Shown here: piece by piece, positions 1-64,000 of the stretch
Layout of the letters: every line of letters starts with the position of its first letter
How positions within the stretch are numbered: position 1 is the first letter of the stretch
Assembly (NCBI GenBank): GCA_041574955.1
Contig: JBFGNS010000003.1
Coordinates: forward strand, 2,640 to 66,639
Source of the DNA: Thermoanaerobaculia bacterium
GTDB taxonomy: Bacteria; Acidobacteriota; Thermoanaerobaculia; Multivoradales; JAHEKO01
Length of the DNA stretch: 64,000 nt
Direction: 5' to 3'
Notes under the pieces: generated by a model
Databases searched by the model: none
What the model was told of the DNA's origin: nothing
Seen by the model: only the letters and a program-made list of their open reading frames with translations
Position numbers and translations under genes: made by a program

Positions 1-1
1 T

Positions 2-1255
2 GGCGGCCGATTCGGCGTCCGTGTCTCGTACGTGCACAACGACGCCACCGACCTGGGTCTCGCCTACTCGATTCTGCTGGGTAGGGAGATGGTGGATGAC
101 TACTTCTGCGTAATGCTGTCCGACGAATGCTACATCGACACCAACCACCGCGAGCTGACTGCTTCGCCCTACCGAGACTCCATGGTGACCTGTGGGGTGT
201 TGCGGATGGACGACACCAGGGTCATCCAACGCAACTACTCGGTCGAGGTCGACGGCGAGTGGGTGGTGAGGCTCGTCGAGAAGCCGAAGCAGGTGACCAG
301 CAATCTGTTGGGTCTCGGGACGTTCGTCTTCCATCCCGGCATCTTCGAGGTGCTCGAGACTGCCTACGCGGAGGCGGAGGGCGGGAGCGTCGACCTGGTC
401 ACCCTCCTCGGGCAGCTGTGCACCCGTGGCGAGAGGATCCGCTACTTCGAGGTGGTGGGTGACTATGTGAACATCAACGACCGCGACGGGCTGCAGCTGG
501 CCAGGTACCACGCCCGCCAGAGGGCGATGGACGAGATCGAGATCTCGCTGCTGATCTACAGCGAGGGAGATGAGCAGGACATCCGCCTCACCCTGAGGGA
601 ATACGCTCGCGAGCAGCACATCAACCGGATCTTCGTGATCCTCCCGGACGACAACGAGATCGAGAACCTGGTGGCAGAAACCGGGGCCACGATCATCAAG
701 TGCCCACCGGGGATCGTGCACTACGGCGAGAAGATCAAGTACGCGATGGAGCGAGTGCCTGGAGACGTGCTCATGCTGACCGAAGCCAACTACTCGTTCC
801 ACCGCCGTGACGTGTCCAAGCTGCTCGCCTATCTACCGGAGGCGGACATGGTGATCGGCACCAGGACGACCCGCCAGTTGATCGAGCAGGGTTCGAACAT
901 GCGGGGCATCGTGCGGCTGGGCAACGTCATCCTGGCCAAGTTCCTGGAGTTCCTCTGGTTGAGCCGCGACTGTCGTTTCACCGACGTCGGTTGCACGTTC
1001 AGGGCGCTCTGGCGCACGTCATTCGACGACATTCGCCAGAACCTGGTGTCTCGCGGCCCCGAGTTCTCGGCCGAGATGATGATCGGGCTGCTGGAAGCGC
1101 GCGAGAGGATCATCGAGATTCCGGTGAGCTACCACAGCCGCAGCTACTCCATGTATCGCAAGTACCAGAACGTGAGCACCTTCTGGCGGATGGCCAGACT
1201 TCTCGTCGCGAGGCGCTTGCGGTGGCTGTGGAGCTCGCGGCCGTTCAAGAGTTGA
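2..1255 (+). CDS. Sugar-phosphate nucleotidyltransferase-like / family-2 glycosyltransferase fusion (5' end outside window)
   Basis: The frame stays open back to nt 2 (GGRFGVRVSYVHNDATDLG...). The N-terminal half looks like an NDP-sugar pyrophosphorylase fold. The C-terminal half looks GT2/DPM1-like (ISLLIYSEGDE, DVGCTFRALWR, PEFSAEMMIG, IIEIPVSYHSRS). Confidence 0.7.
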   Translation, partial: GGRFGVRVSYVHNDATDLGLAYSILLGREMVDDYFCVMLSDECYIDTNHRELTASPYRDSMVTCGVLRMDDTRVIQRNYSVEVDGEWVVRLVEKPKQVTSNLLGLGTFVFHPGIFEVLETAYAEAEGGSVDLVTLLGQLCTRGERIRYFEVVGDYVNINDRDGLQLARYHARQRAMDEIEISLLIYSEGDEQDIRLTLREYAREQHINRIFVILPDDNEIENLVAETGATIIKCPPGIVHYGEKIKYAMERVPGDVLMLTEANYSFHRRDVSKLLAYLPEADMVIGTRTTRQLIEQGSNMRGIVRLGNVILAKFLEFLWLSRDCRFTDVGCTFRALWRTSFDDIRQNLVSRGPEFSAEMMIGLLEARERIIEIPVSYHSRSYSMYRKYQNVSTFWRMARLLVARRLRWLWSSRPFKS

Positions 1256-1358
1256 GGGACCCGGCTGGGTCGTGGGTCAACTGACCCGCTGCCCCCGGAG
1301 GGCCGGCGTTGCATTCGCGCCGTCTTCGTCGCAGACTCGAACCCCTGAGGAGCACGCC

Positions 1359-2477
1359 TTGGAACCGACAGCGACCCCCGACGACAACTCCGAAGCCAGC
1401 CGGCAGGCGGTCGCGCCGCTGATGGACGCTGCCGGCGCCGAGCTGCAGGCGGCGCTCGGAGACCTGGCGGAGCGGTTCGGCGGCGCCGCCGATCCCGAGC
1501 GCACCGCCGAGGAGCGGCTCGAGCTGTTCGAGGACCTGACCGACTCGGAGGTCGGTGACAACTCGCTCGGCCGCGCCCGCAACCTGGAGCGCGAAAGCGG
1601 CCTCAGGCAGCTGTGGATCCAGTTCGAGGGCGGCAACCCCACCGGCACCCAGAAGGACCGTATCGCCTTCGCCCAGGCGCACGACGCGCTGCGCCGCGGC
1701 TTCGACACGCTGACGGTGGCGAGCTGCGGCAACTACGGCGCCGCGCTGGCGCTGGCCGCCTCGCTCGCCGGCCTGCGCTGCCTGGTCTACATCCCGTCGA
1801 GCTTCCACACCCGCCGGGTGGAGGAGATCGAGCGTCTCGGCGCCGAGGTGGCGCGCTCGCCCGGCGACTACGAGTCGGCGGTGGCGGCGTCGCGCGAGCA
1901 TGCCGAGCGCGACGAGCTGTACGACGCCAACCCGGGCAGCGCCAACACCGCGCTGCAGCTCGCCGCCTACGGTGAGATCGCCAACGAGATCTACGACGAG
2001 CTGCGCGACGCGCCGGCGATCGTGGCTGTGCCGGTGTCGAACGGCACCACCCTGGCGGGCATCTACAAGGGGTTCGTGCGGCTCCACCGGCGCGGCAAGA
2101 CGTCGCGCGTGCCGCGCATGGTGGCCGGCTCGTCGTCGGGCAAGAACCCGATCGTGCGCTCGTTCGCCCGCAAGCTCGAGCACTGCGAGGACCTGGACCC
2201 CGCCAAGGTGCGAGAGACGGCGGTCAACGAGCCGCTGATCAACTGGCATTCGTACGACGGCGAGGCGGCGCTCGACGCCATCCGCGACTCGGGCGGCTGG
2301 GCGGCCGACGCCAGCGACCGCGTGATGCTGCGCCAGGCGCGCAACCTGTCGGCGAAGGAGGGGCTCAACGCGCTGCCGGCCTCGTGCGCCGGGCTCGCGG
2401 TGCTGCTCGCCGGACACGCCGCCGAGCCGCTGCCAGCCGACCGCTATGTCGTTGTTCTGACCGGGAGACGCCGATGA
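1359..2477 (+). CDS. PLP-dependent enzyme, threonine-synthase/PALP fold
   Basis: Has the lysine motif GGNPTGTQKDR (compare NPTGSFKDR of ThrC), plus ASCGNYGAALA and PVSNGTT. The start is uncertain: TTG at 1359 follows a GAGGAG Shine-Dalgarno sequence; alternatives are GTG 1272 and ATG 1422. Confidence 0.8.
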   Translation: MEPTATPDDNSEASRQAVAPLMDAAGAELQAALGDLAERFGGAADPERTAEERLELFEDLTDSEVGDNSLGRARNLERESGLRQLWIQFEGGNPTGTQKDRIAFAQAHDALRRGFDTLTVASCGNYGAALALAASLAGLRCLVYIPSSFHTRRVEEIERLGAEVARSPGDYESAVAASREHAERDELYDANPGSANTALQLAAYGEIANEIYDELRDAPAIVAVPVSNGTTLAGIYKGFVRLHRRGKTSRVPRMVAGSSSGKNPIVRSFARKLEHCEDLDPAKVRETAVNEPLINWHSYDGEAALDAIRDSGGWAADASDRVMLRQARNLSAKEGLNALPASCAGLAVLLAGHAAEPLPADRYVVVLTGRRR

Positions 2478-3574
2478 ACGAGCCGCTCGACGGCACTGCC
2501 GTCGTCTACTGCGAGAGCGCCTTCGGCACCACCAACGGCAAGACCGCCCACGGCCTGGTGCGCCGCACCGCGCGCTACCGGGTGGGCTCGGTGATCGACT
2601 CGCGGCACGCCGGCAAGGACGCCGGCGAGCTGCTCGACGGCCGGCCGAACGGCATCCCGCTGGTCGGCGACCTCGCAGCCGCGCTGTCCGCCGCCGCCGC
2701 CTCGGGTCCGCCGGCGAGCCATTTCGTGGTCGGGCTGGCGCCCGACGGCGGGCGGCTGCCGGCGCCGGCTCGTGCCGCGGTGCGCGCCGCCATCGAGGCC
2801 GGTCTCCATGTCGACAGCGGCCTGCACGACTTCCTGTCCGAGGACCCGGTGCTGGCGCCGCTGGCGGCGGAGAGGGGCGTGCGCATCCGCGACATCCGAA
2901 AGCCGCCGCCGCGCGACGAGCTGCACTTCTTCAGCGGCAAGATCGAGCAGGTCACGAGCTTCAAGGTGGCGGTGCTGGGCACCGACTCGGCGGTCGGCAA
3001 GCGCACCACCGCCTGGCTGCTGGTGGAGGCGCTCGCGGCCGCCGGCACCGGCGCCGAGATGGTCGGCACCGGCCAGACCGCCTGGCTGCAGGGCGCCCGC
3101 TTCGCCACCGTCAGCGACTCGCTGGTGAGCGACTTCGTCTCCGGCGAGATGGAGCACGTCGTCTGGTCGGCTTGGCACGAGCGACGGCCGGAGGTGATCG
3201 TGATCGAGGGCCAGGGCAGCCTGATGAACCCGGCCTACCCCGGCGGCTTCGAGATCCTGGCCGGTGGTCGGCCGGACGCGATCATCGTGCAGCACGCGCC
3301 GGCGCGCAAGGAGTACGACGGCTTCCCGGGCTATCCGCTCCACCCGCTCGATCACCAGATCCGCGCCCTCGAGCTCGTCTCCGGCAAGCCGGTGGTGGCG
3401 GTGACGGTGAACCACGAGAACCTGACGCCCGAGGAGACCGCCGAGGCCTGCCGGACGATCACCGCCGAGACCGGTCTGCCGGCGTTCGACGTGCTGCTCG
3501 AGGGGGCCGCCGGGCTGGCGGAGGTCATCCGCCTGCACGCCGCGGCCGCCGCGACCGAGCGGGGCGATGGCTGA
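2474..3574 (+). CDS. DUF1611 / DgcN-like protein (D-glutamate N-acetyltransferase family)
   Basis: The N-terminus MNEPLDGTAVVYCESAFGTTNGKTAHGL and the P-loop-like segment VAVLGTDSAVGKRTT are typical of DUF1611. The ATG at 2474 overlaps the upstream TGA (ATGA). Confidence 0.75.
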   Translation: MNEPLDGTAVVYCESAFGTTNGKTAHGLVRRTARYRVGSVIDSRHAGKDAGELLDGRPNGIPLVGDLAAALSAAAASGPPASHFVVGLAPDGGRLPAPARAAVRAAIEAGLHVDSGLHDFLSEDPVLAPLAAERGVRIRDIRKPPPRDELHFFSGKIEQVTSFKVAVLGTDSAVGKRTTAWLLVEALAAAGTGAEMVGTGQTAWLQGARFATVSDSLVSDFVSGEMEHVVWSAWHERRPEVIVIEGQGSLMNPAYPGGFEILAGGRPDAIIVQHAPARKEYDGFPGYPLHPLDHQIRALELVSGKPVVAVTVNHENLTPEETAEACRTITAETGLPAFDVLLEGAAGLAEVIRLHAAAAATERGDG

Positions 3575-5906
3575 GGCCGGCGGCGCCGGGGCGCTCGCCC
3601 GGCTGCTGGTCATCGACCGGCTGGAGGTCGGCCCGGTCGAGCTCGAGCCGCGCCGGCTGACCGCCCGTTACCGTGTCGAGCGTGGCGGCGAGAGCGCCGA
3701 GACCGAGCTGGGCTACCGCTTCGAGCAGCACGTCTTCGACCCCGACGATCCGGCGGCGCGCAACCTGGCCGCGGTGGCGGCGTCGCAGGTGGCGCTCAAC
3801 TACGGCCTGTTCTGCCGCCGCATCGTGCTGCGCGGGCCGCTCGATGCGCTCGACCGCCGGTTCCTGGTCGAGATGGCCGCCAACACGGCGCGCGAGATCT
3901 ACGTCAAGAAGCTGCTCGAGCCCAACCCGTTCCTGGTCGGCGACGCCGTCGGGCTGCCGGTGGAGCGGCGCCGCAGCTACCTGCAGGCCGAGATCGAGTT
4001 CCCCGACGCGGTGGCGACGGTGGCGCCCGGCGGCTGGTCCACCGGCTCGACCGTGCCGGCGGTGCTGGCCAGCGGCGGCAAGGACAGCCTGCTGAGCTAC
4101 GGCCTGCTCGACGAGCTGGGCCTGGCGCCGCACTCGGTGTTCGTCAACGAGTCGGGCCGCCACTGGTACACCGCGCGCAACGGCTACCGCCACCTGCGCG
4201 ACAGCGTGCCCGAGCGCACGGCGCGCGTCTGGACCAGCTCGGACCGGGTGTTCAACTGGATGCTGCGGCAGCTGCCGTTCATCCGGCCCGACTTCGCCGA
4301 CGTGCGCGCCGACGAGTACCCGATCCGGCTGTGGACGGTGGCGGTGTTCCTGTTCGGCGCGCTGCCGGTGCTGCGCGCGCGCGGTCTCGGCCGGCTGGTG
4401 ATCGGCGACGAGTTCGACACCAGCGTGCGGCTGCGCCACGAGGGTGTCCCGCACTACGACGGGCTGTTCGATCAGAGCCGCCGGTTCGACGAGCGGCTGA
4501 CCCGCTACTTCGTCGACAAGGGCTGGGGGGTGCGCCAGTTCTCGCTGCTGCGGCCGCTCTCGGAGCTGCTCATCCAGCGGCTGCTGGGCGAGCGCTACCC
4601 CGAGCTCCACCGCCACCAGGTCTCCTGCCACGCGACCCATATCGAGGACGAGCGCACGCGGCCTTGCGGCAGGTGCGAGAAGTGCCGCCGCATCGTCGGC
4701 ATGCACCTGGCGCTGGGTCTCGACGCCACCGCCTGCGGCTACAGCGAGGCCCAGGTCGAGCGCTGCCTGGCCGAGCTGGCGCGTCGCGGCGTCCACCAGG
4801 AGGCCGCCGGCGCCCGCCAGCTGGCCTGGATGCTGCGCGGCCGTGAGCTGCTGCCGCCCGACGCCCCCGGGCTGGCGGCGGCGCGCGAGCACCCCGAGAT
4901 CCTGCGCCTGCGCTTCCACCCCGAGGCGTCGCCGCCGCAGGCCGTACCGTCGGACCTGCGGTCCGGCGTCTGGCGGCTGATGCTCGAGCACGCCGACGGC
5001 GCGGTCGAGCGGCAGGCGCGGCAGTGGGTTCCGTTCGAGCCGCTGGCGCCCGAGGTGCTGGCGCTGCCGTACCCGTTCGAGCCGGCGCCGGCCGAGCGGC
5101 CGCCGCCGCCGCCCAGCGGCGGGCCGTCGGGCTACCTGCTGGGCGAGCTCACCTGGCCGGTCGCCGAGGCGCGGCTGGCCGAGACCGACACCGCGCTGCT
5201 GCCGGTGGGCGCCATCGAGCAGCACGGCCTGCATCTGCCGCTCGACACCGACTCCTGGGACGCCGACCACGTCTGCCGGAGGGTGGCCGAGAACTGCAGC
5301 GATCCCAGGCCGCTGGTGCTGCCGTTGATCCCCTACGGCGTCTCGTACCACCACCTCGACTTCCCGGGCACGCTCTCGGTCAGCCCCGAGACGCTGTCGC
5401 GGCTGGTCTACGAGATCGGGATCAGCGCCGCCCGCCACGGCATCCGCAAGCTGGTGATCGTCAACGGCCACGGCGGCAACGCCCCGACCCTCCAGTTCGC
5501 CGCCCAGATCATCAACCGCGACGCCCACATCTTCACCTGCGTCGACTCGGGCGAGACATCCGACGCCGACATCGAGCGCATCGTGGAGACCGAGGGCGAC
5601 GTGCACGCCGGCGAGATCGAGACCTCGACCGCTCTGGCCAGCCGGCCGGAGCTGGTGGACATGAGCCGCGCGCGGCCCGAGGTGCAGCGGTTCTCGAGCC
5701 AGTACCTCAACTTCGGCTCCAAGCGATCGGTGGAGTGGTACGCGCACACCTCGCGCATCTCCGAGACCGGCGTGATGGGCGATCCCACCAAGGCCAGCCG
5801 CGAAAAGGGCGAGCGGATCTGGCGGGTGATGATCGACCGGCTGACCGAGTTCGTCGAGTCGCTCAAGCGGATGAGCCTCGACGAGATCCACGAGCAGCGG
5901 TTGTGA
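3567..5906 (+). CDS. Fusion protein: unknown N-terminal domain + PP-loop ATP-pyrophosphatase-like domain + creatininase-family amidohydrolase
   Basis: PP-loop motif LASGGKDSLLSYG and cysteine cluster SCH...CGRCEKCRR, then a Pro-rich linker (ERPPPPPSGGPSG). The creatininase-family part shows LLPVGAIEQHGLHLPLDTD, IVNGHGGN and HAGEIETS. Overlaps the upstream gene by 8 nt. Confidence 0.75.
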   Translation: MAEAGGAGALARLLVIDRLEVGPVELEPRRLTARYRVERGGESAETELGYRFEQHVFDPDDPAARNLAAVAASQVALNYGLFCRRIVLRGPLDALDRRFLVEMAANTAREIYVKKLLEPNPFLVGDAVGLPVERRRSYLQAEIEFPDAVATVAPGGWSTGSTVPAVLASGGKDSLLSYGLLDELGLAPHSVFVNESGRHWYTARNGYRHLRDSVPERTARVWTSSDRVFNWMLRQLPFIRPDFADVRADEYPIRLWTVAVFLFGALPVLRARGLGRLVIGDEFDTSVRLRHEGVPHYDGLFDQSRRFDERLTRYFVDKGWGVRQFSLLRPLSELLIQRLLGERYPELHRHQVSCHATHIEDERTRPCGRCEKCRRIVGMHLALGLDATACGYSEAQVERCLAELARRGVHQEAAGARQLAWMLRGRELLPPDAPGLAAAREHPEILRLRFHPEASPPQAVPSDLRSGVWRLMLEHADGAVERQARQWVPFEPLAPEVLALPYPFEPAPAERPPPPPSGGPSGYLLGELTWPVAEARLAETDTALLPVGAIEQHGLHLPLDTDSWDADHVCRRVAENCSDPRPLVLPLIPYGVSYHHLDFPGTLSVSPETLSRLVYEIGISAARHGIRKLVIVNGHGGNAPTLQFAAQIINRDAHIFTCVDSGETSDADIERIVETEGDVHAGEIETSTALASRPELVDMSRARPEVQRFSSQYLNFGSKRSVEWYAHTSRISETGVMGDPTKASREKGERIWRVMIDRLTEFVESLKRMSLDEIHEQRL

Positions 5907-5949
5907 GGCGGCCGGCGGCGGGCGACACCGCCGGCGGCGCCGGGTCGCC

Positions 5950-7014
5950 ATGAAGATCGTCCGGCTCGAGGCGTGGAGCGTGCGGCTCGGGCTGCGCGAG
6001 CCGTACGCCATCGCCTACGACCGGATCGAGTCGGTGGACAACGTCTTCGTGCGGCTGGTCACCGACAGCGGCCCGCCGGGCTACGGCTGCGCCGCACCCG
6101 ATCCGGCGGTCACCGGAGAGAGCGCGGCGGCGGTGCTGGCGGCAGTCGAGAGCGCCGGCAGCGAGCTGCGCGGCGCCGACCCGCTGCGCCGCATGCGGCT
6201 GCTCGAGCGGCTGCGCGAGCCGCTGGCCGATCGCCCCGGCGCGCTGTCGGCCATCGACATGGCGCTCCACGACCTGCTCGGCAAGGCCAGCGGCCTGCCG
6301 TTGTGGCGGCTGCTGGGCGGCTACCGCGAGTCGATCGCCACCAGCGTCACCATCGGCATCCTGCCGCTCGACGAGACGCTCGAGCGCGCCCGCAGGCATG
6401 TGGGCGAGGGGTTTCGCAGCCTCAAGCTGAAGGGCGGGCTCGACGTCGAGCTGGACGTGGAGCGGGTGCGGCGCACGCGCGAGACGGTGGGCCAGAAGGT
6501 CGAGCTCCGATTCGACGCCAACCAGGGCTACAGCTACGACGACACCATGCGGTTCGTCGAGGGGGTGCGGGAGGCGCGGCTCGAGCTCCTTGAGCAGCCC
6601 ACCGCGGCCGGCGAGGCGGATCTGCTGGGTCGCGTCACCGCCGCCGTCGAGCTGCCGGTGATGGCCGACGAGAGCCTGCTGACCCTGCGCGACGCCTTCC
6701 GGCTGGCGGGCGACGAGCTGGCCGATATGGTCAACGTCAAGCTGGTCAAGGTGGGCGGTCTGGCCGAGGCGCTGCGGATCACCGCGGTGGCGCGCGCGGC
6801 GCGGCTCGAGGTGATGGTCGGCTCGATGGACGAGTCGGCGCTCGGCATCGCCGCCGGCCTCGCCCTCGCGCTGGCCCGACCGGGCGTCGCCTACGCCGAC
6901 CTCGACGGGCACCTGGAGCTCGTCGACGACCCGGCGGCGGGGGCGGTCGTGCTGCGCGGCGGCGAGCTCCATCCCAGCGACGCGCCGGGGCTCGGGGTGG
7001 AGCTGCCGGACTGA
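5950..7014 (+). CDS. Enolase-superfamily dipeptide / N-acyl-amino-acid epimerase (L-Ala-D/L-Glu epimerase / DgcA-like)
   Basis: Shows SLKLKGG, RFDANQGY, LLEQP, VMADES, NVKLVKVGG and MVGSMDES, which match the metal-ligand and catalytic Lys pattern of the MLE subgroup. Confidence 0.85.
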   Translation: MKIVRLEAWSVRLGLREPYAIAYDRIESVDNVFVRLVTDSGPPGYGCAAPDPAVTGESAAAVLAAVESAGSELRGADPLRRMRLLERLREPLADRPGALSAIDMALHDLLGKASGLPLWRLLGGYRESIATSVTIGILPLDETLERARRHVGEGFRSLKLKGGLDVELDVERVRRTRETVGQKVELRFDANQGYSYDDTMRFVEGVREARLELLEQPTAAGEADLLGRVTAAVELPVMADESLLTLRDAFRLAGDELADMVNVKLVKVGGLAEALRITAVARAARLEVMVGSMDESALGIAAGLALALARPGVAYADLDGHLELVDDPAAGAVVLRGGELHPSDAPGLGVELPD

Positions 7015-7152
7015 GTCCACGCGCCGCCCCGGTGGGGTATCGTGGGTAGGCAAACGCTCGCGCCGCGACTCGGCTCGGTCGCCCACCGCCGCCGCAGTCG
7101 GGCTCCGCTCCTCCGACGCGCCGTGGACGACTCTCTCGAAGGCCGACTCTGA

Positions 7153-9114
7153 ATGTGCGGACTGGTAGGCATTCTCGGCGGCGGCTCGCCCGCTGAGCGC
7201 CGCGAGCTGGCGGCACGGATGGCCGGCACCCTCGGCCACCGCGGGCCTGACGGCGAGGGCCTGTTCTCCGACGAGGAGTGCGCGCTCGGCTTCCGGCGAC
7301 TGGCGATCGTCGACCTCGACGCCGACTCGCCGCCGTTTCCCAACGAGGACGGCACGGTGTGGAGCCTGGCCAACGCCGAGATCTACAACTCGGCCGAGCT
7401 CGAGGCCGGGCTGGTCGAGCGCGGCCACCGGCTGCGCACCCGGGTCGACACCGAGGTCATCCCGCACCTGTACGAGGAGCGCGGCGCCGATCTGGTCGCC
7501 GAGCTCAACGGCATGTTCGCGCTGGCGGTGTGGGACGCGCCGCGCCGGCGGCTGGTGCTGGCGCGCGACCGGGCGGGCGAGAAGCCGCTCTACTGGTGGC
7601 AGCGCGACGGCGAGCTGGCGTTCGCCTCCGAGCTGAGGGCGCTGGTAGCCCATCCGCGGGTCGGCCGCCAGATCGACCCGGTGGCGCTGTCGCGCTACCT
7701 GCTGCACGACTTCTTCCCGGCGCCCCTGACGCCGTTCGCCGGCGTCCGCAAGCTGCCGGCCGGCCACCTGCTGGTGGCGAGTGGCGGCGAGGTCGTGGTG
7801 CGCCCGTACTGGGACCTGGCCGAGCACTTCGGCGCGCCCGAGCTCGGCCGGCGGCTGCCGGGCCTGGTGGCCGAGGAGCTGGACGAGCGAATCGGCCGGG
7901 CGGTGGAGCGGCGGCGGCGCAGCGACGTGCCGGTGGGGGTGTTCCTGTCGGGCGGCATCGACTCGTCCACCGTGCTGGCCCACATGGCCGAGCAGCAGGG
8001 CCCCGGGGTGCCGGTCTTCTCGCTCGGCCACCGTGACCTCGGCTTCGACGAGTCGCGCTTCGCCCGCGACACGGCGCGCCACTTCGACGCCGACTTCCAC
8101 GAGCTGGTGCTGGACGAGGCCGACCTCGCCGACGGGCTCGACGCCGTCGGCGCCGGCTTCGACGAGCCGCTGGGCGACGCATCGATCATTCCCTCCCACC
8201 TGCTGGCGCGCTTCGCCCGGCAGCGGGTCAAGGTGGTGCTGTCGGGCGAGGGCGCCGACGAGCTGTTCGCCGGCTACCCGACCTACCTCGGCCACCGGCT
8301 GGCCGAGCGCTACCGCCGGCTGCCGCCGGGGCTGCGGCGGTGGCTGGTGCGGGCCGTGGCGCGGCTGATGCCGGTGAGCATGGGCAACGTAGCTGCCGAC
8401 TACCTGCTCAGCCGGTTCGCGGCCGCCGCCGAGCGCGAGCTGGTGGAGCGCCACCACGTCTGGTTCGGCAGCCTGGGACCGGGGCGGCAGGGGGAGGTGC
8501 TGGCGGCGCGGGTGACCGCCCGGCTGGCGGGCGACGATCCGCTGGCCTCGGCGCGGGCGCGGCTCGACGGGCGGCAGCTGCCCGACGACCTGGCGCGGCT
8601 GCTCTACACCGACTTCACGATGTACCTGCAGGACGACCTGCTGACCAAGGTGGACCGCGCCACCATGCTGGCCTCGCTCGAGGCGAGGGCGCCGTTTCTC
8701 GACCACGAGCTGGCCGAGTTCGCCGCTGGCCTGCCGTCGTCGCTCAAGCTGCCGCCGACGCTGGTGCCGACAGGCGCTACCGGCAAGGCGATCCTGCGCC
8801 AGGCCGTGCGTCACCGCCTGCCGCCGGCGGTGCTCGGCCGGCGCAAGCGCGGCTTCAACATCCCGTTCTCGCGCTGGCTGCTCCACGGCCTGGGCGAGCG
8901 GCTGCGCGACCGGTTCAGCCGCGAGCGGGTGGAGGCGCGCGGCCTGCTGTCGCCGGCCGGCGTGGCGCGACTGCTCGACGAGCACCTGTCGCGCGCCGCC
9001 GACCACCGCAAGCCGCTGTTCACGCTGCTGGTTCTCGACCTGTGGTGCGACCGCGAGTTCGGCGAGACGGCGCCGGTACCGCTGGCCGCCGGGTCGGGCG
9101 AGGAGGCGGGGTGA
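7153..9114 (+). CDS. asnB: Asparagine synthase (glutamine-hydrolysing) family amidotransferase
   Basis: Starts MCGLVG (Cys2 nucleophile); also shows RGPDG, FRRLAIVD, and the PP-loop VGVFLSGGIDSS. Confidence 0.9.
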   Translation: MCGLVGILGGGSPAERRELAARMAGTLGHRGPDGEGLFSDEECALGFRRLAIVDLDADSPPFPNEDGTVWSLANAEIYNSAELEAGLVERGHRLRTRVDTEVIPHLYEERGADLVAELNGMFALAVWDAPRRRLVLARDRAGEKPLYWWQRDGELAFASELRALVAHPRVGRQIDPVALSRYLLHDFFPAPLTPFAGVRKLPAGHLLVASGGEVVVRPYWDLAEHFGAPELGRRLPGLVAEELDERIGRAVERRRRSDVPVGVFLSGGIDSSTVLAHMAEQQGPGVPVFSLGHRDLGFDESRFARDTARHFDADFHELVLDEADLADGLDAVGAGFDEPLGDASIIPSHLLARFARQRVKVVLSGEGADELFAGYPTYLGHRLAERYRRLPPGLRRWLVRAVARLMPVSMGNVAADYLLSRFAAAAERELVERHHVWFGSLGPGRQGEVLAARVTARLAGDDPLASARARLDGRQLPDDLARLLYTDFTMYLQDDLLTKVDRATMLASLEARAPFLDHELAEFAAGLPSSLKLPPTLVPTGATGKAILRQAVRHRLPPAVLGRRKRGFNIPFSRWLLHGLGERLRDRFSRERVEARGLLSPAGVARLLDEHLSRAADHRKPLFTLLVLDLWCDREFGETAPVPLAAGSGEEAG

Positions 9115-11525
9115 GCGTACGCCGCCGGCCGGCGGCCGGGTCGTGGCGCGTGCTGGTGGTCGCCGCGGCGCTGGCGGCGGCGCCGGCGGCCGCCGAGCCG
9201 GCGGCGGTGCGCATCGGGGTGGTGGTGGACGGTCCCTGGGAGGGCAACCAGGCAGTCCTGGACCTGACGGTGGCGGAGGTGACGGCGCTCACCGCCGGCG
9301 AGTTCGAGGTCGGCTTCCCGGCCGCCGCCCACCTCATCGGCGACTGGACCTTCGACACGGCGCGCGCCAACCTGGAGCGGCTGCTGGCCGACCCCGGCGT
9401 CGACCTGGTGATCACCTGGGGGCTGCTGGCGTCGCACGCGGTGTGCTGCGTGGGCGAGCTGGACAAGCCGGTGGTGGCGCCGGTGGTGGCCGATCCGTTC
9501 TTGCAGGGGCTGCCGCTCGCCGGCGGTGCCAGCGGCGTGCCCAACCTGAGCTACGTCGCGCTCGAGAACGCCACCGCCCGCGAGCTGGCGCTGTTCCAGC
9601 GCATCGTGCCGTTCTCCAAGATCACCTTCCTGAGCACCCGTGAGTTCCTGGAGGCGGTGCCCGACGTGCCGCTGCGCAGCCTCGAGCTGGCGGCGCGCGC
9701 CGGTCTCGAGGCCGATTTCGTCGGCCTCGGCAGCGACCCCGAGGAGGCGCTGGCCGCCATCCCGGGCTCGACCGAGGCGGTCTACGTCTGGCCGCAGTTC
9801 CAGATGGGGGAGGAGGGCTTCCGGCGGCTGGTTGACGGACTCAACGCCCGCAAGCTGCCGAGCTTCTCGGCGCTCGGCGGCCGCTACGTCGAGGCCGGCA
9901 TGCTGGCCACCGCCCAGTCCGACGACTTCTTCCAGCGGCTCAGCCGGCGGGTCGCACTCAACGTGCAGCGCATCCTGCTGGGCGAGCCGCCGGCGTCCAT
10001 ACCGGTCGACTTCCGCTACCGCGAGCGGCTGGCGATCAACATGGCAACCGCCCGCGCCATCGGCGTCTCGCCGGGCTGGGACGTGCTGGTCGAGGCGCGG
10101 CTGCTGCACGCCGAGGAGTCGGGTCTGCCGGCGCTGACGCTCGAGCGCGCCGTCGAGCAGGCGCTGGCCGACAACCCCGAGCTGGCCGCGGCGCGACGTG
10201 AGCTGGCCGCCGGAGAGCAGCAGGTGGCGGCGGCCCGCGCCGCCTTGCGGCCGCGGCTCGAGCTGTCGGGCTCGGCGCTGGCGATCGACGACGACCGCGC
10301 CGCCGCCAGCTTCGGCTCGCAGCCCGAGCGCACCACGCTGGGGTCGCTGGCCCTCGGCCAGCTGGTGTTCTCGGAGCCGGCGCGGGCCAACCTGGAGATC
10401 GAGCGCCGGCTGCAGGCCGGCCGCGAGGCCGACTTCGAGAGCCGCCGGCTGGACCTGGTACGGGAGACGGCGGTGGTCTACCTCAACCTGCTGCGCGCCA
10501 AGACCCTGGTCGAGGTGCAACGCAACAACCTCGAGCTGACGCGCTCCAACCTGGAGCTGGCCGAGCTGCGGCGGGCGATCGGCGCCGCCAACCCGGCCGA
10601 GGTCTACCGCTGGCAGAGCCGCATCGCCACCGATCGTAAGGCGCTGATCGAGGCTCAGGCCAGCCGCCGCATAGCCGAGATCGCGCTCAACCGCCTGCTC
10701 GGCCGGGATCTGGAGGAGCAGTTCCTGACCGAGGAGGTGGACCTCGAGGATCCCGACCTGATCACGGGCCAGGAGCGGTTCCGCGGCTACACCACCACGC
10801 CGCGTCGCTTCCGCCTGCTGCGCGACTTCATGGTCGAGGAAGGGCTGACCGCGGCGCCCGAGCTGCGCCGGCTGGACCGCGCCATCGCCGCCCAGGAACG
10901 CGCGCGGGCCGCCGCGCGGCGCGCCTTCTGGCTGCCGGCGATCGGTCTGCGTGCCGGGGTCGACCAGCGGCTCAGCGCGGCCGGCGCCGGCAGCGCCGGT
11001 GGCCCTGTGCTGCCGGGCCTGGCGTTGCCGCGGGCCGACGACACCAGCTGGAGCCTGGGTCTGTCCGCTTCGCTGCCGCTGTTCGCCGGCGGCGAGCGGC
11101 GGGCCGAGGTCGAGCGCGCCGAGGCCGAGCTCGACCGGCTGGGTCTGGCGTTCGACGCCACCGCCGACCGCATCGAGCAGCGCATCCGCTCCGGCATCGA
11201 GGTGGCGCGCGCCTCGTTCGCCGGCATCGAGCTGTCGCGTGAGGCCTCGGCGGCGGCCCGCAGCAGCCTCGAGCTGGTGGCCGACGCCTACGCCCGCGGA
11301 GCGGTGTCGATCCTCGACCTGCTCGACGTGCAGAACGCGGCGCTCAACGCCGAGCTGCTGGCGGCCAACGCGGTCTACGACTTCTTCGTCGATCTGATGG
11401 AGGTGCAGCGCGCCGCCAGCCGCTTCGACTTCTTCCTCGACATCGGGGCGCGCGACCTGTGGTACCAGCGCCTCGAGCTGTACTTCGATCGGGCCGGCCA
11501 CAGCCCGGGGGAGTCCACCAGATGA
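9111..11525 (+). CDS. Outer-membrane efflux protein (TolC family) with N-terminal ABC_sub_bind-like periplasmic-binding domain
   Basis: GTG at 9111 follows AGGAGG (9101-9106) and overlaps the asnB TGA. Signal peptide RVLVVAAALAAAPAAA. The N-terminal domain of about 320 aa ends in RLAINMATARAIGVSPGWDVLVEA. The C-terminal half has two OEP repeats (LTLERAVEQALADNPEL..., SILDLLDVQNAL...). Confidence 0.8.
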   Translation: MSVRRRPAAGSWRVLVVAAALAAAPAAAEPAAVRIGVVVDGPWEGNQAVLDLTVAEVTALTAGEFEVGFPAAAHLIGDWTFDTARANLERLLADPGVDLVITWGLLASHAVCCVGELDKPVVAPVVADPFLQGLPLAGGASGVPNLSYVALENATARELALFQRIVPFSKITFLSTREFLEAVPDVPLRSLELAARAGLEADFVGLGSDPEEALAAIPGSTEAVYVWPQFQMGEEGFRRLVDGLNARKLPSFSALGGRYVEAGMLATAQSDDFFQRLSRRVALNVQRILLGEPPASIPVDFRYRERLAINMATARAIGVSPGWDVLVEARLLHAEESGLPALTLERAVEQALADNPELAAARRELAAGEQQVAAARAALRPRLELSGSALAIDDDRAAASFGSQPERTTLGSLALGQLVFSEPARANLEIERRLQAGREADFESRRLDLVRETAVVYLNLLRAKTLVEVQRNNLELTRSNLELAELRRAIGAANPAEVYRWQSRIATDRKALIEAQASRRIAEIALNRLLGRDLEEQFLTEEVDLEDPDLITGQERFRGYTTTPRRFRLLRDFMVEEGLTAAPELRRLDRAIAAQERARAAARRAFWLPAIGLRAGVDQRLSAAGAGSAGGPVLPGLALPRADDTSWSLGLSASLPLFAGGERRAEVERAEAELDRLGLAFDATADRIEQRIRSGIEVARASFAGIELSREASAAARSSLELVADAYARGAVSILDLLDVQNAALNAELLAANAVYDFFVDLMEVQRAASRFDFFLDIGARDLWYQRLELYFDRAGHSPGESTR

Positions 11526-12625
11526 GAGCTACCGCCGCCACCGCCGTCCTGCCGTTCGTCTGGCTGCTCGCCGGCTGTGCCGGCGAGCCGGAGCCGCCGG
11601 CGCCCGAGATCCGGCCGGTGCGCACGCACCGCGTCGCGCCGAGCGAGGGCGCCGAGCTGCGCACCCTGGCCGGCGTCGCCCGCGCCGGCGTCGAGTCGCG
11701 TCTGAGCTTCCGCGTCGGCGGCACCGTGCAGCAGCTGCGGGCGGCGCTCGGCGACCGTGTGCGCGCCGGTCACGTGCTGGCGGTGCTCGATCCGGCCGAC
11801 TACGAGCTGCAGGTCGAGGAGGCCGAAGCGGCGCTGGCGCAGAGCCAGGCCGGCCTGCGGCGTGCCGAGGCCGACTACGACCGTGTGCGCGCGCTGTACG
11901 AGAACAACAACGCCTCGAAGAGCGAGCTGGACGCCGCCCGCGCCGCGGCCGAGTCGGCCGAGGCGGTGGTGGAGAGCGGCGCCAAGCGGCTCGAGCTGGC
12001 CCGCCGTCAGGTCGACTACACGGTGCTCAGGGCGCCCAGCGACGGGGCGATCGCGATGGTCACCGTCGAGGTCAACGAGAACGTGCGCAGCGGCCAGGAG
12101 GTGGTGCTGCTGGTCATCGGCAGCCACCCCGAGGTGCAGGTGGCGGTGCCCGAGGTGCTGATTCCGCGGGTCTACGCCGGCCAGCCGGTGACGGTCGAGC
12201 TGGCCGCGCTTGGTGGCCGCCGCCTCGACGGCGTGGTGAGCGAGGTGGGGGTCGCGATGACCGGCACCGCGAGCACCTTCACCGTTACCGTGCGGCTGGT
12301 GGACGCCCACCCTGCGATCCGCTCCGGCATGGCGGCCGACGTCACCTTCCGGCTGGTCGACGAGAACGCCAGCGAGCGGCTGTTGGTGCCGCCGGTGGCG
12401 GTGGGCGAGGACCGTCATGGGCGGTACGTGTTCGTGGTGCGCCAGCTCGACGACGGCACCGCGCGCGTCGAGCGCCGCGGCGTCACCGTCGCCGCCAGCG
12501 GCGGCGTCGGCGGCATCGAGATCGTCGACGGCCTGGAAGCCGGCGAGCTGATCGTCACCGCCGGCCTGCGCCGCATGTCCGAGGGGATGCGGGTGCGGCC
12601 GGTCGATGCCGGAGAGCCGATGTGA
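11522..12625 (+). CDS. RND efflux periplasmic adaptor (MFP/HlyD family) lipoprotein
   Basis: Lipobox LLAGC; coiled-coil hairpin region (ELQVEEAEAALAQSQAGLRRAEADYDR); beta-barrel region. ATGA overlap with the upstream gene. Confidence 0.9.
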   Translation: MRATAATAVLPFVWLLAGCAGEPEPPAPEIRPVRTHRVAPSEGAELRTLAGVARAGVESRLSFRVGGTVQQLRAALGDRVRAGHVLAVLDPADYELQVEEAEAALAQSQAGLRRAEADYDRVRALYENNNASKSELDAARAAAESAEAVVESGAKRLELARRQVDYTVLRAPSDGAIAMVTVEVNENVRSGQEVVLLVIGSHPEVQVAVPEVLIPRVYAGQPVTVELAALGGRRLDGVVSEVGVAMTGTASTFTVTVRLVDAHPAIRSGMAADVTFRLVDENASERLLVPPVAVGEDRHGRYVFVVRQLDDGTARVERRGVTVAASGGVGGIEIVDGLEAGELIVTAGLRRMSEGMRVRPVDAGEPM

Positions 12626-15600
12626 GCCTGACGCGCTCGGCCATCGACAACGACCGGGTCACCCTGGTGCTGCTGGCAGTGCTGCTGGTGGCCGGCATCC
12701 AGGCCTACCTGGGCATGCCGCAGGCCGAGGATCCGGGTTTCACCATCCGCACCGCGATGGTGCTGACCTACTTTCCCGGCGCCAGCCCGCAGCGCGTCGA
12801 ACAGCTGGTCACCGACAAGCTGGAGAAGGCGATCCAGGAGCTGCCGCAGCTCGAGTCGGTGGTCAGTCAGTCGAAGACCGGCGTGTCGATCGTGCTGGTC
12901 AACATCCTGGAGAGCTACCGCGAGATGCGGCCGATCTGGGACGATCTGCGCCGCAAGGTCGACCGCGCGGCCGGCGAGCTGCCCGACGGCGTCATCGGGC
13001 CGACGGTCAACGACGAGTTCGGCGACGTCTTCGGCACGGTGGTCACCGTCGCCGGCGACGGCTACTCCTACGCCGACCTCAAGCGCATCGCCGACGAGGT
13101 GCGCGACGAGCTGCTGCTGATCGGGGAGGTGGCCAAGGTCGACATCTTCGGCGCCCAGCAGGAACGGGTGTTCGTCGAGTACTCGAACGCCCGGCTGGCG
13201 GAGCTCGGCCTGGCGCCGCTGCAGCTGCGCAACATCCTGGAGAGCCGCAACATCATCAACCCCGGCGGCGATATCCGCACCGACGAGGAGGTGATCGTCT
13301 TCGAGCCCACCGGCAGCTTCGAGTCGGTGGAGGACCTCAAGCGCACGGTCATCACCCTGCCGGGGCGCAGCGAGCTGCTCTACCTGCAGGACGTGGCGAC
13401 GATCTACCGCGGCTACGTCGACCCGCCGACCACCCGCATGCGCGCCAGCGGCGAGCCGGCGCTGGCGCTGGCGGTGTCGCTCAGGGAGGGCGGCAACATC
13501 CTCGACCTCGGCTCGGCGGTCGCGAGCACGGTCGAGCAGCTCCGCACCATCTACCCGGTGGGAGTCGACTTCGACTTCGTGGCGTTCCAGGCGCAGGCGG
13601 TCGACCGCAAGGTGTCCGACTTCCTCGGCAATCTGGTGCAGGCGGTGGCCATCGTGCTGGCGGTGATGCTGCTGAGCCTCGGCCCGCGCACCGGGCTGGT
13701 GGTGGCCAGCCTGATCCCGATGGCGATGGTCGCCAGCTTCATCTTCATGGCGCTGTTCGACGTCGGCATCAACCAGATGTCGCTGGCGGCGCTGATCATC
13801 GCGCTCGGCTTGCTGGTGGACAACGCCATCGTGATGTCGGAGTCGATCCTGGTCCAGATGGGGGAGGGCAGGCCGGCGGTCGAGGCGGCGGTGGATTCGG
13901 CCGCCGAGCTGCGCATGCCGCTGCTGACCTCGTCGCTGACCACCGCCGCCGCCTTCCTGCCGATCGCCCTGGCGCGCTCGACCACCGGCGAGTACACCCA
14001 GACGCTTTTCCAGGTGGTGACCATCACCCTGCTGTGCTCGTGGGTGCTGTCGCTGACCATGGTTCCGCTGCTGTGCGTGCTGTTTCTCAGACCGCGCCGG
14101 CGGGCGCCGGCGGCCGCCTTCGACACGCCGTTCTACCAGCGCTACCGCCGGCTCCTGGTGGCCGTGCTGCGCCGTCCGTGGCTCAGCCTGGCGCTGGTGG
14201 CGCTGGTGTTCTTCGGCGCCCTGCAGCTGATGCGGCTGGTGCCCAAGATCTTCTTCCCGCCCAACGACCGGCCGACGCTGCTGGCCGAGCTGCGGCTGCC
14301 GACCGGCTCGCCGCTGTCGGCGACCGAGGCGCTGGTGGTGGAGGTGGAGGGTTTCCTGCGCGAGGAGCTGCTGCTGGCGCCGGCCGACCTGGCGGCCGGT
14401 GACGAGGGCGTCGTCAACTGGGCCAGCTTCATCGGCGAGGGCGCGCCGCGCTTCTTTCTCTCGTACACGCCGGAGCCGGCGAGCCCGGAGTTCGCCGTGC
14501 TGGTGATCAACGCCACGTCGCGCGAGTTCGTCGACGTCGCGGTCGGCCGGCTGCGGGAGTTCTGCCGCCGCTTCCCCGGCCTCAAGGCGCAGATCGACCC
14601 GCTGCCGCTGGGGCCGCCGGCGGCCAACCCGGTGGAGGTGCGCATCTCGGGCCGCGACTCCGAGGAGCTGTTCGGGCTGGTGGCGGTGGTGCAGGAGCGG
14701 CTGCGCGCCATCCCGGGCACGCGCTCGATCGACGACGACTGGGGGGCGCGGTCGAAGAAGGTGGTGGTGCGCATCGACGAGGCGCGCGCCCGCCGCGCCG
14801 GGGTCAGCAACCAGGATGTGGCGCTGTCGCTGCAGACGGTGTTCTCGGGCTTCAACACCACCGAGTACCGCGAGGACGACAAGGTCATCCCGGTGGTGCT
14901 GCGCTCCGAGCAGGCGGGCGCGATCGACCCGGCGTCGTTCGCCAGCGTCAACGTCTTCTCGCAGGCCACCGGCCGGTCGGTGCCGCTGGCCCAGGTGGCG
15001 GAGATCGAGCTCGCCTGGCAGCCCGCCAACATTCGGCGGCGCAACCGGCTGCGCACGGTGACCGTGACCTCGGACGTGGAGCCCGGCTACACCGCCAACG
15101 AGGTGATCCAGCAGCTCGAGCCCTGGTTGGCCGAGTCGAGCCAGGGTTGGCCGCGCGGCACAGGCTGGGAGATCGGCGGCGAGCAGGAGGCTTCGAACAA
15201 GGCCAACCGCTCGATCGTGGCGCAGCTGCCGGTCGCCGGGCTGATCATCGTGCTGCTGCTGGTAGCGCAGTTCAACTCCATCCGCCGGCCGCTGATCATC
15301 CTGATCGCCATCCCGCTGGGGATCATCGGCGTGTCCGTCGGGCTGGTGGTGATGCGCTCCTACATCGGCTTCATGACCCTGCTTGGCATCATCTCGCTGT
15401 CGGGAATCGTCATCAACAACGCCATCGTGCTGCTCGACCGCATCCGGCTGCAGGAGCAGGTGCACGGCTCGAGCCCGCAGCAGGCGGTGATCGAGGCGGC
15501 GCAGCGCCGGCTGCGGCCGATCCTGCTCACCACCTTCACCACCCTCGGAGGGCTGATACCGCTCTATATCGGTGGCGGACCGATGTACCAGCCGATGGCA

Positions 15601-15723
15601 GTGGCGATCATGTTCGGGCTGCTGTTCGGCACCACCCTGACGCTCGGCATCGTGCCGGTGCTGTACGCGGTGATGTTCCGGGTGAGCTTCCGCGACTTCG
15701 CCCCCGGCGGGGCGGCGAGCTGA
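12622..15723 (+). CDS. RND efflux permease (AcrB/HAE family)
   Basis: 1033 aa with typical AcrB-family N-terminus and transmembrane repeats (LAALIIALGLLVDNAIVMSE; GIISLSGIVINNAIVLLD). GTGA overlap with the adaptor gene. Confidence 0.95.
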   Translation: MSLTRSAIDNDRVTLVLLAVLLVAGIQAYLGMPQAEDPGFTIRTAMVLTYFPGASPQRVEQLVTDKLEKAIQELPQLESVVSQSKTGVSIVLVNILESYREMRPIWDDLRRKVDRAAGELPDGVIGPTVNDEFGDVFGTVVTVAGDGYSYADLKRIADEVRDELLLIGEVAKVDIFGAQQERVFVEYSNARLAELGLAPLQLRNILESRNIINPGGDIRTDEEVIVFEPTGSFESVEDLKRTVITLPGRSELLYLQDVATIYRGYVDPPTTRMRASGEPALALAVSLREGGNILDLGSAVASTVEQLRTIYPVGVDFDFVAFQAQAVDRKVSDFLGNLVQAVAIVLAVMLLSLGPRTGLVVASLIPMAMVASFIFMALFDVGINQMSLAALIIALGLLVDNAIVMSESILVQMGEGRPAVEAAVDSAAELRMPLLTSSLTTAAAFLPIALARSTTGEYTQTLFQVVTITLLCSWVLSLTMVPLLCVLFLRPRRRAPAAAFDTPFYQRYRRLLVAVLRRPWLSLALVALVFFGALQLMRLVPKIFFPPNDRPTLLAELRLPTGSPLSATEALVVEVEGFLREELLLAPADLAAGDEGVVNWASFIGEGAPRFFLSYTPEPASPEFAVLVINATSREFVDVAVGRLREFCRRFPGLKAQIDPLPLGPPAANPVEVRISGRDSEELFGLVAVVQERLRAIPGTRSIDDDWGARSKKVVVRIDEARARRAGVSNQDVALSLQTVFSGFNTTEYREDDKVIPVVLRSEQAGAIDPASFASVNVFSQATGRSVPLAQVAEIELAWQPANIRRRNRLRTVTVTSDVEPGYTANEVIQQLEPWLAESSQGWPRGTGWEIGGEQEASNKANRSIVAQLPVAGLIIVLLLVAQFNSIRRPLIILIAIPLGIIGVSVGLVVMRSYIGFMTLLGIISLSGIVINNAIVLLDRIRLQEQVHGSSPQQAVIEAAQRRLRPILLTTFTTLGGLIPLYIGGGPMYQPMAVAIMFGLLFGTTLTLGIVPVLYAVMFRVSFRDFAPGGAAS

Positions 15724-15805
15724 AACCCTGGGGCCGGGAAAGCGGTAGAGTTTCTCGAGGGGGCGACCGCCGAGGGGCGCGCTCCGCAACCGATTGGAGG
15801 TCCCG

Positions 15806-17674
15806 ATGACGGCTCGCAAACCGGGCAGGTTCCTGCGCTTCGCCGGCGCGGTGTGGCGGGGTGTCGATCTCGCCAGCCGCCTGGTGCTGGCGCTTCTCGT
15901 GATAGCGGTGGTGGTCGCCCTCGCCATGCTGCTGCGCGGCCAGCCCCCCGAGGTGCCCGACGGCGCGGCGTTGGTGGTCGCACCGAGCGGCGTGCTGGTC
16001 GAGGAGCTCAGCGGCGACCCGACCGACCGGGCGCTCGACGAGCTCACCGGCCAGGCGGTCGCCGAGACCCTGTGGCGCGATCTCGACGATGCCATCCGCG
16101 CTGCCGCCGGCGACGACCGCATCCGGGTGCTGGTGCTGGACCTCGACGGCATGGTGGGCGGCGGTCTCGAGAAGCTGCAGGCGCTCGGCGCCGCCATCGA
16201 CGAGTTCAAGCAGAGCGAGAAGCCGGTGATCGCGAGCGCCGACTTCTACGGCCGCGACGCCTACTACCTGGCCTCGGCCGCCGACGAGATCTACCTGAAC
16301 CCCGAAGGGGCGGCGGTGCTCGACGGCTACGGCCGCTACCGCACCTACTACAAGGAGGGCATCGACCGCCTGGAGATCGACTGGAACGTCTTTCGCGTCG
16401 GCGAGTACAAGTCGGCGGTCGAGCCGTTCCTGCGTAACGACATGTCGCCGGAGGCGCGCCAGGCGAACCGAGAGTGGCTGGGTGATCTGTGGAGCTCTTG
16501 GACCGCCGACGTGTCGGCGGCGCGCGGCATGACGCTGGCCGAGCTGGGCGCCGTCATCGACGGCTTCGTGATGCGGGTTGCCGAGGCCGATGGCGACCTG
16601 GCGCAGGCGGCGCTCGCCGCGCGCCTGGTCGACCACCTGGCCAGCCGCGACCAGGTGCGGGACCGGCTGATCGAGCTGGTGGGCGAGGACGAGGAGACGC
16701 ATTCGTTCCACCAGGTCGGGCACCGTGCCTACCTGGCAGCGCTGGGCGACGATCGGCGGCGCCGGCCGGTGGAAGGCAACGGCGTGGCGGTGGTGATCGC
16801 CAAGGGCACCATCCTCGACGGCAGCCAGCCACCGGGAGCGATCGGCGGCGACTCGACCGCCGCCCTGGTGCGTGACGCCCGCCACGACGACGCCAACAAG
16901 GCGATCGTCCTGCGGGTCGACTCCGGCGGCGGCAGCGCTTTCGCCTCGGAGGTGATCCGCCGCGAGCTGGAGCTGGCGCGCGAGGCGGGCAAGAAGGTGG
17001 TGGTGTCGATGGGCACGGTGGCGGCCTCGGGCGGCTACTGGATCTCGACCGCCTCGGACGAGATCTGGGCCAGCCCGACCACCATCACAGGCTCGATCGG
17101 CATCTTCGGCATGCTGCCGACCTTCCAGAAGCCGATGCAGAAGTACCTCGGCTGGCGGGTGGACGGCGTCGGCACCAACTGGCTGGCGGGTGCGCTGAGG
17201 GTCGACCGGGCGCTCGATCCAGGGCTCGCCGAGATGATCCAGCTGATGATCGAGGACGGTTACCGGGACTTCCTGGAGCGGGTCGCCGAGGCGCGCGACT
17301 CGACGCCGGAGCAGATCGACCAGATCGCCCGCGGCCGCGTGTGGAGCGGCGCCAACGCCCTCGAGCTGGGGCTGGTGGACCACCTCGGCGGCCTCGACGA
17401 GGCCGTCGCTTCCGCCGCCCGGCTGGCCGAGCTGGGCGAGAACTACGCGGTGCGCTACGTCCAGCGCCAGCCCGGCTTCGGCGAACGGCTGCTGCGCAAC
17501 CTGCTGAGCCGTGCCGGCGGCCGTCTCGCTCCCGAGCTGCGCCCGGCGCGGCGCGGCCACGCCGCGCCGGTGCGCGACTCGCTGCTCGAGCTGCTGCGGC
17601 GCGAGGCCGAGACGCTGGCGGCGCTCAACGATCCCAGCGGGGTCTACGCCCTGTGCTTCTGCGCCGTCGAGTGA
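15806..17674 (+). CDS. sppA: Signal peptide peptidase SppA, 67K type
   Basis: Two S49 domains with the Ser-nucleophile context MGTVAASGGYWIS; N-terminal TM segment. ATG at 15806 lies 5 nt after GGAGG. Confidence 0.9.
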   Translation: MTARKPGRFLRFAGAVWRGVDLASRLVLALLVIAVVVALAMLLRGQPPEVPDGAALVVAPSGVLVEELSGDPTDRALDELTGQAVAETLWRDLDDAIRAAAGDDRIRVLVLDLDGMVGGGLEKLQALGAAIDEFKQSEKPVIASADFYGRDAYYLASAADEIYLNPEGAAVLDGYGRYRTYYKEGIDRLEIDWNVFRVGEYKSAVEPFLRNDMSPEARQANREWLGDLWSSWTADVSAARGMTLAELGAVIDGFVMRVAEADGDLAQAALAARLVDHLASRDQVRDRLIELVGEDEETHSFHQVGHRAYLAALGDDRRRRPVEGNGVAVVIAKGTILDGSQPPGAIGGDSTAALVRDARHDDANKAIVLRVDSGGGSAFASEVIRRELELAREAGKKVVVSMGTVAASGGYWISTASDEIWASPTTITGSIGIFGMLPTFQKPMQKYLGWRVDGVGTNWLAGALRVDRALDPGLAEMIQLMIEDGYRDFLERVAEARDSTPEQIDQIARGRVWSGANALELGLVDHLGGLDEAVASAARLAELGENYAVRYVQRQPGFGERLLRNLLSRAGGRLAPELRPARRGHAAPVRDSLLELLRREAETLAALNDPSGVYALCFCAVE

Positions 17675-17749
17675 AGGCGGGTGCGCCGGGCGGGCGGAAC
17701 TTCTGCCGCTCCCGGGCGTAGTAGCTGACAGCAAGAGGAGGATCGAGCC

Positions 17750-18616
17750 ATGCCCACCAAGCGACTGGGAACCGCCGTCCTGATCGTGATCGCCGCCGGA
17801 GCCGCAGCGCTGGTCGCGCTGCCGGCCTGGCTGGCCGCGCAACCCGCCGACGCCGGCGCGGCGACGCCGCCGGAGCCCGAGCTGACGGCGCGCGGCTTTC
17901 TCGGCGTCGCCGTGCACGACCTGACGCCCGAGCTGCGGCGCCACTTCGGCGTCGAGGGCGCCGGCGGCCTGCTGGTGGCGTCGGTGGCGGGCGGCAGCCC
18001 GGCGGCGGCGGCCGGCATCGAGGTCGGCGACGTGCTGGTGGCGGTGGCGGGCAGCGAGGTCGCCTCGTCGCGGCAGCTGCGCCGAGCGATCCGGCGGCTG
18101 GGCGGCGAGACGGTCACCGTCGAGCTGGTACGCGACGGTACGCCGCGGCGGCACGAGGTGACGCTGGGCGAGCGGCCGATGGCGGCGATCGGTGCGGCCG
18201 AAGTCTGGCCGCCGGACGGCACCGGTAGCTGGAACGCCGGGCAGTGGCAGGAGTGGGCGGAGCACTGGCAGGGGTGGGGTGAGCAGATGGCCGAGACCTG
18301 GGGCCGCTTCGGCGCCGAGATGGGCGAGGAGTGGGGTCGCCGGGGCGCCGAGATGGGCGAGCTCGGAGCCGAGATGGGCGGCCTGGGCGCCGACATCGGG
18401 CTCGAGGTGGCGCGCGCCATGGCCGAGATCGACTGGAGCGAGCTGGGGCTCGGTGTCGAGCGCTCGATGCGGTCGCTCGAAGAGGTCGACTGGGAGGAGA
18501 TCTCCCGCCAGATCGAGCGCAGCCTCGAGCAGGCCGGCAGAGAGATCGAGCGCAGCCTCGAGCAGATGGATCGCGAGCTCGATCGCGCCGAAGCCGAGCG
18601 CGACCCGAAAGACTGA
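17750..18616 (+). CDS. Secreted/membrane PDZ-domain protein with W/E/G/M-rich repetitive C-terminal tail
   Basis: Signal/TM segment; PDZ region (FLGVAVHDLTPELRRHFG...GLLVASVAGGSPAAAAGIEVGDVLVAVAG). The tail holds GAEMG repeats and a duplicated IERSLEQ unit. Shine-Dalgarno sequence GAGGAGGA upstream. Confidence 0.8.
   Translation: MPTKRLGTAVLIVIAAGAAALVALPAWLAAQPADAGAATPPEPELTARGFLGVAVHDLTPELRRHFGVEGAGGLLVASVAGGSPAAAAGIEVGDVLVAVAGSEVASSRQLRRAIRRLGGETVTVELVRDGTPRRHEVTLGERPMAAIGAAEVWPPDGTGSWNAGQWQEWAEHWQGWGEQMAETWGRFGAEMGEEWGRRGAEMGELGAEMGGLGADIGLEVARAMAEIDWSELGLGVERSMRSLEEVDWEEISRQIERSLEQAGREIERSLEQMDRELDRAEAERDPKD
18510..18565 (+). repeat. Perfect 23-bp direct repeat (period 33 bp) inside the PDZ-protein tail
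   Basis: AGATCGAGCGCAGCCTCGAGCAG occurs at 18510-18532 and again at 18543-18565, encoding the IERSLEQ duplication. Confidence 0.9.
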
Positions 18617-18642
18617 TCCGTCCGGCTCGGCCGGAGCGCTGC

Positions 18643-18672
18643 GGGCCGCTCTCGAAGCGGCCCGTTTCTTTC
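18643..18672 (+). terminator. Rho-independent terminator candidate after the PDZ gene
   Basis: Stem GGGCCGC, loop TCTCGAA, stem GCGGCCC, followed by GTTTCTTTC. A second perfect 8-bp hairpin, TCAGCGCC-GGTTTTTT-GGCGCTGA, lies at 18684-18707. Confidence 0.6.
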
Positions 18673-18942
18673 GCGGGCCGGTGTCAGCGCCGGTTTTTTG
18701 GCGCTGATGGCGCCGAGAACCGTTTCGATCCGGGTCGGGCACGGGCTCGCAGCGCCTTCCCCGTGACGCCGCGGCGAGCCCGGGCAGGCGTCCCAAGTCT
18801 TTCAGCTGCGGGGTTTTGACGCCTCGACCGCGAGACCGCGAACCGCCCCGGCGGGGCCGATCCATCGATCCGCGCCGATGGTACGGGCCTTGCCGATGAA
18901 TTTCCTGCCGGCGGGGCTGGACCGCCGCAGGGAGGGCCAGGG

Positions 18943-20670
18943 ATGAGAAGGCAAAGGAGCTTGTTTGGAGGAGTCGCGGGCGCGCCCGCGGGAGTGGCGC
19001 TGGCCGCCGCGCTGATGCTGCTGGGACCGATCCCGCCGCGGGCGGCGGACGCCGGGGCGACTACCCGCGTCATCGTCCAGGCGAGCGGCGCCGGCGAGGC
19101 GGCGGCGGCGGTTCGCGCCGCGGGCGGGCGGGTGACCCGCGAGCTGCCCATCGTGCGCGGCGCGGTCGCAGAGCTGACCGCCGGTCAGGCCGAGCGGCTG
19201 GCGACGCGCGCGGGCGTGCGCCTGGTAGCCGACCGCCGCGTCGAGCTGGCCGGCCGGGGCAACAAGAAAGGCGGCGGCTCGGCCGGCAGCACCCACTATC
19301 CGACCCTGATCGGCGCCGACCGCCTGCACGCCGAGGGCGTCACCGGCTACGGCGTCACCGTGGCGGTGGTGGACTCGGGCCTGTGGCCGGACTCGGACGT
19401 GCTGCTCGACAGCGGCGGCAGGTCGCGATTGCTGGCCAGCTACGACGTGCTGGGCGGCCAGACCGGTACGGTGCGCGACGGCTACGGCCACGGCACCCAC
19501 GTCAGCGGAGTGGCGGTGAGCCGCCGGCAGGGTCAGGGCAAGTTCGACGGCATCGCTCCCGACGCCGACCTGGTATCGGTGCGCGCCTTCGACGAGAGCG
19601 GCGTAGCCACCTACGCCGACGTGGTCACCGGACTGCAGTGGCTGCTGGACCACCAGAGCGTCTACGGCATCCGGGTGGTCAACCTGTCGTTCAGCGCGCC
19701 GCCGCGCTCCTACTACTGGGAGGATCCGATCAACCAGGCGGTGATGGAGCTGTGGCGAGCCGGCATGGTGGTGGTGGCCTCGGCCGGCAACGGCGGCCCG
19801 CAGCCGATGACCATCGGAGTGCCGGCCAACCTGCCCTACCTCGTGACCGTCGGTGCGATGACCGACAACTTCACCGCCGCCGACCCCGAGGACGACTACC
19901 TGGCTTCGTTCTCGGCCGCCGGGCCGACCTACGAGGGTTTCGTCAAGCCCGAGATCGTGGCGCCGGGCGGTCACGTGCGGGCGCTGATGGACCGCGGTGA
20001 CGCCATTGCCCGCGCGCACCCCGAGTTCCACGACGGCAGCTACTACTTCGAGATGTCGGGCACCTCGCAGGCGGCGGCGGTGGTGAGCGGGGTGGCGGCG
20101 CTGATGCTCCAGCAGTCGCCCCAGCTCACACCCGATGAGGTCAAGTACCGGCTGATGGCCTCGGCGAGCCCGGCGACCAACGCCGGCGGTACGCTGATCT
20201 ACTCGATCTTCCAGCAGGGGGCCGGCCTGGTGAACGCCTACGAGGCGGTGCGCGGCTCGTTCGGCGACGACTGCCTTCTGTCGTGCGATGCCGCCCTCCG
20301 CGCCAACCAGGGGCTCGACATCGACGCTGACCTCGCCGGCCTGCTGCACTTCTCCGGCCCGGCCGACGCCTACGACACCGTGGTCCGCAAGGGCGGCGAG
20401 GAGCGCACCGTCCGCACCTACTTCGTGACCGACGCCCTGGGTGAGCCGCTGGCCGGTCACGGCTTCGCCTGGTCCGGCGGCTATGCGCGCGATGCGGGCT
20501 TCCTGTGGTCGGACGGCTTCGTCTGGTCGGACGGCTTCTTGTGGGCCGACGGCTATCTGTGGTCGGACGGTTTCGTGTGGGCCGACGGGCTGCTGTGGGC
20601 CGACGGCTACCTGTGGTCCGACGGGCTGGCCGAGCCGATGTCGGTCAACGTCTGGGTACCCCAGCAGTAG
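18943..20670 (+). CDS. Secreted subtilisin-like serine protease (peptidase S8) with C-terminal WxDG hexapeptide repeats
   Basis: Catalytic triad contexts VAVVDSGL, GHGTHVSG and MSGTSQAAAVVSG; signal peptide present; repeat tail at the C-terminus. Confidence 0.9.
   Translation: MRRQRSLFGGVAGAPAGVALAAALMLLGPIPPRAADAGATTRVIVQASGAGEAAAAVRAAGGRVTRELPIVRGAVAELTAGQAERLATRAGVRLVADRRVELAGRGNKKGGGSAGSTHYPTLIGADRLHAEGVTGYGVTVAVVDSGLWPDSDVLLDSGGRSRLLASYDVLGGQTGTVRDGYGHGTHVSGVAVSRRQGQGKFDGIAPDADLVSVRAFDESGVATYADVVTGLQWLLDHQSVYGIRVVNLSFSAPPRSYYWEDPINQAVMELWRAGMVVVASAGNGGPQPMTIGVPANLPYLVTVGAMTDNFTAADPEDDYLASFSAAGPTYEGFVKPEIVAPGGHVRALMDRGDAIARAHPEFHDGSYYFEMSGTSQAAAVVSGVAALMLQQSPQLTPDEVKYRLMASASPATNAGGTLIYSIFQQGAGLVNAYEAVRGSFGDDCLLSCDAALRANQGLDIDADLAGLLHFSGPADAYDTVVRKGGEERTVRTYFVTDALGEPLAGHGFAWSGGYARDAGFLWSDGFVWSDGFLWADGYLWSDGFVWADGLLWADGYLWSDGLAEPMSVNVWVPQQ
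20505..20628 (+). repeat. Seven tandem 18-bp coding repeats (W[SA]DG[FYL][LV])
   Basis: TGGTCGGACGGCTTCGTC and its variants repeat in frame, giving WSDGFV WSDGFL WADGYL WSDGFV WADGLL WADGYL WSDGL. Confidence 0.9.
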
Positions 20671-20701
20671 CCGGGACGCCGCCACCGGCGGCGGCGCTCG
20701 C

Positions 20702-22135
20702 TCAGCCGGCGGCGGCCAGCGCCGGCGTCTGCAGCGCGCGCTGGCGGTAGAGCAGCTCGAACAGGTTGCCCTCGTGGGGCTGGTCCCAGCTCACCCGACT
20801 GGTGGGCAGCGGTCCCAGGTTGAGCCGCTCGATGGCGGGCGACACCAGCGCCTGCTGCTGCAGCTCGCGGTCGTTGCTCAGCAGCGTCGCCACCAGCGTC
20901 GGCTCGAGGGCGGCCAGCAGCCGCTCGCGGGGTACCTCCACCACGCCGACGAACGGCAGCAGGAGCTCGGTCTGGGCCAGCGGGTGGCCCGGGTCCTCGC
21001 ACCAGACGACGGTGGGCAGCACGAACCAGCAGCCGCCCGCCTGCGCTACCCGGCCGCCCGAGCGGTGGCGGGCGGTGAGGTCCTCGGCGCCGGGTTGGCC
21101 GAGCCGGGCGTCGATGTACTCCGACAGCCGCTCGGCGGCGGCGCGGCTGGGCATCGCGGCCAGCGCCGCCTCGGGGTGGTCGAGCGGGCGCGCCTCGATG
21201 GCGGCCAGCCGTTCGGCCAAGCCGTCGGCCAGCTCCCGGCCGTGTGCGGTGGTGCGGACGCCCGAGGCGTTGACGCACGAGCGGCCGCCGTTGTCGGCCA
21301 CCGAGGCGGCGATCAGCTCGAGGTGGTCGCGCCAGCTGGCGGCCTGGTCGGGCCCCAGCAGCACCTTGCTCCAGCCGGGGCCGTGGATCTGGACGCGCGA
21401 GTCGGCCCGCCACGGCTCGACGGTGGCGCGGTCGCCGAACAGCAGCGAGCGGCCGCACTCCAGCAGCAGCTGGGCGGCGCCGTCGTAGCCGGCCGGGTAG
21501 AAGCCGAGCGCCGCCGGCGGCAGGCCGGCAGCGAGGAGAGCCTGGCACACCCGCCACGGGGTCCACGGCTCCTGGCTGCCGGGCTTGAGCGCCAGCGCCA
21601 CCTTGAAGGCGACCGCCGGCAGCCACAGCGAGTGGACGCCGGGCGAGTTGCTCGGCAGCACCGCGCCGAGAACCGAGGTCTCGCGCCGGTAGGAGACGGT
21701 GCGCCCCTCCTGCACGCCGTAGCCGCGGTCGAGGATGGCGCCGTCCAGGCCGCGGGTCAGCCCCGCCATCACGGTCGGCATCTCGGCCATCACGAAGCGG
21801 ATCTTCTCCATGTTGCGCCGCCCCATGGCCTCGGGCATGCCGGTGGTGGCGGCCAGCTGGCGCAGGTAGTCGGACGGGCCCTGGACGGCGTCGCCGAGCG
21901 GCAGCTGGCCGCCGACGAACAGCTCCGCCGCCCGCCGGCAGATCTCGACCAGCTCGTCGGTGGCCAGCGCGTCGAGCGGCTCGAGCTCGGCCATGCGGCG
22001 CACGTCGCGCGCGACGAGCCCCGGGTGAGCGCGGCTCACCTCCGCCACCGGTTCGCCGGTGCGCAGGTCGGCCAGCCGCGCCGTGGTCAGGCTGCGGTAC
22101 GGCCGTCCGAGGCGGAGCAGCGGGATGTGGAGCAT
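20702..22135 (-). CDS. Aldehyde-dehydrogenase-superfamily protein (acyl-CoA reductase/LuxC-like candidate)
   Basis: Shows LPSNSPGV, ALKPGSQEP and the Cys context NGGRSCVNASGV. No signal peptide. The ATG at 22135 shares 1 nt with the upstream TGA. Confidence 0.75.
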   Translation of the reverse strand: MLHIPLLRLGRPYRSLTTARLADLRTGEPVAEVSRAHPGLVARDVRRMAELEPLDALATDELVEICRRAAELFVGGQLPLGDAVQGPSDYLRQLAATTGMPEAMGRRNMEKIRFVMAEMPTVMAGLTRGLDGAILDRGYGVQEGRTVSYRRETSVLGAVLPSNSPGVHSLWLPAVAFKVALALKPGSQEPWTPWRVCQALLAAGLPPAALGFYPAGYDGAAQLLLECGRSLLFGDRATVEPWRADSRVQIHGPGWSKVLLGPDQAASWRDHLELIAASVADNGGRSCVNASGVRTTAHGRELADGLAERLAAIEARPLDHPEAALAAMPSRAAAERLSEYIDARLGQPGAEDLTARHRSGGRVAQAGGCWFVLPTVVWCEDPGHPLAQTELLLPFVGVVEVPRERLLAALEPTLVATLLSNDRELQQQALVSPAIERLNLGPLPTSRVSWDQPHEGNLFELLYRQRALQTPALAAAG

Positions 22136-23229
22136 CAGTAGACCCCGACCGTGACGGTCTCGCCGAGCGGCGCGAACAGCCGCAGGTTGGACACGCCGTC
22201 CCACGGGTAGGGCGCGATCGGCTCGGCGCGCTCGCCCTCGTCCCGCTCGAGGAAGCGTGGCATGAAGAACTCGCGGGTCAGCGTGGTGAGCATCACCCGC
22301 CCGGTGGCGCCGTAGTCGACGGTGGTCTCCGGGTCGTCGGGGTCGACCAGCTCGAAGATGGCGCGCGGGCTGGGCGGGTAGTAGGTGATGGTGTAGTCGG
22401 GCCGCTCGGGGTCGAACGGCCGCGAGCACGCCAGGCCCATCAGGGTGTTGCCGTAGGTGGGCACGAAGTCGATGCCGGGCACCAGCTCCTCGCGCGCGAA
22501 GCGGTGGAACTGGGCGTTCATCTCGGTGCCGCCGCAGAAGATGCCGCGGATGCCCACCTTCGCCAGGTCGAGCTTGGCGCTCAGCGCCTCGAGCAGCTTC
22601 GGGGTGGTGAACAGGCAGCGGATGTTGTCGTGGCCGCGCAGGATCTTGAGCCCCTGGTCGATGACGTGCTCCTTGTAGGCCTCGGCCTCCTGCAGCCGGC
22701 CGGCCTTGAGCAGCTTCGACACCCAGCGTGGGTCGAGATCGACGTGGAAGGCGATGCCGCCGCGGTACTGCGCCAGGTGCTCGATCGCCAGCCGCAGCCG
22801 CCGCGGACCGGTCGGGCCGAGCATCAGCCAGTCGCCGCCGCGCGGGAAGCCGTCGTCGGACAGGGTGCCGGAGAACATCTCGTAGTCGACGCGGAAGTCG
22901 TCGACGTTGATCCGCGTCTTGGGCAGGCCGGTCGAACCGCCGGTCTCGAAAACCGTGATCGGCTTGTCGAGCAGCGGCTGCGGCACCCACCTGCGCACCG
23001 GGCCGCCGCGCAGCCACTCGTCCTCGAAGTGACCCAGGTGTTTGAGGTCGGCGTAGCCGTGGATCTTGTCGCGCGGGTCGAACGGCAGGCGGGCGGCGTA
23101 GTCGAGCCAGAACCGGCAGCCGGTCTCGAGAGCGAAGTGCCAGGCCACCATCTCGCGCACCCAGGCGTCGAGACGCTGGCGGGCTTCCGCCACCTGTTCG
23201 GCGAGCGCCTGGCCGGTGGCCAGGGTCAT
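22135..23229 (-). CDS. Adenylate-forming enzyme, PaaK / F390-synthetase / LuxE-like
   Basis: Has the P-loop variant FETGGSTGLPK; also shows CGGTEMN and PTYGNT. About 364 aa with no signal peptide. ATGA overlap with the upstream gene. Confidence 0.7.
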   Translation of the reverse strand: MTLATGQALAEQVAEARQRLDAWVREMVAWHFALETGCRFWLDYAARLPFDPRDKIHGYADLKHLGHFEDEWLRGGPVRRWVPQPLLDKPITVFETGGSTGLPKTRINVDDFRVDYEMFSGTLSDDGFPRGGDWLMLGPTGPRRLRLAIEHLAQYRGGIAFHVDLDPRWVSKLLKAGRLQEAEAYKEHVIDQGLKILRGHDNIRCLFTTPKLLEALSAKLDLAKVGIRGIFCGGTEMNAQFHRFAREELVPGIDFVPTYGNTLMGLACSRPFDPERPDYTITYYPPSPRAIFELVDPDDPETTVDYGATGRVMLTTLTREFFMPRFLERDEGERAEPIAPYPWDGVSNLRLFAPLGETVTVGVY

Positions 23230-24689
23230 TCGGCGCCCGCCGGCGCCTTCGCCCCCTGGGCGAAGGCGAACAGCTTGTTGCGGCTGGCGATGTAGAGCAC
23301 GCTGTCGCGCGCTACCGGGGTGGTGTAGACGGCCGCTCCCAGGTTCATCTCGTCGAGCACCACCGGCTGGCCGTCCTTGCCCTTGCCGGCGGCGAGCACC
23401 ACCACGTCGCCGTCCTCGTCGCCCAGGTAGACCTTGCCGTCGGCGACGAACGCAGAGCCCCACACTGCGGCGAAGGTGTCGTAGGTCCAGTGGTGCTGGC
23501 CGGTGCGGGCGTCCAGGCAGTAGAGGAAGCCCGACAGGTCGGCGATGTAGAGCAGGCCGTCGGCGATCGCCGCGGTCGACATGGTGCGGTGGAACTCCTC
23601 GCCGCCCCGGTGCCAGGCGACGTGGGTGTCGGTGACGTCGCCCGAGCCGGCGGCGTCGATCGCCCACAGGTTGCCGACACCCTCACCGTGCTCGGGATCC
23701 TGGCCGACGCCGATGTAGACCCGGTCCTCCCACACCACCGGCGTGCCGATGATGTTGTTGCGGGTGCCCGAGCCGCCCAGCTCCCACTGCGAGTCCTTGG
23801 GGTTGGCGTCGAACTTCCACAGCAGCGAGCCGTCGTCGGGCTTGAGCGAGTAGACCCAGCCGTCGCCGCCCGGGAAGATCACCTGCGGCCGGCCCTTGAC
23901 CACCGCGTAGGCGGGGTTGGACCACTGGCCGTGCAGGATGTTGCGGCCCGGCAGCGCGCTCTCCCACACCAGCTTGCCGCTGCGCTTGTCGACCGCGATG
24001 AAGCTCGGCGCCAGCGTCGACGGGATGTTGACGTGGCCCTCGTCGACGCCGTTGCCGGTGACGGTGAACACCAGGTTGCCGACCACCAGCGGGTTGCCGG
24101 CGGCCAGGTTGTGGGGGAACACGTCGAGCTCCTCGATCATGTCCAGGCTCCACACCAGGTCGGCGTCGCGCTGTCCGCTGCGGGCCTCGCTGGTGATCGG
24201 GCCGTCGTTCTCGCCGTCGCGGAAGCCCTCGGTGTCGGCGCACACCAGCTCGGCCCGGTTGGAGACGTAGTACAGCCGGTCGCCCTCGACGTACGGCCCC
24301 GAGCAGATGCCCTGCAGCGGCCAGTCGTGGACCCGGCCGGCAGGCAGCTTGTCGTGCACCGCCTGCCACAGGAACTCGCCGCTGTCGGCGTCGAACGCCA
24401 TCAAGACGCCCTTGTCGCCGGTCACCGCGGGGTCGCGCGGGCTCTCGTTGTTGGTGCCGACGTAGATCCGGCTGCCCGCCACCACCGGCCCGCCGTAGCT
24501 CTGCGAGCCGAGGGGCTGGACCCACTTGACGTTCTCGCCGGTCTTGACGTTCCAGCTCGCCGGCAGCCCGGTGGCGCCGGAGACCATGTTGCGGGACGGC
24601 GTGTTGCCAAACATGCCGGTGACGGTGGCGGCCAGCGCCGCGCCCGCCGCCAGCGCGACGAACGAGGCTGCGATCAGGAGTCTCTTCAT
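23226..24689 (-). CDS. Secreted PQQ-like (BamB-type) beta-propeller repeat protein
   Basis: Signal peptide MKRLLIAASFVALAAGAALA. Repeated blade motifs (GRIYVGT, GEFLWQ, GKLVWE, GSLLWKF, GLLYIAD, GQHHWTY). ATGA overlap with the upstream gene. Confidence 0.85.
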   Translation of the reverse strand: MKRLLIAASFVALAAGAALAATVTGMFGNTPSRNMVSGATGLPASWNVKTGENVKWVQPLGSQSYGGPVVAGSRIYVGTNNESPRDPAVTGDKGVLMAFDADSGEFLWQAVHDKLPAGRVHDWPLQGICSGPYVEGDRLYYVSNRAELVCADTEGFRDGENDGPITSEARSGQRDADLVWSLDMIEELDVFPHNLAAGNPLVVGNLVFTVTGNGVDEGHVNIPSTLAPSFIAVDKRSGKLVWESALPGRNILHGQWSNPAYAVVKGRPQVIFPGGDGWVYSLKPDDGSLLWKFDANPKDSQWELGGSGTRNNIIGTPVVWEDRVYIGVGQDPEHGEGVGNLWAIDAAGSGDVTDTHVAWHRGGEEFHRTMSTAAIADGLLYIADLSGFLYCLDARTGQHHWTYDTFAAVWGSAFVADGKVYLGDEDGDVVVLAAGKGKDGQPVVLDEMNLGAAVYTTPVARDSVLYIASRNKLFAFAQGAKAPAGAE

Positions 24690-26899
24690 GGTTGGTTCCC
24701 GTAGACGTGGAGGTTGTCGAAGTGGATGTCGGTCGGGGAGTAGCCCGACAGGCCGGGCGCCCCCTGGTGGATCGGCAGCAGGTCCTCGACGACGATCGAC
24801 CAATCGGCCGGCTCTTCGCCGTCCTTTGGCCACACCTTGCCGCGGATCACGGCGCGCTCGCCGGCGGCGTCCACCCGCAGCTTCATGCGGTACCAGACGT
24901 CCGGCTGCCAGGGAAAGTCGATCTCGCGCATCATGCGCAGCTCCGACTGCCAGGAACGCACCTGCAGCTGCTGGTGGTTGCCCATCAGCTCCATCGTGTA
25001 GCCGGAGTTGATCAGCCCCATGTCGGGCATGCGGCGGCCGGTCCGGCTGCCCCTGAGATCGGCCTCGATGGTGTAGCCGGCGAGCTCGGGGTGGCCGATG
25101 AAGGTGATGTGGCGGTCGATCTTGCGCGCCGCCGGCCCCTTGACCAGCACCTTGTTGCCGTCGATCTCGTCGACCTTCCAGGCCATCAGGTAGGCCATGA
25201 AGTAGCCTGGCACCGCGCCGGCGGCAGTGGTCTCGAAGTCCTCGGCGAGCGGCAGCGGCTGCAGCACCCGCACCCGGCCGGCGGCGGAGAGCTCACCGGC
25301 GGTGGCCACCACCAGCCCCTGGCGCGAGCCGGCGGCGGCGGTGAGGACGCCGTCGGCCGACACCATGCCGGCGAGGCCGTCGAGCGACCAGTCGGCGGTC
25401 AGCGGCCCGAGCGGGCGTCCCTTGGCGTCGAACGCCTGCACCGTGAAGCCGGTGCTCTCGCCCGGCCGCAGGATGACCTCCGCCGGCACCACCCGGATGC
25501 GTGCCGGCGGCGTGCCGGCCGGCGGCGGGCTCTCGGGCGCCGCCGGCTGGGGGTCGGAGGAGACCCCGAACGGCTTGCTCTTGTCCCCCAGGCAGTACAG
25601 CCCCTCCTCGGTGGCGAAGTAGATACGGCCGTAGGCGATCGCCGGCGAGCTGTAGATCTCGGCGAACCGGTTCTCGCCCTCGAGCCGGATCTCCTCGAGG
25701 TCCAGCAGGCGGCCCGACTCGGCACCGGGCTCGACGATCAGGAACCGCCCGTTGACCTCGGTGGCGTAGAGCTTGCCGTCGGCCACCACCGGTGAGCCCT
25801 TGCCGACTCGCCCCAGGTTGAGCTCCCAGGCGGAGTCGCCGGTGGCGGCGTCGAGAGCGTGCAGGTTGGCCGAGTTGTCGATCACGTACAGCCGCCCGCC
25901 GGCGAGCGCCGGCGACGCGAACCCCGCCGACACCGGCGAGCGCCACAACTCGTGGCTGGCGGTGACGTCACCCGAGCCGGTGCCGTCGATCGCCACCACC
26001 CGCCCCATCGTGCCTTCGTCGACGTTCTCCTCCGAGTGGCTGGCGTAGACCTTGGTGCCGTCCACCACCACCGAGGTGTTGATGCCGCGCTGCGACAGCC
26101 GGAAGCCCCACACCGGCTCGCCGGTGCTCGCCTCGACGGCGTAGATGCCGCCGCCGCCGTTGCCCGCCACCACCAGCCGCCGGCCGTCGACCCACATCAG
26201 GTTGGGGGTCGATTGGGTGTTCTTGTCGGCCTGCGTGGGCGCCGGCGTCGACACCCACAGCAGCGCGCCGGTGAGCTTGTCGAAGGCGCGGTAGCGGTGC
26301 AGCGGGGTGCGCTCGCCGCCCCAGCTGGTGTTGGAGAAGGTGACGATCAGCCGCTCGCCGTCGACCAGCGGGGTCTGGGTGCGCCCGCCGTAGCCCTCCA
26401 TGAAGCCGAACTCGTCGACGAACGAGCGCGACCAGACGATGCGGCCGTCGGCCGAGTCGAAGCAGAAGAACAGCCCGCCGACGCCCTGGACGTAGACGTA
26501 GCCCGTCTCGGGGTCGGCTACCGGGCTCGGCCAGCCGACCCGGTTCCAGGGCACCGACGTGTGGTAGACGTTCCACCGCCGCTCCCACAGCTTGGCTCCG
26601 GTCTCGGCGTCGAAGCAGGCCATCATCTCCTGGCGCTGGCTGTCCTCGCCGACGCGGCCGTTGGCACAAACCCGGCCGCGGGTCACCACCGGCGTCGAGC
26701 GGCCGACGAAGTCGACCCGCCAGATCAGGTTCTCGCCGGCCTGCGACCAGCCCGCGATGAGGCCGGTCTCGGGCGACGTGCCGTTGCGCTGCGGGCCGCG
26801 CCAGTGGGCCCATTCTCCGGCCGAGGCCGGCGTGGCGACGAGCGCCGTGGTGAGCAGTACGGCGGTGGCCGCCGCGGCGGCCAGGAGCTTGCGGTGCAT
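24686..26899 (-). CDS. Secreted PQQ-like beta-propeller + Ig-like + LamG/DUF1080-like C-terminal domain protein
   Basis: Signal peptide. Propeller blades (WRGPQRNG, AKLWER, GRIVWS, GALLWV, GEPVWGF, GDSAWEL). An Ig-like segment (IRVVPAEVILRPGESTGFTVQAFD). The C-terminal jelly-roll-like part shows WKVDEIDGNKVLV...YRMKLRV...GKVWPKD. ATG at 26899 lies 5 nt after GGAGG. Confidence 0.8.
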   Translation of the reverse strand: MHRKLLAAAAATAVLLTTALVATPASAGEWAHWRGPQRNGTSPETGLIAGWSQAGENLIWRVDFVGRSTPVVTRGRVCANGRVGEDSQRQEMMACFDAETGAKLWERRWNVYHTSVPWNRVGWPSPVADPETGYVYVQGVGGLFFCFDSADGRIVWSRSFVDEFGFMEGYGGRTQTPLVDGERLIVTFSNTSWGGERTPLHRYRAFDKLTGALLWVSTPAPTQADKNTQSTPNLMWVDGRRLVVAGNGGGGIYAVEASTGEPVWGFRLSQRGINTSVVVDGTKVYASHSEENVDEGTMGRVVAIDGTGSGDVTASHELWRSPVSAGFASPALAGGRLYVIDNSANLHALDAATGDSAWELNLGRVGKGSPVVADGKLYATEVNGRFLIVEPGAESGRLLDLEEIRLEGENRFAEIYSSPAIAYGRIYFATEEGLYCLGDKSKPFGVSSDPQPAAPESPPPAGTPPARIRVVPAEVILRPGESTGFTVQAFDAKGRPLGPLTADWSLDGLAGMVSADGVLTAAAGSRQGLVVATAGELSAAGRVRVLQPLPLAEDFETTAAGAVPGYFMAYLMAWKVDEIDGNKVLVKGPAARKIDRHITFIGHPELAGYTIEADLRGSRTGRRMPDMGLINSGYTMELMGNHQQLQVRSWQSELRMMREIDFPWQPDVWYRMKLRVDAAGERAVIRGKVWPKDGEEPADWSIVVEDLLPIHQGAPGLSGYSPTDIHFDNLHVYGNQP

Positions 26900-26918
26900 T
26901 CCCACCTCCCCGATCGCT

Positions 26919-27314
26919 TCAGGTGACCCGGATGCGCCGCGGCTGCTGCTCTGGGGACTTCGGCAGGGTCAGCGTCAGCACGCCGCCGGCGATGCGGGCC
27001 GTGATGCCATCACGATCGATCTTGCTGGACAAGGCGAACGTCCGGCTGAAGTGCCCGACGTTGTACTCGGTGTAGACGGGGCTGAGCCCCTCGTAGGCTG
27101 AGAAGTCGATGCCGCCTTCCACCCTGAGCTGGTCGCGCTCGAGCGAGACCGAGAGCCGGCCCCTGTCGACGCCCGGCAGGTCCATCACCACCACCAGCGC
27201 CTCCTCGGTCTCGTAGATGTCGGTGTCGGGAGAGTAGGTCTTGCCGGGCGTGGTCTGCTCCCGTCCCGGGCTGCTCTCGCGCTTCTCGTGGACTTTCATC
27301 GGCTCGTCGGTCAT
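26919..27314 (-). CDS. Hsp20/alpha-crystallin family small heat-shock protein
   Basis: Shows DIYETEEALVVVMDLPGVD...F.RTFALSSKIDRDGITARIAGGVLTLTLPK. Confidence 0.9.
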   Translation of the reverse strand: MTDEPMKVHEKRESSPGREQTTPGKTYSPDTDIYETEEALVVVMDLPGVDRGRLSVSLERDQLRVEGGIDFSAYEGLSPVYTEYNVGHFSRTFALSSKIDRDGITARIAGGVLTLTLPKSPEQQPRRIRVT

Positions 27315-27326
27315 GGCGGCGCTCGC

Positions 27327-27749
27327 TCAGAAGACCTCGATGGTGCGCGGCTTGTCGGCCTCGGCGCGTGGCAGGGTCAGCCACAGGATGCCGTCCTTGT
27401 GCTCGGCGCGCGCCGCGTCCAGATCGATGGCGAACGGTACGGTCAGGGTGCGGTCGAAGGCGCCGCTCTGGCGCTCGCGACGGTGCACGCTGGTGCCCTC
27501 GGGGGCGGCGGTGGAACGGCTGCCCGCGATGCGCACGTGGTTGCGGTGGATCTGGACGTCGAGCGTCTGCTTGTCGATGCCGGGCAGCTCGGCCACCAGC
27601 AGGATGTCGCCGCCGCGCTGGAAGACGTTGACCGGCGGGTGGGCGCCGCGGCCGGCGGTGGAGCCGCCCAGCCCGCGCGACGACATCGACTCCTCGACCG
27701 CCTGCTGCAGGCGCTGGAGGGCGGCGAACGGATCCAGGAAGCTGGTCAT
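27327..27749 (-). CDS. Hsp20/alpha-crystallin family small heat-shock protein
   Basis: Shows VNVFQRGGDILLVAELPGID...GAFDRTLTVPFAIDLDAARAEHKDGILWLTLPR. Start taken at MTSFLDPF. Confidence 0.9.
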   Translation of the reverse strand: MTSFLDPFAALQRLQQAVEESMSSRGLGGSTAGRGAHPPVNVFQRGGDILLVAELPGIDKQTLDVQIHRNHVRIAGSRSTAAPEGTSVHRRERQSGAFDRTLTVPFAIDLDAARAEHKDGILWLTLPRAEADKPRTIEVF

Positions 27750-27863
27750 GGTGCGTCTTCTGCCATGCTGGCTGGGGCGTGACCGGCGGTTTCGCCCGAC
27801 AGAGCTTACCGCCCCGGCCACTGCGAGTTTATCCCTCCGCGGGCGGCGCGGGGAGGCGCGAGC

Positions 27864-28385
27864 TCAGCCGGCCGAGGCGCCCAGGATCTCGCTGTGGATG
27901 TAGCGCAGCAGGTTGCGCACCGAGATCGACCCCCGGAGCTCGCCGCCGTCTACGATAGGCAGGTGCCGGAACCCCTGGCTGACCATCCGGTGGATGGCGA
28001 AGGCCGGCGGATCGTGGCTGGTCAGCGTCGTCGGCCCGGGAGTCATCACCTGGCTGACCGGTGTCGTGCTCGGATCGAGGCCGGTGCGCACAAGCCGCGC
28101 CAGCACGTCGCGCTCGGTGAAGATGCCGACCAGCCGCCCGTCGTCGACCACCTGGACGCAGCCGTGACGCTCGCGACGCATCCGCTCGATGGCTTCGGCG
28201 GCGGTCGCGTCGGGCGCCACCTCCGCCTTCGGCGTCAGCTCCAGGTCGCCCAGCGAGTCGGACATCAGCCGCCCGGCGAAGCCGGAGTCGGCTTCCGGAA
28301 TGTCGAGGCCGGCGAGCTCCGAGCCGCAGCTCTCGCACAGCTCGACGCCGGGGATGTTGTCGTTGCCGCAGAACGGACAGCGCAC
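27864..28385 (-). CDS. Zinc-ribbon + CBS-pair domain protein
   Basis: N-terminal CPFC...CESC, followed by two CBS motifs (GCVQVVDDGRLVGIFTERDVL; RHLPIVDGGELRGSISVRNLL). GTG start. Confidence 0.8.
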   Translation of the reverse strand: MRCPFCGNDNIPGVELCESCGSELAGLDIPEADSGFAGRLMSDSLGDLELTPKAEVAPDATAAEAIERMRRERHGCVQVVDDGRLVGIFTERDVLARLVRTGLDPSTTPVSQVMTPGPTTLTSHDPPAFAIHRMVSQGFRHLPIVDGGELRGSISVRNLLRYIHSEILGASAG

Positions 28386-28388
28386 GGC

Positions 28389-28862
28389 TCAGCCCCCCTC
28401 GGGCCGCGCCAGCTGCTGGTGCAGGCGCGGCGGCAGGTTGAGCACCGCCTCGGGAAAGTGCTCGGCGATGTAGCGCAGCACGTTGCGGCTCGACACCATT
28501 CCGACCCAGCGTCCTTCGGAGTCGACCAGCGGCAGGTTGCGGAAGCCGCGCTCGGTCATCGCCCGCACCGCCTCGCGCAGCGGCTGGTGGAGCTCAATGG
28601 TCAGCGGCTCGGGAGTCATCAGCTCGCCGATCGGGGTGTCGGGGTCGACCCGCTCGAGCGCCACCCGGAACAGCAAGTCGCGCTGGGTGAAGATGCCCAC
28701 CACCCGGCGGTCGTCGCACACCGCGACGGCGTTGAAGCGCCGGCGGTCGAGAATCTCGCACACCTCGCCGAGCGAGGTCGAGCGGCTGACCGCCTCGCCG
28801 CTCTCCAGCCGCAGATCGCGGATGGTCGCGCTCTTCAGGATCTCCTCGATCTGGCGTGCCAT
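28389..28862 (-). CDS. CBS-pair domain protein
   Basis: Shows AVAVCDDRRVVGIFTQRDLL and RNLPLVDSEGRWVGMVSSRNVL. Confidence 0.8.
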   Translation of the reverse strand: MARQIEEILKSATIRDLRLESGEAVSRSTSLGEVCEILDRRRFNAVAVCDDRRVVGIFTQRDLLFRVALERVDPDTPIGELMTPEPLTIELHQPLREAVRAMTERGFRNLPLVDSEGRWVGMVSSRNVLRYIAEHFPEAVLNLPPRLHQQLARPEGG

Positions 28863-28962
28863 CGGAAACCCCAAGGCTAGCACAACCGCCGGGCGGGGGC
28901 CCCGCGCGGATAGCGGCCGGAACTTAGGACATCACCCCCCGCGCCGCTAGAATGCGCCCGCC

Positions 28963-31200
28963 ATGGTGAAGGAGTTCGATCCGCTCGACGAGCCGGCGCC
29001 GACCGCGCCCGACAAGCGGTCCGGCGGCGGACTGCTCGATCTGCCGCTGGGCGGCGACGAGCCGGCCGCGCCGGCAGCCGAGCGGCCCGCCACGCCCCCG
29101 CCCTGGCGGCCCCGTCACGAGCGGCGCCGTCACGAGCGGCGCCCGCGGCGCGGCGGCTGGTGGCTGCCGCTGCTGCTGCTGGTGGTGGCGGCCGGCGGTT
29201 GGTGGTTGTGGCCGCGCGGGGCGCCGGCGCGCGCGGTGGTGTCGGCCGAGGAGCTCGACTTCGGCACCCGGACGATCGCCGGTGAGGGCGAGCCGCTCGA
29301 GCTGCGCATCGGCAACGGCGGCGAGCGGCCGCTGCGCATCCGGCGGCTCGAGCTGGCCGGCCCGGCGGCCGAGCTGTTCTCGGTCGCCGCCGAGGCCTGC
29401 GTCGGGCGGCGGCTGGCGGCCGGCGAGGAGTGCCTGGCAGCGGTCGACTACCGGCCGCGAGTCTCCGGCAGCCACGAGGCGGCGCTGCGGCTGGTGGCGC
29501 GGGCCGAGAACGCGCCGCTCGAGCTGCCGCTGCGCGGCCGCGGCGTGGCTCCGCGGCTGGTCGTCGAGCCGGCGGCGGTCGAGTTCGACCCGCTGCCGAT
29601 CGGTGGCCGCAGCCCGGCGGCCACGGTCGAGCTGGCGAGTGCCGGCGACGCCCCGCTCGAGCTGGGGGAGATCGCCATCGCCGGCGATGCCGCCGCTGAC
29701 TTCCGGCTGGAGCGCGACCGCTGCTCGGGCCGCACCGTTGAGCCGGGCCGCGACTGCGGGCTGCGGCTGGCGTTTGTGCCCAGCGCCGAGGGCGAGCGCC
29801 GAGCGCGGCTGTCGATCGCCAGCAGCTCGGTCGACGGCTTGGTGACGGTAGCGCTGGCCGGGTCGGGCCTGCCGGCGCCCGAGGTTGCGCTGGCGCCGTC
29901 GCGGCTGGTGTTCGGCGAGCAGCTGGTCGGCGGCCGCTCGGCGGCCCGCAAGCTGAGTCTCACCAACCGTGGCCGCTCCCGGCTGGAGCTGGGCGCGGCG
30001 CGTCTGGCGCCGGACGGCGGCGCCTTCAAGCTCACCGCCGACAGCTGCTCGCGCCGCGCCCTGGCGCCCGGCGCCGGCTGCGTCCTGGAGGTGGTCTTCG
30101 CCCCCGGCGCCGAGGGCGAGGCGGCGCGCCGCGTGGAGCTGCCGCAGGCCGGCGGCACCGGGCTGGCCTGGAGCGCCGAGCTGGCGGGCACCGGGGTGGC
30201 GCCGCGGCTCGAGTGGTCGGCGCAGCGGCTGGAATGGTCCGAGGAGCGGGTCGGTACCGCGGCCCCGGCGCGCGAGCTGAGGCTGGCCAACCGCGGCAGC
30301 GGTGCCCTGCGGCTCGAGTCGCTGCGCCTCGGCGGCAGCGATGCCGACGCCTTCGTGGTCACCGAGGACCGCTGCAGCCAGACTTCGCTCGATCCCGGCG
30401 AGAGCTGCACCCTGACCGTCGGCTTCCGCCCGCGCCGCCTGGGTGAGCACACCGCCACGCTCACCGCGGCGGGCCCCGCCCTGCGCGGCGACCGCTCGGC
30501 GGAGCTGTCGGGTAGCGGCAGTGCAGGCCGGCTCGAGGTCGGCGCCGAGCGGCTCGAGTTCGGCAGCGTGCGGGTGACCGAGGCGACCACCCGCGAGGTG
30601 ACGCTCGGCAACGCCGGCAACGCGGCCCTGACCCTGCGCGGCTTTACGGCCGCCGGCGACGCGGCGGGCGACTTCCGGGTCGCCGGCAGCTGCCGGGCGG
30701 GCGCTGCGCTGGAGCCCGGCGAGAGCTGTGAGCTGGTGGTGCGCTTCTCGCCGCTGCGGCCCGGCGGCCGGGTCGCCCAGCTCGAGGTGGTACACGACGG
30801 GGTGGGAGGCAGCGGACGTCTCGGCCTATCGGGCGCGGCGCTGCCGCCGCCGGTGGGCGAGCTCGACGTCGAGCCGGCCTCTCTGCCGTTCGGCCAGGTG
30901 CCGGTAGGTCAGCGCAGCGCCATCGTCTCGCTCACCCTGTCGAACGACGGCCCCGGCCCGGTCAGCGTGCTCGGCTTCGAGCTGCGCGGCCGCGATGCCG
31001 GCGACTTCCGGCTGGTGCCGGGCAGCTGCGAGGGCATTCCCTACCTGGCGGCGCGCGGCCGCTGCGGCGTCGGGGTGAGGTTCCTGCCGCAGGCGCCCGG
31101 CGAGCGGCGCGCCGTGCTGGTGATCCGCCACAACGCCCCGGGCGGCGAGCGGCAGATCGCGCTGACCGGCTACGGCCTGTCGTCCGGCGGCCTGCCGTAG
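28963..31200 (+). CDS. Membrane-anchored protein with six tandem ~105-aa choice-of-anchor-D / ASH(HYDIN)-like Ig-fold repeats
   Basis: Arg-rich N-terminus (HERRRHERR), one TM segment (WWLPLLLLVVAAGGWWLW), then six repeats. Each repeat has FG...G...L.L.N.G...L...G..A.DF......C.....L.PG..C.L.V.F.P...G...A.L. Confidence 0.75.
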   Translation: MVKEFDPLDEPAPTAPDKRSGGGLLDLPLGGDEPAAPAAERPATPPPWRPRHERRRHERRPRRGGWWLPLLLLVVAAGGWWLWPRGAPARAVVSAEELDFGTRTIAGEGEPLELRIGNGGERPLRIRRLELAGPAAELFSVAAEACVGRRLAAGEECLAAVDYRPRVSGSHEAALRLVARAENAPLELPLRGRGVAPRLVVEPAAVEFDPLPIGGRSPAATVELASAGDAPLELGEIAIAGDAAADFRLERDRCSGRTVEPGRDCGLRLAFVPSAEGERRARLSIASSSVDGLVTVALAGSGLPAPEVALAPSRLVFGEQLVGGRSAARKLSLTNRGRSRLELGAARLAPDGGAFKLTADSCSRRALAPGAGCVLEVVFAPGAEGEAARRVELPQAGGTGLAWSAELAGTGVAPRLEWSAQRLEWSEERVGTAAPARELRLANRGSGALRLESLRLGGSDADAFVVTEDRCSQTSLDPGESCTLTVGFRPRRLGEHTATLTAAGPALRGDRSAELSGSGSAGRLEVGAERLEFGSVRVTEATTREVTLGNAGNAALTLRGFTAAGDAAGDFRVAGSCRAGAALEPGESCELVVRFSPLRPGGRVAQLEVVHDGVGGSGRLGLSGAALPPPVGELDVEPASLPFGQVPVGQRSAIVSLTLSNDGPGPVSVLGFELRGRDAGDFRLVPGSCEGIPYLAARGRCGVGVRFLPQAPGERRAVLVIRHNAPGGERQIALTGYGLSSGGLP

Positions 31201-31229
31201 CAGCGGCCAGCGGCGGCGGCCGCCGCCGA

Positions 31230-32089
31230 CTACTGCAGGCTGAGGTGCACCAGCCTGCCGCCGCCGCGCAGCTCGACGTGGCGCGGACCGATCCGCTCGA
31301 TGGTGAACTCGCCGACCGTGTCGCCGGTTCCCAGCACGCGGCCGTTGATCAGGGCGAACGGACCCGTCTCGGACCAGGCGATGCCGCCCAGCTCGATGCT
31401 GGCGCCGTCCGGCGCGGAGAAGCGCTGGACGTGGCTCTCGGCCTCGGACGGTCCTGCCGGGGTGCGCCCGACGCTCGCCGGCGCCGGGTCGGCCAGCACC
31501 AGCACCAGGCCGGAGGCGGGATCGCTGATCGCGGTGGGCTGAGGTGGCGCGGGCTGGGTGGCGTCGGCTGCCGCCGGTCCGGGGGTGACCGGTGACGGGT
31601 CGGCCGGCAGCGCGGCCGGCGGTGCGGCCGCCTGGTTCGTCGCCGGCGGGCCGGGCTCCCGCCGCGCCGGTTCGGGCCGAGGCTCTGCCGGTCGGTCGGG
31701 CGGGGCGTCGGCAGCTGGGGTACCGGCCGCCGGGGCACTGGCGGGGAGCGGCAGCCCCTCCGCCCCGGACCGGGCCGGGGCGTCGTCGACGGTTTGCTCC
31801 GCTCCCGCGGCGATCGGCACAGCCGGTACCGGCCGGGTGGCCTGGACCGCGGCCGGCGCTGCGACGGCGGCGGTGCGTTCCAGCTCCGCCGGCCCCCGCC
31901 GAGAAAGCACCAGTCCGCCGAGCAGCCCGAGCAGCATCGCGGCCGCCACCAGCGCCGGCACGAGCCAGGCGGGCCGGCGCGGCTTGCCGGAGACGTGGCG
32001 CGGGATCGCCGGGTAGGGCAGGCCCTCGCGTTCGGCCGCCTTCTGCGCCGCCTCCATGCGGGCGCGCTTCAGCGCTTCGTCGATCAGGC

Positions 32090-32093
<4 letters not shown>
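31230..32093 (-). CDS. GspB/ExeB-like protein (general secretion pathway protein B C-terminal domain)
   Basis: N-terminus MSLIDEALKRA; one TM segment; long Pro/Ala-rich linker. The C-terminus ELGGIAWSETGPFALINGRVLGTGDTVGEFTIERIGPRHVEL is typical of T2SS-B. ATGA overlap with the upstream ExeA-like gene. Confidence 0.7.
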
Positions 32094-32902
<809 letters not shown>

Positions 32903-33063
32903 CGGGGGCTTTTGGACGCCGGAGGCGCGCTGGGGCAGTGTAGCAGTGGGAAGCGCAGCGGGGGATCTCGGTACCCACCACTGGCGGGACACAGCCAGCT
33001 CCGGTTGACCGGGGCGGTGCGCCACCGCCCTTCCCCGGAGGCTTGGCTTGCATCGCCAATTGA

Positions 33064-33260
33064 GGCCGTGGGGGCCTCTTCTTCCCCGGCGGGCGGCTGG
33101 GGAGCCCGCATCTGCCGGAGTGGGACTTCGACGCCGCCCGGCTCGCAGTCCGGTCTGTTGCCTTCAGCACCGCCGCGCCCCTTTCGGGCCTGCGGCCCGA
33201 ATTCAGGGCGCGGCCAGGCGGGCGACGCCGCCCGCCGGGGAAGAAGAGGCCCCCACGGCC
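33064..33260. repeat. Perfect 33-bp inverted repeat flanking a 131-bp structured spacer (MITE-like element or long-stem RNA)
   Basis: The sequence at 33064-33096, GGCCGTGGGGGCCTCTTCTTCCCCGGCGGGCGG, is the exact reverse complement of 33228-33260. Confidence 0.85.
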
Positions 33261-33520
33261 GACATGGCTGGGGGGTTGGGGAACCTCGGCGTCCGGGTGA
33301 GGTCACTCTTGGTGCCAGGTCGCTCGCGGCGTACAGCACCCGGGTCGGAGGCGGACGGTGCTCAGCACCCGGAGTCCGACCCCGGCGCTTTTCGCCGCTG
33401 TCATCCTGAGCGGAGCGAAGGACCTCAGCACGATCCCCGGCAAGCGCACCACGGTTCATCGACTCACCCGGAGTCCGACTCGCGTGCTGCTGATAGCTTT
33501 CGCCCCGGAGGAACGACGTG

Positions 33521-34888
33521 ATGAGAGCGAAGTTGGCGTTGGGTCTTGTGGCCGGGTGGCTGGCGGCGGGAGTGTCGGTTGGACAGGAGTACGGGGGGTT
33601 CGAGCAGGGGCGGGAGGTGATGCCGCCGGAGCGGTCGCTGCCGCAGCGTGAGCGGGTGGAGCCGGTCAACCGGATGCTCGAGCGGCGGCTCGAGGAGCTG
33701 CTGCCGCGGCTGATGCGCGAGACCGGCTTCGACATGTGGCTGGTGATCAACCGCGAGTACGCCGAGGACCCGGTCTACTTCAGCCTGGTGCCCGAGCCGG
33801 TGTTCGCGGCCCGCCGCACCACCATGCTGGTGTTTCACGACCGCGGTCCGGACGCCGGGGTGGAGCGGCTGACGGTAAGCCGCTATCCGCTGGGCCAGCT
33901 GTACCAGCCGGCGTGGGAGGGCGGAGACCTGGACGAGCAGTGGCGTCGGCTGGCCGAGGTGGTCCGCGAGCGCGATCCGCGCCGCATCGGCATCAACGTC
34001 AGCCGCCACTGGCCGGTGGCCGACGGCCTGACGGCGGCCCTGCGGGACCGGCTGGAGGAGGCGCTGGGCGCCGAGCTCTCCGGCCGCCTGGCGGGCGCAG
34101 AGCGGCTGGTGGTCCGCTGGCTGGAGACCCGCAGCGCCGAGGAGCTGGCGGCCTACCCGGCGGTCGTGGCGCTGGCACGCGGCGTCATCGCCGAGGCGTT
34201 CTCGAGCCGGGTGATCACGCCGGGGGTGACCACCACCGACGACGTCGCCTGGTTCATCCGCCAGCGGTTCGCGGACCTCGACCTGCCGGCCTGGTTCATG
34301 CCGTCGGTCGACCTGCAACGCCAGGGCAGCACCCAGTGCGACTCGTCGACTCCGTTCTGCGGCGATTCGGGCGTCATCCAGCCTGGCGACGTGCTGCATA
34401 CCGACGTCGGCATCTGCTACCTCGGGCTGTGCACGGACACCCAGGAGATGGGCTACGTGGCGCGCCTCGGCGAGGCCGGCGTGCCGGCCGGCCTCGAGGC
34501 GGCGCTGGCCGACGGCAACCGGTGGCAGGACCTGCTGACGGCCGAGTTCGCCAACGGGCGCACCGGCAACGAGATCCTGGCGGCGGCGCGCGCGGCCTCG
34601 GCGGCCGCCGGCCTCGACGCCAGCATCTACACCCATCCGCTCGGCGTCTTCGGTCACGCTCCGGGGCCGACCATCGGCATGTGGGACAACCAGGGCGACA
34701 CGCCGGTGCAGGGCGAATGGCCACTCCATCCGGCCACCGGCTACGCCATCGAGGGCAACGTCAAGGCGGCGGTTCCCGAATGGGACGGCGGCCTGGTGCA
34801 GATCAAGCTCGAGCAGAGCGCGGTGTGGGACGGCGGGCGGGTGGTCTACCTGGCCGGCCGCCAGACCCGCTGGCACGTGGTGCGGTAG
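33521..34888 (+). CDS. Secreted M24-family metallopeptidase (Xaa-Pro peptidase-like)
   Basis: Signal peptide. Pita-bread metal-ligand contexts (GDVLHTDVGICYLGLCTDTQ, HPLGVFGH, YAIEGN). GGAGGA upstream; an alternative GTG lies at 33518. Confidence 0.75.
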   Translation: MRAKLALGLVAGWLAAGVSVGQEYGGFEQGREVMPPERSLPQRERVEPVNRMLERRLEELLPRLMRETGFDMWLVINREYAEDPVYFSLVPEPVFAARRTTMLVFHDRGPDAGVERLTVSRYPLGQLYQPAWEGGDLDEQWRRLAEVVRERDPRRIGINVSRHWPVADGLTAALRDRLEEALGAELSGRLAGAERLVVRWLETRSAEELAAYPAVVALARGVIAEAFSSRVITPGVTTTDDVAWFIRQRFADLDLPAWFMPSVDLQRQGSTQCDSSTPFCGDSGVIQPGDVLHTDVGICYLGLCTDTQEMGYVARLGEAGVPAGLEAALADGNRWQDLLTAEFANGRTGNEILAAARAASAAAGLDASIYTHPLGVFGHAPGPTIGMWDNQGDTPVQGEWPLHPATGYAIEGNVKAAVPEWDGGLVQIKLEQSAVWDGGRVVYLAGRQTRWHVVR

Positions 34889-34917
34889 ACGGGTGCCGGC
34901 GCGCCCGGCGGGGCCGT

Positions 34918-35790
34918 CTAGCGGCGGCGCAGCCGCGCCAACGCCTCGCGGTGCGGCAGAGCGGGATCGTAGGCGTCGAGGAACGCGGCCAGCGCCGCGC
35001 GGTCGGGGCGGTGGCCGGCCAGCTCGGCCCACTTGAGGAACGGCACCAGGAACGGGGCGGCGCGCTCCAGCTCCAGGCGCAGCAGCTCGGCCGTGATGCC
35101 GCCGTGCTCGGCGAAGCCGGTGGTGCGGTAGATCTCGAAGATCTCGGCGCGGTCATACTCGACCCGGCGCAGCTCCACCCGCCAGCCGTCGCGGTCGTGG
35201 TGGAACAGCGTGTACTGGGCGCGCGGGTCGCGGTCGAACGGCAGTCCCACCGAGCCGACGTTGACCACCCGGCCGGCCGGCAGGCGGCGGTCCATCGGCC
35301 GGTGGGTGTGGCCGCACGCCAGGATCTCGGCGTCCACCGACTCGAGCTGCCGGGCCAGCTCGCCGTCGCCGGTCCACGGCCCCAGGCCGGCGTTGGCCGA
35401 CTCCGGAGTGCCGTGAACCAGCAGCAGTCCCGGGCGCAGCTCGGAGCGCAGCCGCGGCGGCAGCGACTCGAGGTACGCCACGTCGTCGTCGCTCAGCTCG
35501 GCGGCCATCCAGCGCGACGCCGCCCACTCGTCCTCGTGCCACCAGTCGGGCGGCACCCGGCGGTGGCGGAAGTCGAGCATGTAGTCCTCGTGGTTGCCGC
35601 GCACCGACGGCCAGCCGGTGGCGCGCAGCGTGGCCACCACCCGGCTGCCCTGCGGGCCGCGGCCGACCAGGTCGCCGCCCACCAGCACCTCGTCCGGCCG
35701 CTGCCGTCGGAGGTCGGCGAGCACCGCTTCGAGCGCGGGCATGTTGCCGTGGACGTCGGCCAGCACGGCGATGGTCACGGAGTCGGACAT
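34918..35790 (-). CDS. Metallophosphoesterase family protein
   Basis: Shows IAVLADVHGN, GGDLVGRG, VRGNHE, CGHTH and GSVG. Confidence 0.85.
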   Translation of the reverse strand: MSDSVTIAVLADVHGNMPALEAVLADLRRQRPDEVLVGGDLVGRGPQGSRVVATLRATGWPSVRGNHEDYMLDFRHRRVPPDWWHEDEWAASRWMAAELSDDDVAYLESLPPRLRSELRPGLLLVHGTPESANAGLGPWTGDGELARQLESVDAEILACGHTHRPMDRRLPAGRVVNVGSVGLPFDRDPRAQYTLFHHDRDGWRVELRRVEYDRAEIFEIYRTTGFAEHGGITAELLRLELERAAPFLVPFLKWAELAGHRPDRAALAAFLDAYDPALPHREALARLRRR

Positions 35791-35910
35791 CGAACAAGCC
35801 TCGCTGGGGCGCGGCCAGGATACCCGCGAGGGCCCCACCCTCCCAACCCCCCCCTCCAACTCCCCACTGCCCCGACCCGCGGACTCGCGGCCGCCGGGAG
35901 ACCCAGGGCG

Positions 35911-36675
35911 TCAGTAGAACCAGACCGACGAGCCGTTCGGCCGCCTGGCGGCCGGCTGCGCGCGCCCGAGCCGCCAGCCCAGCAGGCGGCTCCGTTCGGC
36001 CGCCAGGAAGCTCCAGCGCACTGGCAGGTGGCCGGCCGGCGTCGGTGGCGCCGCCCGCCAGCCGCCGCAAACGGTGCTCCAGGCGGTGCGGCGAGCCGCG
36101 CGGCGCAGGTGGATGGCGTCGGCCCGCAGCCAGCTCGGTTCGAGCTCGGCGAGCCGGACGCCGTGGACGACCGCCAGCCGGCGCAGACCGGCGCTCACCT
36201 GCTCGAGCCGGCGCACGATGCGCTGCTGGGAGAAGCCGCGGCCGGGAAACAGCAGGCTGCGGAACAGCAGGAACCGCCAGCGCGCGAGCCGCGCCACCGA
36301 GGCTACCGGCGGTAGCGTCAGGACGGTGTCGGCGCCGGCCTCGACCAGCCGCTCGAGACAGCCCGCGACCGCCTCCAGCGTACGCTCCGGGGTGACGCCG
36401 TAGACCAGGTCGTTGCCGACGTCGGCCACCACGGCACGGGTCGGCAGCGGCCGGCCGGCGAGCCGCGACCACAGCCCGGTGCCGGCGATCGGCGGCAGCT
36501 CGCGCAGGCCGAAGCGGCTCCAGGTCGCGTACGCCCGGCCGTGGCCCGCCGCCGCCAGCAGCTCGACCGGCCCGGGCGCCCAGCCGGTGGCGCCGAGCGC
36601 GGCCACCATACCGAGCGCGGGCGTCAGGTTGCTGGCGCCCAGCAGCACCAGCCGGCTGGTCGCCACCTCGCTCAA
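35911..36675 (-). CDS. SGNH/GDSL-hydrolase-like protein
   Basis: Shows LLGASN (block I variant), ADVGNDL (block III) and DAIHL (block V). Confidence 0.5.
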   Translation of the reverse strand: MSEVATSRLVLLGASNLTPALGMVAALGATGWAPGPVELLAAAGHGRAYATWSRFGLRELPPIAGTGLWSRLAGRPLPTRAVVADVGNDLVYGVTPERTLEAVAGCLERLVEAGADTVLTLPPVASVARLARWRFLLFRSLLFPGRGFSQQRIVRRLEQVSAGLRRLAVVHGVRLAELEPSWLRADAIHLRRAARRTAWSTVCGGWRAAPPTPAGHLPVRWSFLAAERSRLLGWRLGRAQPAARRPNGSSVWFY

Positions 36676-36677
36676 AG

Positions 36678-37277
36678 CTACGGGTACAGCCGCTGCCGGG
36701 TCCAGCCGCCCTCGTCCGGCAGGTAGAGGAAGCGGTCGTGCAGCCGGTGGATCTGGTTGTGCCAGATCTCGATGCGCTCGGCCGCCAGCCGGTAGCCGCC
36801 CCAGAACTCGGGCCGCGGCACCTCGCGGCCGGCGAACTTCGCCTCGAAGCGGGCGAAGCGCGCCACCAGCTCGGTGCGCGAGGCGAGCGGCGCGCTCTGG
36901 CGGGAGGCCCAGGCGCCGATCTGGCTGCGCCGCGCGCGGCTGGCGAAGTAGGCGTCCGACTCGGCGTCGTCGATGCGCTCGACCGGCCCCTCCACCCGCA
37001 CCTGGCGCTCCAGGGTCGGCCAGTAGAAGCAGAGCGCGGCGCGCGGATTGGCGGCCAGCTCGGCGGCCTTGCGGCTGGCGTGGTTGGTGAAGAACACGAA
37101 GCCGCGCTCGTCGGCGTGCTTGAGCAGCACCATGCGGTTCGACGGCCGGCCGTCGGCGTCGGCGGTGGCCAGGCTGCAGGCGGTGGCGTCGCCCGGCTCG
37201 CCGGCGCGGGCGCGCTCGAGCAGCTGGTGGAACTCGGCGAGCGGATCGGCTCGAGTGGTCACGGCGCCAAGCTCCAC
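36678..37277 (-). CDS. pdxH: Pyridoxamine 5'-phosphate oxidase
   Basis: Shows PSNRMVLLK, FVFFTN..SRK, LERQVRVEG, YFASR...SQIGAWAS.QS, EFWGGYR and IEIWH...RLHDR. GTG start directly after the upstream stop. Confidence 0.9.
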   Translation of the reverse strand: MELGAVTTRADPLAEFHQLLERARAGEPGDATACSLATADADGRPSNRMVLLKHADERGFVFFTNHASRKAAELAANPRAALCFYWPTLERQVRVEGPVERIDDAESDAYFASRARRSQIGAWASRQSAPLASRTELVARFARFEAKFAGREVPRPEFWGGYRLAAERIEIWHNQIHRLHDRFLYLPDEGGWTRQRLYP

Positions 37278-38600
37278 TCAGCCGGCGCGTTCCGCCAGGG
37301 CGCGCCGCAGCTCGCCCTCGATGGTGCCCGGCTCGACCTCCTCGAGCTCGTAGCGCACGCTGGCGATCGGCTTGTCGGACTCGAGGATCCTGCGCAGCGA
37401 GATCGGCGTGCCCTCGACCACGACGTCCGCCGGGGTGGCCCGGATGGTCGCTTCGAGGTCGCGCACCTGGGCCTCACCGTAGCCCATCGCCGGCAGGATG
37501 CGGCGCGCGTTGGGGTAGGTCTCGTAGGTGCGGCGCAGCGAGCCCTGGGCGTAGGGTGCCGGTGACACGATCTCGGCGGCGCCGTTCTGCTCGGCGGCGA
37601 ACCAGCCGGCGCCGTACTCCATGCCGCCGTGGGTCAGGGTCGGCCCGTCCTCCACCACCAACACCCGCTTGCCGCGGATCAGCTCCGGCCGGTCGACCGA
37701 GATCACCGAGCGGCACTGCACCACCCGCGCCCGCGGGTTGTGGGTGGCGCAGCTGTCGAGCACCCGCGCCAGCCCGTCGGCCGGTGCGGTGTCCACCTTG
37801 TTGACCACGAGCAGGTCGGCGCGCAGCAGGTTGACCCGACCGGGGTAGTAGGTCAGCTCGTGCCCCGGCCGGTGCGGGTCGACGAGCGTCAGCTGCAGGT
37901 CGGGACGGTAGAACGGCGTGTCGTTGTTGCCGCCGTCCCACAGCACCACGTCGGCCTCGGCCTCGGCGCGGCGCAGGATCTCTGCGTAGTCGATGCCGGC
38001 GTAGACAACGAAACCGTTGACCAGGTGGGGCTCGTACTCCTCGCGCTCTTCGATCGTGCAGTCGTACCGGTCGAGGTCCTCGAAGTCGGCGAACCGCTGC
38101 CACGCCTGCCGTGCCAGATCGCCGTAGGGCATCGGGTGGCGCACGATCGCCACCTTGAGCCCCATCTGCTTGAGCAGCCGCGAGACGTAGCGCGTGGTTT
38201 GCGACTTGCCGACCCCGGTGCGCACCGCGGTCACCGCCACCACCGGTTTCCGGCTGTCGATCATGGTGGCGGTCGCCGAGCACAGCACGAAGGCGGCGCC
38301 GGCTGCCACGACGGTGGCGGCGCGCTCCATGAGGTAGTCGTTCGACACGTCCGAGTACGAGAACCACGCCTCGTCGACGCCGTGCTCGACGATCAGCCGC
38401 GCGAGCTCGGCTTCGTCGTGGATCGCGATGCCGTCGGGGTAGCGCGGCCCGGCCAGCGCGGCGGGGTAGACGCGGCCCGCGATGTCGGGGATCTGGGCGG
38501 CGGTGAACGCCACCACCTCGAGCCGGTCGCTGTCGCGACACAGCACGTTGAAGTTGTGGAAGTCGCGCCCCGCGGCGCCCAGGATCAGGATCTTCTTCAT
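37278..38600 (-). CDS. COG2403-type GTPase (cyclic 2,3-diphosphoglycerate-synthetase-like family)
   Basis: N-terminus MKKILILGAAGRDFHNFN; P-loop VRTGVGKSQTT; also shows WDGGNND and VVNKVD. Confidence 0.7.
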   Translation of the reverse strand: MKKILILGAAGRDFHNFNVLCRDSDRLEVVAFTAAQIPDIAGRVYPAALAGPRYPDGIAIHDEAELARLIVEHGVDEAWFSYSDVSNDYLMERAATVVAAGAAFVLCSATATMIDSRKPVVAVTAVRTGVGKSQTTRYVSRLLKQMGLKVAIVRHPMPYGDLARQAWQRFADFEDLDRYDCTIEEREEYEPHLVNGFVVYAGIDYAEILRRAEAEADVVLWDGGNNDTPFYRPDLQLTLVDPHRPGHELTYYPGRVNLLRADLLVVNKVDTAPADGLARVLDSCATHNPRARVVQCRSVISVDRPELIRGKRVLVVEDGPTLTHGGMEYGAGWFAAEQNGAAEIVSPAPYAQGSLRRTYETYPNARRILPAMGYGEAQVRDLEATIRATPADVVVEGTPISLRRILESDKPIASVRYELEEVEPGTIEGELRRALAERAG

Positions 38601-38773
38601 CGCTCGTTCGGCTCCACGGCTGGCGCGAATTGTCCCCCGGCCACGACGGCTTGGCAAACCCCTCGCCCGGCGCGACCGACGGCTGCCCCGGCGGCCGGTT
38701 GCCGCCGCCGGAACCGCGCGAGTAGCATAGGCCCTCCCGCCGGCTGGCGTCCGCCGCCGCGCGCAGGCTTCCG

Positions 38774-39745
38774 ATGAAGCGAATCCTCGTCACCGGTGCG
38801 CTCGGCCAGATCGGCTCGGAGCTGGTGCCGGCGCTGCGGCAGCTGCCCGGGGTCGAGCTGGTGGTGGCGACCGACGTCAAGGTGATGAGCGCCGCCGAGC
38901 TGGCCGGCGAAGGGCCGTTCGAGTACCTGGACTGCACACAGATGCGCCAGATCCAGGATGTCGTCCGGCGCCGCCGCGTGGACACCATCTACCACCTGGC
39001 GGCGCTGCTCTCGGCGGTCGCCGAGGAGAAGCCGCACATGGCCTGGGAGGTCAACATGGGCGGCCTCTACCGGGTGCTCGAGGTGGCCCGCGAGTCGCGC
39101 TGTGCGGTCTTCTTCCCGAGCTCGATCGGCGCCTTCGGTCCCGGCACGCCGCGCCGCGCCACGCCCCAGGACACCGTGCAGCGGCCGACAACGATCTACG
39201 GCGTGACCAAGGTGTCGGGCGAGCTGCTGTGCGACTACTACCACCGCCGCTTCGGCATCGACACCCGCGGCGTTCGCTTTCCCGGGCTGATCTCCCACAG
39301 CGCGCCGCCCGGCGGTGGCACCACCGACTACGCCGTCGAGATCTTCCACGACGCCATCCGCCACGGCCGCTACACCTGCTTTCTCGAGCCCGGCACACGG
39401 CTCGACATGATGTACATGCCCGACGCGATCGGCGCCGCCATCGCCGTGATGCAGGCCGACCCGTCGCGGCTGGTGCACCGCAACGCCTTCAACGTGACGG
39501 CAATGAACTTCACCCCCGAGGAGGTGGCGGCGGAGATCCGCCGCCATCTGCCGGAGTTCACCCTCGATTACGACGTCGACCCGGTGCGGCAGGCGATCGC
39601 CGACTCGTGGCCGGAGTCGCTCGACGACAGCGCCGCCGGCGACGAGTGGGGGTGGCGGCCGCGCTACGACCTGGCGGCGATGACCCGCGAGATGATCGAG
39701 GTGCTGAGCGACCGGCTGCGGGCGCGCCGCGGGCCAGGAGAGTGA
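38774..39745 (+). CDS. tdh: L-threonine 3-dehydrogenase (SDR/epimerase-type)
   Basis: Shows ILVTGALGQIGSEL, IYGVTK (YxxxK) and GGGTTDYAVEIFH. It lies immediately upstream of kbl. Confidence 0.85.
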   Translation: MKRILVTGALGQIGSELVPALRQLPGVELVVATDVKVMSAAELAGEGPFEYLDCTQMRQIQDVVRRRRVDTIYHLAALLSAVAEEKPHMAWEVNMGGLYRVLEVARESRCAVFFPSSIGAFGPGTPRRATPQDTVQRPTTIYGVTKVSGELLCDYYHRRFGIDTRGVRFPGLISHSAPPGGGTTDYAVEIFHDAIRHGRYTCFLEPGTRLDMMYMPDAIGAAIAVMQADPSRLVHRNAFNVTAMNFTPEEVAAEIRRHLPEFTLDYDVDPVRQAIADSWPESLDDSAAGDEWGWRPRYDLAAMTREMIEVLSDRLRARRGPGE

Positions 39746-39746
39746 G

Positions 39747-40979
39747 ATGGCGACCGACCGACTGCATCAGGTGCTGACCGAAGAGCTCGAGGCGATGGAG
39801 CGAGCGGGCACGTCGAAGGGCGCCGAGGCGGTGGTCACCGGCCTCGCGCCGGCGGCCGGCGAGCACGGCCCGCGCTTCCGGCTGGCGGGCGCCGGGGAGC
39901 GCGGCTTCATCCGCATGAACTCCAACAGCTACCTCGGGCTGTCGCTGCGCCCCGAGGTCATCGCCGCCGAGGAGCGGGCGGCGAGGGAGCTGGGCACCGG
40001 GCCGGGCGCGGTGCGCTTCATCAGCGGCACCTACCGCCAGCACGTCGACCTCGAGGCTGGTCTGGCCCGCTTCCACGGCCGCCAGGCGGGGATGATCTTC
40101 AGCTCGGCCTACGCCACCACGCTGGGCGTGCTGGTGCCACTGCTCACCGGTGAGACCGCGGTGATCAGCGACGAGCTCAACCACAACTGCATCATCAACG
40201 CCATCCGGCTGGCGCGGCCGGCGAGCAAGGCGATCTACGCCCACCTCGACCTGGGCGAGCTCGAGCGCCGGCTGGAGGAGGCGGTGGAGGCGGGCGCCCG
40301 GCGGGCGGTGGTGGTCACCGACGGCATCTTCAGCATGCGCGGCGACCACGCGCCGCTGCCCGAGATCGCCGAGCTGGTGGCGCGCTACGACTCCCGTTTC
40401 GCCGAGAACGCCGTGCTGGTGGTCGACGACTCGCACGGCGTCGGCGCGTTCGGCGCCACCGGCCGCGGCACCGAGGAGTTCACCGGCTCGCCACCTGTCG
40501 ATCTGCTGATCGCCACCCTGGGCAAGGCCCTCGGCGTCAACGGCGGCTACGTGGTGGGCGACCGGCGACTCCTCGACTACCTGCGGGAGAGGGCTCCGCT
40601 CTACATCTACTCGAACCCGATCACGCCGGCCGAGGCGGCGGCCGCCTCGGCGGCGCTGGCGGTGCTCGACTCGGCGGCCGGCCGCGAGCTGCTCGACCAC
40701 CTGCGCCGGATGACCGCGCGCTTCAAGGCCGGCCTGGTGGAGCTCGGCTACGAGACCCTGCCCGGCGAGCATCCGGTGGTGCCGCTGATGGTGCGCGACA
40801 CCGCCCGTACGCGCGCGCTGGTGGCTCACCTCAAGCGCCACGGCGTGCTGGCCACCGGGCTGGCCTACCCGGTGGTGCCGCGCGGCGACGAGGAGATCCG
40901 CTTCCAGGTGTCGGCCGACCACACGCCGGCCGACGTCGACGCCGTGCTCGAGGTGCTGGCGTCGTTCGGCGAGCGCTAG
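39747..40979 (+). CDS. kbl: Glycine C-acetyltransferase (2-amino-3-ketobutyrate CoA ligase)
   Basis: Shows NSNSYLGL, DELNHN.II, VVDDSHG and the PLP lysine context ATLGKALG. Confidence 0.9.
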   Translation: MATDRLHQVLTEELEAMERAGTSKGAEAVVTGLAPAAGEHGPRFRLAGAGERGFIRMNSNSYLGLSLRPEVIAAEERAARELGTGPGAVRFISGTYRQHVDLEAGLARFHGRQAGMIFSSAYATTLGVLVPLLTGETAVISDELNHNCIINAIRLARPASKAIYAHLDLGELERRLEEAVEAGARRAVVVTDGIFSMRGDHAPLPEIAELVARYDSRFAENAVLVVDDSHGVGAFGATGRGTEEFTGSPPVDLLIATLGKALGVNGGYVVGDRRLLDYLRERAPLYIYSNPITPAEAAAASAALAVLDSAAGRELLDHLRRMTARFKAGLVELGYETLPGEHPVVPLMVRDTARTRALVAHLKRHGVLATGLAYPVVPRGDEEIRFQVSADHTPADVDAVLEVLASFGER

Positions 40980-40998
40980 CGCCGGCGGCGGGCGGCGG

Positions 40999-41454
40999 CT
41001 AGCGCGCTGTCCGGGGCTCCTGGATCGAGCGCAGGAACTCGACCAACTCGTCGATCTTGCGTTCGGCGCGCTGCTCGTCGGTCTCCTCGGTCCAGGTCGG
41101 CTGCAGGGTCTTCTGGAAGGCGTCGCCCCAGATCGGCATCTCCTTCAGCCCGTGCGCCCGCACCTGCTCGCGGCCGTCGATCAGCGAGCGCACCCGGTCG
41201 GCCGGGTAGCGGCCGTCGTTGCGCTGGGCGATCCCGGTCAGGTCGGCCGGCTCGACGGTGAGCAGCTCGGCCAGCGAGCCGTCGCCGCGCGCCTCGTCAC
41301 CGTGACAGTTGGAGCAGTAGATGCGGAAGGTGACCCGTCCCTTGGCCGCCATCAGCGTCTCTTCCTCGCTAGTGACGGCGCCGGCTGTGGGCAGCAGCGC
41401 CAGGGTGGCGGCCGTCACGGCTACGATCCAGACGGTGGCTTTCAGAGTCTTCAT
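40999..41454 (-). CDS. Secreted mono-haem c-type cytochrome
   Basis: Signal peptide; haem-binding motif CSNCHG; distal MPIW. Shine-Dalgarno sequence GGAGGAA lies 7 nt upstream. Confidence 0.85.
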   Translation of the reverse strand: MKTLKATVWIVAVTAATLALLPTAGAVTSEEETLMAAKGRVTFRIYCSNCHGDEARGDGSLAELLTVEPADLTGIAQRNDGRYPADRVRSLIDGREQVRAHGLKEMPIWGDAFQKTLQPTWTEETDEQRAERKIDELVEFLRSIQEPRTAR

Positions 41455-41512
41455 GGTGTGTTCCTCCACTGGCGGCGGCTCGCTAGCCGCACCGCCGGGC
41501 CGGGGTTCGTCG

Positions 41513-41758
41513 TCAGTCGGCGCGGCGCAGCACGTCGGCCGGGATCTTCCAGCCCACCCGCTCGCCGTTGCAGTAGACCTCGCCGCTGGCATCCGCCTCG
41601 AACTCTACCTCGTCGTCCGACTCCCAGCCGTTGGGCAGGCGCAGGGCGTAGCCGCTCTCGCAGCCGCTGATCAGGAAGCGCTGGCCGTCGGGCGCCTGCC
41701 AGCCGGTCAGCTCGGACTCGTGGTCGAACCGGTCGCGGTAGCGTGGCGATCGCCTCAT
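41513..41758 (-). CDS. Small hypothetical protein (81 aa)
   Basis: High-GC3 codon pattern throughout. GGAGG lies 9 nt upstream of the ATG. No family recognised. Confidence 0.55.
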   Translation of the reverse strand: MRRSPRYRDRFDHESELTGWQAPDGQRFLISGCESGYALRLPNGWESDDEVEFEADASGEVYCNGERVGWKIPADVLRRAD

Positions 41759-41858
41759 CGCAAGTCACCTCCGGAACCCAGCGTAGGCCAGCGGCGGCGG
41801 ACCGTCCACGCGTCGCGGGGTGGGCGGCCCACCCCCAGGTAGGGGCGGCGTGGAGCGC

Positions 41859-42917
41859 TCAGTCGGCACCGCCGCCGACCGGGCTCCAGGCCATGCCGTC
41901 CGGCTCGCGACCGGCGCGCAGCAGGCCGCGCACTGCCAGCGTCCCCGGGTCCAGCACCGCCACCGCGTCGGCCTGGGTGGGCGCCACCCAGGCGACCTCG
42001 CCGCCGGGCGCCATGACCAGCCCCACCGGCACCGGGCTGTCGCCGAACCGGTCGCCGAACAGCCGCCGCTCGAAGCCCGGCACGGTGCTCAGGTCGAGCT
42101 GAGCGCGCCGCAGCTCGCGCCGCGCGGCGCGGTCGAACTGCACCACCTCGCCCGATCTGGCCGCCGACACCAGCACACGCGAGCCGTCGGGCGTCACGCG
42201 AACGCGGATCGGGAAGCCCGCGCACGGTACGGTGGCGACCACCTCCAGGCTGTCCGGATCGATCACCGACAGGGTGTCGGCGGCGCGGTTGCCGACCCAC
42301 ACCTCGCGCCCGTCCGGGCTGATGTCGATGCCCTCGGCGCCGGCGCCGGTGGCCACGTCGGCCAGCTTCACCCCGGCCTCGAGGTCGACGGCGGTCACCG
42401 TGCCGGAGCCGATGTTGGCGACGAACGCACGCCGCCCGTCGGGCGTCGCCGCCACCATGTGCGAGATCCGCTGGCCGGTCTCGACCGCGGCCCGGATGGT
42501 GCCGTCGGCAGGCTTCACCACCAGCAGGTGGGCGCTGCCCTCGGCGGTCACCGCCAGCTCGCCGGAGGGCAGCCAGGCGAGGCCGTGCGGCCGCGTGTGC
42601 TCGCCCAGCTCGATGGTGCGCACCACCTCGGCGGCGGCCACGTCGATCACCGTCAGGCTGGCGCCCGGCTGCTCGCGGTCGCCGTAGTTGCTGACCACCG
42701 CGGTGGCGCCGTCGGGCGAGACGGCGATCTCGTGCGGCCCGTGGCCGGTGGGCAGGGTGGCTCGCGACTCGCCGCTGGCGGGGTCCAGCAGGTCCACCGT
42801 GGCGTCGGACTTGTTGGCCACCAGCAGGGTGTCGGCGCCGGCCGCCGGCGCCAGGCAGCCGACCGCCACCGCCGCTGCCGCGAGCTTGCTCGAGCGCCTT
42901 CTGCTCGGGGTCTTCAT
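41859..42917 (-). CDS. Secreted YVTN/YncE-like beta-propeller repeat protein
   Basis: Signal peptide. Repeated motifs of the type GPHEIAVSPDG, AFVANIGSGTVTAVD, IDISPDGREVWVGN and VRVTPDGSRVLVS. Confidence 0.8.
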   Translation of the reverse strand: MKTPSRRRSSKLAAAAVAVGCLAPAAGADTLLVANKSDATVDLLDPASGESRATLPTGHGPHEIAVSPDGATAVVSNYGDREQPGASLTVIDVAAAEVVRTIELGEHTRPHGLAWLPSGELAVTAEGSAHLLVVKPADGTIRAAVETGQRISHMVAATPDGRRAFVANIGSGTVTAVDLEAGVKLADVATGAGAEGIDISPDGREVWVGNRAADTLSVIDPDSLEVVATVPCAGFPIRVRVTPDGSRVLVSAARSGEVVQFDRAARRELRRAQLDLSTVPGFERRLFGDRFGDSPVPVGLVMAPGGEVAWVAPTQADAVAVLDPGTLAVRGLLRAGREPDGMAWSPVGGGAD

Positions 42918-42956
42918 GGGCCGAGCATACGCGAGGTGGGGCGGTAGACTCCGGCG

Positions 42957-44351
42957 ATGGACCTGCGCCGCCTGCTGGACGGGGCCGTCGGCCGGCTGGT
43001 GACATTTCGCGACGGGGTGCGCGGGCGGCGGATCACGCCGGCGGCGGGCGCGGCGGAGATCCGGCGCCACCTGGCCCGCCAGTACGGCGAGTTCGCCACG
43101 CCGGTGCCGCCGGAGCGGCTGCTCGACGACGTCGCAGCGATGATGTCGGAGTGGAACCTGCACGTCACCCATCCGCGCTACTTCGGCCTGTTCAACCCGC
43201 CAGTCTTCCCGGCGGCGGTCGCCGCCGACCTGCTGGTGGCCGGCTTCAACCCGCAGCTCGCCGCCTGGTCGCACGCGCCGGCGGCCAACGAGATCGAGCG
43301 CCATACCCTGCGCTACCTGGCCGGCCGGCTGGGTCTCGATGCGGAGCGCACCGCCGCCAGCTTCGCCAGCGGCGGCGCCGAGGCCAACCACTCGGCGCTG
43401 CTGGTGGCGCTGACCGACGGCCTGCCCGGGTTCCGCGACTCGGGCCTGGCCGGGGCGAACGAACGGCCGGTGGTCTACGTTACCTCCGAGAGCCACCACT
43501 CGATCGAGAAGGCGGCCCATCTGAGCGGGCTCGGACGGCGGGCTGTGAGGACGGTGGCCACCGATCCCGACCTGCGGATGAGCGTCGTGTCGCTCGCCGA
43601 GGCGGTGGCGGGCGACCGCCGGCAGGGCCGCCGGCCGCTGGTGGTGGTCGGCACCGCCGGTACCACCGCCGGCGGCACCGTCGATCCTCTGGCCGAGCTC
43701 GCCGGGCTGTGCGAGGCGGAGGGGCTGTGGTTCCACGTCGACGCCGCCTGGGGCGGGGCGGCGTGCCTGTCGCCGCGGCTGGCGCCGGTGCTCGTCGGCA
43801 TCGAGCGCGCCGATTCGGTGACCTGGGACGCGCACAAGTGGCTGTCGGTGCCGATGGGCGGCGGCATGTTCTTCTGTAGCCGGCCAGGAGCGGTGGAGCG
43901 TACCTTCGGCACCCGCACCGGCTACATGCCGCTCGACGTCGACAGCACCGCCGATCCCTACTCGACCACCATCCAGTGGTCCCGCCGTCACATCGGGCTC
44001 AAGCTGTTCCTGAGCCTGGCGGCGCTGGGCGCCGACGGCTACCGCCGGGCGATCGAGCACCAGGCCGAGATCGGCGAGCGCCTGCGCCGCGAGCTCGAGC
44101 TGCGCGGCTGGCGGATCGTCAACCGTACGCCGCTGCCGGTGGTGTGCTTCAGCCGTGGCGAGATCGACCGCGGGACGCTCTCCGCCGGGGAGCTGGCGGC
44201 GCGGCTGGCCGAGCGCAACTTCTGGGTATCGCCGGTGAGCCTGGCGGGCGGCCGGCCGGTGCTGCGGGCGTGTATCACCAGCTACGAGACCACCGCCGAG
44301 GACGTCGCCGAGCTGGCCGAGGCGGCGACCACCGCGGTCGCCGCCGGCTAG
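42957..44351 (+). CDS. Group II pyridoxal-dependent decarboxylase
   Basis: Shows GGAEANH, HVDAAWGG and the PLP-lysine context SVTWDAHKW. Confidence 0.85.
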   Translation: MDLRRLLDGAVGRLVTFRDGVRGRRITPAAGAAEIRRHLARQYGEFATPVPPERLLDDVAAMMSEWNLHVTHPRYFGLFNPPVFPAAVAADLLVAGFNPQLAAWSHAPAANEIERHTLRYLAGRLGLDAERTAASFASGGAEANHSALLVALTDGLPGFRDSGLAGANERPVVYVTSESHHSIEKAAHLSGLGRRAVRTVATDPDLRMSVVSLAEAVAGDRRQGRRPLVVVGTAGTTAGGTVDPLAELAGLCEAEGLWFHVDAAWGGAACLSPRLAPVLVGIERADSVTWDAHKWLSVPMGGGMFFCSRPGAVERTFGTRTGYMPLDVDSTADPYSTTIQWSRRHIGLKLFLSLAALGADGYRRAIEHQAEIGERLRRELELRGWRIVNRTPLPVVCFSRGEIDRGTLSAGELAARLAERNFWVSPVSLAGGRPVLRACITSYETTAEDVAELAEAATTAVAAG

Positions 44352-44372
44352 CGTGCCGTCCGCCCCGGCGGG

Positions 44373-45734
44373 CTACTTGTAGCGCACGCCGCGGCGGATC
44401 ACCAGGTCGACGTCGCGCAGCAGGTTGATGTAGCGCAGCACGTCGCCGCGCACCGCGATGATGTCGGCGTACTTGCCCTCGCTCACCGTGCCCACCTGGT
44501 CGGCGACGCCCTGCAGCACAGCCGGCCAGTAGGTGGCGGCGCGGATCGCCGCCATCGGCTCCACGCCCAGCTCGCGCACCCAGATGTCGAGCTCGTTCCA
44601 CGTCGACTGGCTGTGGAACTTCATCGGGATGCCGCTGTCGGTGCCGACCAGCAGGACCACGCCGGACTCGCGGAGCTGATCGAACTTGCGCTTCAGGGTC
44701 GGCTTGCGCGCCGGGGTGATCTGGAAGTACGGCAGCCGGTCCGGGTGGCGGATCGACTGGCGGATGTCGGCGATGATCTCCTCGGTCAGTCCCAGCTTCC
44801 ACGACGGGTCGTCGAGGTGCTCGCGGTTGTCGCGCACATAGTCGTAGTTGAACAGCCCCTCGACGGTCGGCGTCCAGAACAGCGGGCCGAGGTTCATCTG
44901 GGCGGTGCGCTCGCGGATGGCGGCGACCACCGCCGGCGGGTAGTCGGGCGCCGTCGCCAGACCGGTGTGCTCGAAGCAGTCGACGCCAGCCGCCAGGCCG
45001 CGCAGGATCTCCTCGGGCCGGTGGCCGTGGGCGGCGACCGTCAGGCCGTGGCGGTGCGCCTCGTCGACCACCGCTCGCACCTCGTCCATCGTCATCTGGT
45101 CCTGGTCGATCAGCTTGACGACGTCGACCCCCGCCTCCGCCAGCCGCCTCACCTTGGCGCGCGCGTCGGCGGCGCCGTCGACGCCCCAGCGGAACAGCTC
45201 GGTTCCCGGGTAGGGGGCCTTCTGGATGAACGGTCCCGACACGTACATCGTCGGGCCGGGGATCTCGCCGGCCAGGATCCGATCGCGCACCCGGATGCTG
45301 GCCTCGAGCGGCGCGCCCAGGTCGCGCGCGCTGGTGACCCCGGCCAGCAGCAGCTGATGGGCCGAGGCCGGCATGATCACCGACTCGAACAGCGGCGGGT
45401 AGGTGCGGTCCCAGTGGCCGTAGTCGGCGTGACCGTTGATCATCAGGTGGACGTGCATGTCCCACAACCCGGGCAGCACGCTCATCCCCTCGGTCGAGAC
45501 CAGCTCGGCCTCGGGCGGCACGGGCAGGGTGCCGACCGTGCCGACGGCGCGGATCCGCTCGCCCTCGATCAGGACGACGCTGTCGGCCAGCGGTGCGCCG
45601 CCGAAGCCGTCGATCAGGGTGCCGCCGACCAGCGCCGTCAGCCGCGGCTCGGCCGCCACCGCCGGCCCGGTCGCGGTTGCCACCAGGCAGGCCGCCACGG
45701 CGTGCGCGGCCAGCCAGCGCCGCGCCCGGCTCAC
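44373..45734 (-). CDS. Secreted amidohydrolase-family metallohydrolase
   Basis: Signal peptide; LPGLWDMHVHL (HxH); also VAAHGH, EHT and VGTDSG. GTG at 45734 overlaps the upstream TGA (GTGA). Confidence 0.8.
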   Translation of the reverse strand: MSRARRWLAAHAVAACLVATATGPAVAAEPRLTALVGGTLIDGFGGAPLADSVVLIEGERIRAVGTVGTLPVPPEAELVSTEGMSVLPGLWDMHVHLMINGHADYGHWDRTYPPLFESVIMPASAHQLLLAGVTSARDLGAPLEASIRVRDRILAGEIPGPTMYVSGPFIQKAPYPGTELFRWGVDGAADARAKVRRLAEAGVDVVKLIDQDQMTMDEVRAVVDEAHRHGLTVAAHGHRPEEILRGLAAGVDCFEHTGLATAPDYPPAVVAAIRERTAQMNLGPLFWTPTVEGLFNYDYVRDNREHLDDPSWKLGLTEEIIADIRQSIRHPDRLPYFQITPARKPTLKRKFDQLRESGVVLLVGTDSGIPMKFHSQSTWNELDIWVRELGVEPMAAIRAATYWPAVLQGVADQVGTVSEGKYADIIAVRGDVLRYINLLRDVDLVIRRGVRYK

Positions 45735-46657
45735 GGCGCCGCCATCTCCTCGAGGATCCTCCAGGCGCCGTCCTCGAGCACCAGCACCAGCCGCTTGCGG
45801 ACCTCGTCCTGGAAGACGTCGGAGTCGTAGGTCTGGACGAAGCTGGCCACCACCCGATCGGGAGCCTCGACCTCCACCTCGAGCTGCGACAGGCCGACGG
45901 TGATGAACCGGGGCCGCAGCAGCCGCTCGCGGCGGAGCTCCTGCCAGGCGGTGCGGCTCAGGCCGTCGGCGGGCTGGAACCGGCGCGAGTAGAACGACAG
46001 GTAGTCGCCCGGCTGCTGGCCGGACCACGCCGCCGCCCAGGCCTGGACGGCGGCGGTGGCCTCGGCCACCGACGGCCGGTCGTCCTCGGCCACTAGTGGA
46101 TCTGCCGGCACGGGTTCGTCCTGCATGGGGGGCTGGGGTTGCCGGGTGTCGGGTGGCGGCACCGGCACCGGAACGAGCTCAGGCGGTGACTGCCGAAGGG
46201 CGACCGGCGCGCGCACCCTCACCCTGTCGGCCGCGGCCGGAGCGGCGGAGGGCGCCGCGGCCGGAGCGGTGCGCTCGGCCAGATCTTGCCGGCAGCGCTC
46301 GAGCTCGGCCTCGGCTTCGGCGAGTCGTGCCGACAGCTCGGCGACGCGTTCACGAGCCGCAGCCAGCTCGTCCGAGACGTTGGCGGTGAACGAGCCGCCC
46401 TCCGCGGCCTCGCGGTAGCGTCCCTCCCACTCGGCCGCCTCCTGGCGCGCCTCTCCCAACTCACGGGTCGCCTCGCGCAGCCGCTCGCGGGTCGCCTCGA
46501 AGCTGCGGCGGGTCTCTGCCAGCTCCTGCTCCAGCCTGCCGCTCTCGGTCTGATCCTGCGGTCCCGCGCTCACTGCCGCCGGCCACAGCGCGGCGGCGAG
46601 CGCCGCTACCAGTGCCAGGTGGCGTGCCGTTTCTACCGTAGCCGTGCGCCGCGACAT
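45731..46657 (-). CDS. Secreted coiled-coil protein with C-terminal NTF2-like (Cds6-type) domain
   Basis: Signal peptide; heptad-rich E/R/A segment; Pro-rich linker. The C-terminus shows AVQAWAAAWSGQQPGDYLSFYSRRF...WQELRRER. Confidence 0.6.
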   Translation of the reverse strand: MSRRTATVETARHLALVAALAAALWPAAVSAGPQDQTESGRLEQELAETRRSFEATRERLREATRELGEARQEAAEWEGRYREAAEGGSFTANVSDELAAARERVAELSARLAEAEAELERCRQDLAERTAPAAAPSAAPAAADRVRVRAPVALRQSPPELVPVPVPPPDTRQPQPPMQDEPVPADPLVAEDDRPSVAEATAAVQAWAAAWSGQQPGDYLSFYSRRFQPADGLSRTAWQELRRERLLRPRFITVGLSQLEVEVEAPDRVVASFVQTYDSDVFQDEVRKRLVLVLEDGAWRILEEMAAP

Positions 46658-46727
46658 GCTGGGTGTCCTCCCTCGGCCGGTGATTCTAGCCTGCCCGGTC
46701 GAAGCCCGCCCGGCCGCCCCGGGGCGG

Positions 46728-47408
46728 TCAAGCGTCGAGGTTCTCGAGGAACCGCTCGAGCTGCCGGAGCGCGGCCTCCGACGGCTCGAGATAGGTGACG
46801 GCGAACCCCTCGACCCCTTCGCGCTGCGCGCTGCAGCGGCGCACCAGCTCGGCCTCGAAGGCGAGCGGCGCGCCGCCGCCGGGCAGTTCGAGCTCGAGCG
46901 ATACGCGAGCGCCCAGCGGCGGCGACTCACCGGCGGCCACCCGTGCGCCCGACGAGGAGATGTCGACGGTACGGCCTTCGGTCGGGCCCGGTTGGAGACG
47001 GGCCGGCACGCTGACCCGGTAGCGGGTGGCGGCGCGGATCTCGCCGAGGTAGCGCGCCGCCGCCGCCGCCAGCCGGTGCTCCGGCTGCTCGATCGCCACC
47101 GCCTCCAGCCGGGGGTCGCGGTGGAACGGATCGAGCTCCGCCAGCCGGTGCCGGCGGGTCAGCACCAGAAGCTGGCTGTCGCGGCACCGCGAGGCTGGGT
47201 GGCGGATAGCCTCGTGGACCTCGTCGAAGTCGGCGTCGGGCAGAGGCAGCACCAGGATGATCAGATCGAACGGAATCTGCCGCACCATGTCGCGGGCGGC
47301 GAGCGCCGCCGGCACCCGGTGCATCTCGAACTCGGAGCGGCGCAGGAACCTGCCGGTCTCCGCCAGCGAGTCCGAGTCTCCGACAGCGAGGATGCGTTTC
47401 GGGGCCAT
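46728..47408 (-). CDS. Pseudo-receiver + PilZ domain protein (c-di-GMP binding candidate)
   Basis: REC-like ILAVGDSD...DLIILVLPLP, with Val where the phospho-acceptor Asp is expected. PilZ motifs RAATR (RxxxR) and DISSSG (DxSxxG). Confidence 0.7.
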   Translation of the reverse strand: MAPKRILAVGDSDSLAETGRFLRRSEFEMHRVPAALAARDMVRQIPFDLIILVLPLPDADFDEVHEAIRHPASRCRDSQLLVLTRRHRLAELDPFHRDPRLEAVAIEQPEHRLAAAAARYLGEIRAATRYRVSVPARLQPGPTEGRTVDISSSGARVAAGESPPLGARVSLELELPGGGAPLAFEAELVRRCSAQREGVEGFAVTYLEPSEAALRQLERFLENLDA

Positions 47409-47546
47409 GCGGAAGGTAAGCGAGCGCGCCAGCGTAGCGTATACGAGTGCTTGGCGCCGGCCGCACGGCGAGCGCATCCTTGGCACTCCCAGGGGCCGGC
47501 GGCGCGGGGGCCGCCGGGTATGATGCCGGCAAGGAGGTACAGACCG

Positions 47547-48842
47547 ATGCTCGACCGACGCCGCTTCCTGGGGGCCGTCGCACTGCCGGCCGTGGCCGCC
47601 GCCGCCGTCCTGCGCCCAAGCCGCGCGCTGGCCGTCGCCCGCAGCCTGTCGACCGACGGGCGCCGCCCCGAAGAGCTGGCCGCCGACGAGGGCTTCTGGC
47701 ACGACGTACAGCAGGCTTTCTCCGTCGACCGCTCGCTGGTCAACCTCAACAACGGCGGTGTCAGTCCGTCGCCGGCGGTGGTGCAGGCGGCGATGAAGCG
47801 CCACCTCGACTACTCGAACACCGCGCCGCCGTATTCGATGTGGCAGGTGCTCGAGCCGCAGCGCGAGCCGGTGAGAGCGCGCCTGGCGCGCCAGTTTGGC
47901 TGCCACACAGAGGAGATCGCGCTGACCCGCAACGCCTCGGAGGGGCTGCAGGTCTGCCAGCTCGGCTTCGATCTCGAGCCGGGCGACGAGGTGCTCACCA
48001 CCACCCAGGACTACCCGCGCATGATCACCACCTTCGAGCAGCGCGAGCGGCGCGAGGGCATCAAGCTGGTGCGGTTTCCGATCCCGATCCCGTGCGAGGA
48101 TCCGCAGGAGATCGTCCACCGCTTCGCCGAGCGCATCACGCCGCGCACCCGGCTCATCCTGATGTGCCACATGATCAACATCACCGGCCAGATCCTGCCG
48201 GTCGCGGCGGTGGCGCGGCTGGCGCGCGAGCGCGGCATCCCGCTCGTGGTCGACGGCGCCCACACCTTCGCCCACTTCCCGTTCCGCCAGGCCGACCTCG
48301 ACTGCGACTACTACGCCACCAGCCTGCACAAGTGGCTGTTCGCGCCTCACGGCACCGGCATGCTGTACGTCAAGCGCGACCGGATCCCGGAGCTGTGGCC
48401 GCTGATGGCGGCGCCCGGCGCGATGGACGACGACATCCGCAAGTTCGAGGAGATCGGCACCCACCCGGCGGCGAACTACCTGGCTATCGCCGAGGCGCTC
48501 ACCTTCCATCAGGGCATCGGCGGCGAGCGCAAGGCGGCCAGGCTGGTCTACTTGCGCGACCGCTGGGCCAAGCGGCTCGTCGAGCACGACCGCGTGCGGC
48601 TCCACACCAGCCTCGAGCCCGGCTTCGCCTGCGGGATCGCTACAGTCCAGATCGACGGCGTCGACTCGCTGGAGCTGGCGGCCGAGCTGTGGCGCGACCA
48701 CCGCATTCTGGTGGTCGGAATCAAGCACCCGGAGTTCGAGGGCATCCGCGTCTCCCCCAGCGTCTACACGACGAGCGAGGAGATCGACCGCTTCGCCGAC
48801 GCGCTCGAGGCCGTCGCGCGGCGCGGCCCGGCGGCGGCCTGA
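47547..48842 (+). CDS. Tat-signal class-V aminotransferase-fold PLP enzyme (cysteine desulfurase / isopenicillin-N-epimerase-like)
   Basis: Twin-arginine signal MLDRRRFLGAVALPAVAAAA; PLP-lysine context ATSLHKWL; also VDGAH. AAGGAGG lies 9 nt upstream. Confidence 0.8.
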   Translation: MLDRRRFLGAVALPAVAAAAVLRPSRALAVARSLSTDGRRPEELAADEGFWHDVQQAFSVDRSLVNLNNGGVSPSPAVVQAAMKRHLDYSNTAPPYSMWQVLEPQREPVRARLARQFGCHTEEIALTRNASEGLQVCQLGFDLEPGDEVLTTTQDYPRMITTFEQRERREGIKLVRFPIPIPCEDPQEIVHRFAERITPRTRLILMCHMINITGQILPVAAVARLARERGIPLVVDGAHTFAHFPFRQADLDCDYYATSLHKWLFAPHGTGMLYVKRDRIPELWPLMAAPGAMDDDIRKFEEIGTHPAANYLAIAEALTFHQGIGGERKAARLVYLRDRWAKRLVEHDRVRLHTSLEPGFACGIATVQIDGVDSLELAAELWRDHRILVVGIKHPEFEGIRVSPSVYTTSEEIDRFADALEAVARRGPAAA

Positions 48843-48871
48843 GAGCCCTGGCGATCCATGGGGAGGCGAAG

Positions 48872-49546
48872 ATGAAGCAGCTGTCACGGGCCGTCTGTCT
48901 GGCGCTCACCGTATCCCTGCCGGCGGTTGCCGCCGCCGGCTTCCAGGACCAGGACCAGGAACCGCCGACTGCTCGGCCGGAGCGGCCGCCGTCGGCGGCC
49001 GACGGCCGTGAGAGCCCGGTCGAGCCACCGCCGGCCGACCGGCCAGAGGAGGGCAGGATGGACGTCGACGCCGCCGGCCGCGAGGCCTTCGATCCCGAAG
49101 CGAGGCTCGAGAAGCTGGGTATCGAGCTGCCGACGCCGCCGGCGCCGGTGGCCAACTACGTGCGCGCGGTGCGCACCGGCAACCTGGTCTTTCTGGCCGG
49201 CCACGGCCCGCTCGAGCCCGGGGGCGGCTACGTCAGCGGCAAGATCCCCACCGACCTGACCGTCGAGCAGGGCTACCGGGCGGCGCGGCTCACCGCCATC
49301 GCCCTGCTGGCCTCGCTCAAGGCCGAGATCGGCGACCTCTCGCGGGTGCGCCGCATCGTGCGGGTCGAGGGCATGGTCAACTCGACGCCCGACTTCACCG
49401 ACCAGCCGAAGGTGATCAACGGCTGCTCCGACCTGCTGGTCGAGGTGTTCGGCGAGCGCGGTCGCCACGCCCGCGCCGCGGTCGGCATGGCGTCGCTGCC
49501 GATCGGCATCGCGGTGGAGATCATGATGGTGGTCGAGGTCGATTGA
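48872..49546 (+). CDS. RidA/YjgF/L-PSP family protein with N-terminal signal peptide and acidic/Pro linker
   Basis: Signal peptide MKQLSRAVCLALTVSLPAVAAAG and a linker of about 60 aa. The RidA core follows (NLVFLAGHG..., ARAAVGMASLPIGIAVEI). Confidence 0.8.
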   Translation: MKQLSRAVCLALTVSLPAVAAAGFQDQDQEPPTARPERPPSAADGRESPVEPPPADRPEEGRMDVDAAGREAFDPEARLEKLGIELPTPPAPVANYVRAVRTGNLVFLAGHGPLEPGGGYVSGKIPTDLTVEQGYRAARLTAIALLASLKAEIGDLSRVRRIVRVEGMVNSTPDFTDQPKVINGCSDLLVEVFGERGRHARAAVGMASLPIGIAVEIMMVVEVD

Positions 49547-50535
49547 GCCTGCCGCCGCCGCCCGCGCTCGACGAGATCCGCGCCGCCCGCCAGCGGCTGG
49601 GCGAGTTGGTCCGCCGCACGCCGGTGTGGCGCTGGCGCGGCCGGCGGCTCGACCGGGCGGCGGGGGAGTCGACCGAGGTCTGGCTCAAGCTGGAGCTGTT
49701 CCAGTTCGCCGGCACCTTCAAGCCGCGCGGCGCGCTGGTCAACATGCTGGCGCTCGAGCCGGCGGCGCTCGGCCGTGGCGTCACCGCGGTGAGCGCCGGC
49801 AACCACGCCATGGCGGTGGCGTACGCGGCGGGGGTGCTGGGCACCACCGCCAAGGTGGTGATGCCCGACAGCGCCAACCCGGCGCGCGTCGCCGGCTGCC
49901 GCGAGCTGGGCGCCGAGGTGGTGCTGGTGCCCGACGTCCACGCCGCCTTCGACGAGGTGCACCGGATCGAGCGCCACGAGGGGCGCGCCTTCGTCCATCC
50001 GTTCGAGGGCGTCAACACCATCCTGGGCACCGCCACGCTGGGGCTCGAGATGGCCGAGCAGCTGCCTGAGCTCGAGGCGGTGGTGGTGCCGATAGGTGGC
50101 GGCGGCCTGTGCGCCGGCGTCGCCACCGCGGTCAAGCTGGCGCTCCCCGGGGCGCGCGTCTACGGCGTCGAGCCGGCCGGCGCCGACACCATGCACCGCA
50201 GCTTCGCCGCCGGCCGCCCGGAGTCGATCGACCGCGTCGACACCATTGCTGACAGCCTGGGCGCGCCGCACGCCGCGCCCTACAGCTTCGCGCTTTGCCG
50301 CGACAACGTCGACGAGCTGGTCAAGGTGTCGGACGACGAGCTGCGCCAGGCCATGCTGCTGATGTTCGAAGAGGCCAAGCTGGCTGTGGAGCCGGCCGGC
50401 GCGGCCGCCGCCGCGGCGCTCACCGGGCCGCTCGCCGAGCGGCTGCGCGGCAGCAAGGTCGGCCTGGTCGTGTGCGGCGCCAACATCGACCCCGAGAGCT
50501 TCGCCCGGCACCTGGCCGCCGCGCGGGGGGGGTGA
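49543..50535 (+). CDS. PLP-dependent threonine/serine dehydratase family protein
   Basis: PLP-lysine context FAGTFKPRGA; also SAGNHA and PIGGGGL. The TTG start overlaps the upstream TGA. Confidence 0.8.
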   Translation: MSLPPPPALDEIRAARQRLGELVRRTPVWRWRGRRLDRAAGESTEVWLKLELFQFAGTFKPRGALVNMLALEPAALGRGVTAVSAGNHAMAVAYAAGVLGTTAKVVMPDSANPARVAGCRELGAEVVLVPDVHAAFDEVHRIERHEGRAFVHPFEGVNTILGTATLGLEMAEQLPELEAVVVPIGGGGLCAGVATAVKLALPGARVYGVEPAGADTMHRSFAAGRPESIDRVDTIADSLGAPHAAPYSFALCRDNVDELVKVSDDELRQAMLLMFEEAKLAVEPAGAAAAAALTGPLAERLRGSKVGLVVCGANIDPESFARHLAAARGG

Positions 50536-50545
50536 GAGGCCACCG

Positions 50546-51715
50546 TTGCCGTCGACCCCCTCCGAGCGCGATGTCCTGCCGGTGCTCGAGCAGCTGATCC
50601 GCATCCCGTCGGTGAACCCTGCCCTGTGTCCGCAGGAAGGCAGCGGCGAGTCCGAGATCGCGCGTTTCGCGTCCGCCTGGTTGGCGGAGCGTGGCCTCGA
50701 GTCCCGTCTCGAGGAAGCGGCCCCAGGGCGCCCCAACGTGGTGGCGGAGTGCGGGCGCGGCGACGGTCCGCGGCTGGTGCTTTGCGCGCACCTCGATACC
50801 GTCGGCACGGCGGGGATGACGATTCCCGCGTTCGAACCGAGGCTCGAGCAGGGGCGGGTGTACGGGCGGGGAAGCTACGACATGAAGGGAAGCGTCGCGG
50901 CCGTCATGGTGGCCGCCGCCGCGCTTGCCGAGGAGCGGCTACCCGGGCGCCTGCTGGTAGCGCTGGTTGCCGACGAGGAGCACGCGAGCGAAGGAGCCCG
51001 GCAGTTCGTCGGCCATCACCGAGCCGACGCCTGCATCCTCACCGAGCCCAGCGAGGGCCGCTTGATTGTCGCCCACAAGGGGTTTATCTGGATCGAGATC
51101 GAGACCTCGGGAGTCGCGGCCCACGGCAGCCGCTGGGAGCTGGGCGTCAGCGCGATCAGCCGCATGGCGCGGGTCGTCTCGGCGCTGGAGCGGTTCGACA
51201 CGGAGGTGTTGCGTGGCCGGAGCCACGAGCTGCTGGGCCCGGCGTCGCAGCACTGCTCGATGATCGAGGGAGGAAGCGGCCTGTCGACCTACGCGGAGCG
51301 GTGCTCGCTCAAGCTCGAGCGACGGACACTCCCCGGAGAGACTCCCGAAGCCGCGCTCGAAGAGGTGCGGGAGGTGATCCGGGGTACGGGAGTCGAGGCG
51401 CGCGCGGAGCTCGTCCTGGCTCGCCCGCCGCTCGAGTGCCCGCCCGACTCGAGGGTGGCGGAGTGCGTGCGGGCCGCCGCCACCGCGGTCGCCGGCAGCG
51501 CGCCCGCGGTCGGCGGCGTCGCTTACTGGATGGACGCGGCGCTCTTTGCGGAGGCGGGCATTGCGACCGTCAACTACGGGCCCTCGGGGGCCGGCGCCCA
51601 CGCCGCCGTCGAGTGGGTGGAGCTGGCCTCGGTGGCGAGCTGCGCGCGGGTCCTGGTCGACGCCAGCCGCCGTTTCCTGGCGGCGGGCCGCGGCGCGCTC
51701 GGCGCGGAGCGGTAG
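50546..51715 (+). CDS. M20-family metallopeptidase / deacylase (ArgE/DapE-like)
   Basis: Shows LCAHLDTV, GRGSYDMKG, ADEE and a dimerisation-domain pattern. Confidence 0.85.
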   Translation: MPSTPSERDVLPVLEQLIRIPSVNPALCPQEGSGESEIARFASAWLAERGLESRLEEAAPGRPNVVAECGRGDGPRLVLCAHLDTVGTAGMTIPAFEPRLEQGRVYGRGSYDMKGSVAAVMVAAAALAEERLPGRLLVALVADEEHASEGARQFVGHHRADACILTEPSEGRLIVAHKGFIWIEIETSGVAAHGSRWELGVSAISRMARVVSALERFDTEVLRGRSHELLGPASQHCSMIEGGSGLSTYAERCSLKLERRTLPGETPEAALEEVREVIRGTGVEARAELVLARPPLECPPDSRVAECVRAAATAVAGSAPAVGGVAYWMDAALFAEAGIATVNYGPSGAGAHAAVEWVELASVASCARVLVDASRRFLAAGRGALGAER

Positions 51716-51741
51716 CGAGGGTGGTATATGCTGCCCGCGCC

Positions 51742-51999
51742 ATGGAGATCGCGATCCGTTTCTGCGCCACCTGAGGCCGCTCCAAGGACAGGGCGGCGGG
51801 TCTCGCCGCCCTCATCGACGAGCGCCTCGGGCTGAAAGCCTCGCTCGAGCCCACCGACCGCACCGGGCAGTTCGACGTCGTGGCCGACGGCGAGGTGATC
51901 GCCTCGCGCGGTGGCAACCCGTTCACCCGCATCGTCTTCGGCGCCGGCTTTCCCGAGCCCCAGAGCGTGGTCGAGCGGCTCGCCAGCCGGGCGGGCTAG
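51742..51999 (+). CDS. selW: SelW/Rdx-family selenoprotein (in-frame UGA = Sec at 51772-51774)
   Basis: The translation is MEIAIRFCAT-U-GRSKDRAAGLAALIDERLGLKASLEPTDRTGQFDVVADGEVIASRGGNPFTRIVFGAGFPEPQSVVERLASRAG. The CxxU-G motif and the G.F.V..dGe.i.s......FPE pattern match SelW (human VVYCGAUGYKSK...GFFEV.V.GKLIHSK). High-GC3 coding continues 225 nt past the TGA, to the TAG at 51997. Confidence 0.8.
51775..51826 (+). promoter_or_regulatory. Bacterial SECIS-like stem-loop immediately 3' of the UGA
   Basis: The lower stem pairs 51775-51782 with 51820-51826 (one bulged C). A 7x7 internal loop follows. The 9-bp upper stem pairs 51790-51798 with 51804-51812, and the apical loop is GGUCU. Confidence 0.65.
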
Positions 52000-52029
52000 G
52001 GGGAACCGCCCGGCGCGGTCCGGATCGGG

Positions 52030-54600
52030 CTACTTCGGCCTCACCCGGCGCGTCGCCACGGCGGTGAGCGGGTCGTCGGGCCAGTAGTGCTTCGGGTAGC
52101 GGCCCTTGAGCTCCTTCTTGACCTCGAAGTAGGCGTCCCGCCAGAAGCTGGCCAGATCGGTGGTGACCTGCACCGGCCGCCGCGCCGGCGACAGCAGGCT
52201 GAGCGCTACCGGGACGCGGCCGCCGCCGATGCGCGGCGTCTCGCTCCAGCCGAACAGCTCCTGCAGCCGGACCGCCAGCGCCGGCGCCTCCGGGTCCGAG
52301 TAGTCGAGCGGCACGCGCGAGCCGCTCGGCACCTCGAGATGGGTCGGCGCCAGCTCGTCGAGCCGCGGCCTGAGCTGCCAGCCGACGTGGCTCAGCAGGA
52401 GCTGTGAGAGGTCGAGCCGCGCCAGCTCTTCGAGCCGGCGCATCCCGCCGACCGACGGCGCCAGCCATTCCGAGAGCGACGCCATCAGGGCCTCGTCCCC
52501 GACGTCGGGCCAGCTCTCGGGATCGGCGCGGTGGAGGAACTGCAGCCGCTCGCGGAGCTGGCGCGTCGCCCGGCGCCACGGCAGGGCGCGCAGCCCGGCC
52601 GCGCGCAGGCCGTCGAGAAACGCCTCGGCCACCCGCTCGGCCGGCGGGTCGTCGATCGGCGCCGTCGCCAGGACCAGCGCGCCCAGGCGCCGCTCGCGCA
52701 CCGCTTCGACGCGCGACCCGGCGGCATCCCACATCACGCTCTCGCGCGCCTCGATCCGGGCACCGAACAGCTCTTCGATCTGCTCTCGCCCGATCGGGGC
52801 GGCCAGCAGGATCCGCGCCTCGCGGCCGCGGTCGGCGACCTCCGGGGCGACGATCCACTCGCGGGTGGCGAGGCCCTGGCCTTCGGCGAGCGCCGCGCCG
52901 CGGCCGTTCGATAGCAGGTAGCGGGCGCCGCGCGGCGGGCCGGGCGCGGAGCTCGCGCTGGCGGAAGCCGCCGACAGGCCGTCCCTGCGGCGGGCGATGC
53001 GGTCGGGGTAGGCGAGCGCCAGCAGCTCGCCGGTGCGCTCGACGTCCTCGGCGGCGAGCCGGGCACCACGGCCGGCCGGCAGCGAGCGCCCGAGCGCCTG
53101 GGACTCGGCCAGTGCCCGCGCCAGGCGGCCGCGGCTGACGTCGTGTCCGGCGACGGCGTGTGCGCGCCGTCCGTGCAGCATCGCCTCGAGCCGCAGCCGC
53201 AGGTCGGCGTCGGCCGCCTCGCCCGGGCGGCGCAGCGGGTCGCGCTCGCCGAGGAGCGCCGCCAGGTGGCAGGCGAGCGTTGCGAGCCCCATGTCGCTGG
53301 CACGTAGCAGCATGTGCCCGAGCCGCGGGTGGAGGCCGAGGGCGGCCACCGACCTGCCGTGCCCGGTGATGCTGCCGGCCGGGTCTACCAGGTCGAGCTG
53401 CGCGAGAAGGTCGAGCGCCTGCGCGATCCCGGCGGCCGGCGGTGGATCGAGCCACGACAGCTCCTCGGCACGGGCGCCCCATGCCGCCAGCTCCAGGACC
53501 AGCGGCGCCAGGTCGGCGTCGAGCAGCTCGGCGCGCAGCCGCGGCACGAGGCCGCGCTGCTCGGCTTCGGTCCACACCCGGTAGCAGACCCCGGGGGCGG
53601 TGCGTCCGGCGCGGCCGCGCCGCTGGTCGGCGACGTCGCCGGTGACTCGCACCGTCTCCAGCCGGCTCATCCCGCGGCGCGGATCGAAGCGCGGCACCCG
53701 CATCCAGCCGCCGTCGATCACCACCCGGGTTCCCTCGATGGTCAGCGAGGTCTGGGCGATCGCGCTCGCCAGCACCACCTTTCGCCGCCCCGCCGGGCTC
53801 GGTGCGATGGCGCGGTCCTGCTCGCCGCGTGACAGGTTGCCGTAGAGCGGCAGCACGTCGACCCCGGCCGGCAGCCGCAGGGCCGCCAGTCGCTCGGCGG
53901 TGCGCCGGATCTCGCCGGCGCCGGGCAGGAAGACCAGCAGGTCACCGGGCTCCTCGCCGAGCGCCCGCGCCACCCGGCGGGCGACCGCCGGCTCGAGCCG
54001 CTCGTCGGTCGGCCGGCCCATGTAGCGGGTCTCGACCGGGTGCTGCCGTCCCTCGGCGGCGACGACCGGCGCCGGCTCGCCGTCGCCCAGCAGCTCGGCC
54101 ACGGGTGTGGCGTCGAGCGTCGCCGACATCACCAGCAGCCGCAGGTCGTCGCGCAGCAGCCGCCGCGACTCGACGGCCAGCGCCAGCCCCAGGTCGGCAT
54201 GGATCGACCGTTCGTGGAACTCGTCGAACACCACCAGCCCGATCTTCTCGAGCGCCGGATCCGACTGCAGCATGCGGGTCAGCACCCCCTCGGTGACCAC
54301 CTCGATCCGCGTCGCCCGCCCCACCCGCGTGTCCCGCCGGATGCGGTAGCCGACCGTGCCGCCGACCTCTTCGCCCTTGAGGCTCGCCATGCGGTGCGCC
54401 GCCGCCCGCGCCGCCAGCCGGCGCGGCTCGAGCAGCACGATCTTGCGCCCGGCGAGCCACTCGGCCGTGAGCAGCGCTAGCGGCACCACCGTGGTCTTGC
54501 CGGCGCCCGGAGGCGCCACCAGCACCGCGGCGCCCCGCGCCGCCAGCGCGTCGCGTAACGGGACGAGGGCCTCGACTACAGGAAGCTCTGGCAGCCGCAC
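52030..54600 (-). CDS. hrpB: ATP-dependent RNA helicase HrpB (DEAH box)
   Basis: Shows APPGAGKTT, DEFHER, SATL and the HrpB C-terminal region. 856 aa. Confidence 0.95.
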   Translation of the reverse strand: MRLPELPVVEALVPLRDALAARGAAVLVAPPGAGKTTVVPLALLTAEWLAGRKIVLLEPRRLAARAAAHRMASLKGEEVGGTVGYRIRRDTRVGRATRIEVVTEGVLTRMLQSDPALEKIGLVVFDEFHERSIHADLGLALAVESRRLLRDDLRLLVMSATLDATPVAELLGDGEPAPVVAAEGRQHPVETRYMGRPTDERLEPAVARRVARALGEEPGDLLVFLPGAGEIRRTAERLAALRLPAGVDVLPLYGNLSRGEQDRAIAPSPAGRRKVVLASAIAQTSLTIEGTRVVIDGGWMRVPRFDPRRGMSRLETVRVTGDVADQRRGRAGRTAPGVCYRVWTEAEQRGLVPRLRAELLDADLAPLVLELAAWGARAEELSWLDPPPAAGIAQALDLLAQLDLVDPAGSITGHGRSVAALGLHPRLGHMLLRASDMGLATLACHLAALLGERDPLRRPGEAADADLRLRLEAMLHGRRAHAVAGHDVSRGRLARALAESQALGRSLPAGRGARLAAEDVERTGELLALAYPDRIARRRDGLSAASASASSAPGPPRGARYLLSNGRGAALAEGQGLATREWIVAPEVADRGREARILLAAPIGREQIEELFGARIEARESVMWDAAGSRVEAVRERRLGALVLATAPIDDPPAERVAEAFLDGLRAAGLRALPWRRATRQLRERLQFLHRADPESWPDVGDEALMASLSEWLAPSVGGMRRLEELARLDLSQLLLSHVGWQLRPRLDELAPTHLEVPSGSRVPLDYSDPEAPALAVRLQELFGWSETPRIGGGRVPVALSLLSPARRPVQVTTDLASFWRDAYFEVKKELKGRYPKHYWPDDPLTAVATRRVRPK

Positions 54601-54745
54601 ACGGGGAGCTTACTGGTCGACTGCCAGCAGAGCTGGCAGCGTAGATCGCTTGAATGGCATTCAACAGGTCCGGAACTCGCCACGTGGCCTGCTCGGCGGT
54701 AGCAGCAGGGGGCAGCGCCGGGCGGTGCGCCCGGTCGCCAGGCCC

Positions 54746-55399
54746 TCAGGCGTCCTCGTCCGAATGCCGGATGCGGTCGTACGGCTGGGTGACGGTCGAG
54801 GCGATGTTGGCCAGGTGCGCGCTGATGCGGCGCAGAATGCGGGCCGACGAGGTGTAGACGATCGCCATGTCGGCGGTGAGATCGCTGTCGGCCAGCCGGG
54901 ACACGTACTCCTGGAGCTCGGGCTTGAGCTTGGCGTGGGCGGCGAGCACCTTGGCTGCCCCCTCGACGTCGTCCTTGCGGAACGAGCGCGCGCACAGCTC
55001 GAAGTTGGGGCGCAGGCGGCTGGCGAGCTCGCTCAGCTCGTCTGCCCAGGCGCCCTCTCGCGGGTGCTTGGCCAGCGGCACCAGCTCGGCCAGGCCGCGC
55101 GCGAAGTCGCCGACCCGCTCGGCGTCCTGGACGATGCTGACCAGGATCAGGCTGGCCACCAGGTCCTGCTCGGGGTTGACGGTCAGGTGCTCGAGCACCG
55201 ACCGGCGCACCATCCGCTCGCTGTTGTCGACCACGTCGTCCATGCTCTCCAGGTCGACCGTCAGCGGCTCGTTGTCGAGCAGCGCGGCGAGCGCGTGGTC
55301 GAGCATGCGCCCCGACTGATCCAGCATGCGGCTGACGTCGTCGAAGGCCGACTTGAGCAGCGTCGAGGTCTGGTCGCTTCCGAAGATCTGTTTGAACAT
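54746..55399 (-). CDS. PhoU-domain protein
   Basis: Two PhoU-like helical repeats (DDVVDNSERMV...; VQDAERVGDFA; ARILRRISAHLANIA). It is adjacent to the Na/Pi transporter gene. Confidence 0.75.
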   Translation of the reverse strand: MFKQIFGSDQTSTLLKSAFDDVSRMLDQSGRMLDHALAALLDNEPLTVDLESMDDVVDNSERMVRRSVLEHLTVNPEQDLVASLILVSIVQDAERVGDFARGLAELVPLAKHPREGAWADELSELASRLRPNFELCARSFRKDDVEGAAKVLAAHAKLKPELQEYVSRLADSDLTADMAIVYTSSARILRRISAHLANIASTVTQPYDRIRHSDEDA

Positions 55400-55421
55400 G
55401 GTCTCGACCTCCAGGGCTGGC

Positions 55422-56546
55422 TCAGAGAACTCCCGAAAGCAGCAGTAGCAGGATCGGCAGGCCGTAGAAGAACAGCAGGATATAGAAACCGGCCAGCGGC
55501 CGGTTGCGCGCGCCCAGCCGCCCGACGGCACGCGCCAGCGCCAGCGGGATGGCGCGCATCGGCGGCGGTACGTAGATCAGCAGCGTGGCGGCCAGGTTGA
55601 ACAGCAGGTGCGACAGGGCGACGGTCAGCGCCGCCGGCTCTCCCGTCGCCAGCGCGGCGAGCAGCGCGGTGATCGTCGTGCCGATGTTGGCGCCGACAGT
55701 GAACGGGAACACCTGCTCCAGCGTGACCACGCCCGCGCCGACCAGCGGCACCATGACCGAGGTGGTGATCGAGCTGCTCTGCACCATGACGGTCATTGCG
55801 GCTCCGGCCATCAAGGCGACCAGCGCCGAGCGGAACAGGGTGCGGTGCAGGGTCTGCTCGGCGCGGGTGCGCATCAGGCTCTTGAGCGTGTCGACCAGCA
55901 GCTTCAGGCACAGGATCAGCAGCCCGATGCCGATCGCCAGCGTCAGCGCACCGGAATCACCGGTAAGCGCCACCACCCATTCGGCGACCGGCCGCACCAG
56001 CTCCTTGACCGGGTTGAGCAGCTTGATGCCACCGGTGCCCTCGAGCAGCTTCTCGAGCGCGCCCGCGGTGCGCGACAGGAAGCCGGTGAGGATCTCGAGC
56101 GGCAGCAGGATGAGCACGCCCAGCCAGTTGAAGAAATCGTGCACCGTGGCGCCGGCGAAGGCACGCCGGAACTCCTCGCGCCGGGTGACGTGGGCGAGCG
56201 ACACGATGGTGTTGGTGACCGAAGTGCCGATGTTGGCGCCCATGATGATCGGGATCGAGCCCTCGACGGTGAGAGCGCCGGCCGCCACCAGGCCCACGGT
56301 CATCGAGGTGGTGGTCGACGAGCTCTGGACCAGCGTGGTGGCGAGGATGCCGACGAACAGCCCGACGAACGGGTTCGAGGTGCGCTCGATCAGCGTCTCG
56401 GCGAACCCCTTGCCGAAGAGCTTGAACGCCAGCCCCATCAGATCGAGGCCGAGGAAGAACCCGAGCAGCAGCGCCACCAGGATGGCGGCCTTGAGATACC
56501 CACCCAGGCCGCCGGCCGGGGCGGGGGCTGCGGTTCCGGGTCTCAT
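55422..56546 (-). CDS. Na+/phosphate cotransporter family protein
   Basis: Duplicated motif LVQSSSTTTSMTVGL / MVQSSSITTSVMVPL, and GANIGT twice. Confidence 0.9.
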   Translation of the reverse strand: MRPGTAAPAPAGGLGGYLKAAILVALLLGFFLGLDLMGLAFKLFGKGFAETLIERTSNPFVGLFVGILATTLVQSSSTTTSMTVGLVAAGALTVEGSIPIIMGANIGTSVTNTIVSLAHVTRREEFRRAFAGATVHDFFNWLGVLILLPLEILTGFLSRTAGALEKLLEGTGGIKLLNPVKELVRPVAEWVVALTGDSGALTLAIGIGLLILCLKLLVDTLKSLMRTRAEQTLHRTLFRSALVALMAGAAMTVMVQSSSITTSVMVPLVGAGVVTLEQVFPFTVGANIGTTITALLAALATGEPAALTVALSHLLFNLAATLLIYVPPPMRAIPLALARAVGRLGARNRPLAGFYILLFFYGLPILLLLLSGVL

Positions 56547-56786
56547 CGCTGGCGACGGTGAGGCTTCCGATCCGGCATGAGCGCGCGGAGACTACCACCT
56601 CGGCCGGTGCCTTGGGGCGACGGCGGCAGCGGTTCGAGTCTCCCCCCCCCTCGCCACCCGTCGCTGACGTCCGCCTTCGGGCTGGGGTCTCGCGCGCTGG
56701 CGGCAGTTCCGGCGCTGGCGGATCGGGTCGGCGGGGTCGGGCTGCGTGGTACTCGCGTTTTGTAGACTCTCTCGCGGAGCACCGCG

Positions 56787-58064
56787 ATGGTCGAGTTCGT
56801 CACCCTCCTGCTGGGCGCGCTGGTCGCCGGCCCCACCGAGGTGCGGCTCGAGGTGCACCGGGACGTCGCGGCGGTGGAGCTGCTGCTGGACGGCACGGCG
56901 GTGGGCACGCTGCGCGCGGCGCCGTGGCGGGCGGAGGTGGATTTCGGCGCCGAGCTGGCGCCGCACCTGCTCGAGGCGGTGGCGTATTCGCCGGAGCGCG
57001 GCGAGGTCGGGCGGGCCAGTCAGTGGGTCAACCTGAACCCCAGGGAGTCGGAGGTCACGATCGCCCTCGACCGCGACCTGCGGAGCGGCCGGGTGATGGC
57101 GCGGGTGGGTTGGCAGAGCCTGGCGGAGGACAACCGTCCGCTGGCGGTGCGCGCGCTGTTCGACGGCGAGCCGCTCGAGGTGCGCGACCCGGCCGCCATC
57201 GTCCTGCCGCCGCACACGGCGGACCGGGTGCACCACCTCGGCCTGGAGCTCGAGTTCGCCGGCGGGGTGCGCGCGTCGGCCGAGGTCACCTTCGGTGGCC
57301 AGTACGGCGACAGCATCAGCTCGGAGCTGACCGCCTTTCCGGTGGTGCTCGGCGGGCGCGACGAGCTGCCCGAGCCCGAGGCGATGCGTGGCTGGTTCCG
57401 CTCCGGGGAGCGTCCGCTGCGGGTGCACGGTGCCGACAGGGGGGTGGCGGAGATCGTGGTGGTGAGGTCCTCCGAGGCGCGAACACGGCTCTATCGGATG
57501 CAGCGGCGGCGCGCGCCGGCGCCCGGTTTCGCCACCCTCGACAGCGACCAGCGCCTGCGCTTCCTCGGTGCCAGCCCGCAGCTGGTGGGTGGCGGCGCGG
57601 AGCCGTTCGTGGTCTTCCCGCGCTCGCCGGAGATCGGCTCGCGGATCCGCGGGCTGCTCGAGCTGCTGGCCATGGTGAGCTTGCCCGGCGCCAGCTCGCA
57701 GGAGCCGAGGCTCGCCGATGCCGTGGCGGTGGCCGGGCTGTTCGCCAACCGCAGCGCGCGGCGGCGAGCCGTGGTGCTGATCGCCACCGGCGACTCCCCG
57801 GACGCCAGCCGGTTCGATCCCGCGCGGGTGCGGAGGTACCTCGCCAGGGTGGGGGTGCCGCTGGTCGTGTGGAGCCCGGAGCCGGGCGGTGGGGCGGTGG
57901 GGGAATGGGGCCCGGCGGTGGACGTCTCGACCGGCTTCCGGATGGATCGGGCCTGGGCGGCGCTGGGCCGCGAGCTGGAGCGCCAGCGGGTGGTCTGGCT
58001 GAGCGGTCTGCATCTGCCGCAGCACATCGTCCTCGACACCGAGGGTGTCGAGGCGCTGCGCTAG
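56787..58064 (+). CDS. Hypothetical protein with C-terminal VWA-related-like region
   Basis: High-GC3 coding throughout. The C-terminal part (RRAVVLIATGDSPDASRFDPARVRRYLARVGVPLVVW) resembles VWFA-related domains. No firm family call. Confidence 0.55.
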   Translation: MVEFVTLLLGALVAGPTEVRLEVHRDVAAVELLLDGTAVGTLRAAPWRAEVDFGAELAPHLLEAVAYSPERGEVGRASQWVNLNPRESEVTIALDRDLRSGRVMARVGWQSLAEDNRPLAVRALFDGEPLEVRDPAAIVLPPHTADRVHHLGLELEFAGGVRASAEVTFGGQYGDSISSELTAFPVVLGGRDELPEPEAMRGWFRSGERPLRVHGADRGVAEIVVVRSSEARTRLYRMQRRRAPAPGFATLDSDQRLRFLGASPQLVGGGAEPFVVFPRSPEIGSRIRGLLELLAMVSLPGASSQEPRLADAVAVAGLFANRSARRRAVVLIATGDSPDASRFDPARVRRYLARVGVPLVVWSPEPGGGAVGEWGPAVDVSTGFRMDRAWAALGRELERQRVVWLSGLHLPQHIVLDTEGVEALR

Positions 58065-58176
58065 CCACCGCCGGCAGCGGCGCGGCGCGCGCGCGTCGCT
58101 CGTCCGCCGCGCAGGGCGTGGCGCTGGACGCGCCGCCGCCGTCGGCGGTACTCTGCTCCGCCGAGGAGGGTTCCCG

Positions 58177-58890
58177 ATGAAGCGTACCGCCCGATCGTCC
58201 GCCGTCCGCGGGTTCTCGACCGCCGCCGCGGCGCTGCTGCTCGCCGGCGTCACCGCGGCCGCGGCCCAGCCGCCGTCGCCGGGAGGCGGCGGCGAGGAGA
58301 TCGCTTTCGAGGTCCAATCGGTCGACGCGCGCAGCTGGGTGGTGACGGCGCGCGACCTCGAGACAGGAGAGCTGTTCAGCTTCAGGCTGCCGCCCGAGTC
58401 GTTTCGCGGACAGCGGTTCCAGGCCGACCTGGGCGGCGGCGGACCGGGCGAGAAGATCACGGTCCAGGCACCGCCCGGGGCGCGGCTGGACAAGGCGGTG
58501 ATCCAGCAGCCGATGGCAGCCGGCGGTCCGTCGGCGCGCTCGTCGGCGCGCGGTACCGGTCTCGACCGCGGCCAGCCGTCGGCGCCCGGCGGCCGCCCGG
58601 GCGGCGTGGGCGGCCGGAGCGGGCCGAGCCGTCAGCTCCACCCCGGCCGGCGCGCCGCGGGCCCGATGGAGTACCAGGTGATCTCGGTCGACTCCCGCAA
58701 CTGGCAGGTAGAGGCGCGCGGCAGCGACGGCTCCACCGTCACCCTCGGGGTCGATCCGCAGGCGTTCGTCGGCTACCGGTTCCGCGCCGCGGTCAAGAAC
58801 CTGCGCGCCGGCCAGGGGTTCGAGCTGCTGGCGACCAACGACCGGCCGCTCGAGAACTGCTGTACGGTCAAGGGACGCCCCGGGCGCTAG
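58177..58890 (+). CDS. Secreted hypothetical protein with internal duplication
   Basis: Signal peptide; GAGGAGGG Shine-Dalgarno sequence. Two copies of a SVDxRxWxVxAR...FxGxRFxA module are separated by a Gly/Pro/Ser/Arg linker. The C-terminus shows NCC. Confidence 0.6.
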   Translation: MKRTARSSAVRGFSTAAAALLLAGVTAAAAQPPSPGGGGEEIAFEVQSVDARSWVVTARDLETGELFSFRLPPESFRGQRFQADLGGGGPGEKITVQAPPGARLDKAVIQQPMAAGGPSARSSARGTGLDRGQPSAPGGRPGGVGGRSGPSRQLHPGRRAAGPMEYQVISVDSRNWQVEARGSDGSTVTLGVDPQAFVGYRFRAAVKNLRAGQGFELLATNDRPLENCCTVKGRPGR

Positions 58891-58932
58891 CCCGGCGGAC
58901 CGCGCCCGCGGTGCCGCCCGCACCTGTCGACC

Positions 58933-61191
58933 GTGCCGCGTCCTGATCTCGCCGGCCGCTACGGCCGGTGGCTGGTTACGCGCCCCCGTGCGGCGGGCGT
59001 GCTGGCGGCGGCGCTCGGGCTGGCGCTGGTGGCGGCGGCCGGCCTGGCGGGACTGGGCTTCGACAACTCGCCACGGGTCTTCTTCGTGCGCGACGCGCAG
59101 CTCGTGGGTGCGCTCGACGAGCTCCAGGAGCGGTTCGGCGGCGGCTCCACGGTGCGCATCGCCTGGGGCGGCGACGCGTTGTGGACGGCACCGGGCGTCG
59201 CCTGGCTCGAGCGCGCGACCCGCCGGGCCGCAGCGGTCCGCGGGGTGGTGGCGGTGCACGGTCCGCTCAGGCTGGAGCCGTGGTGGCCGCCGGCGGAGGA
59301 GCCGGCGGAGCTGGGGCGGCGGCTGCGCGGCGATCCGCTGGCTCTGGCCGGCGGCTGGGTGACCGCCGATGGCGACTTCGTCTCGCTGCTGGTGGAGCTC
59401 GAGCCAGGGCTGTCGCGAGCCGACCTGCACGCCGCGCTGGCGGCCCTCGAGCGGCTGGCTGCCGAGGCTCCCGGCGCCGCCGCGGTGATGGCCGGCCTGC
59501 CGGTGATCGAGCGGGCGATGGACCGCTCGTTCGAGCGGCTGGTGCGCTGGATCTTCCCGGCGATCGCCGTGGTGTGCGCCCTTCTGCTGGCGCTGGCCTG
59601 CCGCGATCCGCTGGACGCGGCGCTGCCGCTGGTGTCGGTGGCGTTGACCGAGGCGGCGCTGGTGGGCTGCATGGGTTGGGCGGGCGCGCGTCTCAACCTG
59701 GTCAGCTCGGTGCTCCTGCCGATCGTCTTCGTGCTCGGTCTGGTGACCGCCACCCACCTCCAGATGCGGTTCCGGGCGCGCCGCGAGGAGGGCCTCGAGC
59801 CCGGCGCGGCCGCGGCGGCGGCGCTGCGTGACCGCGCGTGGCCGGTGTTCTGGGCCGGCGCCACCACCGCCGCCGCCTTCGGCTCGTTCGTCCTCGGCCG
59901 GCTGCCCGCGGCGCGCCAGCTCGGGCTGTGGACCGCCGTCGGCGCGCTCCTGATGGTGGCGGGCGCGTTCGCCCTCCAGCTGCCGGCGATGGCGCTGCTG
60001 GACGGCGCGCGCCGGCGGCGGAGAGACGACTTCGACCGCTTGGCCGGGCGGCTGGGGCGTGGCGTGGCGACGGCGGCGGCGCGCCGGCCGGGCAGGACGC
60101 TCGCGGCCCTCGGGCTCGCCGCCGTCGCGGCCGGCGCCGGCGTCCTGCGGCTCGAGCTGGACAGCAATCTGCTGGGCTACTTCCCGGCAGGCCACCCGCT
60201 GCGGGTGGGCTTCGCGGCGGTGGCGGAGCGCGGCGTCGGCGCCGCTCCCGCCGACCTGCTGCTCGAGCTGGACGGCGGGCCGGAGGCGGTGGCCGATCCG
60301 GCGGCCAGCTTCCGCGATCCCGAACGGCTGCGCCGTCTGGCCGAGCTGACGGCGGCGCTGCGCGCCGAGCCGCCGGTGCTGGGCGCGCTCGGCGCCGGCG
60401 ACCTGTTCGAGGCCGCCGGCCGCCGCGCGACCCCCGGCGGGCCGTCGAGCGCCCGCACCCGGTGGCTGGTGCTCGGCCTGCTGCAGACCGACCCCGAAGC
60501 CAGCCGCCTGTTGGCGCGGATGGTGACGCCGGACGGCCGCACCGCCCGGCTCACCCTGCTCCTGCCGGTCACCGGTCACGGCAGCCTGCTGCCGGCGCTC
60601 GACGCCGCCGCCGAGCGCGCGCGGGCGGCCTTCCCGGAGGCCAGGGTGCGGTGGACCGGGGAGTACCCGCTGGTGCTGGTGGCGCAGCGCGACCTGCTGG
60701 CGACGATGTCCGCCTCGCTGGCGCTGACCGTGGCGGTGGTGGCGGCTGTGCTGGCGCTGCTGGCGGGCTCGCTGGCGGTGTGGGCGGCGGTGGCGGCGGC
60801 CAACCTGTGGCCGCTGGTGGTGGCCGTCGGGGCGATGGGGTGGGGCGGGGTGCCGCTCGACAGCACCACGGTGATGATCGCCGCCGTGGTGCTGGGTACC
60901 GCCGTCGACGACACCTTCCACACGCTCGGCGAGCTGCGGCGCACCGGCGGCGACGTGCTCGAGGCGATCGCCGGCGTGGCTCCGGCGCAGCTGCTGACCA
61001 CCACCATCCTGGCGCTGGGCATGGCGAGCTGCGCGCTGTCGGATTTCCTGCCCATCGCCCGCTTCGGGCTGGTGACGGCGGCCGCCCTGGTGGCGGCGCT
61101 GGCGGGCGACTGGCTGCTGCTGCCGGCGTTGCTCCGGCGTCGCAGCGGACGGCGCGAGGCGGCTAGAATGGCGACAGGCGGAGATTCATGA
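58933..61191 (+). CDS. MMPL / RND-superfamily exporter (COG1033-like)
   Basis: 752 aa with two blocks of about 6 TM segments, each following a soluble loop. GTG start. Confidence 0.7.
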   Translation: MPRPDLAGRYGRWLVTRPRAAGVLAAALGLALVAAAGLAGLGFDNSPRVFFVRDAQLVGALDELQERFGGGSTVRIAWGGDALWTAPGVAWLERATRRAAAVRGVVAVHGPLRLEPWWPPAEEPAELGRRLRGDPLALAGGWVTADGDFVSLLVELEPGLSRADLHAALAALERLAAEAPGAAAVMAGLPVIERAMDRSFERLVRWIFPAIAVVCALLLALACRDPLDAALPLVSVALTEAALVGCMGWAGARLNLVSSVLLPIVFVLGLVTATHLQMRFRARREEGLEPGAAAAAALRDRAWPVFWAGATTAAAFGSFVLGRLPAARQLGLWTAVGALLMVAGAFALQLPAMALLDGARRRRRDDFDRLAGRLGRGVATAAARRPGRTLAALGLAAVAAGAGVLRLELDSNLLGYFPAGHPLRVGFAAVAERGVGAAPADLLLELDGGPEAVADPAASFRDPERLRRLAELTAALRAEPPVLGALGAGDLFEAAGRRATPGGPSSARTRWLVLGLLQTDPEASRLLARMVTPDGRTARLTLLLPVTGHGSLLPALDAAAERARAAFPEARVRWTGEYPLVLVAQRDLLATMSASLALTVAVVAAVLALLAGSLAVWAAVAAANLWPLVVAVGAMGWGGVPLDSTTVMIAAVVLGTAVDDTFHTLGELRRTGGDVLEAIAGVAPAQLLTTTILALGMASCALSDFLPIARFGLVTAAALVAALAGDWLLLPALLRRRSGRREAARMATGGDS

Positions 61192-62360
61192 CGGGCGAAC
61201 CGATAGGCATCCTGACCGGCGGCGGCGACGTGCCGGGTCTCAACTCGGTGATCAAGTCGGTGGTCTACCGGGCGTCCGAGCTCGGGCGGCCGGTGATCGG
61301 CATCCGGAAGGGGTGGGAGGGGCTGACCCACGCCGACCTGAGCGCTGGCGACGATCCGGTCTACATCCGGCGGCTGAGCCGCGAGAACACCCGCACCATC
61401 GACCGCTCGGGCGGTACGGTGCTGCACACCTCGCGCACCAACCCCTCGCGGGTGGCGGCCGACAGGCCGCCGGCGCATCTCGGCGAGGCCGAGCTGGGCC
61501 GGCTGTCGGAGAAGGACGGCTTCCTCGACTTCACCCCGGTGGTGCTCGACAACCTGCAGCGGCTGGGGATCGGCACGCTCATCACCATCGGCGGCGACGA
61601 CACGCTGAGCTACTCGGCCCGCCTCCACGAGCACGGCTTTGCCGTGCTGGCGGTCCCCAAGACGATGGACAACGACGTTCGGGGCACCGAGTACTGCATC
61701 GGCTTCTCGACCGCCATCACCCGCGCCAAGGACCTGATCAACCGCCAGCGCACCACCCTCGGCTCGCACGAGCGCATCGGGGTGTTCCGCATCTTCGGCC
61801 GCGACGCGGGCTTCACCGCGCTGTACACCGGCTACGTCACCTCGACCCGCTGCCTGCTGCCCGAGTACAAGTTCGATCTCGACCACCTGTGCGAGCTGCT
61901 GGTGTCGGACAAGCGGGACAACCCCAGCCACTACTCGCTGGTGGTGGCCTCGGAGGGCGCGGTGTGGGAAGGCCAGAACCTGGCCGAGTACGGCGAGGCC
62001 GACGCCTACGGTCACAAGAAGAAGGTCGACGTCGGCTACGCGCTCAAGGAGGAGATCCGGCGCCGCACCGGCGAGGACACCATGGCCAGCGACCTGACCT
62101 ACGACCTGCGCAGCGGCGACCCCGACTCGATCGACCATCTGGTGGCGATCACCTTTGCCAACATCGCGCTCGACCTGATCGGCGACGGCGTTTCGGGCCG
62201 CATGGTGGCGATCCGCAACGGCGCCTACACCCATACCGTGCTGCCCGATCCCACGCTCGGGCCGCGCCGCGTCAACGTCCAGCAGCTGTACAACGCCGAG
62301 CGCTACCGGCCGAACTACACGGCCAAGCTGGGCGCGCCGCTGCTGCTGAACATGGAGTAG
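61188..62360 (+). CDS. pfk: 6-phosphofructokinase (signature residues suggest possible PPi dependence)
   Basis: Shows GILTGGGDVPGLN, TIGGDDTL and VPKTMDNDV. An Asp in GGDDT and a Lys in PKTxDND are the residues associated with PPi-PFKs. ATGA overlap with the upstream gene. Confidence 0.85.
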   Translation: MTGEPIGILTGGGDVPGLNSVIKSVVYRASELGRPVIGIRKGWEGLTHADLSAGDDPVYIRRLSRENTRTIDRSGGTVLHTSRTNPSRVAADRPPAHLGEAELGRLSEKDGFLDFTPVVLDNLQRLGIGTLITIGGDDTLSYSARLHEHGFAVLAVPKTMDNDVRGTEYCIGFSTAITRAKDLINRQRTTLGSHERIGVFRIFGRDAGFTALYTGYVTSTRCLLPEYKFDLDHLCELLVSDKRDNPSHYSLVVASEGAVWEGQNLAEYGEADAYGHKKKVDVGYALKEEIRRRTGEDTMASDLTYDLRSGDPDSIDHLVAITFANIALDLIGDGVSGRMVAIRNGAYTHTVLPDPTLGPRRVNVQQLYNAERYRPNYTAKLGAPLLLNME

Positions 62361-62414
62361 CGCGAGCCGCCGCCGGCGGTGCCGGCCGGCGCTCGGAACC
62401 CGGGAGACGTTGGG

Positions 62415-63407
62415 ATGATCCGACCGCTCATCGTCGGACGCGGCAGCGCCGGCCAGGCGCTGCACCAGGCGCTGGCGATGTACCCGGACGAGGTGGCGCC
62501 GGCGGTCTGGCTCGAGCGCGGGGCGCCGCTGCCGGAGCCGGCCGACCCGGAGCGCGAGCTGCTGCTGATCGCCAACCCGCACGCGCTGCACACCCCACGG
62601 CTGCTGGAGGCCGCCGAGCGGGGCTACCGGTACGCGGTCTGCGAGAAGCCGGCAGCGGTGGATCTGGCTCAGCTCGCGAGTCTCGACAAGCTGCCGCTCC
62701 AGGTCTGGGTGTGCCACGGCTACCGCATGCTGTGGGGCCCGCGCGAGCTGCGCCGCGCCTGGCGAGCCGGCCGCTTCGGCCGGGTGCTGTCGATCGAGGG
62801 CCGCTACTGGCATTCGAGCGCCACCCACGAGGCCGTCGAGAGCTCGTGGAAGGACGACCCGGAGCTGTCCGGCCGGCACGACGTGCTGCTCGACCTGGCG
62901 ACCCACTGGACGGACCTGGTGGTGTTTCTCGCCGGCCGGCTGCCGGCGGCGACCACGGTGCGCCGGTGGCACGTCAACGCCAGCGCGCCGCACCGCGACA
63001 CCCACCTCCACCTGGCGATGGACCTGGGCGAGGTCGCCAGCCTGGGCTCGGTGTCGAAGACCGTGCACGGCGCCGGCAACCTGCTCGAGCTGTGGGTGCT
63101 GGGCGAGGACGCCACCGCCCGCTGGCGGTTCTCGGACCCGGACGTCATCGTGTGGGGGACCCACCGCGTGCGCTCTACACAGACGCGGGTCGCCGCCGAG
63201 CCGCCCTACCGGCCGCCACCGTTCCACGGTCTCGGCTGGATGGAGGGCTACGGCCGGCTGGTGGCCGAGGTGATCGCGACCATGGCCGGTGGCGGCTCGG
63301 CGGTGGCGCCGACCCTGGTCGAGCACCTGGCCGTGCTGCGTTGCCTGCTCGAGGCGGTGGCCCTCGACGAGGCGCCGGCGCTGCCCGGCGACGGAAGCCG
63401 CCAGTGA
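62415..63407 (+). CDS. Gfo/Idh/MocA-family oxidoreductase-like protein
   Basis: Rossmann-like N-terminus IVGRGSAG, the EKP motif (AVCEKPAA), and a C-terminal alpha/beta domain. Confidence 0.65.
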   Translation: MIRPLIVGRGSAGQALHQALAMYPDEVAPAVWLERGAPLPEPADPERELLLIANPHALHTPRLLEAAERGYRYAVCEKPAAVDLAQLASLDKLPLQVWVCHGYRMLWGPRELRRAWRAGRFGRVLSIEGRYWHSSATHEAVESSWKDDPELSGRHDVLLDLATHWTDLVVFLAGRLPAATTVRRWHVNASAPHRDTHLHLAMDLGEVASLGSVSKTVHGAGNLLELWVLGEDATARWRFSDPDVIVWGTHRVRSTQTRVAAEPPYRPPPFHGLGWMEGYGRLVAEVIATMAGGGSAVAPTLVEHLAVLRCLLEAVALDEAPALPGDGSRQ

Positions 63408-64000
63408 CGGCGGCGGGCGGGGGCGGGCCGCTCGGCGCGCTGCCGCTGGTGCTGTCGGCCTGCCTGCTGGTGGCGGGCTGTGCGCGGCAGCCAGGGCTCG
63501 AGGTCGATCTGCCGGTTGCCGACGGCGTGGTGTTGCAGCGGCGAGCGCCGCTGCCGGTGCGCGGCTCGGCGGCGGCCGGCACCCGCGTCGAGGTGGCGCT
63601 CGGCGGCGACACCGCCGCGGCGCACGCCGGCGACGACGGCCGCTGGCAGGTCGAGCTGCCGCCACGCGAGGCCGGCGGCCCGTACGAACTGCACGTCGCG
63701 GCGGGCGGCGAGCGGCGGGTCTTCCGGGATGTCCTGGTGGGCGACGTCTGGCTGTGCTCGGGGCAGTCCAACATGGAGTGGCCGGTGGCCAGGTAGCGCG
63801 ACGCCGAGACCGAGATCGCCGACGCCGGCGATCGAGCCATCCGTCACTTCAAGGTGCCGCGCTCGTGGTCGGCGGCGCCGGCGACGACCCTGGCGGGCGG
63901 CGTCTGGCGGCCGGCCGAGCGCCGGTGGGTGGGTGAGTTCACCGCCGTCGGCTACTTCTTCGCCCGCGCCCTCCGGCAGCACGTCGACGTCCCGATCGGC
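63404..64000 (+). pseudogene. Lipoprotein sialate O-acetylesterase homologue interrupted by in-frame TAG (3' end outside window)
   Basis: Lipobox LLVAGC and catalytic context DVWLCSGQSNMEWPVAR, then TAG at 63794-63796. The same frame continues with family-typical RDAETEIADAGDRAIRHFKVPR...EFTAVGYFFARALRQHVDVPIG. Confidence 0.7.

What the first reader, a model, noticed from the sequence alone, without database searches (positions are those of the whole stretch)
1359..15723. Unclassified amino-acid/peptide-tailoring gene set translationally hard-wired to an RND exporter
**Seen in the sequence.**
- Eight consecutive plus-strand genes run from 1359 to 15723.
- Stop/start overlaps occur at 2474-2477 (ATGA), 3567-3574 (8 nt), 9111-9114 (GTGA), 11522-11525 (ATGA) and 12622-12625 (GTGA).
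- The AsnB-like gene is therefore directly coupled to the outer-membrane factor of a complete OMF-MFP-RND pump.

**Established family chemistry.**
- Thr-synthase-fold PLP enzymes carry out beta/gamma replacement.
- DUF1611 is the DgcN family (D-Glu N-acetyltransferase).
- Enolase-type enzymes here epimerise dipeptides or N-acyl amino acids.
- AsnB-type enzymes adenylate and amidate a carboxylate.
- PP-loop enzymes adenylate a carbonyl.
- Creatininase-family enzymes hydrolyse lactams, amides or peptide bonds (for example MftE).

**Inference.** This is a compact pathway that makes and exports a small N-acylated or amidated metabolite containing a D-amino acid. Candidates include an NAGGN-like solute, a chelator or a signal molecule. 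It has no NRPS, PKS or ATP-grasp gene, so standard biosynthetic-cluster rules would probably not flag it.
Basis: partly seen in the sequence, partly recalled or inferred. Interest (0 to 1): 0.75.

Follow-up and report, generated by a model that had tools for sequence, protein, structure and literature searches.

The report
Conserved amino-acid cassette beside unrelated pump
The eight-gene run is real, but it is three separately conserved units lying side by side: a widespread, uncharacterised four-gene amino-acid/dipeptide-processing cassette, a lone asparagine-synthase-type gene, and a self-contained efflux pump that accompanies the cassette in no other genome examined.

Summary
**Observation.** Confirmed.

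**Interpretation.** Partly supported. Genes 1-4 (1359-7014) form a conserved cassette:
- a threonine-synthase-like PLP enzyme;
- a DUF1611 (DgcN-like) protein;
- a fusion of an unannotated ~520-aa QueC/MurL-like PP-loop ATPase domain with a creatininase-family hydrolase;
- a dipeptide epimerase.

The cassette keeps this order in 43 of 55 fully assessable loci. Its signature domain occurs in at least 590 species-level genomes from more than ten phyla, and all 80 loci fetched were metagenome-assembled genomes (MAGs).

**No conserved link to the pump.**
- None of 82 other cassette loci has the AsnB-type gene or any pump gene beside it.
- In 4 of 4 relatives the pump forms its own three-gene operon with no AsnB-type gene upstream.

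The "hard-wiring" to an RND exporter is therefore specific to this genome.

**Likely function (inferred).** The cassette probably carries out an ATP-dependent acylate / activate / epimerise / hydrolyse sequence on an amino acid or dipeptide. The epimerised residue probably has a cationic side chain. This resembles the logic of DgcN-DgcA and MurD2-MurL. The product and the direction of the pathway are unknown.

**Value.** The cassette is a useful enzyme-discovery lead. It is not an export-coupled biosynthetic cluster.

The parts
1359..2477 (+). Cassette gene 1: fold-type-II PLP enzyme, threonine-synthase-like but probably not a threonine synthase (372 aa, TTG start after GAGGAG).
   Evidence: - PF00291 E 5e-53; NCBIfam PRK06381 409 bits, above the 266 cut-off.
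- Best solved relatives are threonine synthases, E 4e-26.
- The PLP lysine (TQKDR) and the carboxylate-binding xCGNxG loop are conserved.
- Positions aligned to threonine-synthase Thr88 and Arg160 are Tyr/Phe (66/5 of 72) and Gln (72/72).
- Adjacent to the fusion gene in 52 of 55 assessable loci.
2474..3574 (+). Cassette gene 2: DUF1611 protein (Rossmann-like N domain plus P-loop C domain), a DgcN-like probable N-acyltransferase.
   Evidence: - PF17396 and PF07755.
- DgcN model 148 bits, below the 480 cut-off.
- Solved relatives 2g0t, 2obn, 7xrj.
- P-loop LGTDSAVGKRTTAW is conserved in 66 orthologues.
- Fused to the N-domain in P0123 and paired with it in an archaeal contig, L093.
- Replaced by a GNAT in L065.
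3567..5126 (+). Cassette gene 3, N-terminal ~520 aa: an unannotated QueC/MurL-like PP-loop ATP pyrophosphatase domain with a Cys4 site.
   Evidence: - No Pfam match even at E <= 10.
- S169-G-G-K-x-S174 is nearly invariant. C354, C367 and C370 are invariant and C373 is >=90% conserved.
- AlphaFold2 model: pLDDT 92, pTM 0.91.
- Foldseek top hits are QatC, QueC (2pg3, 3bl5) and Cap9, probability 1.0, target-normalised TM 0.65-0.72 for the QueC/Cap9 core.
- The only NCBIfam sequence hit is MurL, in 6 of 20 members, best E 2e-7.
5127..5906 (+). Cassette gene 3, C-terminal domain: creatininase-family metal-dependent amidohydrolase.
   Evidence: - PF02633 246 bits over aa 527-763.
- MftE model 155 bits (cut-off 172); creatininase model 106 bits (cut-off 235).
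- Motifs EQHGxHLPxDTD, NGHGGN and HAGExETS are conserved in 70 orthologues.
5950..7014 (+). Cassette gene 4: enolase-superfamily dipeptide epimerase with an acidic specificity residue.
   Evidence: - PF02746 and PF13378.
- Best solved relatives are dipeptide epimerases 3rit (E 2e-74), 3jva and 1jpm.
- K-x-K, the metal-ligand motifs and the ADLDG (D-x-D) motif are present.
- Position 24, which is Arg in B. subtilis L-Ala-D/L-Glu epimerase, is Glu in 47 and Asp in 4 of 51.
7015..7152 (.). 138-nt intergenic gap marking the boundary between the conserved cassette and the genome-specific neighbours.
   Evidence: - Sequence.
- No Rfam match and no promoter or terminator consensus.
- Folding is no better than shuffled sequence, z +1.4.
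- In other genomes the cassette ends here and unrelated genes follow.
7153..9114 (+). Separate unit: glutamine-dependent asparagine-synthase-type amidotransferase (N-terminal Cys2 nucleophile).
   Evidence: - PF13537/PF13522 plus PF00733.
- TIGR01536 411 bits, above the 267 cut-off. NAGGN and PEP-CTERM amidotransferase models are below their cut-offs.
- Absent next to the cassette in 81 of 82 loci and next to the pump in 4 of 4.
9111..11525 (+). Pump gene 1: outer-membrane factor with signal peptide, an N-terminal substrate-binding-protein-like domain (PF04392) and TolC repeats; 804 aa.
   Evidence: - PF04392 32 bits, above the 25.9 cut-off, at aa 89-329; PF02321 twice.
- 669 homologues of about 800 aa at E <= 1e-10.
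- Heads its own OMF-MFP-RND operon in L089, L090 and L094. L088 has only fragmentary MFP and RND calls.
11522..12625 (+). Pump gene 2: RND periplasmic adaptor (membrane-fusion protein, lipoprotein-like N terminus).
   Evidence: TIGR01730 221 bits, above the 94.9 cut-off; HlyD_3 and HlyD_D23.
12622..15723 (+). Pump gene 3: RND inner-membrane permease.
   Evidence: PF00873 541 bits over the full length. RND_permease_2 scores 508 bits, below its 1250 subfamily cut-off.

Best explanation
**The run 1359-15723 is three independently conserved units that happen to be packed together in this high-GC genome. Protein similarity suggests a Thermoanaerobaculia-like Acidobacteriota organism.**

**Unit A (1359-7014)** is a widespread, uncharacterised four-gene cassette. 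It acts inside the cell on an amino acid or dipeptide.

Shown:
- All five catalytic domains are intact.
- They are strongly conserved: 50-75% identity across phyla.
- Gene order is fixed, with overlapping junctions.

Inferred reaction sequence:
1. The threonine-synthase-like PLP enzyme makes or converts a free alpha-amino acid. It lacks threonine-synthase phosphate ligands, so the reaction is probably not threonine synthesis.
2. The DUF1611 protein puts an acyl or aminoacyl "handle" on an amino group. DgcN does this, and GNATs replace or accompany it in variant loci.
3. The QueC/MurL-like PP-loop domain spends ATP (giving AMP + PPi) to adenylate a carboxylate. This either forms an amide bond or, as in MurL, makes the alpha-proton labile.
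4. The dipeptide epimerase inverts the C-terminal residue. That residue's side chain is probably cationic.
5. The fused creatininase-type metallo-hydrolase cleaves an amide to release the product or remove the handle.

The net result would be an ATP-driven, handle-assisted stereo-editing of an amino acid or dipeptide. The product would be a D-amino acid or a D-residue-containing dipeptide. Direction and substrate identity are not established.

**Unit B (7153-9114)** is an ordinary Gln-dependent asparagine-synthase-type gene.

**Unit C (9111-15723)** is a self-contained RND pump whose outer-membrane factor carries an extra substrate-binding-protein-like domain.

The AsnB/OMF 4-nt overlap probably does give co-translation here, but it reflects gene packing, not a conserved pathway.
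For: **Composite nature**
- Of 55 fully assessable cassette loci, 43 carry PALP, DUF1611, fusion and epimerase in this order. Eight carry only PALP plus fusion.
- 0 of 82 carry SBP-OMF, MFP or RND homologues. One of 82 has a weak AsnB hit. 34 loci have at least 8 kb downstream.
- Pump relatives at 51-65% identity stand alone in 4 of 4 loci.

**Breadth**
- At least 590 GTDB species representatives across Acidobacteriota, Gemmatimonadota, Desulfobacterota, Planctomycetota, Ignavibacteria, Calditrichia, Krumholzibacteriia, Latescibacterota, Bacteroidota and Woeseiaceae.
- 2986 clusters at 90% identity.

**Chemistry**
- *PP-loop domain:* pLDDT 92 model with QueC/QatC/Cap9 as best folds. The SGGKxS motif and the Cys4 site are invariant or nearly so. 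Local MurL similarity in 6 of 20 members. MurL is ATP-dependent, AMP-forming and acts on a C-terminal residue (PMC5808125). PP-loop enzymes AMPylate a carboxyl or keto oxygen, which is then attacked by an N or S nucleophile (PMC13376578).
- *Epimerase:* K-x-K, D-x-D and a strictly acidic residue 24. The roles of D321/D323 and R24 in the B. subtilis enzyme are described in bioRxiv 10.1101/2022.05.01.490185.
- *Acyl-handle theme:* a DUF1611-N-domain fusion. An archaeal DUF1611 plus N-domain pair. GNAT and HDAC-type deacetylase in variant loci. DUF1611 and the epimerase are largely gained and lost together.
- *Hydrolase:* motifs conserved.
Against: - No substrate, product or direction is demonstrated. 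Every reaction step is inferred from family chemistry.
- The eight two-gene loci keep PALP plus fusion but lack both DUF1611 and the epimerase. The core reaction therefore needs neither, which a strict handle-plus-enolase-epimerase scheme does not explain unless the MurL-like domain itself epimerises.
- The D-x-D motif argues for a free N-terminal ammonium, i.e. a dipeptide. That fits poorly with a simple N-acetyl handle.
- The similarity to MurL is local (about 55 residues around the Cys motif) and far below the family cut-off.
- The synteny census covers only the 80 best loci, plus a few others, of at least 590. All are MAGs with crude ORF calling.
- Co-transcription of AsnB and the pump with the cassette in this organism cannot be excluded without RNA data.
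Confidence: 0.55

Rival explanations
1. All eight genes form one pathway that builds a small N-acylated or amidated D-amino-acid metabolite. The AsnB-type gene amidates it and the RND pump exports it.
For: - Same strand, with a 4-nt AsnB/OMF overlap and only a 138-nt gap after the epimerase.
- AsnB-type amidation would be chemically compatible with a carboxylate product.
- No terminator consensus in the gap.
Against: - 0 of 82 other cassette loci carry pump genes. One of 82 carries a weak AsnB hit.
- 4 of 4 pump relatives lack both the AsnB-type gene and the cassette.
- The AsnB-type gene fails the NAGGN and PEP-CTERM amidotransferase cut-offs.
- Where the cassette has a recurrent membrane partner, it is a DUF2179/YitT protein, not an RND pump.
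Confidence: 0.06
2. The cassette is catabolic or a salvage route. It would convert D-amino acids or D-residue-containing dipeptides (from cell-wall or necromass material, or from abiotic racemisation) back to L-forms. The steps would be acylation, epimerisation and hydrolysis as in DgcN-DgcA. The PLP enzyme would then deaminate or convert the product.
For: - DgcN-DgcA is a D-Glu utilisation pathway (PMC10845958).
- L-Ala-D/L-Glu epimerases act in murein-peptide metabolism (PMC3605383 abstract).
- Sigma-54 activators lie within 10 kb in 13 loci. Amino-acid permeases are among the nearest neighbours in 3.
- The hosts are mostly sediment lineages.
- The patchy multi-phylum distribution suits a transferable catabolic cassette.
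Against: - No consistent importer. No Opp/Dpp-type binding protein or ABC importer appears among the 25 commonest neighbour families.
- ATP-consuming adenylation and a threonine-synthase-like enzyme are more typical of biosynthesis.
- The very high conservation and the fixed, overlapping gene order look more like a core function than a peripheral catabolic trait.
- No riboswitch or regulator is consistently attached.
Confidence: 0.25
3. The cassette makes a neutral N-acyl amino-acid amide or a cyclic amide that serves as a compatible solute. The QueC-like domain would convert a carboxylate to an amide, as QueC does. The product would be handled by adjacent DUF2179/YitT membrane proteins.
For: - QueC converts a carboxylate to an amide and then a nitrile, using ATP (PMC13376578).
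- Recurrent neighbours include DUF2179/YitT membrane proteins (13 of 137 nearest ORFs). Scattered neighbours include MscS, CorA, MgtE, CaCA and Usp genes.
- Many hosts come from marine or saline sediments.
Against: - Ion-channel neighbours occur in only 2-7 loci each.
- A fused hydrolase is hard to reconcile with accumulating an amide product.
- No osmoregulatory transporter (BCCT, OpuA-type) is associated.
- This is pure inference, with no chemical evidence.
Confidence: 0.1
4. The cassette is a QueC-like anti-phage defence or protein-modification system, analogous to QatABCD or type IV CBASS Cap9.
For: The best structural matches of the N-domain are QatC and Cap9.
Against: - No significant PADLOC match for any cassette protein. 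The only hit is marginal: DrmMI, E 0.005, 13 bits, for the PLP enzyme.
- The partners are small-molecule enzymes (PLP enzyme, dipeptide epimerase), not nucleases or ATPases.
- Sequence conservation of 50-75% across phyla is unlike fast-evolving defence genes.
- Neighbourhoods are not defence islands.
Confidence: 0.02

Closest known systems
DgcN-DgcA D-glutamate pathway (DUF1611 N-acetyltransferase plus enolase-superfamily N-acetyl-D-Glu racemase, followed by a deacylase)
   Same: - The same two protein families are paired, and they are largely gained and lost together.
- The same overall logic of acylate, epimerise, hydrolyse.
- A hydrolase is present in the unit.
   Different: - Both proteins score far below the equivalog cut-offs: 148 vs 480 and 157 vs 400.
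- The epimerase carries the dipeptide D-x-D motif and an acidic residue 24. It should therefore bind a free N-terminal ammonium and a cationic side chain, not N-acetyl-Glu.
- The cassette adds a PLP enzyme and an ATP-dependent PP-loop domain, neither of which DgcN-DgcA has.
[quoted passage not shown]
   Same: - MurL is the only curated family with sequence similarity to the N-domain (6 of 20 members, best E 2e-7).
- Both would activate a carboxylate with ATP on an N-acylated amino acid (PMC5808125, PMC8788868).
   Different: - The similarity is confined to about 55 residues around the Cys motif: 24.6 bits against a cut-off of 700.
- No MurD2-type ligase is in the cassette.
- The domain is fused to a hydrolase and accompanied by a separate enolase-type epimerase.
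QueC / QatC / Cap9 PP-loop enzymes
   Same: - The fold (Foldseek probability 1.0), the SGGxDS PP-loop and a C-x(n)-C-x2-C-x2-C cysteine cluster.
- The expected chemistry: AMPylation of a carboxylate, then attack by a nitrogen nucleophile.
   Different: - About 14-17% identity, and no QueC family model matches.
- Extra N-terminal (~150 aa) and C-terminal (~120 aa) subdomains.
- No queuosine or deazaguanine genes and no defence partners nearby.
Dipeptide epimerases of the enolase superfamily (B. subtilis YkfB, E. faecalis 3JVA, M. capsulatus 3RIT)
   Same: - Full-length similarity, E 2e-74 to 6e-60.
- Catalytic K-x-K and second Lys, metal-ligand motifs, and the D-x-D ammonium-binding motif.
   Different: - Residue 24 is Glu or Asp (51 of 51) rather than the Arg that binds the Glu carboxylate in the L-Ala-D/L-Glu epimerase.
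- The enzyme sits in a conserved operon with PLP, DUF1611 and PP-loop/creatininase genes.
Bifunctional ligase/amidase enzymes such as glutathionylspermidine synthetase/amidase (from my own knowledge, not tested here)
   Same: One polypeptide combines an ATP-dependent amide-forming domain with an amide-hydrolysing domain.
   Different: Unrelated folds (ATP-grasp plus CHAP there; PP-loop plus creatininase here). The substrates here are unknown.

Membership tests
Single operon / one biosynthesis-export pathway (8 genes) | Gene set is syntenic in other genomes | tested here: not met
   Genes 1-4 are syntenic in 43 of 55 assessable loci. AsnB-type gene: 1 of 82 (weak hit). Pump: 0 of 82. Pump relatives lack both the AsnB-type gene and the cassette in 4 of 4.
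Single operon / one biosynthesis-export pathway (8 genes) | Co-transcription across 7015-7152 and 9111 | not testable with these tools
   No RNA data. Consensus scans found neither a promoter nor a terminator in the gap.
Threonine synthase | Fold-type-II PLP enzyme with a Schiff-base lysine in the xxKDR motif | tested here: met
   PF00291 E 5e-53. NPTGTQKDR aligns with threonine-synthase NPTGSFKDR.
Threonine synthase | Phosphate-binding residues for O-phosphohomoserine (Thr88 and Arg160, T. thermophilus numbering; residue roles recalled from the literature, not checked here) | tested here: not met
   The aligned positions are Tyr/Phe (66/5 of 72) and Gln (72/72).
Threonine synthase | Curated NCBIfam model score above the cut-off | tested here: met
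   PRK06381 409 bits, above 266. As far as I know this model's members have no experimental validation. The canonical thrC model TIGR00260 scores 89, below 167.
DgcN (D-Glu N-acetyltransferase) | DUF1611 N and C domains with an intact P-loop | tested here: met
   PF17396 and PF07755. GTDSAVGKRTT is conserved.
DgcN (D-Glu N-acetyltransferase) | Equivalog-level score | tested here: not met
   NF041892 148 bits, below 480.
DgcA (N-acetyl-D-Glu racemase) | Equivalog-level score | tested here: not met
   NF042940 157 bits, below 400. A D-x-D motif typical of dipeptide epimerases is present.
Dipeptide epimerase (enolase superfamily, MLE subgroup) | K-x-K and second catalytic Lys, three metal-ligand motifs, and a D-x-D motif for the substrate alpha-ammonium | tested here: met
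   LKLKGG, FDANQ, EQP, ADES, VKLVK and ADLDG. K159, A316 and L318, which flank these motifs, are invariant or nearly so in 51 orthologues.
L-Ala-D/L-Glu epimerase | Arg24 in the capping loop binding the Glu side-chain carboxylate | tested here: not met
   Asp in the window. Glu in 47 and Asp in 4 of 51 orthologues. NF041118 196 bits, below 500.
QueC-like PP-loop ATP pyrophosphatase | SGGxDS PP-loop motif | tested here: met
   SGGKDS at aa 169-174. S169, G170, G171, K172 and S174 are at least 90% conserved in a 20-member alignment reaching down to 24% identity.
QueC-like PP-loop ATP pyrophosphatase | QueC fold with a C-terminal Cys cluster | tested here: met
   Foldseek: QatC E 6e-6, QueC 2pg3 E 2e-4 (TMt 0.65), Cap9 (TMt 0.72). 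C354, C367 and C370 are invariant and C373 is at least 90% conserved.
QueC-like PP-loop ATP pyrophosphatase | Match to a curated QueC sequence model | tested here: not met
   No Pfam family at E <= 10. No QueC model in NCBIfam output.
[quoted passage not shown] | Equivalog-level score / full-length similarity | tested here: not met
   NF041275 24.6 bits, below 700. Only aa 322-376 align.
[quoted passage not shown] | ATP-dependent, AMP-forming epimerisation of a C-terminal residue | not testable with these tools
   Needs an enzyme assay. MurL's properties are taken from PMC5808125.
Creatininase family (PF02633) | Pfam domain above the gathering score with conserved metal/catalytic motifs | tested here: met
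   246 bits against 31.3. ExH...D, GHGGN and HAGExETS are conserved. The assignment of these motifs as ligands is recalled, not tested.
MftE / creatininase sensu stricto | Equivalog cut-offs | tested here: not met
   TIGR03964 155 bits, below 172. TIGR04448 106 bits, below 235. No mycofactocin genes nearby.
Asparagine synthase (Gln-hydrolysing) | N-terminal Cys nucleophile, GATase plus Asn_synthase domains, and curated cut-off | tested here: met
   Begins MCGLVG. PF13537 and PF00733. TIGR01536 411 bits, above 267.
NAGGN amidotransferase (AsnO type) | Equivalog cut-off | tested here: not met
   TIGR03104 357 bits, below 570. No Ngg-type GNAT/ATP-grasp gene in the run.
Tripartite RND efflux pump | OMF, MFP and RND permease encoded together | tested here: met
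   PF02321, TIGR01730 (221 bits, above 94.9) and PF00873 (541 bits). The same trio is found in L089, L090 and L094.

The most novel reading that the evidence does not exclude
The four-gene cassette could be a previously unrecognised, ATP-driven "handle-assisted" amino-acid stereoinversion pathway, i.e. a third solution alongside MurD2-MurL and DgcN-DgcA.
- A new MurL/QueC-like adenylating domain fused to a creatininase-type hydrolase, working with a PLP enzyme, would supply or recycle a D-amino acid. That amino acid is probably cationic.
- Its uses might be in the cell wall, as an osmolyte or in damage repair.
- It would operate in hundreds of uncultured sediment species across more than ten phyla.
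- It would also define a new enzyme family: a ~500-aa domain with no Pfam model.
Probability: 0.15. Interest if true: 0.75.

Novelty: new variant of a known kind. Interest (0 to 1): 0.45.

Why it matters
**Negative result.** Overlapping stop/start codons in a compact high-GC genome are not evidence of a shared pathway. No exporter-linked cryptic biosynthetic cluster should be claimed here.

**Positive result: a well-defined target for enzyme discovery.**
- The operon has a fixed gene order and is present in at least 590 species-level genomes.
- It contains a ~520-aa domain family with no Pfam model. Fold and motifs place that domain among QueC-like PP-loop adenylating enzymes. Local sequence similarity places it next to MurL, whose mechanism and fold are themselves undescribed in the papers read here.
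- Solving its function would assign a role to thousands of "creatininase family protein" annotations.
- It would extend the DUF1611/enolase pairing beyond D-Glu catabolism.
- It might reveal how abundant uncultured sediment bacteria make or recycle D-amino acids.

Tried and rejected
1. **Riboswitch or leader upstream of the cassette.** No Rfam hit in the window 1-16000 at E <= 1, or in 20 related loci at gathering score.
2. **Promoter or terminator in the 7015-7152 gap.** None found, and folding is no better than shuffled sequence. This is uninformative for a non-model phylum.
3. **Anti-phage defence system** (prompted by the QatC/Cap9 fold match). No significant PADLOC hits.
4. **Sulfur-carrier model** (CysM/CysO- or MetM/MetO-like). 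The small ORFs directly upstream of PALP in L086 and L087 are unrelated to each other and lack a Gly-Gly C terminus. Dropped.
5. **RidA fusions of the N-domain (P0026, P0120).** The C-terminal parts begin with a signal-peptide-like stretch. They look like read-through into a neighbouring gene, so they were not used as evidence.
6. **Literature.** Searches covered DUF1611, COG3367/PF07755 and creatininase combined with PP-loop, QueC, threonine synthase or dipeptide epimerase. None found a description of this gene set. The 2012 PNAS dipeptide-epimerase paper could not be retrieved.
7. **Profile search of the N-domain against PDB sequences.** Only sub-threshold PP-loop hits, E 0.1-0.3. The fold search was needed.
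8. **DUF2179, CorA or CaCA homologues elsewhere in the 64-kb window.** None found.
9. **Conserved neighbours beyond the cassette.** Only DUF2179/YitT membrane proteins recur (13 of 137). Everything else is scattered.

Full report
**1. The observation**

The window is about 73% G+C over the region. Translating the eight proposed genes gives uninterrupted reading frames. The junctions are exactly as described:
- ATGA at 2474-2477;
- an 8-nt overlap at 3567-3574;
- a 43-nt gap before 5950;
- a 138-nt gap before 7153;
- GTGA at 9111-9114, ATGA at 11522-11525 and GTGA at 12622-12625.

The first gene starts at a TTG, 6 nt after GAGGAG. The public gene calls for the source assembly give the same eight genes and the same overlaps. 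That assembly is GCA_041608635.1, a metagenome-assembled genome (MAG).

Pfam and NCBIfam confirm the family assignments:

| Gene | Assignment |
|---|---|
| 1359-2477 | PALP |
| 2474-3574 | DUF1611_N plus DUF1611 |
| 3567-5906 | Creatininase domain at aa 527-763 of a 779-aa protein |
| 5950-7014 | MR_MLE_N/C |
| 7153-9114 | GATase plus Asn_synthase |
| 9111-11525 | OEP |
| 11522-12625 | RND adaptor |
| 12622-15723 | ACR_tran |

- The first ~520 aa of the fusion protein match no Pfam model, even at E <= 10. They do carry SGGKDS, so the PP-loop reading is correct.
- The outer-membrane factor is an 804-aa fusion. It has a signal peptide, a PF04392 substrate-binding-protein-like domain and TolC repeats.

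**2. Is it one unit?**

*The fusion protein's relatives.* A search with the N-terminal 520 aa found 2986 clusters at 90% identity. The best 120 are 56-71% identical. Nearly all are ~780-aa fusions with a creatininase domain.

*Neighbourhoods of three relatives.* In a Holophagae MAG, a Deltaproteobacteria MAG and an unassigned metagenome contig, the order is the same: PALP, DUF1611, fusion, epimerase. The DUF1611/fusion overlap of 4 nt is also kept. The genes that follow are unrelated to the AsnB-type gene or the pump.

The phyla and lineages include Acidobacteriota, Gemmatimonadota, Desulfobacterota, Planctomycetota, Ignavibacteria, Calditrichia, Krumholzibacteriia, Latescibacterota, Bacteroidota and Woeseiaceae. 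All 80 loci fetched were MAGs.

*Census.* tblastn with all window proteins against these loci gave:
- Of 55 loci with both flanks assessable, 43 have all four genes in the same order.
- 8 have only PALP plus fusion.
- 2 lack only the epimerase, and 2 are other variants.
- Pump components occur in 0 of 82 loci, although 34 loci have at least 8 kb downstream.
- An AsnB-type hit occurs once: 30% identity, about 3 kb upstream in L012.

*The converse test.* The SBP-TolC fusion has 669 homologues of about 800 aa. Four relatives on long contigs, at 51-65% identity, were examined. In three of them it heads its own OMF-MFP-RND operon. The fourth (L088) shows only fragmentary MFP and RND calls. None has an AsnB-type gene upstream or the cassette nearby.

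*Conclusion.* The eight-gene run is therefore three separately conserved units:
- the cassette, 1359-7014;
- a lone AsnB-type gene, 7153-9114;
- a three-gene pump, 9111-15723.

The AsnB/OMF overlap is real and may well couple translation in this organism, but it is not a conserved design. It is established knowledge that 4-nt ATGA/GTGA overlaps are the commonest overlap class in compact prokaryotic genomes.

**3. What the cassette proteins are**

*(a) PLP enzyme.* It is closest to threonine synthases (E 4e-26). It passes the NCBIfam PRK06381 model (409 bits against a 266 cut-off) but not the canonical thrC model.
- The Schiff-base lysine and the xCGNxG carboxylate loop are conserved.
- The positions aligned with T. 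thermophilus threonine-synthase Thr88 and Arg160 are Tyr/Phe and an invariant Gln in 72 orthologues. I recall those two residues as phosphate ligands.
- I conclude that it binds a free alpha-amino acid but is probably not a threonine synthase.

*(b) DUF1611.* It has both domains and a conserved P-loop. It scores 148 bits on the DgcN model, against a cut-off of 480.

*(c) N-domain of the fusion.*
- A 20-member alignment reaching down to 24% identity keeps S169-G-G-K-x-S174 nearly invariant. C354, C367 and C370 are invariant, and C373 is at least 90% conserved.
- The AlphaFold2 model is confident: pLDDT 92, pTM 0.91.
- Its best PDB matches are QatC, QueC (2pg3, 3bl5) and Cap9. After these come MnmA, TtuA and other PP-loop enzymes.
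- The only curated family with sequence similarity is MurL, hit by 6 of 20 members (best E 2e-7). The similarity covers about 55 residues around the Cys cluster.
- PP-loop enzymes AMPylate a carboxyl or keto oxygen, which a nitrogen or sulfur nucleophile then attacks (PMC13376578).

*(d) Creatininase domain.* It keeps the ExH...D, GHGGN and HAGExETS motifs in 70 orthologues. It misses the MftE and creatininase equivalog cut-offs.

*(e) Epimerase.*
- It is most similar to solved dipeptide epimerases: 3rit at E 2e-74, then 3jva and 1jpm.
- It has K-x-K, the metal-ligand motifs and the D-x-D motif. In the B. subtilis enzyme the D-x-D motif holds the dipeptide alpha-ammonium.
- Residue 24 is the Arg that binds the Glu carboxylate in that enzyme. 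Here it is Glu in 47 and Asp in 4 of 51 orthologues.
- I infer a dipeptide substrate whose epimerised C-terminal residue is cationic.

**4. Variants that constrain the mechanism**

- Eight Desulfobacterales and Calditrichia-type loci have only PALP plus fusion. In most of them a YitT/DUF2179 membrane protein follows directly.
- DUF1611 and the epimerase are largely present or absent together.
- P0123 fuses DUF1611 to the N-domain.
- An archaeal contig pairs DUF1611 with a stand-alone N-domain and has no PALP.
- Distant bacterial variants read PALP, DUF1611, N-domain, GNAT. One of them has an HDAC-type deacetylase nearby.
- In L065 a GNAT sits where PALP and DUF1611 normally are.

N-acyltransferases and amidohydrolases thus recur around the N-domain. 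This fits an "acyl handle" theme and matches DgcN's reported activity.

A Pfam census of 137 nearest-neighbour ORFs found only DUF2179-containing membrane proteins as recurrent partners (13 of 137). Sigma-54 activators, kinases, CorA/MgtE, amino-acid permeases and RimK-associated genes are scattered.

**5. Most likely mechanism (inferred, about 0.3-0.35 for the specific scheme)**

This would be an intracellular, ATP-driven stereo-editing of an amino acid or dipeptide:
1. The PLP enzyme supplies or converts the amino acid.
2. DUF1611 (or a GNAT) attaches an acyl or aminoacyl handle.
3. The QueC/MurL-like domain adenylates a carboxylate. This either forms an amide or, as proposed for MurL, labilises the alpha-proton.
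4. The enolase epimerase inverts the C-terminal cationic residue.
5. The fused metallo-hydrolase removes the handle or releases the product.

The two-gene variants show that the PLP enzyme plus the fusion protein can act without DUF1611 and the epimerase. This is the main weakness of the detailed scheme.

The direction of the pathway cannot be decided:
- *For salvage:* the precedents (DgcN-DgcA, L-Ala-D/L-Glu epimerases) and the sediment hosts.
- *For biosynthesis or a housekeeping role:* the ATP cost, the lack of a consistent importer and the high conservation.

The composite (three-unit) reading itself I hold at about 0.9.

**6. Comparison with known systems and novelty**

The cassette shares its DUF1611/enolase pair and its logic with DgcN-DgcA. 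It shares ATP-dependent carboxylate activation with MurL and QueC. It shares its epimerase scaffold with the dipeptide epimerases. However, it fails the equivalog tests for DgcN, DgcA, MurL, MftE, creatininase and L-Ala-D/L-Glu epimerase.

Full-text searches found no description of this gene set. I therefore rate it a new variant of a known kind. The building blocks and the logic are known. The conserved combination is undescribed, and so is the PP-loop/creatininase fusion with its unmodelled domain.

The headline claim, a tailoring pathway hard-wired to an RND exporter, is not supported.

**7. Verdict**

- Observation: confirmed.
- Interpretation: partly supported.
- Interest: 0.45. The export-coupling that made the finding attractive is an accident of gene packing. 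The cassette is a solid but not extraordinary function-discovery target.

Noticed in passing
window 9111-11525: The outer-membrane factor is an 804-aa fusion: signal peptide, a PF04392 (ABC_sub_bind) periplasmic-binding-protein-like domain at aa 89-329, then TolC repeats. The architecture is conserved: 669 homologues of about 800 aa, mostly Acidobacteriota/Thermoanaerobaculia. In the loci examined an MFP and an RND permease always follow. A ligand-binding domain on a TolC-type channel is unusual, and its role is unknown.
   Followed up: partly
L028, L061, L062 (all contigs of MAG JASFFJ01, Desulfobacterales): One MAG carries three separate copies of the two-gene variant (PALP plus fusion, followed by YitT/DUF2179). 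This could be paralogy or strain heterogeneity in the bin.
   Followed up: no
L005 12486-12851: A 23S-rRNA-intervening-sequence protein gene (PF05635) is inserted between the fusion gene and the epimerase gene. This is the only interruption of the cassette seen.
   Followed up: no
L003 3727-7489; L023 6897-8286; L061 190-1594: RimK-type glutamate ligase genes lie just upstream of the cassette in three loci. In L023 and L061 the partner is PF05618 'Zn_protease'. In L003 the RimK gene is accompanied by MATCAP and an N-formylglutamate amidohydrolase. In L004 poly-gamma-glutamate genes (CapB/CapC-like) are divergent neighbours. This is a weak, unexplained link to glutamate or C-terminal peptide chemistry.
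   Followed up: partly
L093 5313-7841 (archaeal contig: Rpb4, L21e, Pus10, PolB neighbours): An archaeon encodes a DUF1611 gene directly followed by a stand-alone N-domain homologue (30% identity). There is no PALP, creatininase or epimerase, and an EamA transporter gene converges on the pair. This suggests that DUF1611 plus PP-loop domain is the oldest pairing.
   Followed up: partly
P0026, P0120 (homologues of window 3567-5906): Two homologues are annotated with a C-terminal RidA (PF01042) domain in place of creatininase. The junction contains a signal-peptide-like stretch, so these are probably gene-call read-throughs rather than real fusions.
   Followed up: partly
window 32-1255 and 15794-20670: The flanks are unrelated to the finding. 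Upstream is a nucleotidyl-transferase/glycosyltransferase-like ORF. Downstream are an SppA-type S49 peptidase, a PDZ protein and a subtilase.
   Followed up: partly
L016 3580-4611: On the crude ORF calls, a Na+/Ca2+-exchanger-like membrane gene on the opposite strand appears to sit between the PALP and DUF1611 genes of an otherwise complete cassette. CorA, MgtE, MscS and CaCA genes flank the cassette in a handful of other loci. It is unclear whether this reflects chance or a link to ion or osmotic homeostasis.
   Followed up: partly

Follow-up and report, generated by a model that had tools for sequence, protein, structure and literature searches.

Members of the creatininase family act on cyclic amides, and enzymes of the QueC family activate amide oxygens. 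QueC-family enzymes also turn adenylated carboxylates into amides, and they do so on protein N-termini as well (PMC13279940; PMC13329287). A further relevant system is MurL, an ATP-dependent peptide epimerase which inverts the C-terminal L-Glu of a peptide and whose reaction depends on ATP and Mg and yields AMP (PMC5808125; PMC8788868). We analyzed a stretch of 64,000 nucleotides (hereafter, the window) from a Thermoanaerobaculia bacterium, in which relatives of these enzymes are encoded by a single gene.

The Locus and Its Genes

The fusion gene belongs to a cassette of fixed order, i.e., a ThrC-like PLP enzyme, a DUF1611 protein, the fusion, and a dipeptide epimerase. Profile matches on both sides bear out its location between a DgcN-like and an epimerase gene, as given in the initial annotation. 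The genes and the parts of the fusion are the following:

1272..2477, + strand: ThrC-like PLP enzyme (PALP fold type II), first cassette gene; Pfam PALP, E 5e-53
2474..3574, + strand: DUF1611 (DgcN-like) protein, Rossmann-like N-domain and P-loop C-domain; Pfam DUF1611_N and DUF1611
3567..5906, + strand: fusion gene, 779-aa bifunctional protein; ATG start, TGA stop
3567..4046, + strand: N-terminal extension, aa 1-160; beta-beta-beta-alpha-beta-alpha topology, AF2 pLDDT 89
4047..4721, + strand: QueC/MurL-type PP-loop ATP pyrophosphatase core, aa 161-385; assigned by Foldseek, hhalign, and invariant motifs
4071-4088, + strand: PP-loop SGGKDS, aa 169-174
4626-4685, + strand: Zn-type Cys4 cluster C354, C367, C370, C373 (CH...CGRCEKC, aa 354-373)
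4722..5066, + strand: helical/beta C-terminal extension of the ATPase unit, aa 386-500; hhalign to aa 491, pLDDT >90
5067..5138, + strand: disordered Pro/Gly-rich tether, aa 501-524; pLDDT <50 at aa 509-519
aa 510-522, + strand: Pro-rich linker ERPPPPPSGGPSG
5139..5903, + strand: creatininase-family (PF02633) metallo-amidohydrolase domain, aa 525-779; Pfam, PDB, and Foldseek matches
5217-5252, + strand: creatininase motif EQHGLHLPLDTD, aa 551-562
5463-5480, + strand: creatininase motif NGHGGN, aa 633-638
5604-5627, + strand: creatininase motif HAGEIETS, aa 680-687
5950..7014, + strand: enolase-superfamily dipeptide epimerase, last cassette gene; MR_MLE_N/C

The ORF check recovered the single 779-aa frame without internal stop, and the motifs listed for it at the outset (SGGKDS, CH...CGRCEKC, the Pro-rich linker, and the creatininase core) were all located within it. 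We confirmed that the fusion is real and is not a frameshift artefact, because the same in-frame fusion occurs in 67 of 77 related loci, about 10 being split at the tether; the missed stop or frameshift dividing the gene, which the initial annotation had considered, thus fails. An assembly or frameshift artefact joining two separate genes could call upon the split forms present in some genomes and upon the source genome being a draft of 290 contigs, but it is vanishingly improbable: the identical fusions are independent and include complete chromosomes and cultured Desulfosarcina strains, and more than 100 full-length homologues stand among the matches listed. More than 2,800 full-length homologues of about 780 aa are found at 59-72% identity, and the motifs of the fusion are invariant across a 38-sequence alignment.

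The protein had been described as a three-part fusion starting with an unknown N-domain. The PP-loop and creatininase parts of this description stand, but the N-domain is not a separate partner, and the fusion is two-part, i.e., a unit of aa 1-500 and a creatininase-family domain of aa 525-779. The first 500 residues (N-extension, PP-loop/Zn-Cys4 core, and helical C-extension) form one ancestral, conserved MurL/QatC-type unit, and the AF2 model has a pLDDT above 90 over aa 10-500. The N-domain is no third partner because it belongs to this unit, which also exists as a separate gene of about 500 aa, also in archaea. The extension of aa 1-160, retained in stand-alone and archaeal homologues, has no convincing structural relative in the PDB, where Foldseek returned only an RNase-H-like topology (TM about 0.3); the C-terminal extension (aa 386-500) is common to the MurL family, the hhalign alignment reaching aa 491. 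The tether ranges from 18 to 60 aa in homologues, has zero invariant columns, and is the place where split operons break. The domain combination, unrecognized at first, has no characterized member in the profile libraries or literature searched, where no paper describes the fusion family; the architecture proved common, with a function not assigned, and the protein is currently annotated only as a "creatininase family protein". We know of no other creatininase-family member fused to a PP-loop ATPase.

The Hydrolase Half

The creatininase-family assignment of aa 525-779 held firmly. PF02633 matches aa 527-763 over profile positions 2-238 of 238 with 246.2 bits (gathering threshold 31.3, E 4e-73), and the domain also retrieves creatininases from the PDB (E 1e-24; Foldseek E 5e-10). 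The family, which includes creatinine amidohydrolase, MftE, ArfB, and IolN, shares its fold with this domain, and its EQHG.H...D, GHGGN, and HAGE.ETS motifs are conserved in the fusion. Residues E34, H36, D45, H120, and H178 of creatininase align to E551, H553, D562, H635, and H680, all five being invariant. Where creatininase has Glu122, the fusion has Gly637 (within NGHGGN), in agreement with the generic family motif GHGGN. Among the NCBIfam models, MftE matches best (TIGR03964, 155.4 bits, below the cut-off of 172); creatinine amidohydrolase (TIGR04448) reaches 106.3 bits, below its cut-off of 235, and the domain also falls below the IolN and ArfB equivalog cut-offs. Judged by its sequence, the domain is a generic creatininase-family hydrolase, nearest to MftE and not creatinine-specific; we rejected creatininase proper on these cut-offs and on the Gly at the Glu122 position. 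No mycofactocin (mft) genes occur among the neighbours, which are PALP, DUF1611, and MR_MLE.

The ATPase Half

The PP-loop and Cys-cluster part was likewise recognized correctly, since Foldseek leads to QatC, QueC, and Cap9 and since the loop and the four cysteines are invariant. Residues 1-520 have no Pfam match at E <= 0.1, and hence no match to QueC (PF06508). In structural comparison, the N-part matches QatC (9y01_B, E 2e-5 over 398 columns) and QueC (2pg3, E 4e-4, TMt 0.67; 3bl5, TMt 0.72), and more weakly MnmA, TtuA, and YcfA; the TM-score to QatC is 0.42 at 12-13% identity. The modeled ATPase half is thus predicted to have the QueC fold. The SGGxDS PP-loop of QueC is present, with S169, G170, G171, K172, and S174 invariant in 38 sequences, and QueC, QatC, and Cap9 also share with the fusion a Cys4 site, probably of the Zn type, equally far from the PP-loop. 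The invariant pattern C354-x12-C367-xx-C370-xx-C373 differs from the C(x)8CxxCxxC of QueC, and QatC, too, has a longer first spacer than QueC; the layout of QatC, with an N-extension, a QueC core, and a C-extension, matches that of the N-part. In contrast to QueC, the fusion lacks the substrate motifs YxQxHxxE, VPxRN, and YPDC, the stretches reading NESGRHW, YPIRLW, and GDEFDT, and unlike QueC, QatC, and Cap9, it has neither 7-deazaguanine nor defence genes nearby, nor a PADLOC match.

The comparison with MurL was made at profile level. The MurL model NF041275 gives the fusion 24.6 bits, below the cut-off of 700, and over aa 322-376 only. Nevertheless, hhalign of the N-part against six MurL-like proteins gives a probability of 98.4% (E 1e-14, 299 columns, aa 163-491); MurL-like proteins adjoining MurD-family ligases score 299 bits with NF041275. 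Common to the N-part and the MurL-likes are the (S/G)GGKDS loop, E282, S326, P330, and SC...C-x2-C-x-K-C. These alignments indicate that the N-part is homologous to the MurL family.

The Neighbouring Genes

The ThrC-like gene, which 73 of 85 loci have in the upstream position, scores 409 bits with the "threonine synthase" model NF004996 (cut-off 266); since its Pfam domain starts only at aa 94, translation may begin further downstream than 1272. The source genome has a better match to ThrC elsewhere, as do four complete genomes with the cassette, which marks the cassette gene as an extra paralogue. Its stop overlaps the DUF1611 start (ATGA), and the DUF1611 stop and the fusion start overlap by 8 nt. 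The DUF1611 gene occurs in 77 of 85 loci, and its product carries a P-loop, GTDSAVGKRT, which is invariant in 70 of 70 orthologues and which we take to resemble that of BioD. Against the DgcN equivalog, it scores 148 bits, below the cut-off of 480.

The best PDB match of the epimerase is the dipeptide epimerase 3rit (254 bits), while its score with the DgcA equivalog (157) is below the cut-off of 400. The full catalytic set is kept, with KxK, D189, E215, D240, K264, and D317-x-D319 invariant in 64 of 64 orthologues, the last being the DxD motif responsible for binding a free alpha-ammonium group. At the position of Arg24 in the Glu-specific B. subtilis AEE, the epimerase of the window has Asp and 58 of 64 orthologues have Glu, and the protein is nearer to dipeptide epimerases than to DgcA. 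We rejected the DgcN-DgcA D-glutamate pathway on this acidic residue and on the two scores far below cut-off, and also a DgcN-DgcA pair "split by insertion", the fusion being the most constant gene and DUF1611 and the epimerase sometimes missing.

Distribution and Variant Loci

The cassette is found at 55-70% identity in hundreds of mostly uncultured bacteria from many phyla (Acidobacteriota, Gemmatimonadota, Desulfobacterota, Planctomycetota, Bacteroidota, and several candidate phyla). It is patchy, being carried by 14 of 301 genomes of the window organism's own phylum; of 80 species loci spread over many phyla, most keep its gene order. We regard the cassette as a self-contained, horizontally mobile four-gene unit. 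Several variants were observed: an alternative DUF1611::N-part fusion with a separate creatininase in the same cassette (P0243); an archaeal locus with only the DUF1611 and N-part pair; an operon that lacks a creatininase gene and contains an HDAC-type amidohydrolase; a locus where a class-V aminotransferase (cysteine-desulfurase fold) replaces the epimerase; and loci without DUF1611 and epimerase, or without creatininase and epimerase. Some loci adjoin ion or amino-acid transporters; the neighbour census (127 families among 118 flanking ORFs) revealed no consistent osmotic or transport partner.

Proposed Function and Alternatives

Given the folds, homologies, motif conservation, fusion and split variants, and cassette conservation observed here, the chances are roughly even that the fusion is a bifunctional enzyme of a four-gene cassette acting on an amino acid or dipeptide. 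The fused and split loci, the DUF1611::N-part fusion, the archaeal pair, and the HDAC variant speak for functional coupling. In our best reading, the fusion would adenylate the carboxylate of a dipeptide or an acyl-amino acid and couple this step to the hydrolysis of an amide. The ATPase half would adenylate a carboxylate, most likely the alpha-carboxylate at the C-terminus of either a dipeptide or an N-acyl amino acid, and the hydrolase half would cut an amide bond (peptide or lactam) in the resulting product or in an adjacent intermediate. By analogy, MurL, the closest characterized relative, points to adenylation of a peptide C-terminal carboxylate instead of the ring-opening or amidine channelling suggested initially. 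We infer the substrate, the order of the steps, and the overall direction of the cassette. In a specific four-step scheme, which we consider doubtful, DUF1611 would make an acyl- or aminoacyl-amino acid, the ATPase half would drive a one-way, MurL-like inversion or activation at its C-terminal residue, the enolase-type epimerase would equilibrate the dipeptide, and the hydrolase half would finally release the product.

Several points stand against the best reading. An ATP-driven epimerase looks redundant because the same operon has a second, cofactor-free one, the gene-poor variants do not fit one simple linear scheme, and the reading does not account for the PLP enzyme. Moreover, adenylation by PP-loop enzymes extends to amide and ureido oxygens (second step of QueC, GMP synthase), so that the activated group could be a carbonyl and not a carboxylate. 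A rival reading is ring chemistry, close to the initial idea, where the PP-loop half would adenylate a carboxylate or amide oxygen, an internal amine would close a lactam or a cyclic amidine or guanidine, and the creatininase half would open or close the ring, giving a cyclic amino acid (e.g., an ectoine-like solute) or a 5-oxoprolinase-type ATP-assisted lactam opening. The known activities of the creatininase and QueC families agree with it, as do the transporters beside some loci and the acidic residue at the AEE Arg24 position, which fits a positively charged side chain (Lys, Orn, Dab, Dap) able to form a lactam after adenylation. We nevertheless consider it unlikely: the C-domain is nearest to the peptidase-type MftE and lacks the creatininase Glu122, no osmotic or transport gene recurs consistently in the census, and the creatininase-less operon has an HDAC-type deacylase, not a ring hydrolase.

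An amide ligase, modeled on the first step of QueC and on Cap9, would couple the adenylated carboxylate of an amino acid to ammonia or the amine of a second amino acid, giving a dipeptide or C-terminal amide that the epimerase would invert and the hydrolase half trim or proofread. Amide formation by the QueC family (PMC13279940; PMC13329287) and the need of the downstream epimerase for a dipeptide with a free N-terminus agree with this; a fused hydrolase for the same bond type would, however, be futile, the P-loop DUF1611 is already a candidate ligase or acyltransferase, and the canonical YxQxHxxE and YPDC are absent, which makes it decidedly unlikely. The weaker matches to MnmA, TtuA, and YcfA and the cysteine-desulfurase fold found at the place of the epimerase might suggest sulfur insertion, with a TtuA-, MnmA-, or LarE-like PP-loop half forming a thio-derivative from a carboxylate or carbonyl after its adenylation. 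We hold this to be very improbable, as C-x12-CxxCxxC is a four-Cys set like the QueC/QatC Zn site and not the three-Cys [4Fe-4S] signature, and the cassette has no conserved sulfur carrier or desulfurase. Finally, modification of protein termini in anti-phage defence, as by QatC or Cap9, would account for QatC being the top structural match with a similar layout, but this reading is close to refuted: no PADLOC model matches the fusion or its neighbours, QatA, QatB, QatD, CD-NTase, and Cap10 genes are absent, the neighbours are metabolic and the conserved partners small-molecule enzymes, and the likeness to QatC is low (TM-score 0.42, 12-13% identity).

Significance and Comparison with Known Systems

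This enzyme of 780 aa and its fixed four-gene cassette, conserved at about 60-70% identity across phyla, have no studied member. Knowledge of the substrate would assign functions to four linked orphan families together (the MurL-like ATPase, the creatininase subgroup, the cassette-type DUF1611, and the ThrC paralogue) and would show the role of MurL-type ATP-dependent chemistry outside cell-wall synthesis. We tentatively envisage an ATP-driven route that would build a dipeptide or acyl-amino acid, irreversibly invert or cyclise its C-terminal (possibly cationic) residue via a MurL-type adenylate, and hydrolyse it. If true, bacteria and some archaea would possess a new way to make or salvage a D- or unusual amino acid, and the large orphan DUF1611 family would gain a function, as would the MurL superfamily outside peptidoglycan synthesis. 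The cassette is directly testable, because cultured Desulfosarcina strains carry it.

Among known systems, MurL resembles the fusion in carrying an N-terminal extension (about 135-160 aa in the two proteins) and in sharing its C-terminal extension, and both proteins have a neighbour able to make an amide substrate (MurD2 for MurL, DUF1611 for the fusion). Unlike MurL, the fusion is joined to a hydrolase, its operon holds a second epimerase, and no Mur ligase is part of the cassette. Epimerase chemistry need not persist in the fusion, because identity to MurL is about 20% and the PFECxG invariant in the MurL clade reads VHQE in the fusion family. A role in D-glutamate supply is unlikely, because four of five complete genomes with the cassette have a canonical MurI match above the model cut-off. 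The DgcN-DgcA D-glutamate pair likewise unites a DUF1611 protein and an enolase-superfamily racemase/epimerase in one operon, and, as in the N-succinylamino acid racemase pathway, the amidohydrolase of the cassette could complete a scheme of acylation, inversion, and deacylation.

The Fusion Gene Is Genuine and Widespread

The gene at window positions 3567-5906 on the forward strand is an uninterrupted frame of 779 codons. Its product joins a predicted ATPase unit (aa 1-500, hereafter the N-part), by a tether (aa 501-524), to a creatininase-family domain (aa 525-779, hereafter the C-domain). All the motifs quoted from it in the initial annotation are in place:

aa 169-174: SGGKDS
aa 354-373: CH-x12-CGRCEKC
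aa 510-522: Pro-rich stretch
aa 551-562: EQHGLHLPLDTD
aa 633-638: NGHGGN
aa 680-687: HAGEIETS

A search of 5.8 billion proteins returned more than 2,800 matches to the fusion. The best 120 of these are all 755-823 aa long and 59-72% identical over 97-100% of their length, and the most specific name given to any of them is "creatininase family protein". Moreover, scanning one genome per species gave at least 593 matching stretches. Carriers among the matches listed belong to Gemmatimonadota, Acidobacteriota, Desulfobacterota, Planctomycetota, Bacteroidota, Aminicenantes, Zixibacteria, Krumholzibacteria, Calditrichota, KSB1, and others; the cultured carriers listed include Desulfosarcina variabilis, D. 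widdelii, and strain NaphS2.

Comparison among loci speaks against a missed stop or frameshift, which the initial annotation had considered. Both halves lie in one stop-free frame in 67 of the 77 loci that hold both, about 10 of the 77 being split or frameshifted, and one clean split consists of a 517-aa gene and a 282-aa creatininase gene overlapping by 4 nt. The fusion is thus genuine, given these in-frame loci, the full-length homologues, and the clean split form, and the chance that it is an artefact is negligible.

The fusion gene is present in only 14 of 301 genomes of the window's own phylum, and a copy from the same family, at 53% identity, resembles the window's less closely than those of other phyla do. 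Such a distribution suggests an accessory module that would have spread by horizontal transfer. A distant relative that is also fused (P0273, 781 aa, at L095:417-5373), with 32% identity in the N-part, neighbors an unassigned 421-aa gene and a CofD-family gene; the contig end truncates the locus upstream. In another genome (G537:C25:1-7000), a stop-free frame of 1145 aa covers the fusion gene and part of its upstream region; this candidate triple fusion was set aside, as it is probably an open stretch in high-GC DNA.

A Two-Part Protein

The N-part consists of an N-extension (aa 1-160), a PP-loop core (aa 161-385), and a C-extension (aa 386-500). It has no Pfam match and no solved relative by sequence search. 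Its fold matches those of QatC (E 2e-5, 398 columns), QueC (TMt 0.67-0.72), and Cap9, and SGGKDS and the four cysteines are present, in agreement with the PP-loop/Cys-cluster domain first read from the sequence. QatC comprises an N-extension, a QueC core (residues 145-377) that holds a Cys4 zinc site, and a C-extension (PMC13279940), the same three-piece layout as in the N-part. The canonical QueC substrate motifs are, on the contrary, absent from the N-part, so that 7-carboxy-7-deazaguanine is predicted not to be its substrate.

The initial annotation had proposed a three-part fusion, with the N-extension as a domain of its own. Modelled alone, the N-extension does take a confident fold (pLDDT 89); a structure search with it returned only a weak likeness to the RNase H topology (TM ~0.3), counted as no match. 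However, it belongs to the 1-500 unit, which is also found stand-alone. Indeed, with aa 1-400 as query, we retrieved more than 1,200 proteins of ~440-600 aa that align to the entire N-part with 59-69% identity and lack any Pfam domain, and remoter relatives (460-512 aa, 24-40% identical), one of them in an archaeal contig, span aa ~10-490. Since such stand-alone and archaeal proteins cover the whole N-part, residues 1-500 form one ancestral unit, and the fusion is, as judged from these homologues, a two-part protein in which the N-extension is not a separate partner. Clustered at 50% identity, this family of ~500-aa ATPases, which has no Pfam model, forms no more than 443 clusters in a set of 1.84 billion proteins.

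In the AlphaFold2 model (38-sequence alignment), pLDDT exceeds 90 at aa 10-500 and falls below 50 at aa 509-519. The tether varies from 18 to 60 aa in homologues, with no invariant column, and invariant columns are most frequent in the PP-loop core (63/225) and in the hydrolase domain (74/255).

The complete creatininase-type core first noticed in the C-domain is confirmed by an end-to-end match to Pfam Creatininase (246 bits), by PDB creatininases matched in both sequence and fold, and by the metal sites: creatininase ligands E34, H36, D45, and H120 and catalytic H178 align to invariant E551, H553, D562, H635, and H680. Creatininase E122 aligns to Gly637, and every NCBIfam equivalog cut-off is missed (best, MftE, the mycofactocin peptidase, 155 against 172; creatininase, 106 against 235). 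Because of these aligned invariant sites, the change at E122, and the scores below cut-off, the C-domain is probably an active, generic member of the family and, by sequence, not a creatinine hydrolase.

The Cassette and Its Variants

The fusion gene lies, as initially described, between the DUF1611 (DgcN-like) gene and the epimerase gene, an arrangement that recurs across 85 loci:

1272-2477 (+): ThrC-like PLP enzyme
2474-3574 (+): DUF1611 protein
3567-5906 (+): fusion
5950-7014 (+): dipeptide epimerase

The first two genes share an ATGA overlap (2474-2477), the second overlaps the fusion by 8 nt (3567-3574), and 43 nt separate the fusion from the epimerase gene. Window positions 1-1255 hold a 5'-cut nucleotidyltransferase-type gene (62% G+C, against ~73-75% in the adjoining cassette). 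In the same order, the PLP enzyme is present in 73 of the 85 loci, DUF1611 in 77, the N-part in 85, the creatininase in 79, and the epimerase in 72, with ~55-70% identity to the window's copies.

Several variants were found. Four loci (L079, L081, L082, and L085) have the PLP enzyme, DUF1611, and the N-part, the hydrolase and the epimerase being absent; three (L016, L033, and L075) have the PLP enzyme, the N-part, and the creatininase, DUF1611 and the epimerase being absent, with a class-V aminotransferase gene following in L075. An archaeal variant reduces to the DUF1611 and N-part pair. One operon (L087:3679-8524), which adjoins an M15 peptidase/beta-lactamase fusion, has no creatininase gene and encodes an HDAC-type amidohydrolase, an unassigned 452-aa protein, and a GNAT protein. 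Elsewhere, a RidA/L-PSP domain takes the creatininase's place, fused to the N-part (P0146, at L005:2116-4203), or DUF1611 is fused to the N-part and the creatininase is separate, in a cassette that is standard in other respects. Through such alternative fusions, DUF1611, the ATPase unit, and the hydrolase are linked to what would be one process.

Outside the cassette, we found no constant partner among 118 flanking ORFs, which matched 127 Pfam families. The commonest flanking family is a sigma-54 activator (7 of the 118 ORFs; 12 loci when all flanking ORFs are clustered by homology). Transporters of ions and amino acids also recur nearby, though inconsistently; for this reason and for want of a constant partner, an osmolyte-related role was not pressed. 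Neither the window nor 10 loci searched yielded an upstream riboswitch. Downstream, window positions 7153-15723 carry the gene of an asparagine-synthase-like amidotransferase, which at 488 bits falls below the cut-off of the XrtA/PEP-CTERM amidotransferase model, and then a long outer-membrane-factor ORF and the adaptor and pump of an RND exporter; neither the amidotransferase gene (AsnB, 0/85 loci) nor the exporter is conserved with the cassette.

Partner Enzymes

The epimerase is closest to solved dipeptide epimerases, i.e., 3rit (254 bits), 3jva, and the Bacillus subtilis L-Ala-D/L-Glu epimerase (AEE; 1jpm/1tkk). Its KxK pair, three metal ligands, second catalytic lysine, and DxD motif are invariant in 64/64 cassette orthologues; in AEE, the DxD motif reportedly holds the free alpha-ammonium group of the dipeptide, according to work on 1TKK. 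In an ungapped alignment to 1jpm, the position of AEE Arg24, which pairs with the Glu side chain, is Asp in the window's epimerase and Glu in 58/64 orthologues. We infer that the substrate is a dipeptide with a free N-terminus, whose C-terminal side chain carries no negative charge and may carry a positive one.

The P-loop of DUF1611 (GTDSAVGKRT) is invariant and presumably resembles that of BioD, which by analogy hints at ATP-dependent amide formation. DgcN, a named relative, carries on the other hand an N-acetyltransferase annotation; either chemistry is thus possible. The PLP enzyme passes the NCBI "threonine synthase" model NF004996. A housekeeping role was ruled out by a better ThrC match elsewhere in 5/5 genomes tested, and the cassette enzyme is, on this comparison, an extra paralogue.

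Possible Function

The combination of domains, not recognized initially, proved common, yet neither the fusion nor the cassette has a described function, both halves belonging to known superfamilies. A literature search returned nothing on DUF1611 with creatininase, on this architecture, or on a cassette ligand. Both active sites of the fusion are under strong constraint, and their joining by a flexible tether or in adjacent genes fits consecutive steps. Both half-reactions follow from homology: we give even chances to adenylation by a PP-loop/zinc enzyme of the type of MurL (an ATP-dependent peptide epimerase) together with hydrolysis of an amide at a metal site of the creatininase family. 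A whole pathway can be sketched tentatively, and we hold it rather doubtful in full: DUF1611 would make an acyl- or aminoacyl-amino acid, possibly from the PLP enzyme's product; the ATPase unit would activate this compound at its C-terminal carboxylate, permitting a one-way inversion or a transfer; the enolase-type epimerase would equilibrate the dipeptide; and the hydrolase would release the product.

Other chemistries for the fusion were weighed. That it forms or opens a ring seems unlikely, and that it ligates amides is quite improbable; sulfur insertion is a distant prospect. Protein modification of the defence type is hardly credible, PADLOC having given no match. The cassette could also be imagined to supply D-glutamate in place of MurI, as MurD2/MurL do. 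Such a replacement of glutamate racemase is unlikely, the racemase model (TIGR00067) being matched in 5/5 complete cassette genomes, in 4/5 above cut-off; the window's own genome, an 89%-complete draft, has no match to it.

Relationship to MurL

The MurL NCBIfam model matches the fusion weakly, at aa 322-376. Sampling 401 genomes, we collected MurL-like genes: two reach 299 bits over nearly the whole model and, like the published MurD2/MurL pair, have a MurD-family ligase as neighbor, and four paralogues score 104-124 bits. All share with the N-part the PP-loop residues G170, G171, K172 (nearly invariant), and S174, the MurL-likes reading GGGKDS, and, beyond the loop, E282, G293, S326, P330, S353-C354, C367, C370, K372, and C373. 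Profile comparison aligns the two families over 299 columns (N-part aa 163-491; 98.4% probability, E 1e-14). Among characterised proteins, MurL stands nearest to the N-part, at ~20% identity. The PFECxG motif, invariant in the MurL clade, aligns however to VHQE in the N-part, so that the chemistry after adenylation may differ.

MurL requires ATP and Mg, releases AMP, and is unidirectional, and reviews of 2018 and 2021 state that it "lacks known conserved domains" (PMC5808125; PMC8788868). Two MurL-like genes adjoining MurD-family ligases, at L088:1381-2724 (+) and L089:1480-2904 (-), show the GGGKDS variant together with an SC...CxxCxKC Cys4 cluster, and they align to QueC-fold proteins. This PP-loop and Cys4 signature would agree with AMP-forming chemistry, and assigning MurL to the QueC fold would account for its ATP-to-AMP requirement.

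Follow-up and report, generated by a model that had tools for sequence, protein, structure and literature searches.

Gene organization of the locus

We analysed a 64,000-nt window of DNA from a Thermoanaerobaculia bacterium (GCA_041574955.1 JBFGNS010000003.1:2640-66639), within which four consecutive minus-strand genes, P1 to P4, overlap one another at their stop and start codons (Table 1). A prior reading made from the sequence only, hereafter the sequence-only reading, had described this arrangement with its ATGA, ATGA and TGATG overlaps, and it was confirmed both by the open reading frames and by reading the junctions themselves, which in gene order are CCATGAAG (ATGA), GAATGACC (ATGA) and TACTGATGCTC (TGATG). 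Signal peptides had been proposed for the first two products and not for the last two, in agreement with our inspection of the N-termini by eye: P1 (residues 1-27, MHRKLLAAAAATAVLLTTALVATPASA, followed by GEW) and P2 (residues 1-20, MKRLLIAASFVALAAGAALA, followed by ATV) each open with a basic residue and then a hydrophobic stretch that leads to an A-x-A site, and a signal-peptide-like start was looked for by eye in P3 and P4 and not found.

Table 1. Genes, overlaps and sequence motifs of the quartet, in window positions
Feature	Position	Strand	Length	Description
P1 (P0001), gene 1	24686..26899	minus	737 aa	predicted exported propeller with two C-terminal beta domains
P2 (P0002), gene 2	23226..24689	minus	487 aa	predicted exported propeller
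P3 (P0003), gene 3	22135..23229	minus	364 aa	predicted EhpF/GriC-type adenylating enzyme
P4 (P0004), gene 4	20702..22135	minus	477 aa	predicted EhpG/GriD-type ALDH-fold reductase
P1 stop / P2 start	24686..24689	minus		ATGA overlap
P2 stop / P3 start	23226..23229	minus		ATGA overlap
P3 stop / P4 start	22133..22137	minus		TGATG overlap
P-loop (A3) of P3	22918-22950			FETGGSTGLPK, residues 94-104
Asn163 of P4	21647-21649	minus		oxyanion Asn
His251 of P4	21383-21385	minus		at the ALDH general-base Glu position
Cys287 of P4	21275-21277	minus		catalytic Cys
PHEG motif of P4	20768-20779	minus		C-terminus

P3 and P4 resemble the EhpF/EhpG pair

P3 matched the EhpF structures (PDB 3L2K/3HGU) over residues 21-364 of 364 (E 2.8e-43), and BLASTP aligned it with Pantoea EhpF at 33% identity (E 3e-48), the alignment running through to the C-terminal residue of each. 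It comprises the ANL N-terminal domain alone: in Pfam it matched AMP-binding in part and AMP-binding_C not at all, and the chain stops at the end of the N-domain. Across 10 orthologues from several phyla, the P-loop residues F94, E95, T96, G97, G98, T100, G101, P103 and K104 are invariant. Orthologues in other phyla share 70-82% identity with P3, and Streptomyces homologues at 33-35% identity bear the NCBI name 'arylcarboxylate reductase'. The sequence-only reading had assigned the ligase to the PaaK/LuxE fold, which did not hold up; a PaaK-type phenylacetate-CoA ligase was rejected because P3 gave no PaaK-type Pfam or NCBIfam match and lacks the PaaK-type C-terminal domain, AMP-binding_C_2.

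P4 scored 41.5 bits against PF00171 (cut-off 23) and 119 bits against EhpG, with 27% identity, whereas the best solved ALDH reached just 45 bits. When P4 was aligned onto ALDH 4o5h, Cys287 fell at Cys302, Asn163 at Asn169 and His251 at Glu268, and each of these three P4 residues is at least 95% conserved among 71 orthologues. The P4 partners of Pantoea, Burkholderia and Streptomyces carry Q, L or R at the general-base position, Glu was found there in none of the pair's relatives compared, and P4 and these partners have in common the Glu-less motif x-G-P-G-(R/W)-S-K.

By homology, P3 and P4 most likely form a carboxylic-acid reductase of the EhpF/EhpG, or GriC/GriD, type, split over two proteins and dependent on ATP and NAD(P)H, with an aromatic acid as the probable substrate. 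All four compared partners sit in chorismate-type aromatic-acid clusters, and start/stop coupling of the pair recurs in Pantoea, in Burkholderia and on one Streptomyces plasmid. Orthologous pairs occur in Acidobacteriota, Poribacteria, Latescibacterota, Gemmatimonadota, Calditrichia/KSB1 and Myxococcota; since they are 60-82% identical across these phyla and only 33% and 27% identical to EhpF and EhpG, the group forms, on sequence identity, its own clade within the EhpF/EhpG family. The EhpF and EhpG matches uphold the logic originally put forward, in which an adenylating enzyme and an ALDH-fold reductase convert a carboxylate to an aldehyde. The accompanying caveat, that the two proteins might fall into clades of established but unrelated function, is half right: the family is an established one, but its function fits that logic.

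The exported propellers P1 and P2

P1 combines an eight-bladed PQQ_2-type propeller (residues ~30-440; PF13360, 126.8 bits) with a small beta domain (~462-547) and a beta sandwich (~548-737), and was modelled by AlphaFold with a mean pLDDT of 88 over the whole protein. Foldseek ranked BamB first (16-17% identity) and tetrathionate hydrolase next. The C-terminal 300 residues had been read as Ig-like and LamG/DUF1080-like domains. The AlphaFold model, with a small beta domain (~467-545) and a larger beta sandwich (~551-737), makes an Ig-like domain plus a beta sandwich plausible, but the DUF1080/LamG assignment found no sequence support: this part of P1 had no Pfam match at E <= 10, PF06439/DUF1080 included, apart from a chance match to DUF3472, a profile search of the PDB returned no match, and comparison with this genome's true PF06439 (DUF1080) protein gave an hhalign probability of 0.3%.

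P2 is likewise an eight-bladed propeller (PF13360, 94.4 bits; AlphaFold mean pLDDT 81), with the invariant motifs TNNE (79-82), DGENDGP (158-164), GVDEGH (214-219), GQDPEHGEG (329-337) and GDEDGD (423-428). Among 20 orthologues, residues at least 95% conserved make up 55% of the D-A and B-C loops as opposed to 27% of the strands and other loops. In the predicted model, from which the assignment of loops to top or bottom is taken and in which the conserved loop 214-223 has a pLDDT below 50, the top face of P2 is strongly conserved and acidic/His in character.

Neither propeller resembles a PQQ-dependent dehydrogenase at the family level, identity to these enzymes being 13-14%, and we rejected this candidate on scores of 36 and 40 bits for TIGR03075 (cut-off 480) and 23 and 14 bits for TIGR03074 (cut-off 833); matches to PF01011 were confined to the blade level. 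The sequence-only reading had also suggested looking for pqq genes elsewhere in the genome. In this 89% complete assembly PqqC had no match, and the best PqqE-like match stopped at 58 bits (cut-off 381), which is weak evidence of absence given the incompleteness of the genome and a PqqC control that matched in no control genome. Nothing supports P1 and P2 as PQQ enzymes. An eight-bladed fold of this kind can also be a cofactor-less enzyme, as tetrathionate hydrolase (PDB 6L8A) shows.

The quartet is the front module of a larger system

The quartet is conserved as a neighbourhood, a check that the sequence-only reading had asked for. Of the related loci, which come from several phyla, 70 extend far enough upstream to be informative, and 62 of these keep the order P1-P2-P3. 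In 66 of 72 loci P4 is found downstream, within a few kb of the adenylating gene, and in 35 it directly adjoins that gene. At least 25 of 64 loci continue the order through P4, the alcohol dehydrogenase, a propeller and the radical SAM gene, and an independent gene call with precomputed Pfam annotation yielded an identical gene order.

In other genomes the quartet is followed by genes for an Fe-alcohol dehydrogenase, a propeller, a HemN-like radical SAM protein, another propeller, a TonB receptor, a flavin halogenase, a symporter, a GT4 protein and a MacB-type exporter. Here this second half lies on a separate contig, C13, such that the two modules are non-adjacent; C13 encodes the Fe-alcohol dehydrogenase, HemN-like radical SAM protein, flavin halogenase, GT4 glycosyltransferase and two more exported propellers, together with the transport genes for a TonB receptor of siderophore type (TIGR01783, 260 bits, above cut-off), a DUF3311/SSS importer and a MacB-type ABC exporter. 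In a genome of the same family, G136, P3 and the halogenase are 8.6 kb apart on one strand, which is the spacing expected of a contiguous cluster. The quartet is the front module of a modular system of approximately 16 genes found in several, little-studied phyla. Poribacterial versions of the locus additionally carry a sulfatase and a lyase-like gene, and relatives carry a 4HBT-type thioesterase.

The modules also travel together when their genes are dispersed. In counts that ignore kinship, and that overstate the evidence because kin are not independent, P3 was present in 79 and P2 in 87 of 301 sampled genomes of the phylum, neither was present in 214, all 79 P3-positive genomes had P2 even though the two genes are adjacent in only ~25, and the halogenase was present in 68 of the 301, 64 of these being P3-positive. 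This co-occurrence of dispersed modules makes the system a good case for guilt by association beyond operons.

A proposed role and its alternatives

We consider it reasonably likely that the four genes, as one translationally coupled unit, are a coupled acid-reductase/propeller front module of the multi-phylum system, in which the pair makes an aldehyde and the propellers handle the compound. P3 would adenylate a carboxylic acid, probably an aromatic one, and the acyl group would move to Cys287 of P4 as a thioester, which a hydride would then reduce to the aldehyde; His251, which takes the position of the general-base Glu of ALDHs, would stop hydrolysis of the thioester back to the acid. The Fe-alcohol dehydrogenase would turn the aldehyde into an alcohol, and P1 and P2 would bind the pathway compound, or act on it, in the periplasm, a task for which P2 probably uses its conserved acidic/His top face, possibly with a metal. 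Our guess at the product is an aromatic alcohol or aldehyde, tailored by halogenation, methylation or glycosylation and handled in the cell envelope. We count against this role the modest identity to EhpF and EhpG, the separation of the two modules in this genome, the presence of both importers and an exporter in the system, which bears on making as opposed to uptake, and the finding that the propellers' closest folds are those of BamB, a scaffold protein. The EhpF/EhpG function is itself reportedly a proposal, made by Bera et al. 2010 from structure and a knock-out.

The system could instead serve uptake or salvage, with the propellers capturing or releasing an environmental aromatic or other carboxylic acid in the periplasm, the TonB receptor and SSS protein importing it, and P3/P4 with the Fe-alcohol dehydrogenase reducing it for detoxification or use. 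The siderophore-type TonB receptor and the DUF3311/SSS pair are part of the conserved cluster, an aromatic-ring-building gene was seen in none of the loci examined, and the Poribacterial sulfatase and lyase-like gene also suit this scenario, which we nevertheless regard as unlikely. Spending ATP and two NAD(P)H on each acid reduced would be unusual in catabolism, the halogenase, radical SAM, GT4 and MacB-type exporter resemble tailoring and export, and the 4HBT-type thioesterase of relatives would provide a free acid from within the cell.

A long shot within the synthetic role is that the cytoplasmic enzymes (acid reductase, alcohol dehydrogenase, halogenase and radical SAM enzyme) make a small aromatic that is exported and serves the four exported propellers either as a bound cofactor or as a diffusible redox or metal shuttle retaken by the TonB receptor and symporter. 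Such an arrangement would be an analogue of the PQQ/quinoprotein system in phyla without PQQ synthesis, or the bacterial equivalent of the redox cycle that fungi run on chlorinated anisyl alcohol.

It is improbable that P3 is a ligase that makes amides or esters, the activity proposed for enzymes like BagE, with P4 oxidising aldehydes as an ordinary aldehyde dehydrogenase. BagE and YtkN are reported as the best MIBiG matches of the AMP-binding genes in sponge halogenase/AMP clusters (bioRxiv 10.64898/2026.08.03.742642), but the general-base Glu of aldehyde oxidation is replaced in P4 by the conserved His, and strict start/stop coupling with an EhpG-like partner is a hallmark of reductase pairs. 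A LuxE/LuxC-type fatty-acid reductase yielding fatty aldehydes or alcohols, a literal version of the analogy drawn in the sequence-only reading, is very improbable. It would follow the same logic of adenylation, Cys thioester and hydride, and an alcohol dehydrogenase comes next in relatives; however, PF04443 and PF05893 went unmatched in P3 and P4 at E <= 0.1, the closest characterised relatives use aromatic acids, and LuxD-like acyl-transferase, wax and lipid genes are absent from the cluster.

That the propellers are BamB-like structural proteins functionally untied to the reductase, with the overlaps an accident of gene packing, is scarcely credible: BamB is the best structural match of P1 and P2 (TM-score ~0.8 over the BamB chain), but TIGR03300, the BamB equivalog with a cut-off of 285 bits, scored only 47 and 71, neither protein has a lipobox Cys, both signal peptides ending in A-x-A, P2 accompanies P3 in every P3-positive genome even when the genes are distant, gene order is kept across phyla, and P2 has a conserved polar face. 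We rejected BamB as the identity of P1 and P2, which are alike in fold alone; the propellers travel with the reductase, which favours the pairing that the sequence-only reading had pointed out.

The EhpF/EhpG-GriC/GriD acid reductases are known from a handful of antibiotic pathways. The proposed acid-reductase/propeller module would extend their reach beyond these, to about a quarter of the phylum's sampled genomes and alongside exported propellers. Solving the system would give a function to a large family of orphan 'PQQ-like' propellers and bring to light a halogenated compound of uncultured phyla, new as a natural product or as a cofactor, and P3/P4, as a compact two-protein acid reductase, may be of use in biocatalysis.

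Comparison with known systems

In their eight-bladed fold and blade motif, P1 and P2 are like BamB, tetrathionate hydrolase and PQQ-dependent alcohol dehydrogenases, but they differ from them in identity (13-19%), in family scores far below the cut-offs and, for P1, in the two extra beta domains. The chemistry proposed for P3/P4, in which an acid, ATP and NAD(P)H give an aldehyde via an acyl-adenylate and a thioester, is that of LuxE/LuxC and of the single-chain CARs (A-PCP-R). Unlike the former, P3/P4 match neither Pfam model, and unlike the latter they have no carrier-protein or SDR-type reductase domain, the reductase being ALDH-fold.

A 2026 preprint lists sponge-microbiome 'Halo_AMP' clusters, which pair a flavin halogenase with an AMP-binding gene, as uncharacterised (bioRxiv 10.64898/2026.08.03.742642). 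These occur in Acidobacteriota, Latescibacterota and Poribacteria, often with PQQ-like domains, TonB transporters, rSAM and GT genes, and very probably include the present system. Our account differs from the preprint, which reads the AMP-binding gene as one for a ligase, leaves the EhpF/EhpG reductase pair unrecognised, and assigns neither a product nor a role for the propellers.

GriC/GriD of grixazone biosynthesis in Streptomyces griseus convert 3-amino-4-hydroxybenzoate to its aldehyde, as described in PMC10179220 citing Suzuki et al. 2007. The likeness, as drawn from that description, is of architecture: an AMP-binding protein works with a reductase of ALDH type on an aryl acid in its free form, but the gene context of P3/P4 is unrelated. 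EhpF/EhpG are the proposed phenazine-dicarboxylate reductase pair of the D-alanylgriseoluteic acid cluster in Pantoea agglomerans (PDB 3L2K, 3HGU). P3 aligns end to end with EhpF, both without the ANL C-terminal domain, P4 and EhpG keep the catalytic Cys and Asn and lack Glu268, and in both systems the genes stand in the same order and are start/stop coupled. In contrast to the Pantoea cluster, phenazine genes are absent here, and the partners to which P3/P4 are joined instead are exported propellers together with a TonB receptor, a halogenase and a radical SAM enzyme.

A coupled propeller-reductase quartet is conserved as a neighborhood

The quartet comprises four minus-strand genes encoding two exported propellers (P1 and P2), an adenylating enzyme (P3) and its ALDH-fold partner (P4). 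Its junctions read exactly as the ATGA, ATGA and TGATG overlaps described in the sequence-only reading, and inspection by eye likewise bears out the assignment of signal peptides, of the Sec type with an A-x-A end, to P1 and P2 and of none to P3 and P4. We found neither a promoter-like site nor a minus-strand terminator-like site within the unit. Two Hsp20 genes lie directly upstream of P1 on the same strand. Just 19 nt separate the P1 start from the nearer Hsp20 stop (26919), and a search between them revealed no promoter-like site, so the quartet may be co-transcribed with heat-shock genes in this genome. In one relative (L094), the gene before P1 is divergent and is set off from it by a gap of 248 bp.

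Features of the quartet on contig C3 and of the associated module on contig C13
Feature	Position	Strand	Description
P1	window 24686-26899	-	737 aa (ORF listing and translation)
P2	window 23226-24689	-	487 aa (ORF listing and translation)
DGENDGP insert of P2	window 24198-24218		residues 158-164, C2-D2 loop
P3	window 22135-23229	-	364 aa (ORF listing and translation)
P4	window 20702-22135	-	477 aa (ORF listing and translation)
Two Hsp20 genes	window 26900-27821	-	directly upstream of P1
Second Fe-ADH fragment	C3:1-375	-	N-terminal 125 residues, 2.3 kb before window start
Intervening genes looked at	C3:700-1447; window 15794-20670	+	between P4 and the Fe-ADH fragment
C13 module		-	Fe-ADH, propeller, radical SAM, propeller, TonB receptor, halogenase, DUF3311-like ORF, SSS, GT4, ABC ATPase, FtsX permease
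MbtH-like ORF	C13:26488-26736	+	small, adjoins ABC/FtsX exporter genes
Signal-peptide protein	C13:33260-33781	-	173 aa

P3 has thousands of relatives, the best 120 being 72-82% identical, and a scan of one genome per species yielded more than 557 P3 loci, the best 80 of which come from Thermoanaerobaculia, other Acidobacteriota, Poribacteria, Latescibacterota, Gemmatimonadota, Calditrichia/KSB1 and one Polyangiaceae MAG. Using tblastn and ORF clustering, we observed P1-P2 immediately 5' of P3 in 62 of the 70 loci with enough DNA; four of the eight exceptions (L002, L022, L055 and L058) retain the pair, though shifted, inverted or frameshifted, and none was found within the locus DNA searched in the remaining four (L005, L013, L020 and L054). 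P4 lies downstream of P3 in 66 of 72 loci, immediately adjacent in 35, and in Poribacteria the two are separated by an insert of 1-2.5 kb that carries a Vgb-lyase-like gene. The quartet is thus conserved as a neighborhood in other genomes, a point on which the earlier interpretation depended. Typical identities across related loci are 72% for P3, 65% for P2, 55% for P4 and 50% for P1, and an independent public annotation, which carries precomputed Pfam assignments, gives the series PQQ_2, PQQ_2, AMP-binding, Aldedh, Fe-ADH, an unassigned gene and Radical_SAM/HemN_C.

The Poribacteria loci (L028-L080) have an organization of their own, in which P1 is divided into two ORFs, the insert encodes a Vgb-lyase-like propeller (PF24684, below cut-off), sometimes with a 277-aa unknown protein, and the place of the Fe-ADH module after P4 is taken by a gene named by eye as sulfatase-like and one for a 360-aa protein that has no assignment.

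P3 and P4 are homologous to EhpF and EhpG

In Pfam, P3 has only a sub-threshold AMP-binding match and P4 an ALDH match above threshold. Neither the LuxE (PF04443) nor the LuxC (PF05893) model matched at E <= 0.1, an NCBIfam search of both proteins gave nothing approaching any cut-off, and PaaK membership of P3 found no HMM support in Pfam or NCBIfam. Among solved structures, P3 matched EhpF (3L2K, 3HGU) over residues 21-364 with an E value of 2.8e-43. Against ehp cluster reference sequences taken from a Pantoea plasmid, P3 aligns with EhpF over its whole length at 33% identity (E 3e-48), and P4 is 27% identical to EhpG at 119 bits, compared to just 45 bits for the best canonical ALDH. The acid-activation and reduction logic proposed in the sequence-only reading is therefore upheld through EhpF/EhpG homology, while its placement of the pair in the LuxE/PaaK and LuxC families is not.

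Alignment of P4 to the ALDH 4o5h with HMMER places Asn163 at Asn169, Cys287 at Cys302 and His251 at the general-base Glu268, and each of the three P4 residues is at least 95% conserved among 71 orthologues. In Pantoea, Burkholderia and two Streptomyces plasmids, the partner proteins of EhpF-like enzymes carry Q, L or R at the general-base position, never Glu, and have in common a G-P-G-(R/W)-S-K motif and a C-terminal P-H-(D/E)-G. All four partner genes sit amid chorismate-type aromatic-acid genes, and start/stop coupling of the pair recurs in Pantoea, Burkholderia and one Streptomyces case.

EhpF is reportedly an ANL enzyme without the C-terminal domain, and together with EhpG it was reportedly proposed to reduce phenazine-1,6-dicarboxylate to the aldehyde. 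PMC3175449, citing Bera et al. 2010, places EhpF in the D-alanylgriseoluteic acid phenazine pathway as its adenylating enzyme. The Streptomyces homologues carry the name 'arylcarboxylate reductase', which is the activity of GriC/GriD, described in PMC10179220 as converting 3-amino-4-hydroxybenzoate to its aldehyde through an acyl-AMP. From this homology and naming, the catalytic residues of P4 and the context of the known pairs, we infer both the chemistry and the substrate class: P3 would form an acyl-adenylate from a probably aromatic acid, the acyl group would move onto Cys287 of P4, and the resulting thioester would be reduced by NAD(P)H, with the absence of Glu in P4 preventing hydrolysis.

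Propeller P2 carries a strongly conserved face

With alignments of 20 orthologues as input, AlphaFold gave confident models in which both propellers are eight-bladed (P1, pLDDT 88 and pTM 0.88; P2, pLDDT 81 and pTM 0.85). The top Foldseek neighbor of both is BamB, with a TM score of ~0.8 over the BamB chain and 16-19% identity, followed by tetrathionate hydrolase and PQQ alcohol dehydrogenases at 13-17%. A quinoprotein identity, which the sequence-only reading had put up for checking, is not supported: PQQ-enzyme HMM scores were far under their cut-offs, and a search of the genome (89% complete) found neither pqqC nor pqqE. BamB-type proteins, which the sequence-only reading had named as one of the findings that would count against it, are likewise not what P1 and P2 appear to be, given BamB HMM scores under cut-off and the lack of a lipobox. 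A search for the claimed LamG/DUF1080-like domain in the P1 C-terminus drew no Pfam hit, no PDB profile hit and an hhalign probability of 0.3%.

We mapped conserved P2 residues through secondary structure, assigning loops from the strands of the model. Conservation of at least 95% was seen for 95 of 173 residues (55%) in the D-A and B-C loops, compared to 22 of 83 (27%) in the other loops and 47 of 174 (27%) in the strands. By propeller topology, the D-A and B-C loops make up one face. Asp, Glu, His and Asn abound in the conserved motifs of P2 (TNNE, GVDEGH, GQDPEHGEG and GDEDGD), and in the model this face suggests a site for ligand or metal binding or for catalysis more than it does a scaffold; model confidence is low for one conserved loop (214-223). 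An invariant acidic insert, DGENDGP, resembles a calcium-binding loop and lies on the face opposite the main conserved surface. P1 exhibits no comparable enrichment (30%, 33% and 26%).

The quartet belongs to a wider, modular gene system

Downstream of P4, at least 25 of 64 loci carry an Fe-alcohol dehydrogenase, another exported propeller (the third), a radical SAM protein resembling HemN/HutW and a fourth propeller, and many of these loci continue with a siderophore-type TonB receptor. In five genomes examined further, a tryptophan-halogenase-family flavoenzyme comes next, then a sodium:solute symporter (absent from one of the five), a glycosyltransferase of the GT4 type, an ABC ATPase and a large permease of the FtsX/MacB type; three of the five also have a 4HBT thioesterase. 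Because HutW, HemN, HemW and HemZ scores all fell under their cut-offs, no specific function, heme-related or otherwise, can be assigned to the radical SAM protein. PQQ import by the TonB receptor was rejected, since it scored 32 bits with the PqqU model, whose cut-off is 1200.

The same 301 sampled genomes of the phylum were searched for P3, P2 (E <= 1e-80) and the halogenase (E <= 1e-100), with counts that take in related, non-independent genomes. P3 orthologues occur in 79 genomes and P2 in 87, including all 79 P3-positive ones; eight genomes, three of them less than 85% complete, carry P2 without P3, and 214 have neither. Halogenase orthologues occur in 68 genomes, 64 of which are P3-positive. 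The sample includes complete, cluster-bearing genomes such as G191, G078 and G093. When places were compared by hand, P2 and P3 lay within 3.5 kb in just ~25 genomes and 7-65 kb apart on one contig in ~17, with the remainder far apart or on separate contigs. Presence is patchy by family (e.g. 12 of 15 genomes in one, 0 of 20 in another), a pattern that argues for the propellers and reductase being a functional unit made of modules.

The system lies on two contigs in this genome

On C3, a convergent S8 protease follows the quartet in place of the dehydrogenase, and the remaining genes lie on C13, where the TonB receptor matches TIGR01783 (260 bits), the halogenase matches PF04820 (97 bits) with its WxWxIP motif present as AWFWFIP, and a DUF3311-like small protein (judged by eye) just precedes the symporter. 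Upstream of the Fe-ADH start, C13 continues for 88 bp before it ends. A second Fe-ADH fragment, with 86% DNA identity to the C13 copy, runs off the start of C3, 23 kb downstream of P4 and on the same strand, and the genes between them are on the plus strand where looked at. A genome of the same family (G136) has P3 and the halogenase on one strand with 8.6 kb between them, as would be the case in a contiguous cluster. Given the second fragment, the C13 end and this contiguous relative, it seems that either insertion or inversion of a block split the cluster in this lineage, or a repeat interrupted the assembly.

The MbtH-like ORF on C13 is on the strand opposite the exporter genes, and no NRPS was seen nearby. 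Between the C13 symporter and GT4 gene lie ~2 kb of unclear coding and the 173-aa signal-peptide protein, with no counterpart in four relatives.

Relation to known systems

Our best guess is that the system yields a tailored aromatic alcohol or aldehyde that is made or recycled between cytoplasm and periplasm. A bolder reading, in which this compound serves the propellers as a cofactor or shuttle, strikes us as improbable. A 2026 preprint on sponge microbiomes describes 'Halo_AMP' clusters, comprising a halogenase and an AMP-binding gene, from Acidobacteriota, Latescibacterota and Poribacteria, in which PQQ-like domains, TonB transporters, rSAM and GT genes are frequent and to which no product is assigned (bioRxiv 10.64898/2026.08.03.742642). 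To this we add that the Glu-to-His hallmark runs through the family, that dispersed modules co-occur at the genome level, that P2 has a conserved face, that the DUF1080 test was negative and that the arrangement in this genome is split. The P3/P4 pair belongs to a known kind of enzyme, within which it forms a new and very widespread clade, in a new gene context.
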